Source: Jimgerdemannia flammicorona
Taxonomy: Eukaryota
Direction: 5' to 3'
Assembly: GCA_003990765.1 (NCBI GenBank)
Contig: RBNJ01000018.1
Span: forward strand, 1 to 57,763
DNA length: 57,763 bases
The notes below the pieces were generated by a model. That model saw nothing but the letters and a program-made list of their open reading frames with translations, did not search any database and was not told the DNA's origin. Numbering within the stretch: position 1 is the stretch's first letter; the number at the start of each line of letters is the position of its first letter. The translations under genes were made by a program, and so were the position numbers. Of the stretch, positions 1 through 57,763 are shown piece by piece.

Positions 1-26
1 AAAAAAAAAAAAAAAAAAAAAAAAAA
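1..26 (+). repeat. poly(A) homopolymer at window start (probable contig end)
   Basis: 26 consecutive A; the window also ends in a poly(T) run at 57742-57763. Confidence 0.9.
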
Positions 27-622
27 TGAAGAAGCGAAATTAAAAGAACTAGATATAGAAAAGGTTGCAGATGCTAGATAAGGACAGAGTATGTAAGCTA
101 CGATACAATCGGTATAGGACGTTTGAATGAAAATTTATTCTTTGTTTTCCGATTTGGTTGAATCTGGATGCTACAAAAAAAAGGAGAAAAAAAAAAGTGA
201 ATGCTTTAAAGTAAAAAGGTCGATCGAGTTTGGTATATTGCAATGTCGAAAGTTATAAAGGCCACCTATCTATATGTTAATATCATCTCTCCTTTGGGAG
301 GGGCAAATAAAATCATTAGCGAAGGTGGGTATTACTGGCCTTTAGTTGACGTCGGAGAAAAATGTATCGATTGCGGGGTATTTCTTGAAATGAGAACCAT
401 ACTCACGTCCATTATTACTTGGTTACTTGCAAGTTGAATTCAACTTATGGGATCATGGAAATCTCAAATGAAACTGATTTATATATTCTTTATTATGGTA
501 GATTGACCCGGGAATCCCATCGCAAAAATTTTGTGTGTCGTGTTAATTTTTTATCTGTGTCCATTAACCCACTTCTAGGTTTGATTGTTATATTAACTTG
601 AATAATTATATTCGTTGATATT

Positions 623-952
623 ATGGAATCTCCTATTGCTCATCAGTCATATAGTGATGAAGTCGTGTTCCGAGCTTCCCGGGAAAGAAGAATGCCCGTA
701 GTGGATGCGATTGCTGATGTGTACTATTTTGTTATTTATGGTATGCAATACTTAATTCTTGCCCTTTCTATTACAAATTTAATGAGATTCCCAACTGTCA
801 AGCCCAATCACAGCTTGCGAAGTATCTTAAATGAGATCGTGTCTTTTCCGTATGATCCAAAAGCGAGAACAATAGGTAGATTTTCCCCAAAGCGTGAAAA
901 ACAAATGAAGGACATATTTTGTATAAAGATGTTGGAACAATATCAAAAGTAA
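623..952 (+). other. Possible host ORF or gene fragment of unknown function
   Basis: 109-aa ATG-initiated ORF in CpG-retaining, non-TE-like DNA; no recognisable motif. Confidence 0.2.
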
Positions 953-1162
953 GGCTTGCGTGTGGCCGATCTACGTTCATGGGAGAGGAAAAACCGTAAG
1001 ATATGGTTGAGCAACTTTTGCATGAATTAACGAGAAAATGGTTGGTAAAGTTAAAGGCCGTATATATTTGGAGCTGTGTCCCTGCGACTGCCATTGCGTA
1101 AACGGTTTCAACACCATTAGTCATTGTTTGTATATACGCCTAGGTGTCATGGAGAATATGTC

Positions 1163-1163
<1 letters not shown>

Positions 1164-1206
<43 letters not shown>

Positions 1207-1230
1207 TACATATATATATATATATATATT
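1164..1230 (+). repeat. poly(A) plus (TA)n microsatellite
   Basis: A-run 1164-1202 followed by TA repeats. Confidence 0.9.
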
Positions 1231-1429
1231 CCTTTGAAAATCCTTTTCAGTTCACCGGCCGCTCACTAATTTCTGGCATCTGTAATTGCCAAGACTCAAC
1301 AACCATGCATTGATGTCTTGAGAGCAAGAAAAATTTCCACAATTTGATTTGATATAATTGTTCTAACAGTGCAGATGGAAAGAAAATTGGCAATTAGTAA
1401 TGATTCTGAAATATGGTCATTAGTATATG

Positions 1430-1903
1430 TATAATAAACCTATATGCTAATAGAATTAATATATTGTGGATAATCAAGATTGACTATTGATCCTAAGTTC
1501 AGAGTTTTTGTGAGGAAGTGCTAAGTTCCAATTGCCTATTGTAGTGGTGTAGTTCAAGTATTACTTTCAGGTTCTTATGAAAGTATAATGCTTGTATCTC
1601 AAGTTGATAAGGCTTAGAATTATTAATAAGTTAGATCTGAGAGTTCTGTGATACATAAGAATATTACTTTATTCTTATAATTGAAGAAAGTGAAGCTGAG
1701 GTTATAACACACTCAGTATAGGGAATATTTATATAGATTCAAAGCTATGACTAAATATGATGCCCTAGATATATTTATATATAGTTATACTATATTCAGT
1801 AACTATAACTACTAGTTAAAAATTCTATAAGAATTTCTATAGGAATTTTTTATCAGAATTTCCATTGAAAATTCCAGTAACTTATATGTACCAATTTATT
1901 ATA
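1430..1903 (-). repeat. 3' LTR of family D element
   Basis: Aligns by eye to 16897-17372; adjacent tccttctcttc is a minus-strand PPT. Confidence 0.8.
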
Positions 1904-1914
1904 TCCTTCTCTTC

Positions 1915-2500
1915 TTTATCTGAATTGACTTATTGAATTTGGTACTAAACTCTAGATATTTCTCAAACTGAAGAATAGTATACTGAACTACTTAAAGACA
2001 ATATCACTCTATTGTTCATCACTCAAATTAGTAATGTTCTCAGAGAATACTTTATAGAGATAGTCAAGAACTTAGAGTCAGATATAGAAAAGAAAGTAAA
2101 GTCTTTTGATAATAATATAGATATAGTTATTAATAAAAAGGCAGACTTATTACTTAGTATTACTGAGAGTAGTTTGTTGATAGATGAGGCATCTGATTTT
2201 ATAGTACTTCTTTAGTTCTTATTAGTAATAGAAGACCTGGAAATATTGAATTCTTCTAAGATATTATTAGACTTTATTTGAGTCTGAGTCTCTAGAGATT
2301 TATATATTAATAGAGAGCAGTTTAGTAGAATTTCATTGATATTCAATAGCTATAAAGATAGTGGCAGTGATTTTGTTCTTGATTTATTCTTAGTATCTTT
2401 GCTGAGTACTTATATTGTAGTAGATTATTATACTTATCTTTATTAGGAGTATTCAAAAGTATAACTGTCTTTTGGAAATTCCATCAGAATTTCTATTATA
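1915..2500 (-). pseudogene. Accessory ORF of family D between chromodomain and PPT (homolog of the LTR-encoded ORFs of families A and B)
   Basis: One minus frame reads KNKITATIFIAI...ELKKYYKIRCLI...IIKRLYFLF...LDYLYKVFSENITNLSDEQ*SDIV, with stops explicable by C->T/G->A; start position approximate. Confidence 0.65.
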
Positions 2501-4515
2501 TCAGATATCTATATCAGATTACTGCTTCTTTTATATTTAACAAAAGGTTATCTTCTTTTTCTCAAATATGTAGTATTATACTCAGGGTATTCTTTCTATT
2601 TCACAAGATAGTACTAGGTGAGTTTGGCAGCTTATTCAAATTATTAGTCTTTATAATCTAAAATATAATTAACTTTATATTTCAGTTCTTGGTAATGATA
2701 ATTAGATCTAAGAGTGATACTATTCTTTCTTTAAAAGTATTTTTAGTATATAGCTAGAGTTAAGATATATGAAACACTGGGTGGATTTTTTTTAAAGTTG
2801 CTGAGAGGTCTAACTTATATATAATAGACTCATACTTCTCTAAGATTTTGAATGGTTTAATGTAGTAAGGTCTGAGTTTCTTCTTTAGTTTTATATTATC
2901 TAGAGTTATATATTATATACTAAGTAATACCTATTCACCTTTTTTATAAGTAACTTCTCTTTTATTTTTATCAGTATATACTACTTGTATTCTTTATACT
3001 TCTATGAGAGTATTATATACTTACTGATAATATCTTATATGATATCAGCAACTTCTTATATTACTAATATTATTATTTATATGACAGTTATAGAAGTTTG
3101 AAGATATTGTTTATAGTTCAGATAAAATAAAGTTATTTTAATACTTGTACTTATACTATTATTATATGCAAATTTGGCTTGAGTCAGTTTTTTATCTCAA
3201 TTATTCTGCTTGTAGCTATAGTAGATACTAAGTATCTGTTTTAGAGTTTGATTAGTTTATTCTATTTAGCTATCTGTCTGTAAGTGATAGATAGTAGATA
3301 TCTTGAGTTATACTTCTAGTTCTTTAAAAAGTGCTTATCAGAAGTTACTTGTAAATTTCACATCTCTATTAGAGATAATTACTAATAGTAATCTATAAAG
3401 ACTAAATACATTGTCAATAAACAATTATTCTATTTCTAGAGTATTATAGTAGTGGTTATTGTAACAAAATAAGTCTGCTTGCTGAGATAATTGATAAAGA
3501 TAATAATTACATCTCTTCTCTTCTCTATTTTTAATAGTTGAATAATAAAGTCCATTCTGATGTAGTCTTAATTTTGGATGAGAATTAGTAGTAGCTATAG
3601 TATTCTAGCTAGAGCTTGGTTGTTAGGCTTGTATCTTTGACAAAAATTATAAGATATAATATAGTTCTTAATGTCTGGGTTGGTAGAAATCTTAAGTAAT
3701 ACATTGATATATCTTGTCAAATTCTATATAACTGACTATAGATATATCATATAATTCTTATAGAATTTATAGGCAGATATTGGTATCAGGAACTCAAATT
3801 CTTGAATTCTCAAGATATATATATTCATTTTGAATAGAAATATTCTTGTATATCTTCTTTATAATATTATTTCCTTTTTTAAGAATTTGCTTGGTAATTT
3901 TTTATATATTGGTATTCTTGGAGTACTCCTTCTTAACTTCTTCAAATAGACTAATAGTAATGTTGATAATTACTATAAGATTACTCTTCTGAGTACTTCA
4001 GGAAAGTACATTAGTTATATTATTCTTGATACTAGTAATGTGCTTGATTTTAATATCAAAGGATACAAGAATCTATATTCATCATGCTTGTCTTTCTATG
4101 AGAATTGATTTTGTCTAAATATATCACAAAGCTTGATGGTCTGTCTATAAGATAAATTTCTTACTGAGGAGAAAATATCTCTATGATTGTAGAGATTAGA
4201 TAATAGCAAGGAGTTCTTTATCTTATATTATATAGTTCTTTTCATACCCATTCTGCTTCTGGAATAGATATGTAACTAGGTGTTCATACTAAGTCAATAT
4301 ACTTCTAATAACAATATTTGAGATATCTATAATAATAGTAAAGGGTCATATAGAGTCTGGACTAATTAGGATTAATATATCAGTCAGTATTTTCTTAAAG
4401 ATATTCATTGCTATAGTGTATTCTTCTGTCTATTATTTTTAATATTAGTACTCTTCTTATAAAGACTTATAAGTAGAGAGGCAATTGCTGAGAATCCTTA
4501 AATAAATCTTCAATA
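2500..4515 (-). pseudogene. pol: Family D pol C-terminal part: RT end, RNase H, integrase, chromodomain
   Basis: Decayed GFSAIAS (RT thumb), RNase H ELLAI-type motif ~4200, integrase core 3150-3550, YKVNYILD...YYLVK*KEY chromodomain ~2520-2690. Confidence 0.8.
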
Positions 4516-7500
4516 GAGTTGCCATCCCAACACTCTTGCTCAATAAGATATATATATATATAAAATATGAAATGTATCAAAAAAAAGGAATTGCAATCTG
4601 TAATAAAATGCAAACTAAAATAAAAAGTAATATATAATACATGTAAAAACTAGAACTACATGTAATCCAGAATTATATCTAGGAATTTTCATGGGTCAAA
4701 AAGTGTTCTGAAATATCCAAAATATTTATAGAAATGCAATATAATGTTATCTGCTCATAGATGAGGGATGTAATCAATATATGTAGATATATATACAGTA
4801 TGAGAGGCTTTTAACAGCCTGAAAAATAAATAAATTAATAAATAAATCCTGTAATTAATTGGAAAGATTTATTTCTTTAGTATACTGCTTGAACTTTAGC
4901 TTTGGAAGAGCTTTAGTAAGTAAATCAGTAGTCATATACTTCATAGAGATGTATTTTAGATATATGGTGCCATTTTTTATGTATTTGTAAATGAAATAGT
5001 ACTATATATCAATATGTTTCATTCTGCTATAATGTATTGAGTTCTTAGTAAGTACTATTATCAATTGATTGTCTTGCTTAATTAGTATAGGATTTTATTC
5101 CTGAGTAAAGCCAAGTTCCTTTAATAGCTTGTGGAGCTAAATAGCTTTCTTTGTTATCAATAATAATGTCTAGTACTCTGCCTGTATTGAGGATATTGCT
5201 ACAGAAATCTACTTATATATTTGCCATAAAATGATGAATCCTTGATCACTAATATAGAAGAGGTACCTAGTTATAGATTGATGGTCATCTAAGTCTCTGC
5301 CCTAATCAGTATCACAAGTACTAGATAGCCAGATATTGTTGCTCTCACTTAATCTAATATTATTACTCAATATGAGCATATAGTATACTGATCTCTTTAA
5401 GTATCAGAAAATCCTCTTAACAGTGCTCTAGTGTAAATTATCATAGTAGGAGGAGTATTGTGCCACCTTATTCACAGTATAGAATATATCAGGTCTTATT
5501 CCTAGTATGAGATATATGAGAGAACCAACTGCTTGCCAATAGGGAATATCTTTAACACTATTCTTAGTGAGTTCATTATTGTTATCTTTCTTAAGCATAT
5601 TGTTGGGCTTTCTTAATTTTATAGAAGTATCCATAGGAGTGCTAACTGGCTTATATTTACTCATATTGAAGCATTTGAGGACAGCTTTTGTATATGTCAC
5701 TTATGAGAAGTGTATGTCATATATAATCCTGTTATGTATAATTGATATTCCCAAAAGAAAGGATGTGTCACCCATGTTGATCATCTTGAATTCTCAGTAT
5801 AGAGTCTTCTTTACTCTGTTAAGCCTATTCTTACTAGCTATGATAATGATATTATCAACCTAAATGCTAATAAATGCTATACCATTATTATAATACTAAA
5901 TGTATATACAATTATCTACTTCACAATACTTGAATCCATTGTCAAGGAAGTGTTTATCAATCCTTTTATTCCATAGGCATGCTGCTTGCTTAATGCCATA
6001 TAATCCTTTATATAGTTTGCATATAAGCTTACCATTCTGGTTGTTATATAGTTTATATCCTTATGGTTGATAAACATATAGTTTAGTATCTATGTCATTA
6101 TTCAGAAAGGCTATCTTAATGTTCATCTGATGAATTTCTAAATTATATAATATACTGATCACAAGTAGTATTCTAAGTAAAGTAAGCTTAAATACTGGTG
6201 AGAATATTTCATTATAATCAATACTATAATCTTATAAGTAACTCTTAGCAATAAAGCAAGTTTTATACCACTCTATATCACTATTAGTATTGTACTTTAT
6301 CCTATATACCCATCTTGATCTAATCACTTAATGGTTTGGTAGAAGAGATACTAGATCCCACATGCTATTCTCAATGAGTGAATCATATTCCTCATCTATT
6401 ACTTGTTTCTATTTCTTACTATCAGAATTAGTTATAGCTTCATTATATATACTTGGCTCATCAGAAGATATTATGATATATATACATTTATATGCTTCAG
6501 TATAGCTCACATGATCTTTATATTATTGCTATTGTTTAGGGCTTGCTGGTACATCCTAATAGTTTCCTAAATCAGAATGAGTTTTTTTTGGCAAATGTTG
6601 GAGTGCTTTTGCTTTTATTTACTCTTTGTAGAGAATTCTTCATTATTGGAGAATTTGCTGTCATCTTAATCTTTGATCTCTATTATTCTTGGCTTAGGCT
6701 CAGATATATATAATGATTGAAAATAATTTTGATTGACTGCTGGAGAGATGGATGATAGATACTGATTGCTATATTTGTACTGACTGAGATATAGATGTAG
6801 AGAGTTTGACTGGTACTTTCATGCAGATCTCTAAGTCTTTTTCTCTAAACTATATATTATGTAAGATAACTATATGCTACTTACATGGATTCCATAGCTG
6901 ATATGCTTTGCTGGAATATCTAAGAAATATATGTTTACTCACCTTAAGTTTGAATTTATCCCAGATAGCATTGCTTTTGTCAAGGACATATATATCACAT
7001 CCAAATATATATAGATGGAATATATCTGACTTTATTCTACTCCATAATTCTTCAGAAGTGAGATTGTTATCCTTATGCTTATTATTGTTGTTACCAGCTT
7101 CCTTGCTTAGTAATTGAGATATATATCTGTTGTAGATATATACCACTGTATTGATGACTTTGGCCTAATAGGAATATCCTAATCTAGCAGTATTGATCAT
7201 CATATATGCTATTTCTATGGCTGTATAGTTAAATCACTTGGCTATTCCATTCTGCTGAGGTGTATAGAGAGCTGTCATTTAATGGGTTATATTATATTTC
7301 ATCAGAAACTGCTTGAATACATTATTGATATATTTATATCTATTGTCTGATCATATAGTATGTATTCTATATTCTGTCTCATTCTTGGTAATTGCTTTAA
7401 ATTCTTTAAATTTATTCAAGGCTTTGCTCTTTGCTGATAGAAAGTATACATATATTTTACATATATGATTATTAATAAATATGAGAAAATATCTCTTGCT

Positions 7501-7977
7501 GAAATATAATAATATATATATTGGGCTGCAAATATCCATATGCATGAGATCAAGAGTCTCAGATATACACTTTAATCATTCTTTAAATAATCACTAGAAT
7601 GCTTTGTTTGCTATGTAATCCTTATAGAAACTGTTATATAGATGTACTGTCAGTAATCTCCTGACAGATTTACTCCTTATTATCTATTCAAAGCTCATCT
7701 TACTGATATGTCCTAAGTATTGATGCTATGTATTAGATGTATTAGGCATAGTTGTCACATATGCAGTGGCTTTTATGCTACTTGGCATACTATTGATCAT
7801 ATAAAGATTGCCACATTTCAAGGCTATCATTAATCTCTTATTGTCACATAAATCATATACTATTGTACCTTTTGAATATATATATATCTCTTTATTACCA
7901 TGGGTCATCATTTTGCCTATAGAGAAGAGGTTCTTTCCTATCTCTGGAGCATATAGTATGTCTGCAAGAGTAGTGGT

Positions 7978-8478
7978 TAGTGCTCCGAACGAGTCAATCC
8001 GGATGGGATTCGGATGGATTCAAATTGGATTCGAATCAGATTCGAATCGGATTCGAATCAAATCGGATTACATGTTGCCGAGATATTAAGGAAAACGTTC
8101 CATTTGACGAAATTTCCAAAATCGGCAAATCAAAGAATTTCCAAAATCGGCGATTCAGACGTTTGCCTTCATAACTCAGCAACGCATGATCCGATTTCAA
8201 TGTTCTTGGTATCATTAGATAGGCCTTATTAAGGGCTTTCAAATGACACCAAGAACATCAAATTTGGATGATTATTCATCAAGTTATTGATGTAAACATT
8301 TAATTGTCTAATTTGGAAATCAAAACAATGGTTGATTCGAATCCGATTCGAATCCGATTCGAATCCGATTCGAATCCATCCGGATGGGATTCGAATCCCA
8401 TCCGAGTTGATCCGGATGGGATTCAATCCGAATCAATCCGAATCCAATCCGGATTAAATTGACTTGTTAGGAGCACTA
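7978..8478. mobile_element. hAT-type MITE (501 bp)
   Basis: TIRs TAGTGCTCCGAACGAGTCAAT / ATTGACTTGTTAGGAGCACTA; perfect 8-bp TSD GTAGTGGT (7970-7977, 8479-8486); arrays of palindromic GATTCGAATC subterminal repeats; CpG retained. Confidence 0.93.
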
Positions 8479-9423
8479 GTAGTGGTGGACTCAATGATAT
8501 TTCTGTAGAGATGTATTATGCTGAAATTTCCCTTTCCTTGAGTATAGATAATATTATTATCTCCCAACTTGATAGGTATAGGGTGTTCAAACAGTTGATA
8601 TATAGAGAACTATTCTCAATATGGTATCATATGTTGTGTGGCTCTAGAATCCATTAATTAGATATTGTTATTATTAGCTATATTGATATATTTGTCAGAT
8701 ATATGATTGGTGTTTTTTCTATCCACATTGCTGGTAGTACTGACATTATTACTACTTTTTGTCAGCCCAAAAGTGTTTCACTAACTGACATTTATAGATG
8801 AAAAGTTGGTGGATTTGGCAGTCAAACTACTCATAGATATCAATCTCATACTAGTAGAGCTGGCAGAACTGGTACTATCAGAATTAGTAGTAGATTTGAT
8901 AGGATTTTTTGATTCAAAATTATCATCCTTGTCAGGCTTCATAGATGTGGAAACTGTAGAACTTGTGGAACTAGTAGCTTGTGCAAAAAATAGATTACTG
9001 CTTTCATTAGTTATTGTAGCAGTATTTGCATTACTATACTAACTTCTGCTGTTTCTATGATAGTTCTTTCCACCATTCCCATATTGCCTATACTGGTTTC
9101 TATACTTATTTTCATTTTCCCAGTAATAACATTGGTGTTTCCTATATCTATACTTACTACAGTATTCATAGTAGCCATCATACTTAGTTGATTGACTGTC
9201 ACATTGTTGAGCTTAGGTTTGGGGTCATTGGCCTTGTTGTTGATTATGCTTTTGATCTTGTTTAGCATTATGTTCATAGAACTCATAAAATGCTCTTTCA
9301 TTGTCATAGTCTTCAGTACTATTTCCTTGGTATATTTTCTTATTTGTGAGGCTCATTATCACATAGGTATAGTCTGTGAGAGTACTGCTCTTATATATGG
9401 TTGTGATGATAATATTATATATA

Positions 9424-10627
9424 CACATGCTCCTTTCTCCACTACCTTACCAGTCATAAGGTTTGGTAGGTGACCTTCTGAGTCCCCTTTCCCCTATTAT
9501 TACCCCCTCTACCTCAGATTGGTTTGCTGTGCCTGCAGGGGCATAGTGGGAGGAGGGCGATGGTGATGAGTTGCCCCTTTATCGGTATCGGATCAGTGCT
9601 TCCTCCACTTTTTCGCGGATTCTGGTACCTTCAGCTGCATCTGGGGTGTGCCCGTTTTGGTGCGGCACCTTCTTCCTTTTGCCATCGCCAACAAGGAGTT
9701 GTCTCGGTATGTCTCAGGCTACATAGGGAGTCAGCCAACCTTGGGCGTCAAGTGCTCAGTGTAGGTTACCTACAGGTCCTCGGTGCCTGTGGTGGGGCCC
9801 TCTGGCTTTGGCGAGCTTCCTGGCGAGCGTGGTTCTGGCATAGGTGACTGCTTTTCAGGTGTTGTCGGGATGGGAGGGGAGATGGCTGTCACAGATAGGA
9901 GGAAGGGCAATAACGGTGAACCAGTAGGGTGCTAGGCTGGGGGCGGTCATCAGGGCTGGGGCGGGTACTGCTTCGGTGGGGCCTTTTGATTGGTATGGCA
10001 TGGTTAGGTAGTAGGTGTCACTCTCGGCTTCTTTGGGCGATTCGTGGGGTTGGGCCCCAGTCATCTGGGGGGATCGGGGGGCCCAAGGCTACCCATTTCA
10101 AGTGTCTTGGCTGCACTCAACTAGAACCAGGAGCTGATATAGCAACATGATTGAGGCCTGCAGGCTTGAGTAGTGGGGTATTGGGGGTCTCCTCCCACCT
10201 CATGTGTAAGTCCTCTACTCATCTCGACTGGGAGAACCAGGCCCTACCCACCATGTTGTGCTTTGATGAGGGTTTTTTCTTTGCCTGTCATTCTCTTTGG
10301 AGTGGCAGGGGCTATTCTATTCGGCTTGGGCATGGCCTTGTACATACATTGGGTTCTCAGGCATGTGCTTTCGGTTGTTGGCATATGGCTGAGTTTCCTC
10401 TGGTGGTAGAGAGAGCATGGTGTGTAGAATGAGGTGTGGGCTACTTTGCCCTGCTGTACCTGGCATGGTCGAGCTGCTGGACAATAGCTAGCCTAGGTTA
10501 ATGGGGGGGTAGTGCTTGATGGGTGGTGGGGGAGGGTTTTGGCCTATATAGTCTAGGTTCCCTTCCAATAAAAATCCACAGAACATAGAGTCCATTAAAC
10601 AAAAAAAAAAAAAAAAAAAAAAAAAAA
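9424..10627 (+). mobile_element. Poly(A)-tailed retroposed insertion (non-LTR/TPRT product) inside Copia gag
   Basis: GC-rich 1.2 kb ending AATAAA(10567)...poly(A) ~10600-10627. Flanked by the duplication AATATTATATATA (9411-9423, 10629-10641). The gag frame (YNIV / YNII) resumes on both sides. Confidence 0.75.
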
Positions 10628-11244
10628 CAATATTATATATATCCAGAAGTCTGCTTGTGAGTGCTATAACCTTATATTTATTATCAATGAAATTCATAGA
10701 TATATTGAGGGAATTCACTTGATTCACTAGATTATTGACATAACTAATATATTCATGGATACTCTTCTTGAGTTTTATTTAAAAATTAAATAGCTGAGAT
10801 TTCAGATGGAATCTATTCAATATAGATGCTTGTACATAATAATTACATTGGGCTTCCCATACCTTATTGGCTATGTCTGCATGTATTATGAGCTTTATTT
10901 GTGAGTTTGACAATGTGAATACAATCTCACATAGTGCTCAGTGATCATTTGCAAGTCATAGTCTTGAATCTGCACTTGTGACTTCATATACTCCACTAAG
11001 CCACATTTGTTAAGGAGATTTGTCATATGGAATATCCAGATAGCATAATCTTTCCCATCAAAGATTAGGATGAACCTCTTGGCTGTATTTACACTTACAA
11101 TAAAGACTGCTCTCATTGCTGGAATACTTATAGTTGGCATATCCATATTGCTTATATTACTAGATTGGCCAACTATCATTTCTAGTATATATTGTATAGT
11201 ATATATTTATAAGATATATATGCTATAGCTGCTTAATACTAGTA

Positions 11245-11257
11245 GGGCTCATAATCT
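11245..11257 (-). promoter_or_regulatory. Copia-type primer binding site (AGATTATGAGCCC, cf. GGTTATGGGCCC)
   Basis: Immediately internal to the LTR at 11259; matches the half-tRNA-iMet PBS typical of Drosophila copia-like elements. Confidence 0.75.
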
Positions 11258-11258
11258 T

Positions 11259-11383
11259 TATTGGAAAGAGGAGTGCTTTTATTGAGTTTATGTAAGATAT
11301 ATATTTCATACATTATTGATAGATGATGTAAAACTGATAAAATCACTAATCATATGTTGATATATTGAGTTACTATCTCAACA
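11259..11383 (-). repeat. 5' LTR of the Copia element
   Basis: TATTGG...CTCAACA termini; last 17 bp repeated at 4516-4532 next to a decayed PPT. Confidence 0.75.
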
Positions 11384-11904
11384 CTTCAGAATAGACTAGT
11401 TATAGATTGCTTTAGCCTTTTTGGAGTCAATAGTAATGCTATTTGCTAAGATAATATAATCTAGATATTTAATTTCCTTCTTGAAAAAGTGATTTTTCTT
11501 CTTTTTATTAAGAGCTTATATCCTCAGAGTATCTCAAAAACCATTTGTAGATATTGTTAGTAGATAGTACTACTTGTACTATATACTAGAATATTATCTA
11601 AGTATACTAGAATGAATACTCTAAGATATTTTTGAAATATATCATTCATTAGTATCTAAAAGATTACTGATATATTAGTAAGTCTAAAAGGTATTATATA
11701 GAATTTGTAATATCTAAATCTTATTCAAAATAATGTCTTTGAAATGTCTTCTTTCTTGATGTGGATTTGGTGATATTTAGATATAAGATTAATAAGTAAA
11801 AATATCTTAGCATTATATACTTAATTGAGTAGTTTATTAATTTATAAGAATATATATTAGTTCTTGACAGATATCTTATTAAGTACTTAGTAATCAATAT
11901 ATAT
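11384..11904 (-). pseudogene. pol: Family D reverse transcriptase core fragment
   Basis: Decayed YLDNILVY (YxDD) ~11590-11610; homologous to 33040-33870. Confidence 0.8.
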
Positions 11905-13482
11905 TATCATGTAGTAGTCACTGAGTCCTTCAAATATGCCAGATTCTCTTCAAGGTGTATCTCTTAGACTAACTCAAGTTTGTTATAAGCAAGTTCTTAT
12001 TGAAGTGTCTTCTCAAGATCTTATAGTCCTCAAACTTCTTATCTTTAAACTGTCTTGTTATCTCTTAGATTACTTACAAGGGATTATATATATTGTATTA
12101 AGAGGAACTGACTTTATTTCAGAAGAAATAAGAGGGGTATTTATATAAAATATAATTCAATGGTTGCTAAGATATAAAGCTAAATATAAATTCCAATAAC
12201 TAAAATAAAATACCAGGACAGGGAAAACTACTAAGTTCCAGTGTCAGTACTAATGGTTGCACAGGTTCATGATACTGGTATAATTTCAGTGATATAGGAA
12301 AATAGTACTGGAATAATTCTGAGTCACCTCAGAATGCTAGTGGTGAAACAGCTGTTATATAGAAAAAGAGTGCTGGCATTATTCAGTGTAACCAAGAGAC
12401 TTAGAGCAGAATATTCAAGATCATAGGGGCTTCATCCTCATCAGAGGTCAGGATGTCTTCAAAGGAGATGAGGTCTGCGAATGTCTCATCTGTCTTATCA
12501 TTATCATCATATAGGTCATGCATTTCATATATGTTACACAGGATGATATCATTGCTGATGATGGTATCATGTTTGGTGGCAGTGGGAACAAGGAGGTCTG
12601 GAGCTCTCCAGTTTATGAAATTCTCTTCCATGAAATAGGGGACAAATGTGGGGTCTTGGAGAGGCCTAATCTAGATACTTGGGCCTTGGAATACCAAGAT
12701 CAATCCTTACAGGAATTGGTCTGGGTTGTCCTGGAGGATGGGATGCCAGAAGTCTTCTACTTCATCACTATTGAGAGTAATAGTGAACTGGGCTTCTGTA
12801 GCCACTCTGGCTTCTAGTACATTGATATGGCAGGCTAACAGATCTCTGAAATCTGAGACTCTAACATACTCTAAGTTGGAGATTGACTATGGTGCATGCC
12901 TGAAGATCTGATGGATCTTCTTAGCTGTCCTTGCTTCACATATATCCATGAGAGTGGTATCTTGTAACTCTTGGGGGCTGGTCTGTAGGAACTCCTAGCA
13001 GAGGAGATTTCCTATCTCATACTCCTGCCACATTTGGAGGTATTCAGTAGCAATGGTGATCCTTGTTTCCATTTCACAGCAGTAGAGGATATGATGATAA
13101 GAGTCACCAGTATCCAGGTTGACACTAGGAGTCCTTTTTGAGTGAGTCCTCATGGCTCTTCTGATGTCTTAGAATATTCTTTCTTTAACTGAGGTGTCTT
13201 GGTGATTCCTTGACCTTGAGGTTTGGTGGGCAGCAGGCATTTTGTTTGTGATAAGTCTTTGAGCTATTTTGGAGTTGGTGGGTCTTATTGGTTGCTGCTA
13301 CTGTAGTTTCTTGATCCTTCTTTTATATTCCTCAAGATACCCATACTGTGGTCACAATGACTCACAGTTGGTCATAATTGCTCATCTTTTATACTATATG
13401 ATCTTCTTGTGCTCTGATCTGGTGACTTACAAGAAAAGGCTGTCTTCTGTACTGATGTCATCATTCTGGGGTCACTATTACA
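11905..13482 (-). mobile_element. Solo LTR of family A (copy A1) containing the accessory ORF
   Basis: Full-length match to 38188-39763; TGTAAT...ATGATA termini on minus; 4-bp TSD ATAT (11901-11904, 13483-13486); decayed ORF 13464->12401. Confidence 0.92.
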
Positions 13483-16400
13483 ATATATAGAGACTACTAT
13501 CTTTCTTATAGATAAAGAGAATTGGTATACTATATAGTGATTTCAATAGACATATGAGCTCTTTGTTTGACAGATCTACTATCTGTTCCTTGAGAGTCTC
13601 TAGCTCAGGCTGAGCTAGTCAGTAGATTCTACAATAGAGAGAGTCTACTTCTAAAGTGGTTTTAATATTATATTCTACTGCTTAGATAGGTGGTAGTTCT
13701 TGGAGTTCTTGAAAGATATCTTTATAGTCTTTGAGTAGTTTCTGGAGTCGTTCTTCTTTATTATCTTTATTCTTTAATAGTTCAGAAAGATTATCATCAT
13801 TATTGTCATCTTCTTCTAATAGTTCTTTAATAGTATACATATATATAGATATACTGCTCTGAGTTCTGGATTAGCTTCTTTATTTGGATGGCAGATATGA
13901 TATCACACTTGTATTTTACTTTCTTCTTGACCTATTCTGGCTGTAGCTTGATATATCCTAGAGATTTTATTGGTTTACCAGTCAATATGTGGATTTTCTT
14001 AGGTGAGCCAGAATTTTCTGAGAATGAGATTATATTCTGGAAGATATACAATATGAAAGATCTGCTTTATGGTATAGTATCCTAGTTGTAGAAGTATATT
14101 CTTGCAGATTTTAAAGAGTTTCTGAATTATTTCATTTTCAAATATAGTGATATTTCTTTATACTTAAGTCTGAACTTATCAGCAGTCTCCTAGTTAGATA
14201 GTACTTGTTTGCTCTACTATTAGTGAGAACTTCAACAGGATTTTCTTTGATTTTCTCTTATAGCCAGATGTATTCAGAGTTGTCTTTTTACTAGGTAGTA
14301 ATTGTTTTTAAGAGACTACTTCTTCTCAGTCTTGTAAATCTCTATCTTTATTATTGATATTCTTGATTTCTTTATTCCATTATTCAGAAATAGTTGGCTT
14401 ATACTTCTTGGATTTGAGGACATAGGTAATATATTCTCCTATATATTCAAAATAGTATATCTTAATTTTGTGAGAACATTGTCCTACTGAGATATATATA
14501 TTTATCAGTAATATACTAGTACCATTTCTGATCTTGATCTTGAGGTTCTTCAATATGAATGATCTTTTATATCTTAGTCTTCTCCTGAGCCTTATCAGAG
14601 TGCTTTTCCATTGATCTGAAAGCCTTTTCTCCTCTATCAGAGAGTGATAGTTCATTTGTTTCTTCTATTTCAAGATTATTATATATTACCTCAATAATGG
14701 CTTAGGTGATTTATTTTCTATATATGATTTCAACTATCTTCTATCTAGTATTATATAGCAGAAGTATGATTTTACCTTTGAATTCTTGATCTACAACTTC
14801 TCTAGCTATATAGAGTCTTTCTTCCTTGGCTAGGCTACTTTTTTCTATAAGACAGATATAGATTTCCTTAGAGACTTCTATTTCAACATCTGTGCTAATA
14901 ATCACTTACTTATCTGGTTCAATGGTTATTTCCATGCTTGAGTAGAGATTATAGTCAGTATCAGATTTATGTACTTTGTTGGGAATTTTTGCAGTAATGT
15001 GGAATCTCTTGATCTTGATTTTTTCAGAGATTCTTTTGAGATTATCTTCTATTATAGTAATAGTATATGAAAAGAATAATCTATTATTCATATTAGTCTT
15101 CTTGTCAGGGTATTTGTAAGATATATATCCCTTCTTTTTATAGTAGAAATATACTTCTTACTTCTTGAGTTCTTTAAATTCCTTGTTAGATAGTTTTTTA
15201 TATCCTTTTGTAATTTCAGAGAGTTATTCTGAGGTTCATATCTCTTTTCAAATTAATGTCACTTGTCTTCTTTATTATTGTTTCTGTTGTTTCTTAGTCT
15301 TTGAGCTATTAGAATAGTATGTACTCTGATAATAGCTTATCCTAAGTACTATTGTTCATGTGGACAATTATAGAGTTATCTCTATTCTCAGATATTTTCT
15401 AATAACTATTCAGAGATAGTATTGAAAAAGTATACTACTCTGGTTCTATTTCACAGTGTGTTCTTGTCAGCTATATTTTGCTTCTATAGTATTCAGGAGG
15501 ATTTCTAATCTTATTGCAAATACTTCCAGGTCTTCTTTCCTATTATTGTAGAATTAGAGGTTCCTGAGCTTAGTTCTGATTTCAGTAATATAGATAGAGC
15601 TATAGAACTACTGGATAATTAGTTCTTTTAGACTCATAGTAGCTGGGTAGACTTTATAGTTAGGGTAATCATTACTTTCTTTACTTGTATTAATTTCAGC
15701 ATATGTTTCTCAGATGAGAGAGTATACTGGAAGATTGTATCACTACTAAGCAGCTATATCTATAAAATTAGTAGTAACTTTTTCTACTTATGAGTCTGTA
15801 GTTATATAGAGATCTTCAATCTCATAGTATTTATTATTAGTAAGAGTACTATCTGAATTCTTATTGTCATTTTATTTATTAATATAATTATTAGTATTGA
15901 CTTATTCTATAAATATTATTTCTTAGTCTGCTTTGTTTTCAAATAGTATAAGTTGAAGGCCTTTTATAGATTTATTTGTTTTAATACTAAGACAGAGGGC
16001 TTGGGTAAGTATGGTCACTTAGTCAGCTAGAGCTACTATCTTTTTATCTACTGATATCAATCTACTATTCTCATCACTTATATGGTGAGATAGTAGTAGT
16101 CTTTCTTCAGATATTGTTATTTTAGAAGTAGTATAACATACAGTTGTTTCTTCTATAATATTATAAAGATAGATAAACTTAGTGACCAGTCTTTAGATTG
16201 ATAGTTTTGATAGAGTTATTGCTAGATCTTCTGCAGTAATTTTTTTTTGAAAAACTTGATATTCTTAATAGTGAGTCTATAATAGTACTGAGGCTACTAG
16301 TATTAGGTTCAGGTATTTCTTCAACTATTCTCCTAGGTTAAGATAATATAGTAGAGACTTTGCTAGATCTATTAGTTTGCAATCCTTACTCTTGAATTAT

Positions 16401-16837
16401 CTTTACTTATATATAGAGGACTTAGTGAAAGAGGTGAGATTTTCTTTAGTTAGTATAATATCTCTTATAGTTCAGAAAGGCCTTACCTTTGTAGTAGCAA
16501 TCATTGGAGAGAGAATTTAGAAAATATTCACTTATGGCTTTAATAGATTCTCTTATATATTTCTCATAAAAATAATTACTAATTAATCTTTTGAATTCTT
16601 CTCTAACTCCTTGAGTATAGATAATATCTTTATTAAGTATAATAAATATATTGAATACTTCTTAAATAGTTTCATTATTAAGTCTGTCAAATTCTTCTTA
16701 ACTGATATAGATCTTAGTCTACTTAGTGATAATTCTATTAGTTTCTTCAGCTTAGTTCTAGAGAGTAGTCAGGGTAAAGATATTCTTTGGTTATTACTAA
16801 TAATATTAGTAATATTGACTAAGTTGTCTATATTCAT
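13483..16837 (-). pseudogene. Family D gag, dUTPase, protease and RT start
   Basis: KKDSSL (RT start ~13500); VLTNSRANK = decayed D-S-G protease ~14220; dUTPase ~14600-15030 (KSSLAK...VVDQEFKG...RGEKAFRS); knuckle ~15120-15160. Confidence 0.75.
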
Positions 16838-16896
16838 AGTAGGTTCCTTGAGGGAAGCTTACTTGTGGATGAGAGTAGCTTCTACTGTTACTAAAT

Positions 16897-17372
16897 TATA
16901 ATAAAACTATATATTAATAGAATTAATATATTATAGATAATTAAGATGACTATTAGCCCTAAGTTCTGAGTTTTTATAAGGAAGCACTAAGTTTCAATTG
17001 TCTGTTACAGTGGTATAGTTCAGGTATCATTTTTGAATTCTTGTATTGATAGAGATACTATACTTATATCTCAAGTTGATCAGACTCAGAATTGTTAATA
17101 AGTTATTCTAAGAGTTCTTAATAAGAATACTGCTTTATTCTTATATTCAGAGAAAGTAGAGCTAAGATTATAATATACTTAGTACAGAGGGTATTTATAT
17201 AGATTTAAAGTTATAACTAAATATAATATGTTAGATATATTTATATACAGTTATACTATATATAGTATTTATAACTACTCTTTGGAATTTTCATTGGAAT
17301 TTTCTTTGGAATTTCTGCTGAAATTTCTGTTGGAAATTTCAGTAGCTTGTTGGTATATAATGAATCATTATA
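16897..17372 (-). repeat. 5' LTR of family D element
   Basis: Direct-repeat partner of 1430-1903; decayed TGGTAGCAG-type PBS immediately internal. Confidence 0.8.
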
Positions 17373-17914
17373 GTAGATTTTTATATCTTTTCTTAACTTC
17401 TTAGAGTTATAAATAGTATCTATCTGATCTTATTATCAGACTATCAGATAAAGCTCAAACTCTTTTGATCTGAGATTTATTCACTCTAGATACTGAATTA
17501 TATATTTATATAAGTTTATTAGCTATATAGCTAAGTTATAAGTTATATATTATATAATATATATATATATTTCTTATAATTATAAGTTTTTTGAGCAAGT
17601 AAATAATTTCTCTATATTATATAGATCAGATGACTATTAACTATATACTATATACTAAATTTGGAAATTAGATTTAGATATTATAATTAAGTATCTATCT
17701 TCTAAGTCTTAGTTCTAATTTAAAATATATATATATTATAATATTTTTTTTTCTTTATTTAAGAGTTTAGTAGTATAAATCTCCTCAGTATAACTTAGTT
17801 GAACTAGTTCTTCACTATTGACCATTTTATATTTATATAACTATTATAACCTATTTATATATTATTATAAAGTTTCTTAATAAAATAAGATATAACTTCA
17901 CCTCTACTATCATA

Positions 17915-18346
17915 TGTAATAATTCTAGTTACTTTAAGAGGAAGCAACTAAGTTTAGAGTTTCTGATAAGTCTGGAGTAGCTCAAAGAGATACTAAATAT
18001 TGAAAAAGAATATTTTAAATAAATAGAGAGAATGTTTATATAAGATTAAGAAAGATCTGAAAAAATCTTAGAAATAAATAAAAAAGCCAAAAATATATTA
18101 AGAAAGAGTCTTAGCAAATGATAACTAAAGAATTTCAACAATATTTCAAGAGATTCTATAACCAGTTAAGATAAGATACTTGGTACTGAGAAAAGATAAG
18201 AATGTTCTAGTAAAATCTTACTATTAAGAGAAGATTTCTAAATATTTGGAAAGTACTGAAACATTGTAAAATGTTCAAGAGGAGACAAGGGGAAGCTGGA
18301 GAAAATATATGAAAATAAGCTATGACTAAAGAAATTCACAATTACA
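17915..18346 (-). mobile_element. Old LTR related to family C with adjacent PBS; decayed internal sequence to the left (17373-17914)
   Basis: TGTAATAATTCTAGTT...GAGGAAGCAA matches the reverse complement of the end of LTR 53467-53860; ends ATTACA; PBS-like tgatagtagagg adjacent. Confidence 0.7.
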
Positions 18347-19050
18347 TAAAGTGTAATATTTGTCTTCTCCATTTTCTGTCTTACTTGAGTGGCAATATTT
18401 CGAATGAACAACCGACGCCACTTTCAATGTCCTCCTCTGCTGTATATTTTAGATGTTGACTACTCTATCTAGTGTTGAAATAACTCTCCGATTATCGCCC
18501 ACGATTCTGCTCGCTTCAAGACCGGCTTGATCGAGAATAGGGATGACCGACAAATTTCTTGATGATTGCCAAATTCAGCGTCTGAAGGTTGCCAAAACCA
18601 TATTGAAATATAACCTGGCACAGATCCTGAATATATTTAATGCATGCGACGGATCAAACAGCCAAACGAAGATCTAGAAAAAATGCGCCCTCCATGTTCC
18701 TTGCTTCAAAATGCGGATTATACTGATAAACGCCAACAAAAAATCATCTCTTCAAGGTTGTGGGTGTGCGAGCTTTGACTATCGGCTTGCCCCATCTGGT
18801 ACTTGAACGCGCCATCCTCTTCCCCAAACGCACGGTGGCGCCGGGTACGTCAGGTGCTTTCGGGTCTTTCCTAAACACGGCCTCCAACATCGGGATTTTG
18901 ACGGCGCTGCCACTGGCAAGCGGAGTATTAATCAAGACATCTAATTTAGTGCACTATCATAGATATTCAATTTTTTTTTTTTAATTTTCAACCTGTTTTT
19001 CTCCTATGATTGAGGTTATTTCATTGTTATTGAAAAGAATATTTCTTGAT

Positions 19051-19443
19051 TTACTTTGATATATTTACTTTTAAATATAGCATATTCAGTGCGCTGTAAT
19101 AATTGACAATGGATTCCACATGAACTGGGAGACACCGGAGGCCAATGGACTGTTGAGTGATATGGTGGACTGGACGAGTGAACGTGGATTGGGTGGGCGA
19201 AAGTGGATACTGAACGAGCGAACGCGGATTATATGGGCGGACATGGCCCGGACGAACATGTGGATTGGATGGTGGACTGCGGTGGGAATGGTGATGGGAA
19301 TGGGGGAATTGTGAATTTCGGTGGTGGACTGCGTTGATGGGAGGGAAAGGTGAATTTTGGAGAGGTGAATTTGGAGTGGTGGACTGGGGAATTGTGAATT
19401 TCGGTGGTGGACTGCTGGTGATGGGCCCCGAATATGACGCCAT
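19051..19443 (-). other. Pro/Ser/His-rich low-complexity ORF built partly from internal repeats; possible host exon or pseudogene
   Basis: 130-aa ATG ORF in a CpG-normal island; duplicated GGGAATTGTGAATTTCGGTGGTGGACTG (~19304, ~19387) and recurrent GTGGAC/T. Confidence 0.25.
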
Positions 19444-19679
19444 ACTCCGCTGAAAACAATGACGACGGACTCAAAACCACACTGATGGACACCGATGACT
19501 GCTAATGGACGGCAAAACGAAATAGTGAAGAACTTAGGTGACTGTCCTCTCCGATCCACGTTTCCGTTGAACGTTCGAAAATATGGATATGAGACCTTAC
19601 CCATGATTTATAGAACTATTCCACTGGTCCCTTTGAGGGTGAGGATAGTTTGTGCCAAAGGCCTACTGACAATGATCAC

Positions 19680-19752
19680 CGATCCCAAAGTTGATCCCCG
19701 AGTTGACCGAGTTGACCTCCTCCAAGTTGACCTCCGAGTTGACCTCCAAGTT
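19680..19752 (+). repeat. Short tandem repeat GTTGA(C/T)C(T)CC(A/G)A
   Basis: About six imperfect ~12-bp units. Confidence 0.7.
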
Positions 19753-20432
19753 GGAGACAGTCTCAGAAAAGGAACAGTTTTAGAAAAGTGATATCTTTTA
19801 GTCTGTGGGTGTGTTGGTGTTGCATGTAAATGACACTTAAATTGGAAGGTGATAGAGTTGTTTGTCTGTCTATTGTTGTGTTGAATTCGTTGTATTTCAG
19901 CGTTTCGACGTTTCGACGTTGTGTATGTTTGCCCAAACCTGGGGCGACCCTAAAACGGTGAAAATAGATCGCAGAACGATCATTATGGTTGAAAAACGAT
20001 GTTGGCAAAACTTCAAAATAAGAACGACTACAAAGGCAAAAGGTTGGTGACGGACTGCAAAATGATGACGGACTGCAAAATGACCAAAACAATGACGAGT
20101 TATGGGATCGGACAGTGAAATCTTATGACGTGTGAATAGTTGATGCAAACAGCACAGCGGTGAGTGTTTCTACTCTACTGAAGAGCAGTGGCCAACTTCA
20201 AAAATTGTGAGTTCGTGCATGCCGTTCTAAAATGCAAATCGCTATGCAACTCTTTAAAAGATAAGGGCTTTTAATCGTTGTGCAACCCTTTAAAAAATTG
20301 GGTCTAGGAGGGAAAAATAGAACTATGAGACTAAGGAAAGTCGGGAACATCGCGTGCACTCGTGGTCAAAACAGTTTGGTTTCACATTTTGCATATTAAC
20401 CCAGCGCCTTCCCTTCTTTTCGCCCATCCAAC

Positions 20433-20700
20433 ATGGGCAACACATTCTCTCGCCGTCGTGCCTCAAAACGGCGGTCTCGCGAACCTCCCGAGATGAAGTA
20501 TCCCGCATTCACCCTATGATACAGGTGTACGGTGTGTTCATTGTGCGCTTCATCCAGATGATCCACGACATAGTCCTAGTGAAGAACCAAAAACGCTGGC
20601 GGTTCCCGAACTCAGAGCTGGAGAGACTGGTGGCGGCCACGGCAAAAGGCCCCGCGGACAGTAAGAATCGAAGGGAGATGTTGAAGAAACTTAAGCATAT
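20433..20700 (+). pseudogene. Frameshifted, partial inverted paralog of the 21550-21215 ORF
   Basis: ATG GGC AAC ACA TTC TCT (MGNTFSRRRASKRRSRE), 1-nt frameshift near 20492, then VSRIHPM...LKKLK; lacks the GSFVVLDLR segment. Confidence 0.7.
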
Positions 20701-20810
20701 AACTGGACTGTTGCAATACCCACAGTTGACTATATATATATATATATGTACTAGGCTAGAACCTTAATCAAACTATCATTTGCCTTGTGAGACTGCAAGA
20801 AACTCTGCTG

Positions 20811-20811
<1 letters not shown>

Positions 20812-20892
<81 letters not shown>
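20812..20892 (+). repeat. ~80-nt poly(T)
   Basis: Homopolymer between the two inverted paralogs. Confidence 0.9.
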
Positions 20893-20896
<4 letters not shown>

Positions 20897-21214
20897 CATT
20901 TTGACTGCGTTTTGGGTTTATATAGTTTTCATATTTCTTGGAGGAAAGGTTTGTTATGCCAGAACTTACATTTTGAAGCTGAAGTTGATGGTTCTCAAGT
21001 TATTGCAACTGAGTTAAAAATCCTGAAGGGGAAGCTAACTGGCCTTTTTTTTTATCTCATTTGAGATATCTTTTAAAAACTTCCGTTTCAATTTTTTCCC
21101 ATCATCTCAATCGTCGTTTTGTCATATCAATCATCGTTCGGCGTGCTATCTCAATCGTCGTTAGCTCCAACTTGAATCTTTCGAACTCCGCTTCGGTCTC
21201 GTCAAAGCAGCTCA

Positions 21215-21550
21215 TCAACGAGATCGCCAGTTCAGACGGTCACATTCTCTGCGCTCTCTGGATTTGAGTTTCTTCAATATCTCCTTTCGATTCTTACTGT
21301 CCGCGGGGTCTTTTGCCGTCGCCGCCACCAGCCTCTCCGGCCCCAAGTTCGGGAAACGCAAATCAAGCACCACGAAGCTGCCCCAACGTTTTCGGTTCTT
21401 CACTAGGACGTTGTCGTGGATCAACTGGATGAAGCGCACAACGAACACACCGTACACCTCCATCATAGGGTGAATACGGGATACTTTATCTTCAGGGAGT
21501 TCGCGGGATCGACGTTTTGAGGCACGACGGCGAGATAATGTGTTGCCCAT
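21215..21550 (-). CDS. Small basic hypothetical protein with N-terminal MGxxxS (myristoylation-like) motif; may continue by frameshift to ~21103
   Basis: 111-aa ORF MGNTLSRRRASKRRSRE... conserved with its inverted paralog; another frame continues ELAISLMSCFDETEAEFERFKLEL. Confidence 0.45.
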   Translation of the reverse strand: MGNTLSRRRASKRRSRELPEDKVSRIHPMMEVYGVFVVRFIQLIHDNVLVKNRKRWGSFVVLDLRFPNLGPERLVAATAKDPADSKNRKEILKKLKSRERRECDRLNWRSR

Positions 21551-22644
21551 GTTGGATTGGCTGAAAGGACAGGGTTAAGTGTAAAATGATGGATTCAAGT
21601 TGTTTCAGACTAGACTGGAAGGGTTTATGTTGGACATTTTTAGTCTGTGGACCCTTGATGATGTATGAATGGTCCTCTAGATTCAAAACTATGAATAGGG
21701 TAACCTTTAATTGCGGGGAAATAATGCCGTGACTGTTTAATAACAATAAATTAATCACACCCCGCTCAAAAACTGTCACGCCAAAATATGCGTGCTCAGG
21801 TGCCCTCAGCAGTAAGAGAACAGATTCGTTTATTAGACATTAATGATCTGGACAAAGGAGCTACAAATTGTTGGAGTGGCTTTTCAAAACCTTTCCCTGA
21901 AGACACTGCTCAATCAAAAACAATCTTGTGTCCAAATCATTGTTGGGCTTCATTTGGGTCAGGGCTTTCAGAGATTTGTATGTTGACAGAGGGTGGTTCA
22001 GTAGAGGTCCATTGGCATTTGATAGTCATAAGGATGGCTGTGGCAATCTTGTTCTTAGTTTGCTCTTAGTACTATTAATAGTTATTTATATTATAGAGAG
22101 TTATCTATATAATATTCAGAGATATTTATACTTATCTTGTCAGAGGTATGACTGTCTTTGGAAATTCTATTGAAATTTCTGTTATACTATATATTTATAT
22201 CAGACTACTGCTTCTATATTTAATAGGTGATTATCTTCTTTTTTTCAAATAATATCATATTTAGAGTAATTTTTTTATTTTACCAGATAGTACTAGATGA
22301 GCTTGGCAGCTTGTCTGAATTGTCAGTCCTTGTGATCTATAATATAATTGACTTTATATTCCAGTTCTTAATTGATAATAATCAGATCCAAAAATAGTAT
22401 AATTATTTCTTTAAAGATATTTGGGATATATAGCTAAAGTTAAAATATATAGAATACTAGATGAATTCTTCTGAGAATTACTAGAAGGTCTAATTTATAT
22501 GCAACAGGACTGTATTTCTTAAATAGTCCAATATAGTAGGGTCTGAGCTTCTTCTTTAGTTCTATTATCTAGAGTTAGATATTACATACTGAGTAATATA
22601 TATTTATCTTTTTTATAAGTAACTTCTCTTTTATTTTTGTCTAT

Positions 22645-24200
22645 TGTCACATAGTAGTTACTGAGTCCTTCAAATATGTCAGATTCTCTTCAAGGTATAT
22701 CTCTTAGACTAACCACAAGTTTGTTATAAGTAAGTTCTTATTGGAGTGTCTTTCCAAGATCTTATAGTCCTCAAACTTCTTATCTTTAAACTGTCTTGTT
22801 ATCTCTTAGATTGCTTGCAAGGAATTGAAGATAAGTGAACTTGACTGACTTTATTTCAAAGGAAATAAGAGAGGTATTTATATAAAATATAATTCAATGG
22901 TTGCTAAGTTATAAAGCTAAATATGAATTCCAATAACTAAATAAAATACTGGAACACAGAAAACTATAGTTGTCTATACAACTGGTTACATAAGTTTAGG
23001 ATGTCAGTAAAATTTTAATAGTACAGGAAAAGGATACTAGAAGAATTTCTAAGTTATATAAGATCAGAATGCCAGAAGAATAACAGTTATACAGGAAAAG
23101 GATACTGGTAGAATCTGATGTTACCAAGAACTTAAAGCAGAATATTCAGAACTATGGGGGCTTCATCCTCATCATTACTAAAGGAGATGAGATCTACAAA
23201 TATTTCATCCATTTCTCATACTTTGTGTATCTTGTATATGTTGTGCAGGATGATATCATTGCTGATGACATTATCATGTTCAGCAGCAGAGAGAACAAGG
23301 AGGTCTGAGGCTCTCTAATCTATGACATTCTCTTCTACAAAATAAGAAACAAATGTGGGGTCCTAGAGAGGTCTAACCTAGATACTGGGATCTTGGAATG
23401 CTGAGATCAATTGTTGTAGGAATTGATCAGAATTATTCTTGAAGATAGGATTCCAGAACTCTCCTATCTCATCACTATTGAGGGTGATAGTAGACTGGGC
23501 TTCTGTAGCCATCATGGCCTCTAGTGTATTGATGCAGAAAGCTGATAGTTTCTTGAAGTCTGAGATTCTAGTGTACTTCAAGTTGGGGATCAACAATAGT
23601 GCATATCTGAAGACTTGATGAATCTTCTTTACTATTCTTATTTCTCATATATCCATGGGAGTAGCATCTTATATTTCTTGGTAACTGGTCTGAGGGAATT
23701 TCCAGCAGAGGAGGTTTCCTATTTCATACTCCTGCTATATCCAGAGGTATTCAGTAGTGATGGTGATCCTTATTTCCATTTTATGGCAGTAGAGAATATA
23801 ATGATAGGGGTCATCAGTACCCAGGTTGACACTAGGAGTCCTTCTTGTATAGGTCCTCATAGCTCTTCTGATGTCTTGGAATATCCTATCCTAAACTGAG
23901 GGACTTTGGTAGTTCCTAGATCTTGAGGTTTGGTGAGTAGCAGACATTTTGTTTATAGTAAGTCTTTAAAACTATTTCTGTAAGCTTTGTTTGGATTGCT
24001 GCTACTGCAGTTCCTTGATCCTTCTTTTATATTTCTCGAGATGTCTGTCTTATAGTTACAATGACTCATAGTTGGTCATTATTACTTATCTTGTAGCTTG
24101 GATGAGTCATGCCATATGACCTTTCTGTGCTCCAATCTGGTAGCTTATAAGGAAAGACTGTCTTCTGTGCTGATGTCATTATTCTGAGGTCACTGTTACA
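22645..24200 (-). repeat. 3' LTR of A2 (contains decayed accessory ORF ~24182->23132)
   Basis: TGTAAC...GTGACA termini; ORF-track fragment LIPNLKYTRISDFKKLS. Confidence 0.92.
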
Positions 24201-24559
24201 TCTTTCTCCTGAATAAGGATCTTCTTGAATGTCCTTATTCATTGATCCAGTCCTGAAAAATTTGCTGATCCTATAACCTCTGGCAGGGAGTCAAAAAGTG
24301 ATGTTTATGGACTGGTGTCTTCTTTATATATTTTGGCATGATGGTAAAGAGTTGCTCCCTTCATATAGAGTAAGGGCCTGATTCTGATCTTGACCAATCA
24401 GTTGACAGTTTAAACTCCTCTGGCTTCAAAAGTCTCATGAATGAGTAGTTGCTAGTACTATATCTCTTAGAGAATGGTCCAGACAGATTACCTACTGGTC
24501 ATAAGATATGCTGTTATGATTCATAGACTAGAACCTCACAGGCAGTCATTATATTTTAC

Positions 24560-27500
24560 TTCTCTTATATAAATTCATGGTACTTCTTGAGTCTGTTCCT
24601 ATATACTATAGTAGGCAGTATGGTCTCTGAGAGTTTTCTAAGCCAGAAGGTAGTTCTCTTGATATCTTGTACATAGAAGGGTCCTTTCCATTTGGGCTCC
24701 AGTTTTCACAACCATGAGGCTTCTATTATATTTTGATACAGTAGGACCTTTTCTCCAATTTGAATGGGTTCTAGAGCCTTGTGATTCTTTTCTATATTCT
24801 TTCTTATCAGCACTTGTAACTTGATGATATAATCTTCAGCCTTCTTTCTGATTTGGTATAGTCTCTGGATTTCAAAGTCAATCTTTCTCCAAGTTAGATC
24901 TAGATTTGTGGCTGAGGTTCCATCAGAATCTTCTTCTCCAAAGAGCAGTTCTTTTGGAGTAAAGTGTGTACTCTGTAACTATATATCTCATAGGTAGAGA
25001 GGGCAGTTGAGAGATAGTTATCCCAATTGTCATATGTGTCTGAGATCTTCACCAGGATCTTCTTAAAGGTCTTGTTGGTTCTCTCTATCTGTCCATTTTC
25101 TTGAGGGTGGTATGCAGTGGTTGTGATATATTAAATCTTATATTTCTGATATATTATCTTGTGGAATCCATTGACAAATTCTGTGTTGTGGTCTGTAGTG
25201 ATTTGCCTTGGTGTCTTGTAGTGGCAGATGATTTCTCAGTACAGGAAGTCAGCTATAGAGAGCATTGACTTCTTGTAATACTCCTGCTTCTATCCATTTG
25301 GTAAAGAGGTCTACAATAACTATTATATAGTGGTTTCCTGATAGTATCACTGGTAGTGGTCCAATGATATCCATTGCAATGTGGTGGAAGGGGATAGGCT
25401 TAATTCTTAATGACCTGGATGCCTGGTCTTACTGATCTTATTTCTGTTTTTGGCACTTATCACACCCTTTGACAAATTGGTGCAGGTCTTTTTCTATCTT
25501 AGGCAACCATATAGTTCTTCTTGCTTTGCTATATATGTTGGTTCCTCCTATGTATCCTTGTTCATATACTTCCTTCATTACTTGATACTTCTTGTATTTA
25601 GATATTACAAGCTTTTCTCTTTTTCTGAGTATGGTGTTGTCTAGTTCAAATTATTTCCAAGTCTGATTGATAATGGTGATAGTTCAGGGTTCAAGATGGT
25701 TGAACATCTTCCATTGTCCAAGATAGCTGATTAATCTATAGTATAGCTCCTTATTTATATTGAATAGTCTTGATGAGAGTGTTTCAGAGTATCCTTGAGA
25801 GTGCATCAGCATTGGTATTGATTCTTCCTGAGTAGTACTTGATAGTACAGTCATACTCTTATAGTCTGTAGATCCATCTGGCATATATTCCTTTGGAGTT
25901 CAGAGTGTGGAATAGCTAGGTAAGAGCAGAATGGTCTGTTTGAATTATGAAGTATTTCCTGGCTAGATAGTAGTAGAACTTGTCTACTCCCCAAACTACT
26001 GCTAAGCATTTAAGCTTATATGACTTATAGTTCTGTTCTGCTCCATGAATATCTCAGCTTAGGAGATAATATATTTATATCTATCTTTCTTCTGAGCTAG
26101 GACTGCTCTAAGTCCTATAGCACTTGCATTTATCTGCAGGATGAACTTGAGGTTCCAATCTGGTCTTCTGAGAATAGATGCTTGGATCAATCTAGTCTTG
26201 AGTTCATTGAAGATTTCTTAGTATTTCTTGGTCCATTCAAATTTGGTCTCCTTCTTCAGTAGCTCATATAGAGGTGCTGCAATGTTAGAGTATCCTTTGA
26301 TAAATCTTCTGTAGTAGGAGGCCAGTCTAAGGAAGATGTAGACTTCTGTAGTTGTTCTGGGTCTTGGGTAGGCTGCAACAGCCTCAAGCATTATGGGATC
26401 TGTGTGAATTCCAGTCTAATTGATGAGGTGTTCTTTTTCTGAGCTGCAAACTTGCACTTCTTGGGCTTGATATAGAGGCCATACTCCTTGAGCTTCTTGA
26501 GGACTAGCTGTATATAGTTAATATGTTCCCATATAGTATTACTGAAGATAATCACATCATCAATATAGACAAAGAGCTATTTTCCAATCTCATTACTGAA
26601 GACTCTGTTCATCATTTGCTGAAAACTTACTGGGACATTGTATATTCCAAATGGTATTCACAGGTGGTATTAGGTGTGATGAAGGCTGATTTCTCACTAG
26701 CATCTTGAGTGAGACCAATCTGATGGAAGCCTGAGAACAGATCTAAGGTAGTATAGTATTTGGCTTTACTTCCAAGAGTGGTGAATATTTGGTAAGAGCT
26801 GCCTATCCTTCTTAGTGATTACATTGAGCTTCCTGTAATCAATGCAGAGTCTTGAGGCAAACTTTCCAGGTTTGCTTCCTTTCTTTGGGGTGAGGACAAT
26901 GGGTGAAGCTCAGGGGCTGATAACTTGCTTGATGATTCTAGCTTCTTCTATTTTCTTAAGTTCTGCTTGCAGCCATTCTCTGTAGGCAGGTGGTATAGGT
27001 CTGGCTTTCTGGTAGATAGGCTTGATATTACCAGTGTCAACTTCATAGTAGTACTTAGGTTCTTGATTATAGATATCTCTGAAGTCTGTAGCAAGTACTT
27101 CTTTGTTCTGGTGCAGGATCTTGAGAAGTTGTTTTTCCAGAGGAAAGTTTTCTCCAATAGTATATATGTGCTTGTTCTGATCCTTGTCTTTCTTATGCTC
27201 AAGTTCAGTAATCTTGGTGGCAGCATAGGCTTCTCTTTCAGTAGATCCAAAGTCTTGTTCTTCTCTCTTAATCTTGATGAGTTCAATGGCTTCAGTGATC
27301 TTAGGCTTCTTGACTTCATGAATCAGCATCTGACCAATCCTGTCATACTTCTTGGCTTTGAATAGAGTGGTGGAGTTGTGATTCCTGACTATAAGGAAGA
27401 TCTTGCCAGTGTAATCAGAGTTAATTACTCCTCCTTCAACTGAGATTTCACTTTTGGCCAGACTGCTCCTGGTCTTGATAATTCTGGCATGGTTTTCTGG

Positions 27501-29810
27501 CAATCTGACTCCAATTCCAGTACCAAGTAGAGTAGTGGTCTGTGGTTTAAGGATAGCATCTTGAATACTGATAAGGTCTATTTCTATGGCTCCTTCAGTC
27601 TTGTATTCTGGGATCTTGGCTTCAGAGTAAAACTTCTTAACCTTGAGAGTGATGTCTGGTTCTTATTCCTCCTCATCATTGCTATCAGCTTGAAGCTCTG
27701 GGGGCTGGTCATCTTCTTCAGCTTTCCTTTTTGCTTCAGCAGCTTCTTACTCATGTTTTTGTTGGCAAATTTTCCTGACTTCACTGATACAGGACCAGCA
27801 GTCATTCAGGTGTTCAGAGCAGTACATCCTAGTACCATGGGGGCATCTTTCTTGAGGGGCATAGATATTGATAATCTTGTTGTATATACCACTGCTCATC
27901 TGTGAGCTTAGGTGTCTTGCTCTTATTCTTATACACTGAGTGTATGAAGACTTCTGTGTCTTCTTCATCTCCTTCCTCCATGTCTGATAGTACTCCTTTG
28001 TGGATATTGATAGAGACTTGTACCTTTCTTCCTCTATAGTTGGTCTGTATCTTCTAAACATTGAGGTCAATGACAGCCTTGGCCTTGTAAAGCCATTGGT
28101 TGCTAATGAGGATGTCATAGTTGGTGGTGCTTATAACAATCATATCTACTGGAATAGTAGCTCCTCCTATCTTAATGGAGTCTTCTTAGATCTTACCTAA
28201 GGGGGTAGCTCATGTACCATCTGCTATAATATAGACTATCTTGATAGACTCTTCAATGTCCTAGCCTAGGTGGTCAATTGCCTTCTTGCTTATAAGACAT
28301 CCTCTAGCACTGGTATCAATGATAGCATCAAAGATATAATCTTCAATCTGACATAGAGCATAGGCTGATGTCTTACACTGATCTTCAGATTCTTCACCTG
28401 AGTCTTTGGATTCTTCTTGTGCATTGTGAGCTTCTATAATTTTGTACTCTTGATTCTTGACAGTGGTTGCAAGTCCTACTCTCAACTGCTGTCTGAAGGC
28501 AGAGACTTCAGCTAGTTGTCCAAAAGTAGTATTGACCTTCTGTTCCTTGAGGTTCTTGTAGATATCATACTGGTAGATCTTGGTCTTATACAGCTTCTGT
28601 TCTTTCTTGCTTTCACTTTCTCCTGAGACTAGAGTAGTGCCTTCAATAATTTGGCAGACAGCTTTATCTAACTCCATGTCTTGGTCAATCTCCTCAGGTT
28701 GGGTCTTGCTTTAAATAGTAATAGCTGAAGTCTTCTTTGGTCTTTCCACTGGCTTGTTGTTGCCCTTCTTATCATAGAGCTTAGACCAGGTTCTGGTATC
28801 TTCAGTGACAGAATAAAATTCAGACTTCTCATAGTATTCTTCATCATCAATATTACCAATCTCCTCAATGACTACTGTATTAGTTTATTCTCTGGTTCTA
28901 GTAGCATTACTTAGTTGGGCTTTGCATCTTGTTTTGATCATACAACTCTTTGTATAGTGGCCTTCTTCTCTACATCTGAAGTATATGATATTGCATTCTT
29001 TTATAGTAACTGCAAATCTCAGTACTGGTCTCCTATTGGTGCTTCAGACTTCTCTAACAATATCACCAAGGTATGCAGTCATCTCATCAAACTGCTTGAT
29101 AAGTTCCTCTACTGGATCAGCTTTGGCTGTCTTAGGGGTAGGTGGGAATGGTTGTCTGTTTACAACTATAGTAGGTATAATACTGATTGGCTTTGATGGC
29201 TCTATCTTAATACTAGTTATTTTCTCTATTGAGTGTTCAGTAGGATGTCTGGTAGTCTAATATCTCTGTACAAAGACCACTTTTCGGTCAATAGTCAGAG
29301 TAGCTGGGATAGATCAGATTTCTAGGGTAATTTTAGAGTGAACTCCTTTCAGGAAGGTTGAATCAGCTATTTGGTCCTTAAGGCAGTCATCATAGCCAGC
29401 CAAGACAATCTGGTGGCAGATTCAGGTGTAGAATAAGTTGGGATCTTCACTAAGTCTCTGGCAGATAGTGTTGAGTTAATCCTTGAGAGCTTACTTGATC
29501 TCTTCAGTATAGTATATAGTTCTGAGGAAGGTCTTCATGTTGGCAAGTTTGGCTGCACCAGCATTAGCAATGATGACTATATTAAACTTATCTCTGGCAG
29601 GTCCTCTGAGGCTGACAGGTATAAGAGCCAATTATGCATCCACACTAAGGGCTTGTATGGCAGTAAATTGTTCAAAGTCTTCAATAAAGATCATAATTGA
29701 CTCTTTAGTAGTATATCTATAAAATGTAGAGGGACATATTTTTATCTTGTTTTGAATTCTTACAGGGGTGACTCTTGTAGTCAGAGTAGTTGTTGTGGTG
29801 GTTGTTCATT
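24560..29810 (-). pseudogene. pol: Family A gag-pol (gag, knuckle, PR, dUTPase, RT, RNase H, integrase; no chromodomain)
   Basis: YFRCREEGHYTKSC knuckle ~28950; IIDTSARG protease ~28310; RSSLA..EGGVINSDYTG..RIGQ dUTPase; LDLFSGFHQI, VYIDDVII (RT); IAMDIIGPL, TAYHPQENG, WKGPF (IN). Confidence 0.92.
27230..27640 (-). pseudogene. dut: dUTPase domain of family A, between PR and RT
   Basis: Motifs GAIEIDL, TRSSLA, GGVINSDYTG, RIGQML, REEQDFGST. Confidence 0.88.
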
Positions 29811-29865
29811 TTTCAACTTGAAAGTGAGATATTCATCTTGAATCACCAGCCAATAGATACCAAGT

Positions 29866-31425
29866 TGTCATATAATAGTCGCTGAGTTCTTCAAATATAT
29901 CAGATTCTCTTCAAGATATATCTCTTAGACTAACCACAAGTTTGTTATAAGCAAGTTCTTATTGGAGTGCCTTCCCAAGGTCTTATAGTTCTCAAAATTC
30001 TTATCTTTAAACTGTCTTATTATCTCTTAGATTGCTTGTAAGAAATTGAGAGTAAGTGAACTTGACTGACTTTATTTCAAAGGAAATAAGAGAGGTATTT
30101 ATACAAAATATAATTCAATGGTTGCTAAGTTATAAAGCTAAATATAAATTCCAATAACCAAATAAAATACTAGAACACAGAAAACTATAATTGTCTGTAT
30201 AAATAGTCACATAAGTTTAGGATATCAGTAGAATTTTAGTGGTATAGGAAAAGGATACCAGAAGAATTTCTGGGTTATACAAGATCAGAATGCCAGAAGA
30301 ATAACAGTTATACAGGAAAAGGATGCTGGTAGAATCTGGTATTACCAAGAACTTAAAGCAAAATATTCAGAACTATGGAGGATTCATTCTTATCATCACT
30401 GAAGGAGATGAGATCTACAAATATTTCATCTGTTTCTTGTACTTTGTGCATCTCATATATGTTGTGTGGGATGACATCATTGCTGATGATGCTATCACAT
30501 TCAGCAGCAGGGAGAATAAGGAGGTCTGGGACTCTCCAATCTATGACATTCTTTTCTACAAAATAAGAAACAAATGTGAGGTCCTGGAGAGGTCTAATCT
30601 GGATGCTGGGACCTTGAAATACTGAGATCCATTGTTGTAGAAATTGATCAGAATTATCCTTGAGGATAGGATTCCAGAACTCTCCTACCTCATCACTGTT
30701 GAGGGTGATAGTAGACTGGGCTTTTGTGGCCACTATGGCCTCCAGTCCATTAGTGCAGTAAGCTGATAGTTCCTTGAAGTCTGAGATCCTAGTATACTCT
30801 AAGTTGGGGATTGACCATGGTGCATGTCTGAAGATCTGATGAATCTTCTTTACTGTTCTTATTTCTTATACATTTATGAGAGTTGTATCTTGTATTTCTT
30901 GGTAACTAGTCTGAGAGAATTCCAGACAGAGGAGGTTTCCTATTTCATACTCCTGCCACATCCAGATGCATTCAGTAGTAATAGTGATCCTTGTTTCTAT
31001 TTTATAGCAGTAGAGAATATAATGATAGGAGTCACCAGTACTCAGATTGATACTAGGAGTCCTGCTTATATGGGTCCTCATATATAGCCCTTCTGATGTC
31101 TTGGAACATCCTATTCTAGACTGAGGGGCCTTAGTGATTCCTGGACCTTGAGGTTTGGTGAGTGACAGGTATTTTGTTTATAGTAAGTCTTTAGAACTAT
31201 TTCTATAAGTTTTGTTTAGATTGCTGCTACTGTAGTTTCTTGATCCTTCTTTTATATTCTTCAAGATATCTGTCTTATAGTCACAATGACTCATAGTTGA
31301 TCATCATTGCTCATCTTGTAGTCTGGATGAGTCATGCCATATAATCTTCCTATACTCTGATCTGGTGGCTTGTAAGGAAATACTATCTTCTGTGCTGATG
31401 TCATTATTCTGAGGTTACCATTATA
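29866..31425 (-). repeat. 5' LTR of A2 (accessory ORF fragments 31081-30866 and 30733-30353)
   Basis: Colinear with 22645-24200; differences mostly transitions. Confidence 0.92.
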
Positions 31426-33348
31426 CCATATATATATAGCTTATATTCTTTATACTTCTATAAGAGAATTTTATGCTTACTGGATATTATCTTATATAAT
31501 ATTAATAATTTCTTATATAGTCAGTATTATAGCTCATATAATAGCTATAGAGGTTTAAGAGTATTATATATAGTTTAAGTAGAATGAGGTTATTTTAATA
31601 CTTATACTTATACTATTATTGTATATGAACTCAGCTAAGGTCAGTTTTCATCCCAATTATTTTGCTTTTAGTTATAATAGATACTAAGTATCTTCTTTAG
31701 AATTTAGTTGATTTTTTCTATTTAGCTGTCTATCTGTAGATAATAGATAATAGATATCTTGAGTTATACTCCTAAATCTTTGAAGAGTGCTTGTCAGAAA
31801 TTACTTATAATTTTACATCTCTATCAGAGACAATTACTAATAGTAATTCATAGAGATGAAATACACTATTAATAAAAAGTTGTATTATTTCTGAGGCTAT
31901 TATAGTAATGATAGTTATGGTGAAATAGGCTTGCTTACTGAAGTAATATACATATAAAGATAATAATTATATCTCTTTTCTTCTTAGTCTTTAGTAGCTA
32001 GATAATAAATCCATTCTAATATGATCTTAGTTTTGAGTAGATATTAGTAGTTACTGCAATGTTTTGGCTAATACTTGATTGCTAGATTGTATCTTCAGCA
32101 GATATTATAGAATATAATATAGTTCTTGATCTCAGCTATTATTTTAGATCAGTAAAAATCTTTAGCAATATGTTAGTATATTGAATTAAATCTCATATAT
32201 CTGACTATAGATATATTATATGGTTCTTATAGAATTTGTAAGTAGATAGAGTATTGAAAATCCAAATTCATATGTATATTATTAAGATATATATATTCAT
32301 TTTAGATGAAAAAATTCTTATATATCTTCTTTATAATATTACTTCCTTTCTTAAAGATTTGTTTGACAATTTCTTATATATTTATATCTTTGATATACTC
32401 TTTCTTAACTTCTTCAAATAGATTGATAACAATATTGCTAATTACTATAAAGTCATTCTTCTGAGTACTTCAGAAAAGTATATCAGCTATTTTATTCTTA
32501 ATACTGACAATATACTTAATCTTAACATCAAAAAGTATAAGGGTTTATATTCATCATATTTATCTTTCTATAAGGATTGATTGTGTCTGGATATATCAAA
32601 GAGCTTTATAGTCTGTTCAGAGAGTAAACCTTTTGTCAAGAAGGAAATATTACTATATTTATAGTAATCAGATAATAGTAATAAGTTTTTTATCTTATTT
32701 ATATAGTTCTTCTAATACTTATTTAATTTCTGAGATAGATATATAACTGGGTATTTATGTTGAGTTAAAAAAGCTCTAATGGTAATTTTTGAAGTATTAA
32801 TAGTGATCACAAAGAGTTTTGTAAGATTAGAGCTATCAGGATTAGTGTGTCAGACAGCATTCTCTTAAGAGTATTTATAGCTATGGTATATTCTTCAGTT
32901 TATTCTTTTTTGATATTAGTTCCTTTTTAAAAAGACTTGTAAGTAGAGAGGTGATTGCTGAAAATCTCTGAATAAATCTTTTATAATATCTAGCTAATCT
33001 ATTAAATCCTTATAGAGACTTAAGGAGTTTCAGTATAGATTGTTTTAGTTTTCTTTAGATCAATAGCAATACTATTTACTGAAATGATATATGTATCCTA
33101 AGTATTCAATTTCCTTCTTGAAGAAATAATATTTCTTTCATTTTGCTAAGAGCTTATTTTTATAAAGTATATCAAAAACTATTTATAGATATTGTTAGTA
33201 GATAATATTACTTATACTGTATACTAGAATATCATTTAGATATACTAGAATGAATACTTTAAGATATTTCTGAAATATATCATTCATTAATATCTGAAAG
33301 ATTGCTGATATATTATTAGTGAGACTGAATAGTATCATATAAATTTAT

Positions 33349-33684
33349 CCCTTAGGTTGTAAAGCAGGCAAATATGCCTGCAAAAATTATGATACTTATA
33401 TATTTTAGCTAATATTTATTTTATTAAATTTTAAATTATTGTTTTACTTATTATAACAATTGTATTTTTTTATTTATAATTAGAATATACCAAATTTGGA
33501 AATTATTTTTTTATGTTTGTTATAATTTTTTTATATATAAATTATTTAGTAAAACTTTATTTTACCTTTTTTAGAAATTGTAAAAATAATATATATTATT
33601 ATAGATATTATGGTTGATTATATTTTAGCAGACAAATTTGCCTGCATCTTTAAATTTGACTTCGTTTTTCTTACAGATCATGGG
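33349..33684. mobile_element. 336-bp non-autonomous DNA element with CCC...GGG ends (CMC/EnSpm-like MITE)
   Basis: Interrupts D2 RT; AT duplicated on both sides; imperfect TIR CCCTTAGGTTGTAA / CCCATGATCTGTAA; subterminal palindrome GCAGGCAAATATGCCTGC near each end. Confidence 0.65.
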
Positions 33685-35301
33685 ATAATATCCAATCTTG
33701 TTTGAAATGCAAGCTTTGAGATATCTTCTTCTTAATGTAAATTTAGTAATATCTAAAAGTAAGATTAATAAGTAAAAAAGTCTTAGTATTATACATTTAG
33801 TCAAGAATATTATTAATCTATAGGAGTATATATATATTAGTTCTTAATAGAGATCTTGTTAAGTATTATATATATTATAACAGTGATCTCAGAATGGTGA
33901 CATCATTACAGAAGACAGCCTTTCCTTACAAGCTACCAGATTAGAGTATAAGAAGATCATATGGCATGACTTATTCAGGCTACAAGATGAGTAATGATGA
34001 TAAATCATAAGTTATGATGGCCACAAGATAGATATCTCAAGGAATATAAAAGAAGAACCAGGAAACTGCAGTAGTAGCAACTCAAACAAGACTCACAAAA
34101 TCCTGAAATAGTTTGAAAGACTCACTATAAACAAAATATCTATTACTTGCCAAATCTTAAGATCTAGAAACTACTAAAGCTTCTCAGTCTAAGAAAGAAT
34201 ATTCTAAGACATTTAGAGAGCTATGAGAAACTACACCAGAAGGATTCCTAGTCTCAATCTGGGTACTGGTGACTCTTACCACTTTATCCTCTATTACCAT
34301 AAAATGAAGACAAAGATCACTACTGCTACTAAATGCCTCTAGATGTGACAGGAATATTAAATAGGAAACCTTTTCTGCTGAGAATTCCCTTAGACCAATC
34401 TCCAAGAGATATAAGATGTTACCCCTATAGATGTATATAAATTGAGAGTAGCCAAAAAGATCCATCAGATCTTCAGGCATATACCTTAATCAATCCCCAA
34501 CTTAGAGTATACCAGAGTCTCAGACTTCAAGGAATTGTCAGCCCACTACACAGATGCACTAGAGGCCATAGTGGCCATAGAAGCCCAATTCATTATCACT
34601 CTCAAAAGTAATAAGGTAGAAGAGTTCTAGAATCCCATTCTCTAGAATAATCTAGATCAATTTCTGCAAAGATTGATCTCAGTATTCCAAGACCTTAGTA
34701 TTCAGATCAGACCCTCTCAAGATTCCACCTTTGTCTCCTACTTTGTAGAGGAAAACATCACAGATTGGAGAGCCCCTGATCTCCTTACCACTGCTACCAA
34801 ATAGGATAATATTATCAGTAATGATATCATCCCATTAATCAACCTGTACAAAATATATGAAATAAATAAAATACTTACAGAAACATTCACTGATCTTATT
34901 TTCTTTGAAGACATTCTGTCCCCAACCTCTAGCCTTAATGATAGTGATGAAAATAAAGCCCCCAGAATTTTGAACATTTTACTCTAATTTATTTATATAA
35001 CTATTTGTTTGAATACTCAAATATTCTGGCATTCTGACCTCTTATAACTGTCAGAAATTATTCTAATATTCTGATCTTATATAACCAATTGTATAAGCAC
35101 TTGAATTTGTACTTACAACCTGAAGTTTCCTATGTTTAAATATCTTATTTAGTTATTAGATTTTATATTTAGCTTTATATCTTAGCAACTATTAAATTAT
35201 AGTCTGTATAAATACCCCTGTCATTTTCTTTAAAATAAAGTCAGTATTAAAAAATTCAAGCATATAAGTATCCAACTACTCAAGAGCACAAAAGTTCTAG
35301 T

Positions 35302-37363
35302 TATAAGGGTACAACCTCCAAGCCACTGAAATCACATGTTACTCTCAGAACAAATCCAGAAATCATATGCAAAATTACAAAGCTAAGTTAAACCAAAGTC
35401 ACAGAACACAAAGCTGAGTCAACTCAAAGTCATAGAATATAAGATTTATACAAATGGAATCTTACCAATCAGGACCAAATGTATATATACCAAGTACTCA
35501 GATGTGTCAAAATAGAGAACTACAACAAACCAAACAAACAACCACAACTCTCAAATATATATACAACCATGACCACTGAGATCTACAACTGCATCTGTAC
35601 TGACATTTAGAATACTATTATCAACTGAGCCACATCTCTCCTGCCTCTCATGAACATTCATAGCCTGGTACCTCTCTACTTTGTGGAAGTCTGATGGAAT
35701 GCCCTGAACATGCTCAGTGAAGCCTATTAAATTGGACAAATCTTAAGCTACTACCAGATTGGCTACCTCCTAGAAGATATGATTGAACACCACTATGATA
35801 CAGACATTACTCAGATATCTCAATACTAGAAACTAATTACCTGCAAACACCAGAAACTCTTTTATAAGTACAGTACCTTTATTCTCTACCTCTGAGTTAC
35901 TACTGCTAAAATGGTTGCCACTCTGTCCTATAGCCAAATCAATGATATGGTACAAGAACTCAACCACAAGTATATTGAGTATATTCAAACTACTGATAGA
36001 ATCTTTCTGTATCCCAATGACTATATCCTGCAAATACCCCAAGTTGGATATACTATGAAGGATATCTATGATATAATCTAGTTTGATAATGATGAAGCAG
36101 AAGATAACAATCCCTCTGATGCTGACATGATCTCTAGCCAAGGATCACTGCTAGCCCTAATCATCCTGCCAACCTTACTAATGAACTTATAATAGTTCAT
36201 TACTATCTATAAGACCTATTGGGATAATGATCATTGGTACAAGTACCAACCTGCATTCATACCCAACTACTTTAACTACAATGAAGAGATCAGAGAATAC
36301 AACCTATATCTCCAGACAATCCTCAAGACTGAACCAACAACCCTACCTCTCAAGTATATACAAAATGAGCCACAACTACTAGTATACTACAACCCTACAA
36401 CTCATAGCACTGTAACTTATAGAAGATATACAGATAGCAAATTCAATGAAAGAGAAAATGATGTACCCCTCCTTTACTCACTAACTCTATATCCAATATA
36501 TGAGACAGATGATACTATCCTGTAGGATGGTAATATGATCTCAATGTATTATTATCTGAGCAAATAGAGAGAAATAATTCAAGAACTACTCTTCCTAGAT
36601 AACTACTTCATCAGAGATGATATCATCAATGGTAATGTCATTGAAGACTACCTAGACAGTGTCTAAATCTATAGAAAGCTTAGCAATTATTAGTATAGTT
36701 AGATTAGTCTTATATGATATAACTGTATACTGACTCAGCAGTCAGACAATCTCTTGATATGTCAGTTCACACTTATACTACATAACTGCATTCTGACTCA
36801 GCAAGACACTAAGTACTATATCCATATTTTGCACAGTCCAGATAGCCTCTCATTAGTATATATTTCCCCTCTCCCAAACCTCAGAATCTCAGACTAAAAC
36901 AGACTTAAACAGATGAAAATAATCCAAACATAACTTCTGAATACTTCTCTACAATATCTCTTCACACAACTATTCCTAGTATAGTAATATTATGAATAGT
37001 AAATAAATCTATTTAATAACTCACAAATCACTCTTAAGTAAACATATACTCTGTTAGATCTCACTTTTAACCATATTATGAAATTTCCTAATTGGGTATT
37101 GTCTACAGTGATATGCTAATTCAACTAAGCTGTTCTTAATTTCTTGAACTTTCTGAAATACAGAAAATCCTATACATCCAGAACAAGTCCAAAAAAGAAC
37201 TTTAATTGCGATATCAATCTGATCTTAAAATCAATAAGTATAGAGAATATACTTCATATAAAATTGATCTTGGTCTAAAGAAAATAGTCTTCCAGAATAT
37301 CCAGAAACTTCCAGAAAACCCTTCCAGAACTACATAATGGTACTTTTATAGTACTCTCTTACA
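35302..37363 (+). repeat. 5' LTR of element B
   Basis: TATAAG...CTTACA; colinear with 45483-47533. Confidence 0.9.
35569..36700 (+). pseudogene. Accessory ORF inside LTR-B (second copy from 45750)
   Basis: One frame reads MTTEIYNCICTDI*N...SYYQIGYLLEDM...KHQKLFYKY...MVATLSYSQINDMVQEL...YWDNDHWYKYQPAFIPNYF for >300 codons; several stops are sense codons in the other LTR; end approximate. Confidence 0.7.
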
Positions 37364-38205
37364 ACTTGGTAGTAGTAGTTTACAATCTAATTTCACTTCA
37401 AGATACTTCCTCACTCTGCTATAAACCTCTATGAGAATTCCTATAAGTTAGTATAAAGCCCAACCTCTGAACTGGAATTTATCCCAAACTATCTGACAAT
37501 CTGGAGAAAATTGAATCTGATATATAATGACAATTTGACCTCCACACCTGCAACAAGTGAGACAGACTTTATCTGCAAAAAGAAATACTCTAACTAAATC
37601 AGCAGATAGGCAAAACTCAATATACTAAACTTCTTGCTCTATACCCTGCTAGTCAAGATGAAGAAGGTCTTATAGAAGTCTTTTTTACTTTTCTCAATAA
37701 GAGTTTTGTTAGCTCTACAAATCCAAGTGATCTAGGATAACCAGCAATCAATTTTCTAGCCTTAGTTCCTCATAAAGCCTGAGCCTCCATAACCAAGTAG
37801 CTCAACTCTACTGACTATTACTATACCAGGACTAAGACTGTCTTATACTACCATTTTCAGAATTGCAAGGCCTGTCATATTCTTAAAGAAGAAGCCAGAG
37901 AAACCCTTTGTCAACAACCTGATCCCAAACCAGAAGCAGGTTCAGCTTCAGCCCTACCTGAAGCTGAGATTTATATAGAACTAGATCAAACTCTTAAATT
38001 AAGTCCATCTAAAATCTGTTATACAACTAATACTATCTACTTTAATGCTGAACAAACCAAATTACACAGGGACCAAAGTGAAGAGGAGGAGGAGTATCTC
38101 AGTGAATTTGATCCCAGATACACTACTGAAGGAGACACACCTCTATCAGGACAAAATATACCTATACAGCAACAGATAGTTATCTATTATAACGGTGACC
38201 CCAGA

Positions 38206-39279
38206 ATGATGACATCAGCACAGGAGACAGCCTTTCCTTGCAAGCCACCAGATCGAAGCACAAAAAAGATCATATGGCATATGAGATGAGCAATGATGAC
38301 CAACTGTGAGTCATTGTGACCACAGCACAAGCATCCTGAAGAATATAAAAGAAGGATCAAGGAACCACAGTAGCAGCAACCAACAAGAACCACCAATCCC
38401 AAAATAGCTCAAAGACTTACCACAAACGAAATGCCTGCTGCCTGCCAAACCTCAAGGTCAAGGAACCACCAAGGTATCTCAGTCAAGGAAAGGATGTTCC
38501 AAGACATCAGAAGAGCCATGGGGACCCGCTCAAGAAGGACTCCTAGTGTCAACCTGGGAACTGCAGACCCCTATCACTTTATGCTCTACCACCGTGAAAT
38601 GGAAACAAGGATCACCATTGCCACCGAATGCCTCCAAATGTGGCAGGAGTACAAAATAGGAAACCTCCTCTGCCGGGAGTTCCCAGAAGCCAGCACCCAA
38701 GAGCTACAAGATGCCACCCCCATGGACCTACGTGAAATAAGGACAGCTAAGAAGATCCATCAGATCTTCAGGCATGCACCATGGTCGATCCCCAACTTGG
38801 AGTATGTTAGAGTCTCAGACTTCAGAGACCTGTCATCCTGCCGTATCAATGCACTAGAAGCCAGGGTAGCTACAGAAGCCTAGTCCACCATCACCCTCAA
38901 TAGCGAAGAAGTAGAAGACTTCTGGCACCCCATCCTTCAGGACAACCCAGACCAATTCCTGCAAGGATTGATCTCAGTATTCCAAGGCCCAAGCATCTGG
39001 GTTAGATCTCCCCAAGACCCCACATTTGTTCCCTATTTTGTGGAAGAGAACCTCATAGACTGGAGAGCTCCAGATCTCCTTGTTCCCGATTTTCCCGCCA
39101 CTGCCAAACGTGATGACGTCATCGGCGATGACATCATCCCGCGCGACATCAAAGCACGCGAAAATGACGAAGTATGCAAGACGCGCGGCCTGCATGATGA
39201 ATTCACGGATCTCATCTCCTTCAGTGATGATGATGATGATGAGGATGAAGCCCCCATGATCCTGAACTTTTTGCTCTAA
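38206..39279 (+). pseudogene. LTR-A accessory ORF, 357 codons, acidic C-terminal tail, four in-frame stops
   Basis: ATG 38206 and ORF-track pieces 38431-38883 and 38968-39279 are all in one frame. Stops are TGA, TGA, TAG, TAG (from CGA/CAG); TAG 38881 is CAG/CAA in other copies. Confidence 0.85.
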
Positions 39280-39286
39280 GTTCTTT

Positions 39287-39388
39287 GTTACACTGGATAA
39301 TGCCAGCACCGGTATTCTCATGTAACACTGGATAATGCCAGCACCAGTATTCTCATGTAACACTGGATAATGCCAGCACCGGTATTCT
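39287..39388 (+). repeat. Three tandem 35-bp repeats in U3 of LTR-A5
   Basis: GTAACACTGGATAATGCCAGCACCGGTATTCTCAT units at 39287, 39322, 39357. Confidence 0.9.
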
Positions 39389-39522
39389 GAGGTGATGCGA
39401 AATTGTTCCAGTACTGGTATTTTGATATGACACTAAATAATACCAGCCTTGGAACTTAGTAGTTTTAGTTATTGGAGTTTATATTTAGCTTTATATCTTA
39501 GCAACCATTGAATTATATTTTG

Positions 39523-39554
39523 TATAAATACCCCTCTTATTTCCTCGAAATAAA
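39523..39554 (+). promoter_or_regulatory. Putative TATA box and AATAAA signal of LTR-A
   Basis: TATAAATA ~39523 and AATAAA ~39549, conserved at the same place in all five LTR-A copies. Confidence 0.6.
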
Positions 39555-39905
39555 GTCAGTTCCTCTCAGTGCAATATACACAATTCCTTGCAAGCAATCT
39601 AAGAGATAACAAGACAGTTTAAAGATAAGAAGTTTGAGGACTATAAGACCTTGGGAAGGCACTCCAATAAGAACTTGCTTATAACAAACTTGTAGTTAGT
39701 CTAAGAGATATACCTTGAAGAGAATCTGGTGTATTTGAAGGACTCAGCGACCACTACATGACACTATCAAGCTCTTACTCCAGATCCACAACAGTTACTC
39801 CAGCAACTTACACAGACTCAAAGAACACCACCACACTCTGCACTAGTATCTCAAGTTGTATCAATAACTCTATTACTAGTAGTTCAACTGCCTCCAGTAA
39901 ACAAC

Positions 39906-42900
39906 ATGGCAAACCAATAGATTTTAGACCTTACAGCCCAGATAGCTATAATGGTAGCAACCATTACTGCCTTAGCTAAACAGACCTGACCAATAAAAAG
40001 TCTGAGCCTATCTACCTTCAATGGTACTGTACAAGAAATCCAAAGCTTCATTAATATAGTTGATACTAATTTTGAAGCCAACCAATGGACCAATGAGTAA
40101 GTTGCTAACTGCCTTCTGACAAACAATCAAGACCACACTCTGGAACAATGTTTTGCTATCACTACAACTTATATCCATTGAGTTGTTACATTCTTCCAAG
40201 GCCCTACTGAAGAATAGTGACAAACTCTTCCTGAAAAACCCCTCACATGGGATATCTGGTCTGTAGTAATTGTCCAGAATACAACAAATAATACCCCTAG
40301 ATATAGAGACCATCCTATAACATCTGGACTCAAACAACTCATAATTGCTCAATACTATAGTAAAACTCTGATTGCCAAATCTTAAGCTAAATTCCACAAT
40401 CTCAAATTTGATATATATGGTAAAGAGGAATTTGAAACCTTCTGTACAAAACTCAAGTTACTTCTGAATACTGTTAGTCTAGGATATATTGCCAATAATG
40501 AAGCATAAAATGGTATAAGAGCAGACCATTTATTCAATGTACTATCTGAATAGCTTATATGAAAGATTCAAGAACAAGGATCCCAGTTGGTTGTAATTAC
40601 CAATAATAGTACCTGGCAAGAATCAAGACTATAGTCAAATGAATCCTACTGGTTAGACCAATTCTGCCTCAAAGATAGTTTAACAACAAGAAAAAAAACT
40701 TGAACTAAGAAAAAAGAACTCAAGCATAAAGCATCCTGAGTTCTCTCTATATCTACCTCTTGGACACTCTGAAATCCTGAACTCACCTGGCTAAGTATCT
40801 TCAAGAAACTCACTGAAGGAGAAAGAAATAAACTTTGAAGAAGTGGAGCATACTTCTATTGCCAAAAGACAGAACATATGGCCAGTGTCTGTCCCAACTA
40901 AAAACTCTGAACAGAAATATGAGCAACTGTTATCACTCTGCATCATCTCAACAATCTGACTACCAAGATACTAGACTTTGTCAAGTTAAGGCCAACTACT
41001 AAGGCCCCAACCAAAGAAAGTCAAAAAAGCAGCTAGATATGACCTATACATAGCTGAAGAAGCTATAGTTTTCAATTGAGAAGTCAAACAAGTCTATATA
41101 GAAATAAGCATTCAAATCTCTAAAGAATATATTGAAAGGATATACTGTTGTAGCAGCCTAGCATTAGAAGAACTCTCAGTAGAAGGAGGAGTCATTAATG
41201 AAGATTATACAGGTAAAATCATTGTTCTCATCCAAAACCATAGTTGGACACCATTCAAGATCCCTATTGGTTTTTGCATTACTCAAATTCTATTCAGAAA
41301 AATTGAGTCAATTCTGACAGTCAAAGAAGTCTCTGAACTACTGCCTACTATTCAAGGATCCAGAGGATTTGGGTCATCAAATAAGACTTCAGCCCAACTC
41401 ATGATAAATAAGGAAGAACAATTCTATAAGAAAATTGAAGATGTATTTGTACCAAGTGGTTGATGCTCCCTTAGTATTGGAATATACTCTTTCTAAATGA
41501 TCAACAATTGCTTCTCTTGTATCAATGAACTGGCCCAAAGAAGAACCAACAAAAGGAAAGCTCCTATAACCAAAATCAGTACTATTGGATCAGACAAACT
41601 GCTTACACTTTAAGCTTTTGTCAATCAAGCACCTGTTAAGATTATGATAGACAGCAGTGCCTCAGACAACTTCATTAATGAAAAAACAGCCAACAGACTC
41701 AAGGTCCTGATCTCTCTGATATGTACAACAGACTCAAGCAGTTATTACAGCTGATGGAACCTCCCATGTTATTAGCAAGAAAGTCCATAATCTACCCTTC
41801 CAAATTAGTGACTACCAAGTATATGTTATACTTCAAATTATACCATTTCCTGATAATGAAATCATCCTTGGAACTATATGGTTAAAACAAGAGAACCTTA
41901 TGATCAATTGGATAAACTACTCTCTGACCATTAAGAAGAGATACTATAACTTCAAACTGTAAGTTGAAAAAGACCCACTCAGTTCTAGTGACCCTGGTAC
42001 AAAGATCACCTATATCAACAAGCTACAACTCAAGAAACTAGCCAAGAAATGCCCTCTCTTTGCTATCTGCATCCAACCATCTATAGAAGAATCTGAGAAC
42101 CTTGAAGAAGACTTTTCCAAAGTTAATAGCTATGTTAGACCATTATTCTAGAAATTCCAAAACATATTCCCAAAGAAGCTTTCAAAAGACCTATCACCTA
42201 AATGAGTAGTAGACTATACCATCAAGACTATCTCAGATACCAAGCCCACTTTCAAGTCAATCTACCACATGTCTCTAAGAGAAATTGATATACTTAAGAA
42301 AGAGATTGATGAACTCCTAGAACAAGAATTCATTAGATCCAGTATATCACTCTATAGTGCATCAGTCCTCTTTGTTATCAAGAAAAAAGGAGACCTATGA
42401 ATATGTATAGACTACTATGATCTCAATGAATAGATCATCAAGAACTATTGCCCACTATCCAGAATTGATGAAATATTTGATAGACTTACCAACTTCTAAT
42501 TTATGAGCTCTTTTGACCTATGAAATAGTTACTGGCAAATTGCTATGAAAGAAGAAAACATCTATAAGACAGCCTTCTGAACTCAATATAGACATTTTGA
42601 GTTCCTGGTTATATCTTTTGGCTTAACTAATACTCCTGCAATCTTCCAGATACTGATGAATACTATTCTATACTCATACTTAGATAAATTTGTTATTATC
42701 TATATTGATGACATTCTAGTCTTCAGCAAAACTCTAGAGAAATATCTTAAACATCTTAAACTAATACTACTGAAACTTTAAGAAAACTGACTCTTTGTGA
42801 AACTCAGCAAATGTGAATTCCTCCTGAAGGAGATTTAATTTCTTAGATACATTATCACTCTCAATAAAATCAAAGTGGACCCCAGCAAAATCTCCACAAT

Positions 42901-45040
42901 TAAGGAATGGCCCAGACTCAAGAAGCTGAAAGACCTCTAGTCATTCCTAGGACTAGCAAACTATTACCAGTGATTTGTTACAAACTTTGCCAAGACCACT
43001 ACTGCCCTTACTTAAATGACCAAGCATAGTAAGAAAGAAGAACAGCCCTGGACTACAAAACAAGAAAAAGACTTCAACAATCTTATAAATTAGAGACCTA
43101 AACAAGATATAGCCTTTCAAGTACTGAAAGATACCTTGATAACTACTCCAATACTTTAAGCAGCAAATCCTGCCCTACTATATGAAGTTATTACTAATGT
43201 CTCTTACCTAGCTCTTAGAGTAGTACTTATACAAGAAGGACACCCTGTGGCCTACCACTCTCAAATATTCAATGATACCAAAATCAACTATACAACTCAT
43301 GAGAAGGAAATGTTAGTCATCATAGATACCCTGATCAAATAGTGACCATATCTAGAAGGAGCATACTTTACTGTATTGATAGACTACAAATTATTAGTCA
43401 ACATCAAGACTCAGGCTACTCTTTCTCAAAAGCAAGCCTGATAGATGAAAGTTCTCACCAACTTTAACTATAAAATCCAGTATTGCTCTGATAAGAAGAA
43501 TATTATTGCTGATGCAATCTCCAGACCACCAATTGAAGAGATTATCCAAACTCTTATCTTGGTTATCAAATCTATTATAGAATAAATTATTGCAGCATAT
43601 GCTGATAATAAAGAAGCTCAAGCACTCTGCAAAATCCTAAACAGTAATAGTATTGATAAGTATACTTGATATCACTAATATCAACTAAAGAACAATGCTA
43701 TCTACTATAAGAACAGATTATATATTCCTAACAATCAAGATCTCTGAAGGACTATTCTATTTAAATGTTATAATGTACCTACAGCCAGATATTTAGGATT
43801 CAATAAATGCTATGAAGTTATTTCCTAAAACTTCTATTAGCTCTATATGGCAGATTAGTTAAAGACCTATATTACTTCCTATGATACCTACCAATGCAAC
43901 AAGTTCTCAATTAGCAAAAACTGGCCTACTCCACTCTATTCCAGTACTATCCACTAATTGGAAACAAATCTCTATAGACTTTATTATACAACTACCCCAA
44001 ACCAAGAATGAGAAAGATGTAATTGTTATATTTGCGGACTATCTCAGAAAACAAGCCCACTTTGTGTCAACTACTACTACTGCAACAGCACCAGATATAG
44101 CCACACTCTTGTTTGACAATATCTTTCACTATCATGGTCTTTCCAAGATCATTATTAGTGACTGAGATCTGAAATTCACCAGCAATTTTTGGAAAGCCCT
44201 CTATGCATACCTTGGAATGAAACTGGCACTATCTATAGCCTTCTATCCTGAAACTGATAGTCAAATAGAAAGAATGAACTGAAATATGAAGCAAATGCTA
44301 AGGAACTATATTTCCTATAGATAAGATGATTGATATGAACACCTTACTGCAGTTGAGTTTGTCTACAACAACAGTAAGCAAGTCTCTCTTAGAATGACTC
44401 TATTCTTTATCAATATAAGACAAAATCTGAACACCTATCTGACACTTATCAGAACTACCAATAAACTCTCTATCATAGAAGCCATTGAAGAATTTCTACT
44501 CTGAATGCACAACTTAAGCCAGATTGCAATCAAGAATTTATTCCAAGCTCAAGAACAATAGTTATAATATATCAACCAGTACTGCCAAGAAGAAGCTTTT
44601 GACCTTGGAGAAAAAGTTCTACTAGATATCCAAGGATACTGAGTTGATAACCTCAAGTATAGACCATTGATGAAGCTGAACAGTAAATTTATTGGACCAT
44701 TCAAAGTCATTGTATAAGTCTCTCCAACTTTCTACAAATTGGCACTATCAGATACCATTAAGATTCATCCAATCTTTAATGTCTAATATTTCAAGCAATA
44801 CAATGAAAACAATGACAAGCTATTTCTGAACTAAACTACAAAACCACCTGCATCTGTCATTATTAATGACTAAGAAGAATATAAAGTTAAACAAATCCTC
44901 AACAAATGTGGTCACAAGAACTATCCCAAATATCTTATCAAATGGAAAGGTTATCCAATCCATGATATAATATGGGAACTCAAGACCAATCTTCAGAATG
45001 CTACTGACTTAGTTCAAGAATATGATTCTTTGAACAACTA
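39906..45040 (+). pseudogene. pol: Family B gag-dUTPase-PR-RT-RH-IN-chromodomain
   Basis: YFYCQKTEHMASVCP knuckle ~40850; dUTPase ~40970-41380 (EGGVINEDYTG, GSRGFGSS); IDSSASDNF protease ~41650; YIDDILVF ~42700; ISIDFIIQLP, IGPFKV; YLIKWKGYP chromodomain ~44930. Confidence 0.9.
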
Positions 45041-45482
45041 AAACCAGAACACTCCAGTGCCTACCAGTCTATACTATATAATATCTCTTCTGAATATCAA
45101 GTACCCTTATAATTATCATAAATAAAATTAAGAATTTAGCAAGTTAAGATAAAAGAATACTGACTCTTTAGAAAAATAGCAAAACTAAAAGCCAAGCTAT
45201 TCTCCCCATACCACTGGTGAGAAACAAGACATAGATATTTAAGAAGATTCCTTAGAGAAAATTCTCCAGCAATGAATAATGTCTGAATTACTTCCAGCAC
45301 ACAGTATTAAATACATGACCCTTTAATATATAAATTCAATATATTAGACAACTGAACTATGAGCATGCCACTTCTGAGAAAAATAGATACTACTGGACTT
45401 TTGACAATCTAAATAGTGTAATAATACTAGAACAAAATTAGAAAATCTTGATGAGGACATCAAAAGCTAAGAAGGAGAGAGT

Positions 45483-47533
45483 TGTAAGTATACAATCTCT
45501 AAGCTACTAAAATCACACATCACCCTCAGAACAAATCTGAAAATCATATGCAAGATTATAAAACTGAGTTAAACTGAAGTTACAAAATACAAAGCTGAGT
45601 CAACTCAAAGTCACAGAATACAAGATTTACACAAATGGAACCTTATCAATCAGGACCAAATATATATATACTGAGTACTCAGATATGTCAAAATAGAGAA
45701 TTACAACAAATCAAACAAATAACCATAACTCTCAAATATATACACAACCATGACCACTGAGATCTACAACTACATCTATACTGACATTTGGAATGCTATT
45801 GTCAACCAAGCCACACCTTCTCTATCTCTCATGAACATCCATAGCCTAGCACCCCTCTACTTCATGGAAGTCTGATAGAATGCTCTGAACATACTCAGTG
45901 AAGTCTATCAAATTAAACAAATCTCAAGCTACTACCAGATCAGCTGCCTTCTAGAAGATATGGTTGAACATTACCATGACACAGATATTACTCAGATGTC
46001 TCAACACTAGAAACTCATTGCCTGCAAACACTGGGAACTCTTTTACCTTTATTCCCCACCTCCAAGTTACTATTGCTGAAATGGTTACCACTCTGTCCTA
46101 TGGCCAAAATTGATGATATATTACAAGAACTCAATCATAAGTATATTGAGTATATTTAAACTACCAACAGAACCTTCCCATACCCTAATGACCATATCCT
46201 ACAAATGCCTCAAGTTGGATATATAATGAAGGACATCTATAATATAATTCAGTTCAATAATGATGAAGCAGAAGATAGTGATCCCTCTGATGCCAATATG
46301 ACCTCTAGCTAAGGATCACTACCAGCTCTGATCACCCTACCAACCTTGTCAATAAACTATAATAGTTCATAACTATCTATGAGACCTATTGGGATAATGA
46401 CCACTGGCATGAATACTAACCTACATTTATGCCTAACTACTTCAACTACAATGAAGAGACTGGAGAATATAACCTATATCTCCAGACAACTCTCAAGACC
46501 AAACCAATAACTTTACCTCCTAAGTATATACAAAATGAGATATAACCACCAGTATACTATAATCTCCCAACTCATAGTACCATAACTTATAGAAGATATA
46601 TAGACAGTAAATCTGATAAAAGTGAAAATGATGCACCCTTCCTTCCCACCAACTTCATACTCAGTATATGAGACAGATGATGCTATCCTATAGAATGGTA
46701 ATATGATCTCAATGTATTATTATCTGAGCAAACAGAGAGAAGTAATTCAAGAACTACTCTTCCTAGATGACTACTTTATCAGAGATAATGTCATCAATGG
46801 TGATATCATTGAAGACTACCCAGACAGCATCTAAATCTATAGATAGCTTAGCAGTCATTAGTATAGTTAGATTAGTCTCATATAATATAACTATATACTA
46901 ACTCAGCAATCAGACAATCTCTTAATATATCAGTTCACACTTATACTATATGACTGTATTCTGACTCAGTGAGGTGCTAAGTGCTACATCTATATTTAGT
47001 ATAGTTCAGATAGCCTCCCATTAGTATAAATATTCCTTCTTCCAGACCTCAGAATCTCAGATTAAAACAGACTTGAACAGATAAGAATAATCTGAACACA
47101 ACTTCTGAATACTTCTCTATAATATCTCTTCATACAACTACTCCTAGTATAGCAATATCATGAATAATGAATAAACTCATTTAATAATCCACAAACTACT
47201 CTTAAGTAAACCTATACTCTATTAGGTCTCACTCCTAACCATATTATGAAATTTTCTAATTGAATATTATCTGCAGCAATATACTAATTCAACTAAGCTG
47301 ATCTTAGTTTCTTGAACTTTCTAAAATATAGAAAATCCTAAACATTCAGAACAAGTCCAAAAAAGGACTTTGGTTGAGATATCAATCTGATCTTAAAATC
47401 AATAAGTATAGAGAATATACTATATATGAATTTGATCTTGGCCTAAAGAAAATAATCTTTCAGAATATCCAGAAACTTCCAGAAAACTCTTCCAGAACTA
47501 CATAACAGTACTTTTATAAGTAACTCTCTTACA
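45483..47533 (+). repeat. 3' LTR of element B
   Basis: TGTAAG...CTTACA directly after the PPT. Confidence 0.9.
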
Positions 47534-47789
47534 TCAGTCCTCTACTCAATTCTATGTAAGTAAATCCAAGAGACAACAGAACAGTTTAAAGATAAGAAGT
47601 TTAAGGACTATAAGATCTTGAGAAGGCACTCTAATAGAACTTGCTTATAAGAAACTTGTAGTTAGTCTAAGGGATATGTACACCTTAAAGAGAATCTGAT
47701 ATACTTAGAGAACTTAGTGCTCACTATGTAACAACTTAGTATCTATTAGCTGGTAATACTATTAGAATCTCTCACTTCCAAGCTAAATA

Positions 47790-50700
47790 ATGAACAACTA
47801 CTATAACAACTACCCTGACTACAAGAGTCACCCTCTGCAAGAATTCAAAACAAGATAGAAATGCATCTTATCACATTTTATAGATTTATTACTAAAGAGT
47901 CAATCTTGACCTTTATTGAAGACTTTAAACAATTTGCCACTATATGAGCTCTCAACATTGAAGCACAATTGGCCCTCCTACCTATCAGCCTCAGAGGATC
48001 TGCCAGAGACAAGTTCAATGCAGCCACCATTTCTGACACTGGTGTAGTCAAACTTACCAATATGAAGAACTTCCTCAGAACTATGTATATATTATACTGA
48101 AGAGATTAAGCAAGCTTTCAAAGATCAACTCAACACTATCTGCCAAGGACTCAATAAAGACTCCAACTTATTCTATACTTAAATCTATCATCAGATTGTC
48201 TTGGCTGGCAATGATAATATTCTCAAGGAATAGATAGCTGATTCAATCTTTTTAAAAGGAGTCTGCATTGAAATTACCCTAGTAATCTGATCTACTCTAG
48301 CTACTCTGATCCTTGATCAGAAAGTGGTCTTTGCTCAGAGATATTGGACTGCTAGACATCCTGCTGAATACTCAATAAAAAGGATAACTGTTATCAAAAT
48401 AGAGCCACTAAAGCTAACTGGTATCATATCTACTATAGCCCTCAATAGACAACTATCCCCACCTACCCCCAAGATGGCCAAAGACAACCTAGTAGAGAAA
48501 CTCACCCAGCAGTTTGCCAAGATGACTGCACACCTTGGTAATATTGTTAGAGAAGTACAAAGTGCCAACAAGAGACCAGTACAGAGGTTTGCAGCTACTA
48601 TAGAGGAATGTACCATCACATACTTCAAATATGGAGAAGAAGACCACTATGTAAAGAATTGCATAACTGAAACAAGGCACAAAGCTCAATCAAGTAATAT
48701 ACCAGAACCAGAGAATAAACCAATGTAGTAATCATTGAGGAGATTGGTGACACTGATGATGAAGAATACTATAAAGAGTCTGAATTCTACTCTGTTACTG
48801 AAGGTACCAGAATCCAGTCCAAGCCCTATAATAAGAAGGGCAACAGCAAGCCAGTTAGAAGATCAAAAAAGATCCCAACCATTATTATTCAAAGTAAGAC
48901 CCAACCTGAGGAGATTGATCAAGATATGGAGATAGATAAAGCTGTCTGCTAAATTATTAAAGACACTACTCCAGTCTCAGGAGAAAGTGAAAGCAAGAAA
49001 GAACAGAAGCTGTACAAGACCAAGATCTACCAGTATGATATCTATAAGGATCTCAAGGAACAGAAGGTCAATGCTACTTTTGGACAACTAATAGAAGTCC
49101 CCACCTTTAGACAACAGTTGAGAGCAGAACTTACAACTACTGTTAAGAACCAAGAGTACAAGATCATAGAAGCTCACAATGTACAAGAAGATGAACAAGA
49201 AGACATAGGTAAAGAATCTGAAGATTAGTCCAAGACCTCAGCCTATACTCATATCAGATTGAAGATTGTATTTTTGATGCTATCATTGATACTAGTGCTG
49301 AAGGATGTCTCATAAGTAAGAAGACAATTGACCACCTAGGCTGGGATATTGAAGAATCTACCAAAATAGTCTATATTATAGCAGATAGTAAATGAGCTAC
49401 CCCTCTAGACAAGATCCAAGAAGTTCTCATCAAGATCAGAGGAGCTACTATTTCAGTAGATATGATTGTTACAAGTACTACTAACTATAACATCCTTATT
49501 GGTAACTAATGGCTTCACAAAGCCAAGACCATCATTGATCTCAATGTCCAGAAGATGCAGATCAACTATAGAGAAAGAAAGGTATGAGTCTCTATCAATG
49601 TCCACAAAGGAATACTACCAGATATGGAGAAAGGAGATAAAGAGGATACAGAAGTCTTCATACACTCAGTATATAAGAATAAGAGCAAGAAAATCAATCT
49701 CACAGATGAGCAGTAGTACTATAAGATCATCAATGGCTATGCTCCTTAAGGAAGATGCCCCCACAGTACTAGGATATACTGCTCCAAACACCTAAATAAC
49801 TGCTGGTCCTATATCAGTGAAGTCAAAAAAATACATCAATAAAGATATGAGCAAGAAGCAACTGAAGCAAAAAAGGAAGCTAAAGAAGTTGACCAGCCCT
49901 CTGAGCTTCAAGCTGATGGTGATAATAAGGAGGAATAAGAACCAGACATCACTCTCAAGATTAAGAAGTTTTACCCTGAAGCCAAAATATCAGAATACAA
50001 GACTGAAGGAGCTGTAGGAATGGACCTTACTAGTATTCAAGATACTATCCTTGAACCACAGACCACTACTCTACTTGATACTGGAATTGAAGTCAAGTTA
50101 CCAGAGAACTATACCAGAATTATCAAGACTAGGAGCAGTCTGGCTAGGAGTAAAATCTCAGTTAAAGGAGGAGTTATTGACTCTAATTATACTGGTGAGA
50201 TCTTCTTTATGGTCAGAAATTACAACTCTACCACTCTATTCAAAGTCAAGAAGTATGACAGGATTGGCCAGATGCTGATCTATGAAGTTAAGAAGCCTAA
50301 GATCACTGAAGCCATTGAACTCATCAAGACTAAGAGAGGAAAACAAGGCTTTAGATCTACTGGAAGAGAAGCCTATGCTGCTATCAAGATTACCAAACTC
50401 AAGTACAAGAAAGTCAAGAACCAGAACAAGTACACATATACCATTGGAGAAAACTTTCCCCTAGAAGAACAACTTCTTAAGATTCTGCACCAAAATGAAG
50501 GAGTACTTACTACAGACTTTAGGGACATTCACAACTAAGAACCCAAATACTACTACAAAGTTGACACTGGTAATACTAAGCCCATCTACCAGAAAGCCAG
50601 ACCCATACCACCTGCCTATAGAGAATGGCTGTGAGCAGAACTCAAAGAAATGAAAGAAGTTGGTATTATTAAGCAAACTATTAATCTCTGGGCTTCACTC

Positions 50701-53060
50701 ATTGTTCTTACTCCAAAGAAAGGAAGCAAGCCTGGAGAGTTTGCCCCAAGACTCTATATTAATTACAGAAAGCTCAATGTAATCACCAAGAAAGATAGAC
50801 AGCCCTTGCCAAATATTCAAGAAATCCTTATCACTCTTAGAAGTAAAGCCAAATACTACACCACCTTGGATCTGTTCTCAGGCTTCCATCAGATTGGTCT
50901 CACTCAAGATACCAGTGAGAAATCAGCTTTTATTACATCTGATACTATCTATGTCTACCTATGAATGCCAATTGGAATATGCAATACTCCAGCAAGTTTT
51001 CAGTAAATGATAAATAGAGTCTTCAGTAATGAAATTAAAAAAAAGCTCTTTGTCTATATTGATAATATGATCATCTTCAGCAATACTATGGGAATATATC
51101 AACCACATACAGCTAGCCTTCAAGAAGCTCAAGGAGTATGGCCTCTACATCATGCCCAAGAAGTATACATTTATAGCTTAAGAAATTACCTACCTAGGAC
51201 ATATCATCAGCCAGACTGAAATTCATATGGACCCTATGAATATTGAGGCCATTGCAGTCTACCCAAGATCCAGAACAACTATAGAAGTCTATGCCTTCCT
51301 TGGACTGGCCTCCTACTACAGAAGATTCATCAAAGGATATTCTAATATTACAGTACCTATCTATGAGCTATTGAAGAAGGAGATCAAATTCAAATAGACT
51401 AAGGAATGTCAAGTAACCTTCAATAAACTTAAGATCAGATTGACCCAAGCACCCATCCTCAGAAGACCAGATTAGAACCTAGAGTTCATCCTGTAGATAG
51501 ATACAAGTATTATAGGACTTGGAGCAGTACTAGCTCAGAAGAAAGATGGACACAAATATCTCATCTCCTATGTAAGCCAAGATATCTATAGAGTAGAATA
51601 GAACTATGAGCCATGTAAGCTTAAATGCTTAGCATAGTCTAGGCAGTAGACAAGTTCCACTACTATCTAGCTGGGAAATACTTTACTATTAAAACAGACC
51701 ATTCTGCTCTTGCCTGGCTATTCCACACTCTGAATTCCAAAGGAATATATACCAGATAGATCTACAGACTGCAAGAGTATAACTGTACTGTTAAATACTG
51801 CTCAGGAAGAACTAATACCAATACTGATGCACTTTCAAGAACACCCCAAAACACCCCCATCAAGACTATTTAACATAAATAAGAAGCTATACTATGGATT
51901 AATCAGCTACCTTAGACAGTGGAAGATGCTCAACTATCTTAAACCCTGGACTATTACCATCATCAACTAGACTTGGAAACAATTTGAACTAGATAACACT
52001 ATACTCAGGAAAAGAGGAAAGCTTGGCATACTTAAATATAAGAAGTATTAAGTAATAAAGGAAGTATATGAACAAGGATACCTAGAAGGAACCAATATAT
52101 ATGACAAGGTAAGAAGAACTATATAGTGGTCTAAGATAAAAGAAGACTTATTAAAGAGTATGATAAGTACCAAAAACAGAAATAAGATCAGCAAGACCAG
52201 ATACCCAGATTATTAAGAATTGAATCTATCTCCTTTCACCACATTGCAATAGACATTATTGGACTACTATCAGAAAATTACTATATTATAGTTATTGTAG
52301 ATCTCTTTACCAAATAGATAAAAGCAGGAGTATTACAAGAAGCTAATGCTCTCTCTATTGTTGACTTCCTGTACCAAGAAATCATCTGCCACTATAAGAT
52401 ACTAAGGCAAATCACCACAGACCACAGTACAGAATTTGTCAACAGATTCTATGAGATAATGTATCAGAAATACAAAATTCAGCATATCAAGACTATCACA
52501 TATTACTTTTAAGACAATGGACAGACAGAAAGAACAAACAAGACCCTTAAGAAAATCCTGACTAAGATCTCAGATATATATGAGAATTGGAATAACTATC
52601 TCTCAAATATCCTCTCCATTCTATGAGATATATATATGGTCACAGAGTACATACTTTACCCCAAGAGAACTACTCTTTGGAGAAAAAGATTCTGATAGAA
52701 TCTCAGCTACAAATCTAGACCTAACTTGGTGATAAATTGACTCAGAAATCCAGAGACTACACCAAATCAGGAAGAAGATAGAAGATTACATCATCAAGTC
52801 ACAAGTACTAATAAGAAAGAATGCAGAAAATAATTACAAGACCCTAGAACTCATTCAAATCAGAGAAAAAGTTCTACTATATCAAAATATAGTAGAAGTC
52901 TTATAGTTATGAAAACTAGAGCCCAAATAGGAAGGACCCTTCTATATATAAGATATAAAAAGAACTATCTTCTGGCTTAGAAAACTCTCAGAAACTATAC
53001 TGCCTACTATAGTATACAGGAATAGACTCAAGAAGTACTATAAATCTATATAAGAGAAGT
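47790..53060 (+). pseudogene. pol: Family A gag-pol of copy A4 (PR-dUTPase-RT-RH-IN)
   Basis: IIDTSAEG ~49290; dUTPase ORF 50020-50538 (GKQGFRST); RT ORF 50650-50964; colinear with A2. Confidence 0.9.
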
Positions 53061-53466
53061 AAAATATAATGACCATCTATGAGATTCTAGTCTGTAAATC
53101 ATAATAGTATATTCTATAACTAGTAGGTAATCTGTCTGGACTATTCTCTAAAGGATACAATACTAGTAACTACTCATCTGTGAGACTTTCAAAGCTCGAG
53201 GAGTTCAAACTGTCAACTGATTGGTCAAGATCAGAATCAGGCCCTTGCTCTATATAAAGAGAGCTACTTTTCACCATTATACCAAAATATATAAGAAAGA
53301 TATCAGTCTATAAACACCACTTTTTGACCCCCTGCCAGAGGTTATGAGATCAGAAAATTTTCAGACTGAACCAATGAATAAGGACATTTAAGAGAAGATT
53401 CTTATTTAAGAAGAAAATGTAACAGTGATCTCAGAATGATAATATCATTATAGGAGACAGCCTTTC

Positions 53467-56400
53467 TGTAACATTTTAGCATAGTTTATTTCTTTTCTTT
53501 GTCTTTCTTCAATATTCTATGACCTTCCAGTACTTTCTGAATACTTAGAAATCCTTTCTTAGTACTGAGCAACCTCTAGTACTTATTTAGCTAGTCACTG
53601 AATGTCCTGGAAACTTGTAGAACTTTATTTGTCATCATTTGTCATCTTTGCCGAGAACTTTCCTCTTGGCATTTTTCTTTGATTTCTCAGATCCTTCCGG
53701 ATCCTTCTTTCAGATCTTATATAAATATCCCCTTTGTTCTCATGAATAAAGTCTCAGAATATTTTCTCCCAGAAATCCTTCAAGAATACTTGAATCTCTT
53801 CAAGTTACTTAGAACCACCAGAACTAATTGCTTCCTCATTTAGAAACTAGAACCATTACACTTAGTAGCAGTGGTTAAGTTACACCTAGCCTTATCAAGA
53901 CACCTCTCAAGATATCAATCACAACACTATGGAGGACAATGAGTGGAACTCTTCATATAGTACCTACAGTTCAGGCAATACCTCATACAATCAGTAAGAA
54001 GAAGAGGAACAGCAAAACCCTACTCAGTCAAATGGGGCCATTGAGAGTCTTTTGCAGACTGCATTAGCTCAGATTGCTCAACTTCAAGAATGCATAGAAA
54101 GAAAGGAAAGCAAGGCCTCTGCTCATACCTCTGTACCTCTACCAACATTAATATATCCGACAGCAGTCACTATCAAGCCTCAGAAGCCCAACACTTTTGA
54201 TGGTCAAAGAGGAGGACTGTCTACTGATGCCTGGCTTTTCCAATTGGAGCAATACAGAGAACTGACCAATTTGGAAGAAGCAACACTAGTCCAATTTGCC
54301 GCCACACTCCTCTGAGGAAATGCTGTAATCTGGTGGTGAAATCATGTCCAGAATACCAGATTCTCTGGCCAAATCAAGACCTGGGGCAAATTCTTTGATG
54401 CTATTCAAGGCCAATTCAAACCAGTCAACAGCACCAAGGCTGCATGAGACCATCTAGCAAATATCAAGCAACTCAAGTCAGTACAAGTATACAATGCACA
54501 ATTCCTGTCAATCTTGCTAGAATTACCACATATCACTGAAGACAAGAAGGTCAACAAGTACATCTGAGGTCTGAAAGGTCAAACCTGAGTTCGTATCAAA
54601 CTAGAAGAACCCAAGGACCTAGATACAGTAATGAAAATTGCTGATAGGTTTGATGTCATCACCTATGGTCGCCACTTTGAATAGAAAAGACTGCCTTTTA
54701 ACAATAACAACAACCACAAAAGGAAGGAACCCAAAGTCAGAACTGTTGGACCTGCCCCCATAAACCTAGACACCATCAACAAGAGCAAGAAAGGCAAGCT
54801 TACACCTGAGGAAAAGGAGTGCCTCAAGAAGGCTGGAGTCTGCTTCTTTTGCCATCAGCCTGGTCACATTGCAACCAAATGTCCCAAGAAAACTGCTGAA
54901 CCAAAGAGGATCCAGATTCTGTCCAAAGACACTCAAGGTCAATTAGTTGAACAAAAAGTCATACTCAATTTCATGCAAGTCAACCCCAAGGCCCAGATCC
55001 CTCAAGTACAATCAGAAGGAGCCATTTGTTTGGACCTTCAAGCAGTACAATAAGTCACTATTCCTGCACATGAAAGAAGGCTCATTCCAACTGGCCTTTC
55101 AGTCAAAATTCCCAAGGAACATTATGCAAGAATTGTACTAAGATCTGGCCTCAGTTTCAAGCACTCATTGGATGTTGGTGCTGGAGTCATTGACCCTGAC
55201 TTCTGAGGTGAAATGCAAGTCCTGCTAGTCAACCACAAGAACCAACCATACACCATCAATGAAGGTGACAGAATTGCACAGCTCATTCTGGAGCGAGCCA
55301 CCCTATCAGTCATCAAAGAAGTCACCAAGCTGTCTCCAACCAAGTGAGATCAGAAAGGCTTTGGCAGTACTGACAAAGTTACAAGCATAGCTGAGAACTG
55401 AGCCAATTCAATGCTCATTTTCAAAGATCTAGTCAAGGGACAAGAGCTAGATGTTCTCATAGACAGTGGAGCTGTTGGGAACTTCATCAACAAGAACCTC
55501 ATCAACAAGCTCAAGATTCTCACCAAACCAGCTGGCAAGAATGGTAGAGTTGTCACTGCAGATGGTACCACCTTACCAATCGACTCAATTGCCACTAAAC
55601 TTCCCCTCAAGATCCAGAAGTACTGGGAACATTTAGATTTCGAGGTAGCACCACTAGGAGACCATGACCTGATCCTAGGCAAACCCTGGCTTACACGATA
55701 CAACCCTCAGATTGATTGGACCAAGAATGAAGTCACCCTAATTCAGGATGGAACCAACATTACTATCAAGCCAGACAAGACTCAGATGAAAACCCCAATT
55801 GCTACCCTTTTGGCAATTCAGTTCAAGAAGGCCCTCAAGAAAGCTACTTGTGCCTTTGTGGCACTGATCCAACCAAAGAAAGAAGACAAGAAGCTATCAA
55901 TTAGTGAAAGCATCAAGTTACTGCTAAACAAGTACAAGGATGTCTTCCCAGACAAACTACCTGGTCTACCACCTTCAAGAGACCATGACCATGAAATCAA
56001 GTTGGTACCTGATGTAGCTATACCTAAGAAGAAAATGTACCACATGTCTCCACTCGAAATTGAAGCAGTCAAGAAGGAACTCAATGAACTCATTGAGCAA
56101 GGGACCATTCAGCCAAGCAAGTCACCCTTTGGCTCCCCAGTCCTATTTGTCAAGAAAAAGGATGATACTCTGCAAATGTGCATAGACTACTGAGCACTCA
56201 ACAAGATCACAGTCAAGAACCATTATCTGCTACTGCTCATAGATCAAATCTTTGATGCTCTCAAAAATGCAAAGTACTTCACTAAGATTGATCTCACCTC
56301 TGGGTATCACCAAATTCAAATCAAGCCAGAAGACATATCCAAGACTGTCTTCATGACACCCTTTGGACTCTACAAATTTCTAGTCATGGCCTTTGGTCTC

Positions 56401-57625
56401 ACCAATGTGCCAGCAACCTTTCAAGATCTCATGCAAACTGTCTTCAAGAACCAGCTCTATATCTTTGTACTTGTATATATTAATGACATCCTGATCTTCA
56501 GTAGCACTGAAGAAGAATATCTCAAGCACATCAAACAAGTCCTCAAGATCCTCCGTGAGAACAAGCTCTATGCAAAGCTCAAGAAATGTGAATTTTTCAA
56601 GGATCAAGTCGAATACCTTGGACACAAAAGGAATTCAAGTAGATCTAAGAAAAATACAAGCTATTGAACAGTGGCCTGTACCAGCAAACCTCACTGAACT
56701 TAGGTCCTTTCTTGGTCTGGCTAGATACTACTATCAATTTGTCAAGAACTTCTCTGGCATTGCAGAATCTTTGACAAACCTCCTGCAAAAGGAACCCAAC
56801 TCTGACCTCTATGTCCCCTACATCTGGGATGCTTTCTGTCAACAAGCTTTTCAAGAACTCAAGAACCACCTGATCCATGCACCTGTCCTTAGAAACATGG
56901 ACCCAAAATTGAAGTTCATGGTTACTACAGATGCATCTAACTTTGCCATTGGTGCAGTCATTTCTCAAGATGATGGTCAAGGACACCGACCTATTGCCTT
57001 TGAGTCAAGAAAATTGTCCCCAGCAGAACAAAAGCTGGCTACTCATGAAAAGGAACTCCTGGCAATCATGCATGCCCTCAAGACCTGGTGACACTATCTA
57101 GAAGAAGTTGAGTTTGATATGATCACTGATCACAGGTCCCTTCAGTACATTAACACTCAACCAACCCTTTCTTGCCAACAAGCCAAGTGGAGTCAACTAC
57201 TTCAGACCTTTACCCCAAACATCATCTACAAGCCCAGCAAAACTCTAGTTGTACCAGATGTACTATCAAGAAGACCTGATCTTGCCACAATCTTACAAGT
57301 CACTGTGGCACCTGAATTCCTCAATCAGATCAAGAAGGCATATGAACAAGACTCTCTGGTTCTACAAAGGAATACCAAGGAATTCAAGGAAAAGTACACC
57401 ATCAAGGACAACCTCGTGTACTATCAAGACAAAGTATATATTTCTGCCAACTCTGAACTATGGTACAAGATTCTTTATGAACATCATGACTCTCCACTAG
57501 CTGGTCACCTTGGAACTGAGAAGACCATAAAAAATATCCAACAAGACTACTACTGGCCAAACATGCTTAAGGAAATCAAGGAGTATGTCCAAAGCTGCGA
57601 TCTTTGCCAAGAAACAAGTCAAACA
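53467..57625 (+). mobile_element. Family C Ty3/Gypsy element, 3'-truncated within integrase
   Basis: 394-bp LTR 53467-53860 (TGTAAC...ATTACA); PBS TAGTAGCAGTGG ~53863; sequence breaks off after the integrase HHCC motif. Confidence 0.9.
53929..57625 (+). pseudogene. pol: Family C single-frame gag-dUTPase-PR-RT-RH-IN(N-term)
   Basis: KPQKPNTFDG; CFFCHQPGHIATKC (54841); dUTPase RSGLS..GAGVIDPDF*G..RIAQL..GFGST (54950-55370); LIDSGAVGNF; YINDILIF; TTDASNFAIG; HDSPLAGH...CDLCQ; frameshift near 56625. Confidence 0.92.
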
Positions 57626-57763
57626 ACATACCTTTCTCAGCTAACATTCACATTACACACACTTTACAACACACTTTCAAGTCGTTTATTGGAGAAAGGT
57701 GATAAGGAAATGGCAAACAACAAGTTCTCTGGGGTGCGTACTTTTTTTTTTTTTTTTTTTTTT

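Follow-up and report, generated by a model that had tools for sequence, protein, structure and literature searches.

How retrotransposons that differ in their long terminal repeats (LTRs) and in their pol genes come to carry one kind of protein gene is the question raised by a 57,763-nucleotide stretch of Jimgerdemannia flammicorona DNA (contig RBNJ01000018.1), the whole of which is referred to here as the window. A first-pass annotation had proposed that three Gypsy lineages in the window bear an unnamed accessory protein family at their 3' ends, shared or swapped between them. Two, and probably three, distantly related Gypsy-type elements, designated A, B and D, carry related protein genes inside their LTRs (Table 1). 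Accessory genes are what makes a retrovirus "complex" as against a simple retrotransposon, and beyond animals and plants few have been described; the interior of the LTR is, moreover, an unusual site for a retrotransposon gene. Our literature search, which left most subscription journals outside its reach, brought up no account of an ORF internal to the LTR of a fungal retrotransposon.

Element B, lying between its two LTR-B copies, encodes dUTPase, RVT_1, RT_RNaseH, Integrase_H2C2, SH3_Tf2-1 and, found in this element only, a Chromo domain (E=3.5e-8); the LTR pair, RT, RNase H, integrase order and C-terminal chromodomain of a Ty3/Gypsy chromovirus were found. Element A has an LTR pair with RVT, RNaseH and rve domains, and D retains RNaseH and SH3_Tf2-1 only, its 5' half being missing. 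A dUTPase occurs in A, B and a neighbouring element, E. Identity of RT by tblastx is about 31-33% between A and B and 47% between E and B, and that of the accessory domain is about 16-26%, a divergence as deep as that of pol or deeper, both sets of identities being distorted by C-to-T decay. The families do differ in LTR sequence, as first described, LTR-A and LTR-B having no blastn similarity; a rough look gave a plausible 5-bp target site duplication (TCAGT) for B. The stops that interrupt the frames had been read as products of transitions, and 293 of the 369 differences between the LTR-B copies are indeed transitions. The mutation context is not that of classic RIP, with CpG nearly saturated (22/22 and 20/21), CpA and CpC alike (0.13-0.29) and CpT at 0.04-0.14.

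Table 1. Positions of LTRs, accessory reading frames and promoter-like motifs in the window.
Feature	Position	Strand	Remarks
LTR-A, least mutated copy	38190..39763	+	1574 bp, GC 0.45; nested in element B; self-blastn
TATA box 1 (TATAAAAG)	38344..38351	+	87 nt upstream of A ATG; proposed promoter of LTR-borne gene
Leader AAGACTyACyAyAAACrAA	38408..38430	+	directly ahead of A ATG
A-family accessory ORF	38431..39279	+	282 codons, ends ..ILNFLL and stop
Tandem repeat, 35 bp, 2.9 copies	39286..39388	+	Tandem Repeats Finder, 95% matches
TATA box 2 (TATAAATACCCCTCT)	39523..39554	+	AATAAA 19 nt behind; proposed genomic RNA promoter and poly(A) signal
A ORF copy, 5' LTR-A of element A(+)	34199..34984	+	hmmsearch with A1 profile, 331.8 bits
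A ORF copy in LTR-A 11901-13489	12404..13177	-	hmmsearch, 393 bits
A ORF copy, 3' LTR (22642-24200) of complete element A(-)	23135..23884	-	hmmsearch, 345.7 bits
A ORF copy, 5' LTR (29865-31434) of element A(-)	30359..31081	-	hmmsearch, 354.4 bits
LTR-B 5' copy	35299..37363	+	about 2.06 kb; then ACT TGGTAG.., primer-binding-site-like
TATA-like box (TATATATA)	35482..35489	+	87 nt upstream of B ATG; alignment of LTR-B copies
B-family accessory ORF	35569..36666	+	11 internal stops in a single frame of about 365 codons
LTR-B main TATA motif (TATATATTTCCCCTC)	36857..36871	+	3' copy reads TATAAATATTCCTTC
LTR-B 3' copy	45480..47533	+	purine tract AAGAAGGAGAGAG directly before
B ORF copy in 3' LTR	45750..46834	+	alignment of LTR-B copies
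D1 core, codons 67-137 of frame 2401->1916	1991..2203	-	transition-aware alignment
D1 reading frame tested	1916..2401	-	very decayed; local GC about 0.25-0.32
D main TATA motif (TATATAAATATTCCC)	1726..1735	-	about 250 nt behind D core
D2, start of D frame in second D copy	21939..22068	-	D homology

LTR-A measures 1.57 kb, and self-blastn located five copies and one tail in the window. The ends of its least mutated copy, 38190 and 39763/39764, are the points at which contigs from three sequencing runs depart. Elsewhere, element B has inserted into the 5' LTR-A of element A(+) (33869-35245) and cut off a tail that lies at 47543-47734, and a complete element A(-) spans 22642-31434 with an LTR pair 88% identical. 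The A frame had been drawn at 38206-39279, which reads through as 358 codons with three internal stops and a terminal stop; its place is right and its start is not, because relatives begin at the MPA.. methionine at 38431 and L002 has in-frame stops upstream. From this start a single internal stop is left, the TAG at 38881, where the window copy has T and all four runs compared have C. Intact relatives comprise P0001-P0008 and the ORFs of L001 and L002; four of 597 candidates were intact, an A1 profile search of 1.84 billion representatives returned five clusters, and intact ORFs, 323 and 291 codons long and both beginning MPA.., lie at two metagenome loci. The frames remain open across lineages 41-62% identical, and dN/dS values for A are 0.25, 0.34 and 0.15.

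LTR-B is 2.06 kb long, with two copies in the window that are 85% identical. The starts assigned to its ORF, 35569 and 45750, hold, but the end at LLMNL followed by two stops does not: an intact relative has QQ in place of both stops, and the frame runs past them to 36666. Two of 385 candidates were intact, P0009 matching the N-terminal half (70% identical, with the same MTTEIYN start) and P0010 the C-terminal part (56% identical). In the 3' copy three lesions disrupt the frame: 11 bp are deleted at about 46044, one base is added at about 46108 and 1 bp is lost near 46358.

Sequence comparison, planned as a single comparison, shows that the A and B proteins are homologous over their N-terminal ~125 residues. 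The A8 profile scored 19.5 bits against P0009, a natural B protein (profile positions 19-140, residues 7-126), a value reached by none of 5000 shuffles (best 9.7) and set against -0.5 for the reversed sequence, and the shallower A3 profile gave 16.7 bits (0/3000 shuffles). The suggested profile-profile check was carried out with hhalign, which aligned A and B over 123-124 columns at P=0.0068 and then, over 124 columns, P=0.0037, with probabilities of just 5.6-9.0%. Smith-Waterman comparison of P0009 with six A members gave p=0.026, 0.0049, 0.0011, 0.0034, 0.57 and 0.00013, and the reciprocal test was mixed, the scores of the B profile against P0002, P0005, P0007 and P0004 being reached by 268, 33, 7 and 3 of 1000 shuffles. 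The A profile recovered no B protein at E<=0.001 among 1.84 billion proteins, and the significance of the link is therefore that of the planned comparison and not that of a database-scale search. The core of the shared domain reads Y.IG.LL ... A.K.H..F ... IP.L ... LS...I(D/N), and motif blocks 3 and 4 of the first-pass annotation (Y.IG.LL; A.K.H..F, IP.L,.LS) fall within the supported A-B alignments and within those of D with A and B. No likeness was detectable between the C-terminal halves, the C-part of B scoring 1.2 bits with the A profile (240/3000 shuffles reached this); A residues ~140-215, the best conserved half of A, have no detectable B counterpart. Of the single family first envisaged, the A-B N-terminal domain is upheld, likeness over the whole protein is not, and D probably enters through a transition-aware score.

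A and B encode real, selected proteins without a name in any library. Pfam yielded no family at E<=1 for the accessory proteins, bar one chance-level match, in keeping with the earlier failure to recognise a domain; PDB sequences gave no match at E<=10, and Foldseek, queried with a low-confidence model, no match at E<=0.001; the best VIA Z was 4.2. That AF2 model is poor (pLDDT 53, pTM 0.44) and without fold match; it places helices at 18-149 and leaves the tail, 217-271, below pLDDT 50. The expectation of a probably helical protein agrees with the mostly helical N-terminal domain of ~125 residues in A and B, and the absence of a transmembrane segment, hence of an env-like character, with a top 19-residue Kyte-Doolittle mean of 0.47-0.97 in six proteins. 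Three of the four A proteins read (P0002, L001 and L002) combine a basic N-terminus with a strongly acidic, disordered C-terminal tail; in P0007 the N-terminal 45 residues are near neutral and the tail is less acidic. A hydrophobic motif, ..P..LNF.(L/I), recurs in P0002, where it forms the end, in L001 and in P0007, and L002 carries the similar PWVLNFLN.

The A and B genes occupy the same position in their LTRs. The A start codon lies 241 nt deep and that of B about 268 nt, and the ORFs, of 280-365 codons, finish about 190-245 nt ahead of a shared main TATA motif; the 35-bp repeat sits between the A stop and that motif. Upstream of the A ORF, GAATATAAAAG is kept in 5/5 window copies and in L001, and L002 has CTATAAAAG 80 nt ahead of its ATG. 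The leader has 15 invariant columns in seq­uences numbering seven, one of them from L002, where protein identity is down to 43%, and L002 also retains the LTR end TGACCCC.GAA, 223 nt ahead of the ATG. The motif of TATA box 2, TATAAATAyCCC(C)TCT, is common to LTR-A, LTR-B and D, its form in the second D copy being TATAAATACCCTCTG (within 17140-17220, minus strand). The gene had been described as lying at the 3' end of the elements, which is too simple; being within the LTR and having its own TATA box, it is present at each element end and is retained by solo LTRs.

The D regions read at 2500->1915 and 22080->21931 are present at those positions, and D probably represents a third member of the A/B accessory family, as judged by a custom, substitution-aware score whose D core is covered by one very decayed copy (23 stops in 195 codons read from 2500). 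With transition-aware log-odds scoring, D1 reached 23.4 bits against the A profile (0/1000 shuffles, 0/806 control windows), and 0/1610 control windows matched D1 at r=0.3 and again at r=0.7. Against the B profile it reached 18.7 bits (0/806 controls), above all controls at r=0.3 and r=0.5 and reached by 6/1610 at r=0.7. The core aligns with A columns 73-137 and B columns 83-130, and the A-B offset implied by these two alignments, 14 columns, agrees with the direct A-B alignment. In D2, homology to D stops at 21939 and resumes at 17348.

It is doubtful, if still worth serious consideration, that D is no member at all and resembles A and B by chance, in a stretch extremely rich in AT and riddled with stops. 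Neither ordinary HMMs nor hhalign gave significance, the A profile score being attained in 585, 581 and 710 of 3000 shuffles and hhalign giving P=0.42 and 0.12, with the B profile against a D composite reached by 21/3000; none of 25 candidates was an intact D relative; and blocks 1-2, claimed for D as KNKIATAILMTI and PPSVNI..PDP, fail to rise above chance (D2 against A, 186/1000 shuffles and 203/1736 control windows; against B, 26/1000 and 87/1736). Another scoring scheme gave a control region z of up to 5.0, and such scores mislead easily. The proper log-odds score nevertheless beats every control window against A at three r values and against B at two of three, the D register is transitive with the A-B alignment, and the stretch lies where it is expected, about 250 nt ahead of the shared TATA motif. 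A further reading, that the ORFs are passengers of no use to the element, being pieces of captured host genes or remnants in decay, is very improbable given frames kept open under the dN/dS values above, a conserved start codon, leader and TATA box, and no relatives beyond a narrow family among the 1.84 billion representatives.

Two other alternatives concern transcription and ancestry. The ORF could be the first cistron of the genomic RNA, with TATA box 1 as main promoter and a very long R/U5 (about 1.2 kb) holding a leader ORF translated from full-length RNA, as in ORF0/ORF1 of plant Tat/Ogre-type elements; of all non-coding parts in the A family, TATA box 1 and the leader are conserved best. 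This is quite unlikely, since the second TATA motif is conserved in A, B and D and in A is followed by AATAAA, the usual layout of LTR promoter and poly(A) site, and since a transcript from TATA box 1 of the 5' LTR would meet AATAAA about 1.15 kb on and mostly end there. A horizontal exchange, through recombination or template switching, of the accessory domain among unrelated Gypsy lineages would fit sharing of ORF3 among unlike retroelements, described for bdelloid rotifers (PMC5408684). It would also fit a patchy distribution, as E is nearer to B in RT than A is, yet cannot hold such an ORF because its 5' LTR plus leader fit about 510 bp. Loss in E accounts for the patchiness equally well, however, and the LTR position, TATA-to-ATG distance and main TATA motif held in common are what one ancestral LTR predicts. 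The accessory domain has diverged deeply, as has pol, and the core-promoter motif recurs in all three LTRs; one ancestral LTR explains this pattern at least as well as a swap between lineages; the swap first proposed is not upheld and we consider it unlikely.

Our preferred reading, held with moderate confidence, is that LTR-A and LTR-B each contain a complete small sense gene for a self-promoted nuclear regulator, with D probably another, and that they descend from an ancestral LTR. The order along the LTR is TATA box, ATG, ORF, spacer and main TATA box, which would put the gene in U3, the U3 boundary, transcription start and poly(A) site being placed by motifs. In each LTR the gene would have a promoter of its own and its transcript would end at the LTR poly(A) site; its product may be a nuclear factor that regulates the element, for instance a trans-activator on the downstream repeats and promoter, and the architecture would have been inherited from one ancestral LTR rather than swapped. 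The conserved TATA box 1, the basic N-terminus of three of four A proteins, the acidic tail and the 35-bp repeats are compatible with a trans-activator. A bolder version, which is unlikely, would make the LTR a self-contained gene cassette, each copy, solo LTRs too, using its own promoter to express a fast-evolving nuclear factor that serves a related chromovirus guild by acting in trans on the promoters of its LTRs or by countering silencing by the host, with the shared N-domain contacting a common host or element target.

Several known systems offer partial parallels. In mouse mammary tumour virus, a vertebrate retrovirus, the sag gene is a superantigen ORF in the U3 of the LTR and encodes a type II membrane glycoprotein. 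Like the A and B genes it is a sense ORF in the LTR, and is thus present in both proviral LTRs and at the 3' end of genomic RNA; the A and B ORFs lie upstream of the main TATA motif and AATAAA, their U3 placement resting on motifs. Unlike Sag, the A and B proteins have no membrane segment or Pfam match, and their carriers are env-less chromodomain-type Gypsy retrotransposons rather than a retrovirus. Foamy virus Tas/Bel1 has an internal promoter, and HTLV Tax acts on repeated U3 elements. The likeness to Tas/Bel1, an accessory regulator whose promoter is apart from the main one of the LTR, is confined to layout; the strongly acidic C-terminal region (three of four A proteins) and the short tandem repeats ahead of the main promoter recall Tas and Tax, whereas no sequence or fold similarity was found and the A/B gene and its promoter are within the LTR itself. 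ORF0 of Retrosat2, RIRE3 and RIRE8 (PMC3485330) lies between the 5' LTR and gag-pol, with similarity of 30-34% against 69-70% for ORF1; it is likewise an unnamed, fast-evolving extra ORF of related families with unusually long LTRs that outpaces pol, but it belongs to a plant lineage and is not inside the LTR, the comparison being by Pfam alone. The rotifer ORF3s (PMC5408684) also represent one accessory ORF type across LTR-retrotransposon lineages, several with dUTPase. They are, however, recognisable enzymes or env-like, lie between pol and the 3' LTR and look acquired, whereas the A/B family has no named domain, is located within the LTR and may be there by inheritance alone.

A conserved, selected gene with a putative promoter of its own in the LTR, common to deeply diverged Gypsy families, is of a kind that routine annotation overlooks where copies carry many C-to-T changes. 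If the preferred reading is true, LTRs, including solo LTRs, would be protein-coding units beyond their role as regulatory DNA, and the gene would open a way to study how such elements regulate their own expression or escape silencing. Should the unlikely cassette version also be true, thousands of solo LTRs would remain biologically active sources of protein.

The accessory gene of the Gypsy family A is real. The first-pass annotation had placed it at 38206-39279, a frame with three internal stops. A word-based search (597 candidates) recovered four intact relatives of this ORF at 58-86% identity, only five clusters were recovered by profile among 1.84 billion representatives, and a metagenome scan matched 146 stretches, two of which were confirmed (L001 and L002). 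The ORF is intact in both confirmed loci, where it has 323 and 291 codons, respectively, and starts MPA. As in-frame stops lie immediately upstream of this methionine in L002, the conserved A protein of the window is encoded by 38431-39279; the frame was thus correctly recognized and its start was not. The sole stop in this interval is due to a T at 38881, which is C in 4/4 sequencing runs with contigs aligned on LTR-A. Comparisons between the window copy, L001 and L002 gave dN/dS values of 0.25, 0.34 and 0.15 at saturated dS. When the window was translated in six frames and searched with the A profiles as plain HMMs, only the five LTR-A copies were matched. Profiles A2, A5 and A6 include mis-framed or decayed rows, and A2 and A6 were dropped. 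An antisense ORF over the acidic tail was rejected as lacking conservation (E=3.9).

The corresponding gene of family B is also real, and longer than first read. Searches with both LTR-B copies (385 candidates) provided two intact relatives: P0009 spans the N-terminal half with an identical MTTEIYN start, and P0010, covering the C-terminal part, reads DLQQ where the window has NL followed by two stops, and continues ~160 residues further. Since P0010 is open through this point, the B ORF extends over 35569-36666 (about 365 codons) and is interrupted by 11 internal stops. The likeness between LLMNL with two stops in B and the A terminus (ILNFLL and one stop) does not reflect a common terminus; the B stops correspond to QQ in P0010. 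Most differences between the LTR-B copies (293 of 369) are transitions.

Coordinates of the LTR-A features and of the elements in the window are collected below, the element layout being based on self-blastn and Pfam matches on read-through frames. The ends of LTR-A were taken from sequencing-run contigs aligned on it. Its 5' boundary is known to within a few bases (the run contigs give 38190; TG is at 38196), and some bases before the start (38181-38189) are common to copies in different contexts. Past the LTR end, other LTR-A copies continue with ACT TGGTGCCC.

Features of LTR-A and retrotransposons of the window
Feature	Position	Strand	Remarks
LTR-A start	38190
TATA-1, TATAAAAG	38344		87 nt upstream of accessory ATG
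Invariant leader AAGACTyACyAyAAACrAA			immediately 5' of ATG
A ORF, ATG	38431
A ORF, stop	39279
Three 35-bp repeats	39286-39388
TATA-2 (main), TATAAATACCCCTCT	39523
AATAAA	39549
LTR-A end	39763
LTR-A copies (~1.57 kb)	11901-13489, 22642-24200, 29865-31434	minus
LTR-A copies (~1.57 kb)	33869-35245, 38190-39763; tail at 47543-47734	plus
Complete element A(-)	22642-31434	minus	LTRs 88% identical; inside a D copy
Element A(+)	start 33869	plus	5' LTR interrupted by element B
Element B	35299-47533		LTR-B ~2.06 kb, copies 85% identical to each other
B pol	inside element B		dUTPase, RT, RNase H, integrase, SH3, chromodomain
Family D copy 1	11885..11401 + 4510..1420		3' two-thirds only; Copia element separates parts
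Family D copy 2	33865..31435 + 22641..21939 + 17348..16888		3' two-thirds only
Element E (Gypsy, nearly intact)	53467-57763	plus	runs past window end; 5' LTR and leader within ~510 bp

TATA-1 and the leader are conserved in L001, in every one of the five copies of the window and in L002, whose protein is only 43% identical and which also retains the LTR terminus TGACCCC.GAA 223 nt before the ATG. In LTR-B, TATATATA lies 87 nt before the ATG, a distance equal to that in A, and 190 nt behind the B stop lies a main TATA motif that has the form seen in A; in family D this motif is located about 250 nt behind the core of the reading frame. From these motifs we infer two promoters in each LTR. The first would produce an accessory-protein mRNA of ~1.2 kb ending at the poly(A) site of the LTR itself, and the second would produce the genomic RNA. 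The sequencing runs listed for the sequence were mostly soil metagenomes and included no RNA run, and the contigs of the four runs aligned on LTR-A yielded no sign of transcript starts, ends or splicing. We consider the description of the LTR as a gene cassette somewhat more probable than not.

Sequence comparison indicates that the N-terminal domains of the A and B proteins are homologous. The A3 profile scored 16.7 bits against the natural protein P0009, with 0/3000 shuffles as high (best 12.6), and the deeper A8 profile scored 19.5 bits over profile positions 19-140, with 0/5000 shuffles as high (best 9.7) and -0.5 for reversed P0009; this increase with a better profile is as homology predicts. 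Alignment by hhalign gave P=0.0068 and 0.0037 over 123-124 columns in one register, and Smith-Waterman comparison of P0009 with six A members, also in a single register, gave p=0.026, 0.0049, 0.0011, 0.0034, 0.57 and 0.00013. The reciprocal B profile was equalled by 268, 33, 7 and 3 of 1000 shuffles for P0002, P0005, P0007 and P0004. These reciprocal results count against homology, as do the hhalign probabilities (5.6-9.0%) and the failure of the A profile to retrieve B from the 1.84-billion library. The C-terminal part of B has no likeness to the A profile (1.2 bits, 240/3000 shuffles as high), so that the single family proposed for A and B holds for the N-terminal domain and fails for this part.

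Membership of family D in the accessory family is probable. Its reading frame persists in two decayed copies, D1 with 23 stops in 195 codons and D2 in which D homology is lost at 21939, after the first ~46 codons, and none of 25 candidates proved to be a relative. Standard tests did not support membership: 585, 581 and 710 of 3000 shuffles scored as high for the A profile against D, and 21/3000 when a composite of D2 and D1 was compared with the B profile; hhalign gave P=0.42 and 0.12. A first transition-aware score, using the best possible ancestral residue per codon, reached z=4.9 in the comparison of D with A. It was dropped, as 60 random control segments gave values up to z=5.03 and 4.04, in each case within a single stretch that holds a 27-base A run. 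D1 codons were then scored against the profiles with a log-odds model in which each ancestral C/G becomes T/A with probability r, judged against real control windows.

Substitution-aware scores of D1, with shuffles and control windows as high
Profile	r	Bits	Shuffles	Control windows
A	0.5	23.4	0/1000	0/806 (best 19.9)
A	0.3	22.7	1/1000	0/1610
A	0.7	22.9	0/1000	0/1610
B	0.5	18.7	4/1000	0/806
B	0.3	20.7	6/1000	0/1610
B	0.7	16.7	6/1000	6/1610

The decayed B copy of the window, taken as positive control, scored 18.8 bits against the A profile, with 4/806 controls as high. Traceback placed D1 codons 67-130 on A columns 73-137 and codons 90-137 on B columns 83-130, implying a 14-column A-B offset identical to that of the direct A-B alignment. 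The first two motif blocks that the first-pass annotation had listed for D were below significance.

Decayed LTR retrotransposons are nested throughout the window (GC 0.23-0.44). Read-through pol identities are 31-33% for A-B RT, 47% for B-E RT and 40-44% for D-B integrase; these low values mark the carriers as distinct families, as had been proposed for A, B and D. The D pieces at 11401-11885 and 33034-33865 give ~61% matches to the RT of B and E. Both D copies end at the same point of the RT domain, abutting a complete LTR-A end (11885/11901; 33865/33869) in opposite orientations. To produce these junctions would take either two independent insertions at the same site or the rearrangement of a single ancestral configuration. 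A Ty1/Copia element at 4511-11400 (minus), with gag, integrase and RVT_2 (E=4.9e-51), splits RT from RNase H in D copy 1. In D copy 2, 372 bp are replaced by ~4.6 kb of unlike, GC-richer sequence (17349-21938). This sequence includes a run of 81 T (20812-20892), and 20411-20694 forms an inverted repeat with 21574-21264. A dUTPase domain at 14614-14989 (minus; E=9.9e-12), only ~1.1-1.5 kb from the LTR-A copy at 11901-13489, may belong to a further Gypsy element with an internal deletion, situated between this LTR and the tail of D2. The flanks of element B suggest a 5-bp target duplication, TCAGT; the ~55 bases at 35246-35301, between the LTR-A break (after AAAGTCAGT) and the LTR-B start, match neither element. 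In decayed LTR-A and LTR-B copies, CpG is nearly saturated, with almost none left in old copies, CpA is similar to CpC (0.13-0.29) and CpT is lower (0.04-0.14). This spectrum lacks the CpA dominance of classic Neurospora-type RIP and points to methylation-linked deamination as the source of the C-to-T decay.

Pfam and PDB sequence searches of the A protein were empty and no membrane segment was found in four A proteins (P0002, L001, L002, P0007), in keeping with the initial view that the product has no named domain and is not env-like. The N-terminal 45 residues carry 7-10 K+R versus 2-3 D+E in P0002, L001 and L002, and are near neutral in P0007 (4 versus 3); the final 70 residues include 19-21 D+E in the former three and 12 in P0007. 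A hydrophobic ..P..LNF.(L/I) motif occurs in A-family members with C-terminal parts aligned, is terminal in P0001-P0003, and has the counterpart PWVLNFLN in L002. A weak AF2 model of A (mean pLDDT 53) places helices at 18-149 and a hairpin at 200-212, with the tail disordered. Foldseek matched it to nothing in the PDB at E<=0.001, and in the wide VIA comparison the best Z was 4.2, with MarR-type regulators in the noise range (Z 2.4-3.0). The protein atlas held no usable match for P0002 (best score 0.83, atlas model pLDDT 0.35). On layout and composition we favour, at low confidence, a product that would regulate the element from the nucleus, for instance as a trans-activator.

The nearest layouts to this LTR-borne gene are MMTV sag, located in U3, and foamy-virus tas, which has an internal promoter. 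A full-text literature search found no description of an LTR-internal ORF in fungal retrotransposons, and extracts of a fungal LTR survey mention no accessory ORF (PMC3248453). Other reports place ORF0 of Retrosat2/RIRE3/RIRE8 upstream of gag (PMC3485330) and describe ORF3 types common to different rotifer retroelements (PMC5408684); crapaud (PMC10787394), Candida Tca5 (PMC4139406) and Dictyostelium elements (PMC5006619) were considered and were not relevant. The accessory domain has diverged at least as much as pol, and a single ancestral LTR would account for the position, spacing and core-promoter motif that the families have in common. Element E, with long open frames, shows Ty3 capsid, dUTPase, protease, RT, RNase H and an integrase zinc finger; it has no room for an LTR-borne gene, and therefore either loss or exchange of the accessory gene has occurred.

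Follow-up and report, generated by a model that had tools for sequence, protein, structure and literature searches.

Evidence for a protein gene under past purifying selection inside the LTR of a dUTPase-bearing Ty3/Gypsy family

In a 57,763-nt stretch of Jimgerdemannia flammicorona DNA, hereafter the window, we found a 1576-bp LTR at 38188-39763 that holds the remains of a protein gene. Our results suggest that this is probably the LTR of an old dUTPase-bearing Ty3/Gypsy family with a complete accessory gene, placed in U3 and equipped with a putative promoter of its own. Because the gene lies wholly inside the LTR, it is doubled in every full element and retained in solo LTRs. Comparative evidence at the codon level indicates that purifying selection acted on the gene during the diversification of the family. 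All five copies of the LTR gene in the window are pseudogenes.

The LTR has ends of the TG..CA type, the first TG having decayed to TA, and in the family the ends read TGTAAC...ATGACA, decayed in some copies. The original prediction of an LTR of about 1.57 kb at this position, with five copies starting at 11905, 22645, 29866, 33876 and 38188, was correct, and all five were recovered. The borders are independently backed by contigs of three other runs, which leave the window sequence at 38190/38195 and 39756-39770. The copies and their gene remnants are as follows.

38188..39763, + strand: solo LTR, 1576 bp, the least decayed of the five
11905..13482, - strand: solo LTR; gene at 13240-12404 with five in-frame stops
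22645..24200, - strand: 3' LTR of the full element; gene at 23947-23135 with eight in-frame stops
29866..31425, - strand: 5' LTR of the full element; gene at 31172-30356, its start codon decayed, with a frameshift from a 4-nt insertion and three stops in the reference frame
33876..35245, + strand: start of the 5' LTR of a second element (first 1373 nt), cut by a nested element; gene at 34136-34984 with 14 stops
47543..47733, + strand: the rest (~190 nt) of that 5' LTR, followed by PBS-like sequence

The two parts of the 33876 copy are separated by the 12.3-kb nested element. No family interior, PBS or PPT adjoins the copies at 38188 and 11905, which are therefore solo LTRs; two of the five copies had been predicted to be solo and to carry target-site duplications. 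CTAT (4 bp) does stand on both sides of the 38188 LTR, and one contig of run X3 has the unoccupied site with a single CTAT, but the 11905 flanks read ATATAT and are uninformative in this respect. Decay of the full element's flanks prevents a target-site duplication from being read there. The prediction that solo-LTR formation leaves the whole gene body behind was confirmed, the gene being present in both LTRs of the element at 22645-31425 and in the two solo LTRs.

The full element (22645-31425, - strand) has LTRs that are 88% identical to each other, and a second element has a similar interior. Their parts are listed here.

24201..29865, - strand: interior of the full element, with gag, PR, dUTPase, RT, RNase H and integrase, all decayed
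28185..28057, - strand: PR
27662..26913, - strand: dUTPase
26818..26394, - strand: RT
26217..25919, - strand: RNase H
25650..24903, - strand: integrase
47734..53466, + strand: second element's interior, which shares 83% identity with the full element and includes dUTPase (49939-50535) and RT (50635-50961)
53408..53417, + strand: PPT of the second element, followed by the first ~49 nt of its 3' LTR (53418-53466), which a third element cuts

Pfam matches between 28185 and 24903 on the - strand follow the order RVP_2, dUTPase, RVT_1, RT_RNaseH(_2), Integrase_H2C2 and rve, and are fragmentary because of decay. The pol order, PR-RT-RNase H-integrase with the integrase last, is that of Ty3/Gypsy elements (Metaviridae). 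PBS and PPT flank the LTRs in two elements: in the full element, PBS-like TGGTATCTATTGGCTGG lies 3-4 nt past the 5' LTR and the PPT is AGGAGAAAGA at 24210-24201; the second element retains a decayed form of the PBS-like sequence, and AGGAGAAAGA and AAGAAGAAAA adjoin the 3' LTRs. A paralogue of the target of the full element, with the site unoccupied, lies at 2263-4510. The window contains no tRNA and no Rfam match, and a search with the integrase fragment gave no relatives at E<=1e-20.

The gene in the least decayed copy is smaller than had been predicted.

38431..39279, + strand: LTR-borne gene, ATG to TAA, 282 codons, with one in-frame stop at 38881-38883

Its ATG stands 244 nt into the LTR, 484 nt separate its end from the LTR end, and it takes up 54% of the LTR and not two-thirds of it. 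The open frame of 357 codons (38206-39279) that was thought to start 18 nt inside the LTR had to be abandoned: it is interrupted by four stops (codons 28, 38, 56 and 226), three of them within the first 56 codons, and its first 75 codons are noncoding in every copy, with gap runs of 1, 14, 2, 5, 7 and 2 nt. The predicted acidic tail is present, and the P-x-x-L-N-x-L-L ending is common to all five copies. In the 38188 gene, frame 0 holds two stops including the terminal one and the other two frames hold 9 and 20; in the noncoding 2.07-kb LTRs of a neighbouring element no long frame occurs, and each frame contains 29-65 stops. The other two Gypsy families of the window lack the gene, and tblastn of the window matches the five copies only. 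An antisense ORF at 38974-39432 (152 aa) was rejected, the antisense frames of an intact homologue, L001, being only 63-84 aa long.

The stop at 38881 makes the 38188 gene copy a pseudogene, and the number of in-frame stops elsewhere ranges from three to 14 as listed above. Across the LTR copies, 470 columns vary by transition versus 97 by transversion. Transition hypermutation (C>T / G>A), with complete loss of CpG, inactivated the five copies; the CpG count is 1, 1, 1 and 0 in four of them versus 32 in the 38188 copy, which is the youngest and has a single stop.

That the open frame arose by chance or is a relic in a long LTR, with no selected product, is a very improbable explanation. It would account for the damage to 5/5 window copies and for the lack of known domain matches, and the predicted structural model that is available, of homologue P0003, is poor (pLDDT 0.35). 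It is strongly disfavoured by the comparison with L001, which gave a dN/dS of 0.24 over 280 codons with saturated synonymous sites (dS ~1.4-2); dN/dS was 0.13 in the core (codons 60-215) and 0.55 in the tail. Insertions and deletions between copies also keep the frame, a check that the original prediction had called for: 15/19 gap runs inside the ORF are multiples of three versus 9/34 outside (Fisher p=4e-4), and the ORF lengths are 849, 840, 816, 820 and 852 nt, four of the five being multiples of three. Variable sites are ordered by codon position 3>1>2, with 93/62/133 variable columns at positions 1/2/3 for transitions (p=2e-6) and 26/16/31 for transversions (p=0.09). Furthermore, no in-frame stop is common to the five copies, and intact relatives of full length, 37-77% identical, retain the start (MP..) and the end (P..LNF). 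The ORF is no better conserved than its surroundings when all columns are counted, its transversion density being 0.089 versus 0.055-0.057 in the noncoding LTR ends. Altogether, these results argue for a protein gene that was maintained by selection before its window copies decayed.

Homologues of the LTR protein are rare. At E<=0.01 there were six among 332 candidates, and at E<=0.001 the family has five representatives among 1.84 billion clusters, full-length and with identities down to 34-37%. The intact homologues, 247-342 aa long, come from public metagenome data and are gene-caller output, so that they are pre-selected as open. L001, a 1345-nt metagenome contig with an intact ORF of 323 codons, has the same plan of first TATA box, ATG context, second TATA box and AATAAA as the window LTRs; it is the sole homologue that was examined as DNA, so the LTR context covers the window family and L001. 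The search of metagenome contigs yielded one locus from 33 pattern matches. Viral contigs gave five tblastn-positive stretches, probably the window's own copies, and no loci; none of eight candidates among genome contigs gave a relative; and a scan with a 16-nt motif returned 20 loci, none related by tblastn or blastn. No fused or longer forms of the protein occurred among 8000 scored candidates, which is weak evidence.

Signals that may control the gene and the element lie on both sides of the ORF.

38344..38351, + strand: TATA box 1 (TATAAAAG), 80 nt upstream of the ORF ATG, putative promoter of the LTR gene
39286..39388, + strand: 35-nt tandem repeat, 2.9 units, between the stop codon and TATA box 2, enhancer-like
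39523..39530 and 39549..39554, + strand: TATA box 2 (TATAAATA) and AATAAA, the presumed genomic-RNA promoter and LTR poly(A) signal

As predicted, the frame lies upstream of the TATA/AATAAA pair, and it ends 244 nt before TATAAATA. The gene is likely to be in U3, since it precedes the tandem repeats and the conserved TATAAATA and AATAAA that would serve the genomic RNA. The 16-nt core of TATA box 2, TGTATAAATACCCCTC, is identical at 16/16 positions in L001, and conservation among window copies is highest in the part of the LTR that starts ~130 nt before TATA box 2 and runs to the LTR terminus. The number of 35-nt repeats varies in other copies, and joints that omit 70 and 171 nt are seen in other runs.

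TATA box 1 equals TATA box 2 in conservation: TATAAAAG occurs in 5/5 copies, and L001 and four of the five share an identical, longer GAATATAAAAG. There is no ATG between TATA box 1 and the start codon in any of the six sequences, versus 5-9 upstream of TATA box 1, although this lack is weak evidence because composition predicts only 0.46 per copy. Taken together, the nearness of TATA box 1 to the ATG, the absence of an intervening ATG and the identity in L001 point to an own promoter that would be active in any LTR. The promoter at 38344 would drive the LTR gene and give a monocistronic mRNA of ~1.2 kb whose 3' end is set by the poly(A) signal of the same LTR; with both signals in place, every LTR (5', 3' and solo alike) would form a transcription unit complete in itself.

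The conservation of TATA box 1 and the lack of an upstream ATG behind it would also fit an alternative that we consider unlikely, in which TATA box 1 is the genomic-RNA promoter, U3 measures only ~180 nt and the gene lies in an R of ~1.2 kb. On this view the genomic RNA would carry the gene as its first cistron and again at its 3' end, and premature polyadenylation in the 5' LTR would yield a short mRNA for the protein. Here the segment TGTATAAATA...AATAAA would serve as a bipartite poly(A) signal, not as a promoter, and yeast-type poly(A) signals do consist of UGUAUA/UAUAUA plus an A-rich element. LTRs with an R of ~2 kb and a U3 of ~240 nt are described for rice Retrosat2 (PMC3485330). However, this arrangement would place gag behind an 849-nt cistron on the genomic RNA, the tandem repeats just upstream of TATA box 2 resemble a U3 enhancer, and the best-conserved block fits a promoter followed by R and U5.

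A second alternative, which follows the original prediction of expression from the 3' LTR and which we regard as quite improbable, keeps the gene in U3 but denies it a promoter of its own, so that it would be expressed from the 3' LTR only, as in MMTV sag, either through a spliced or subgenomic RNA derived from the genomic one or by means of an interior promoter. The position of the gene upstream of TATA box 2 and AATAAA suits this explanation, precedents are given by MMTV sag and lentiviral nef (PMC2664473), and the bdelloid ORF3s are reportedly expressed from spliced messages (PMC5408684). On the other hand, the 5-9 ATGs from the LTR start to TATA box 1 would burden any mRNA entering the LTR from upstream unless a splice acceptor follows them, and on reading the sequence we saw no acceptor with a pyrimidine tract ahead of the ATG. 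Furthermore, the conservation of TATA box 1 would be left unexplained, and solo LTRs would not express the gene. A gene in U3 with its own promoter remains our preferred explanation.

The protein consists of a basic N-terminus, a conserved core of ~150 residues (codons ~60-215) and a variable acidic tail that ends in LNFLL and carries two conserved hydrophobic motifs, F-x-D-L-I-x-F and P-x-x-L-N-F. The pI of the first 60 residues is ~11 (10.7-11.8) in three of five homologues, versus 7.9 for P0010 and 6.5 for P0021, whose N-terminus is shorter; that of the remainder is 4.1-5.7 in the five. Their maximal Kyte-Doolittle hydropathy over 19 residues is 0.62-0.97, with no hydrophobic N-terminus and no membrane segment. 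A profile search of PDB sequences gave no matches at E<=10, Pfam gave none for the window protein (the best E among 16 family members was 0.026), and NCBIfam and PHROGs returned nothing significant for the LTR protein. A structure search of the Atlas with P0003 reached a best feature score of 0.83 with TM <=0.33, which is chance level. An origin of the protein from gag was rejected (hhalign probabilities 0.1% and 0.04%). On a tentative and rather doubtful view, the product might be a soluble nuclear regulator or adaptor that serves the element, either as an LTR transactivator or as an antagonist of host silencing or hypermutation.

It is possible, although we hold this with limited confidence, that the LTR is a self-contained mobile cassette, with a selected gene of 282 codons placed between a TATA promoter of its own and the LTR poly(A) signal, and that the product is an element-serving regulator. 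Each insertion would then bring two expressed copies, of which LTR-LTR recombination would leave one, and the product could be a Bet/Vif-like antagonist of host repeat defence or an LTR transactivator. The presence of a dUTPase in the element and the extensive C>T hypermutation of these repeats might fit an antagonist of repeat defence. If the LTR is such a cassette, this would be the first selected protein gene wholly inside a Ty3/Gypsy LTR. Retrotransposon LTRs are treated as noncoding control regions and are masked by annotation pipelines, so that a selected LTR gene, which would copy twice per insertion and spread via solo LTRs, would be systematically missed. Expression from a promoter of its own would make it a counterpart, among retrotransposons, of sag, nef and bet, and it would offer a route to study the contest between elements and host repeat defence in TE-inflated genomes. 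Given five representatives among the clusters searched and no known domain, any function would be new.

A gene inside an LTR is an arrangement known from a few retroviruses, and we did not find it in print for Ty3/Gypsy elements; our literature search, which had most subscription journals and Repbase outside its scope, found no retrotransposon with a protein gene inside the LTR. The closest analogue is MMTV sag. MMTV encodes a dUTPase next to its protease, and so does the window element, whose pairing of dUTPase and LTR gene would be convergent with the MMTV genome architecture; unlike MMTV, however, it is a Ty3/Gypsy retrotransposon without env. Sag is a type II membrane glycoprotein, whereas the LTR protein has no membrane segment, and the conserved TATA box directly upstream of the window ORF suggests an LTR-internal promoter, in which it also differs from sag. 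With regard to Sag, Nef and Bet, the LTR protein has no sequence match to PDB sequences or Pfam families. In MMTV, sag is a sense ORF of ~300 codons in an LTR of ~1.3 kb, ahead of the TATA and poly(A) signals of that LTR (PMC2664473); similarly, the window LTR of 1.58 kb holds a sense ORF of 282 codons upstream of such signals.

Among retrotransposons, the additional ORFs (aORFs) of Ty3/Gypsy elements, e.g., Ogre ORF1, Retrosat2/RIRE ORF0, bdelloid ORF3 and Boty brtn, are comparable in being lineage-restricted extra genes that evolve faster than pol and whose function is unknown or accessory (PMC3485330, PMC5408684, PMC6431247, PMC7264820). These aORFs are described as internal, upstream of gag or downstream of pol and in sense or antisense orientation (PMC7264820, PMC6431247), whereas the window gene lies in the LTR and occurs also in solo LTRs. 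The phrases "within the LTR", "in the LTR" and "inside the LTR" have no occurrences in the plant aORF review (PMC7264820), and bdelloid LTRs measure 159-551 bp (PMC5408684). A dUTPase between PR and RT is reported for fungal and rotifer Ty3/Gypsy elements (PMC6431247). The window dUTPase has this same position, as in the dUTPase-bearing Ty3/Gypsy elements of fungi, rotifers and planarians. A coding LTR is absent from the descriptions of such elements that were consulted.

Foamy viruses drive bel/bet from an internal promoter that is separate from the LTR promoter, and the same logic is proposed here for the window LTR gene. Like nef and bel/bet, the window gene would be accessory and non-structural. 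Lentiviral nef is an accessory gene at the 3' end that lies partly within U3 (PMC2664473). The nef and bel/bet ORFs start upstream of the LTR and only overlap it, whereas the window ORF starts 244 nt inside and ends 484 nt before the LTR end, and is therefore complete in a solo LTR.

Copies of the repeat at 38188-39763, which measures 1576 bp, were located in the window by blastn.

Blastn matches to the repeat
11907-13475, - strand, copy, 82% identity
22645-24198, - strand, copy, 70-77% identity over most of its length
29866-31425, - strand, copy, 70-77% identity over most of its length
33876-35245, + strand, copy, 70-77% identity over most of its length
47543-47726 and 53420-53466, two fragments

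The termini are of the TG...CA type (TGTAAC...ATGACA), the initial TG of the 38188 copy now being TA by decay. Repeat-matching contigs from three other public sequencing runs part from the window at 38190/38195 and 39756-39770, and because they diverge there, the boundaries of the repeat are those of a mobile unit. The blastn matches, the ends and the flank divergence thus bear out the original prediction of a 1.57-kb LTR at 38188 with five copies in the window. When the family interior, PBS and PPT were sought beside copies 38188 and 11905, none was found there, and these two copies are therefore solo LTRs. The 38188 solo LTR is located within a nested element with CTAT at each flank, and one contig from one of the three runs (X3) joins its flanks with a single CTAT, as expected of an unoccupied site.

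In the full element, LTRs at 29866-31425 and 22645-24200 (88% identical) enclose a 5.7-kb interior on the - strand, with PBS-like TGGTATCTATTGGCTGG 3-4 nt beyond the 5' LTR and polypurine tract AGGAGAAAGA adjoining the 3' LTR. Its target has an uninterrupted paralogue (2263-2972/2975-4510): an older repeat, unbroken at 2263-4510 and split by the full element at 21939-22641 and 31431-32980, provides the unoccupied-site control. Further old repeat pairs lie at 1420-1883/16888-17348 and 11401-11706/33034-33346. A second element (+ strand; interior 47734-53417, 83% identical) likewise has a PBS-like sequence and a polypurine tract; its 5' LTR is the 33876 copy, which is split by a 12.3-kb nested element (35246-47542), the LTR remainder restarting at 47543. 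The domain order by Pfam is protease, dUTPase, reverse transcriptase, RNase H, integrase zinc-binding domain and integrase core. The LTR belongs to a Ty3/Gypsy element carrying dUTPase between PR and RT, an arrangement given for fungal and rotifer elements in PMC6431247.

The nested element, which splits the 33876 copy and contains the 38188 solo LTR, is itself Ty3/Gypsy, with its own dUTPase (41080-41460) and RT (42233-43291). Its 2.07-kb LTRs (35298-37363 and 45482-47536, 84% alike) are without a long frame, having 29-65 stops in each of the six frames; a 52-nt filler occupies 35246-35297. A third Ty3/Gypsy element at 53468-57763, the least decayed (ORFs ≤263 aa), interrupts a 3' LTR after ~49 nt and reads CCHC, dUTPase (54949-55344), PR (55402-), RT, RNase H and integrase. 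Its dUTPase therefore precedes the protease, whereas that of the LTR-gene family follows it; dUTPase is present in all three Gypsy families of the window. Copia-type pol scraps (Pfam SH3_retrovirus, Pol_BBD) occupy 6880-8019 (-). At 9000-11000 and 19000-22000, G+C rises to 0.40-0.46 and the longest ORF reaches 173 aa; these stretches match nothing in Pfam and are unrelated to any of the three Gypsy families. Since the whole window yielded neither a tRNA nor an Rfam match, and no ORF >263 aa, it is a transposon graveyard.

The LTR had been described as two-thirds coding, with an open frame of 357 codons from 18 nt inside it. Our results did not uphold this: the frame at 38206-39279 is interrupted by stops at codons 28, 38, 56 and 226, and its first 75 codons contain stops in all copies and gap runs of 1, 14, 2, 5, 7 and 2 nt. 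The coding-like frame runs from ATG 38431 to TAA 39279, that is, 282 codons starting 244 nt into the LTR and covering 54% of it. Where the 38188 copy has its single in-frame stop (38881-38883), the other four copies carry a sense codon.

All five window copies are pseudogenes, with 1, 5, 8, 3 and 14 stops in the reference frame (38188, 11905, 22645, 29866 and 33876, respectively); the 29866 copy also has a frameshift and has lost its start codon. No stop is common to all five. Columns that differ among copies comprise 470 transitions vs 97 transversions, and 32 CpGs are left in the 38188 copy vs 1, 1, 1 and 0 in the other four. It follows that the family was inactivated by C>T/G>A hypermutation with complete CpG loss, and that 38188 is the youngest copy. 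C/T variation affects 87% of CpG-bearing columns vs 34-60% in other contexts. The C>T process in the host is repeat-directed or methylation-driven.

The ORF measures 849, 840, 816, 820 and 852 nt in the five copies; all but one of these lengths are divisible by three, and the exception is a decayed copy with an insertion of 4 nt. Indels between copies keep the frame: among distinct gap runs, 15/19 inside the ORF are multiples of three vs 9/34 outside (Fisher p=4e-4), and three of the four non-triplet runs inside belong to a single place of ambiguous alignment where the net length is again divisible by three. Variable columns rank 3>1>2 by codon position, with transitions at 93/62/133 (p=2e-6) and transversions at 26/16/31 (p=0.09) for positions 1/2/3. 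A word-indexed protein search returned 6 proteins with E≤0.01 from 332 candidates, and an exhaustive search 5 representatives with E≤0.001 from 1.84 billion. The homologue clusters comprise 20 sequences, from contigs 0.5-4.8 kb long, that are either without a name or called 'hypothetical protein'; being gene-caller output, they are pre-selected for openness. Full-length homologues of 271, 323 and 342 aa (77%, 55% and 38% identity, respectively) have the start (MP...) and a C-terminal P-x-x-L-N-F in common. The only relative readable as DNA is L001, a metagenome contig of 1345 nt whose 323-codon ORF is intact. Against L001, dN/dS was 0.24 across 280 codons; by segment it was 0.33 for the first 60 codons, 0.13 for codons 60-215 and 0.55 for the tail, with synonymous sites close to saturation (dS 1.4-2). 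Conservation over all columns was not better in the ORF than in the non-coding LTR ends. Taken together, these sequence comparisons identify the frame as a protein gene shaped by purifying selection during family diversification, and we consider it very likely that the LTRs of this family contain a selected gene.

The LTR is laid out as follows.

Features of the 38188 LTR
LTR start segment, ~155 nt, with 7 ATGs
38344, first TATA TATAAAAG, then 79 nt without any ATG, then the ORF
39286-39388, tandem repeat, 35 nt x2.9, 3' of the ORF
39523 and 39549, TATAAATA and AATAAA in a well conserved block, ~210 nt from the LTR end

L001 has the same layout and a conserved ATG context; GAATATAAAAG is identical there at 11/11 bases and TGTATAAATACCCCTC, followed by AATAAA, at 16/16, at a distance where neutral sites are saturated. 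Across 39286-39447, the copy number of the 35/70-nt tandem repeat differs among related copies in other runs, where contig joints skip 70 and 171 nt. The second TATA with its upstream repeats would drive transcription of the genomic RNA, with AATAAA as the poly(A) signal, which would place the gene in U3; we read it so, in line with the original prediction. The first TATA is best explained as the putative promoter of the gene itself. Between it and the start codon, 6/6 sequences have 0 ATGs, with 5-9 upstream of the TATA, although this is weak evidence, composition predicting just 0.46 ATGs per copy. One rival is a long-R model, with the first TATA as the genomic-RNA promoter; an R of 2 kb is given for rice Retrosat2 in PMC3485330. 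The other rival is a sag-type route, with the gene expressed via spliced RNA from the 3' LTR. If the first TATA is the gene's own promoter, the mRNA would be ~1.2 kb, beginning and ending inside one LTR, and any LTR, solo included, would be a complete transcription unit. Expression is probably not limited to the 3' LTR, and the whole mechanism seems to us somewhat favored. The claim that a gene is left behind in solo LTRs held, the LTR-borne gene being kept in them.

The acidic tail and the ending common to all copies were confirmed; the tail, of variable length, is 20-30% Asp+Glu and contains two hydrophobic motifs that are conserved. For the window protein and the two full-length relatives nearest to it, the pI of the first 60 residues is ~11, and for homologues P0010 and P0021 it is 7.9 and 6.5; the remainder has a pI of 4.1-5.7. 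There is no membrane segment (maximum 19-residue hydropathy <1.0). Searches of Pfam, PDB sequences, NCBIfam, PHROGs and the protein Atlas produced nothing significant, and a search for longer, fused forms turned up none, a result of little weight. Compared with the element's gag, the protein was unrelated. From charge layout and context only, the product might be an element-serving nuclear regulator or adaptor (either transactivating or counteracting silencing or hypermutation by the host), a guess that we regard as rather doubtful.

Long ORFs in LTRs are described in PMC2664473 for MMTV sag (1.3-kb LTR), bovine foamy virus and primate lentivirus nef (extending into U3). For LTR retrotransposons, additional ORFs are placed in the internal region by PMC6431247, PMC3485330, PMC5408684 and PMC7264820 (Ogre ORF1, Retrosat2 ORF0, bdelloid ORF3, Boty brtn), and 'within', 'in' or 'inside the LTR' never occurs in the plant aORF review. 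In the part of the literature that was covered, no retrotransposon was found whose LTR encloses a protein gene. The LTR-borne gene is like MMTV sag and nef in genome position. However, it does not appear to belong to either family: no sequence homology to them was found in Pfam or PDB sequences, its product has no membrane anchor, and the whole gene is contained in the LTR of a Ty3/Gypsy element that lacks env.
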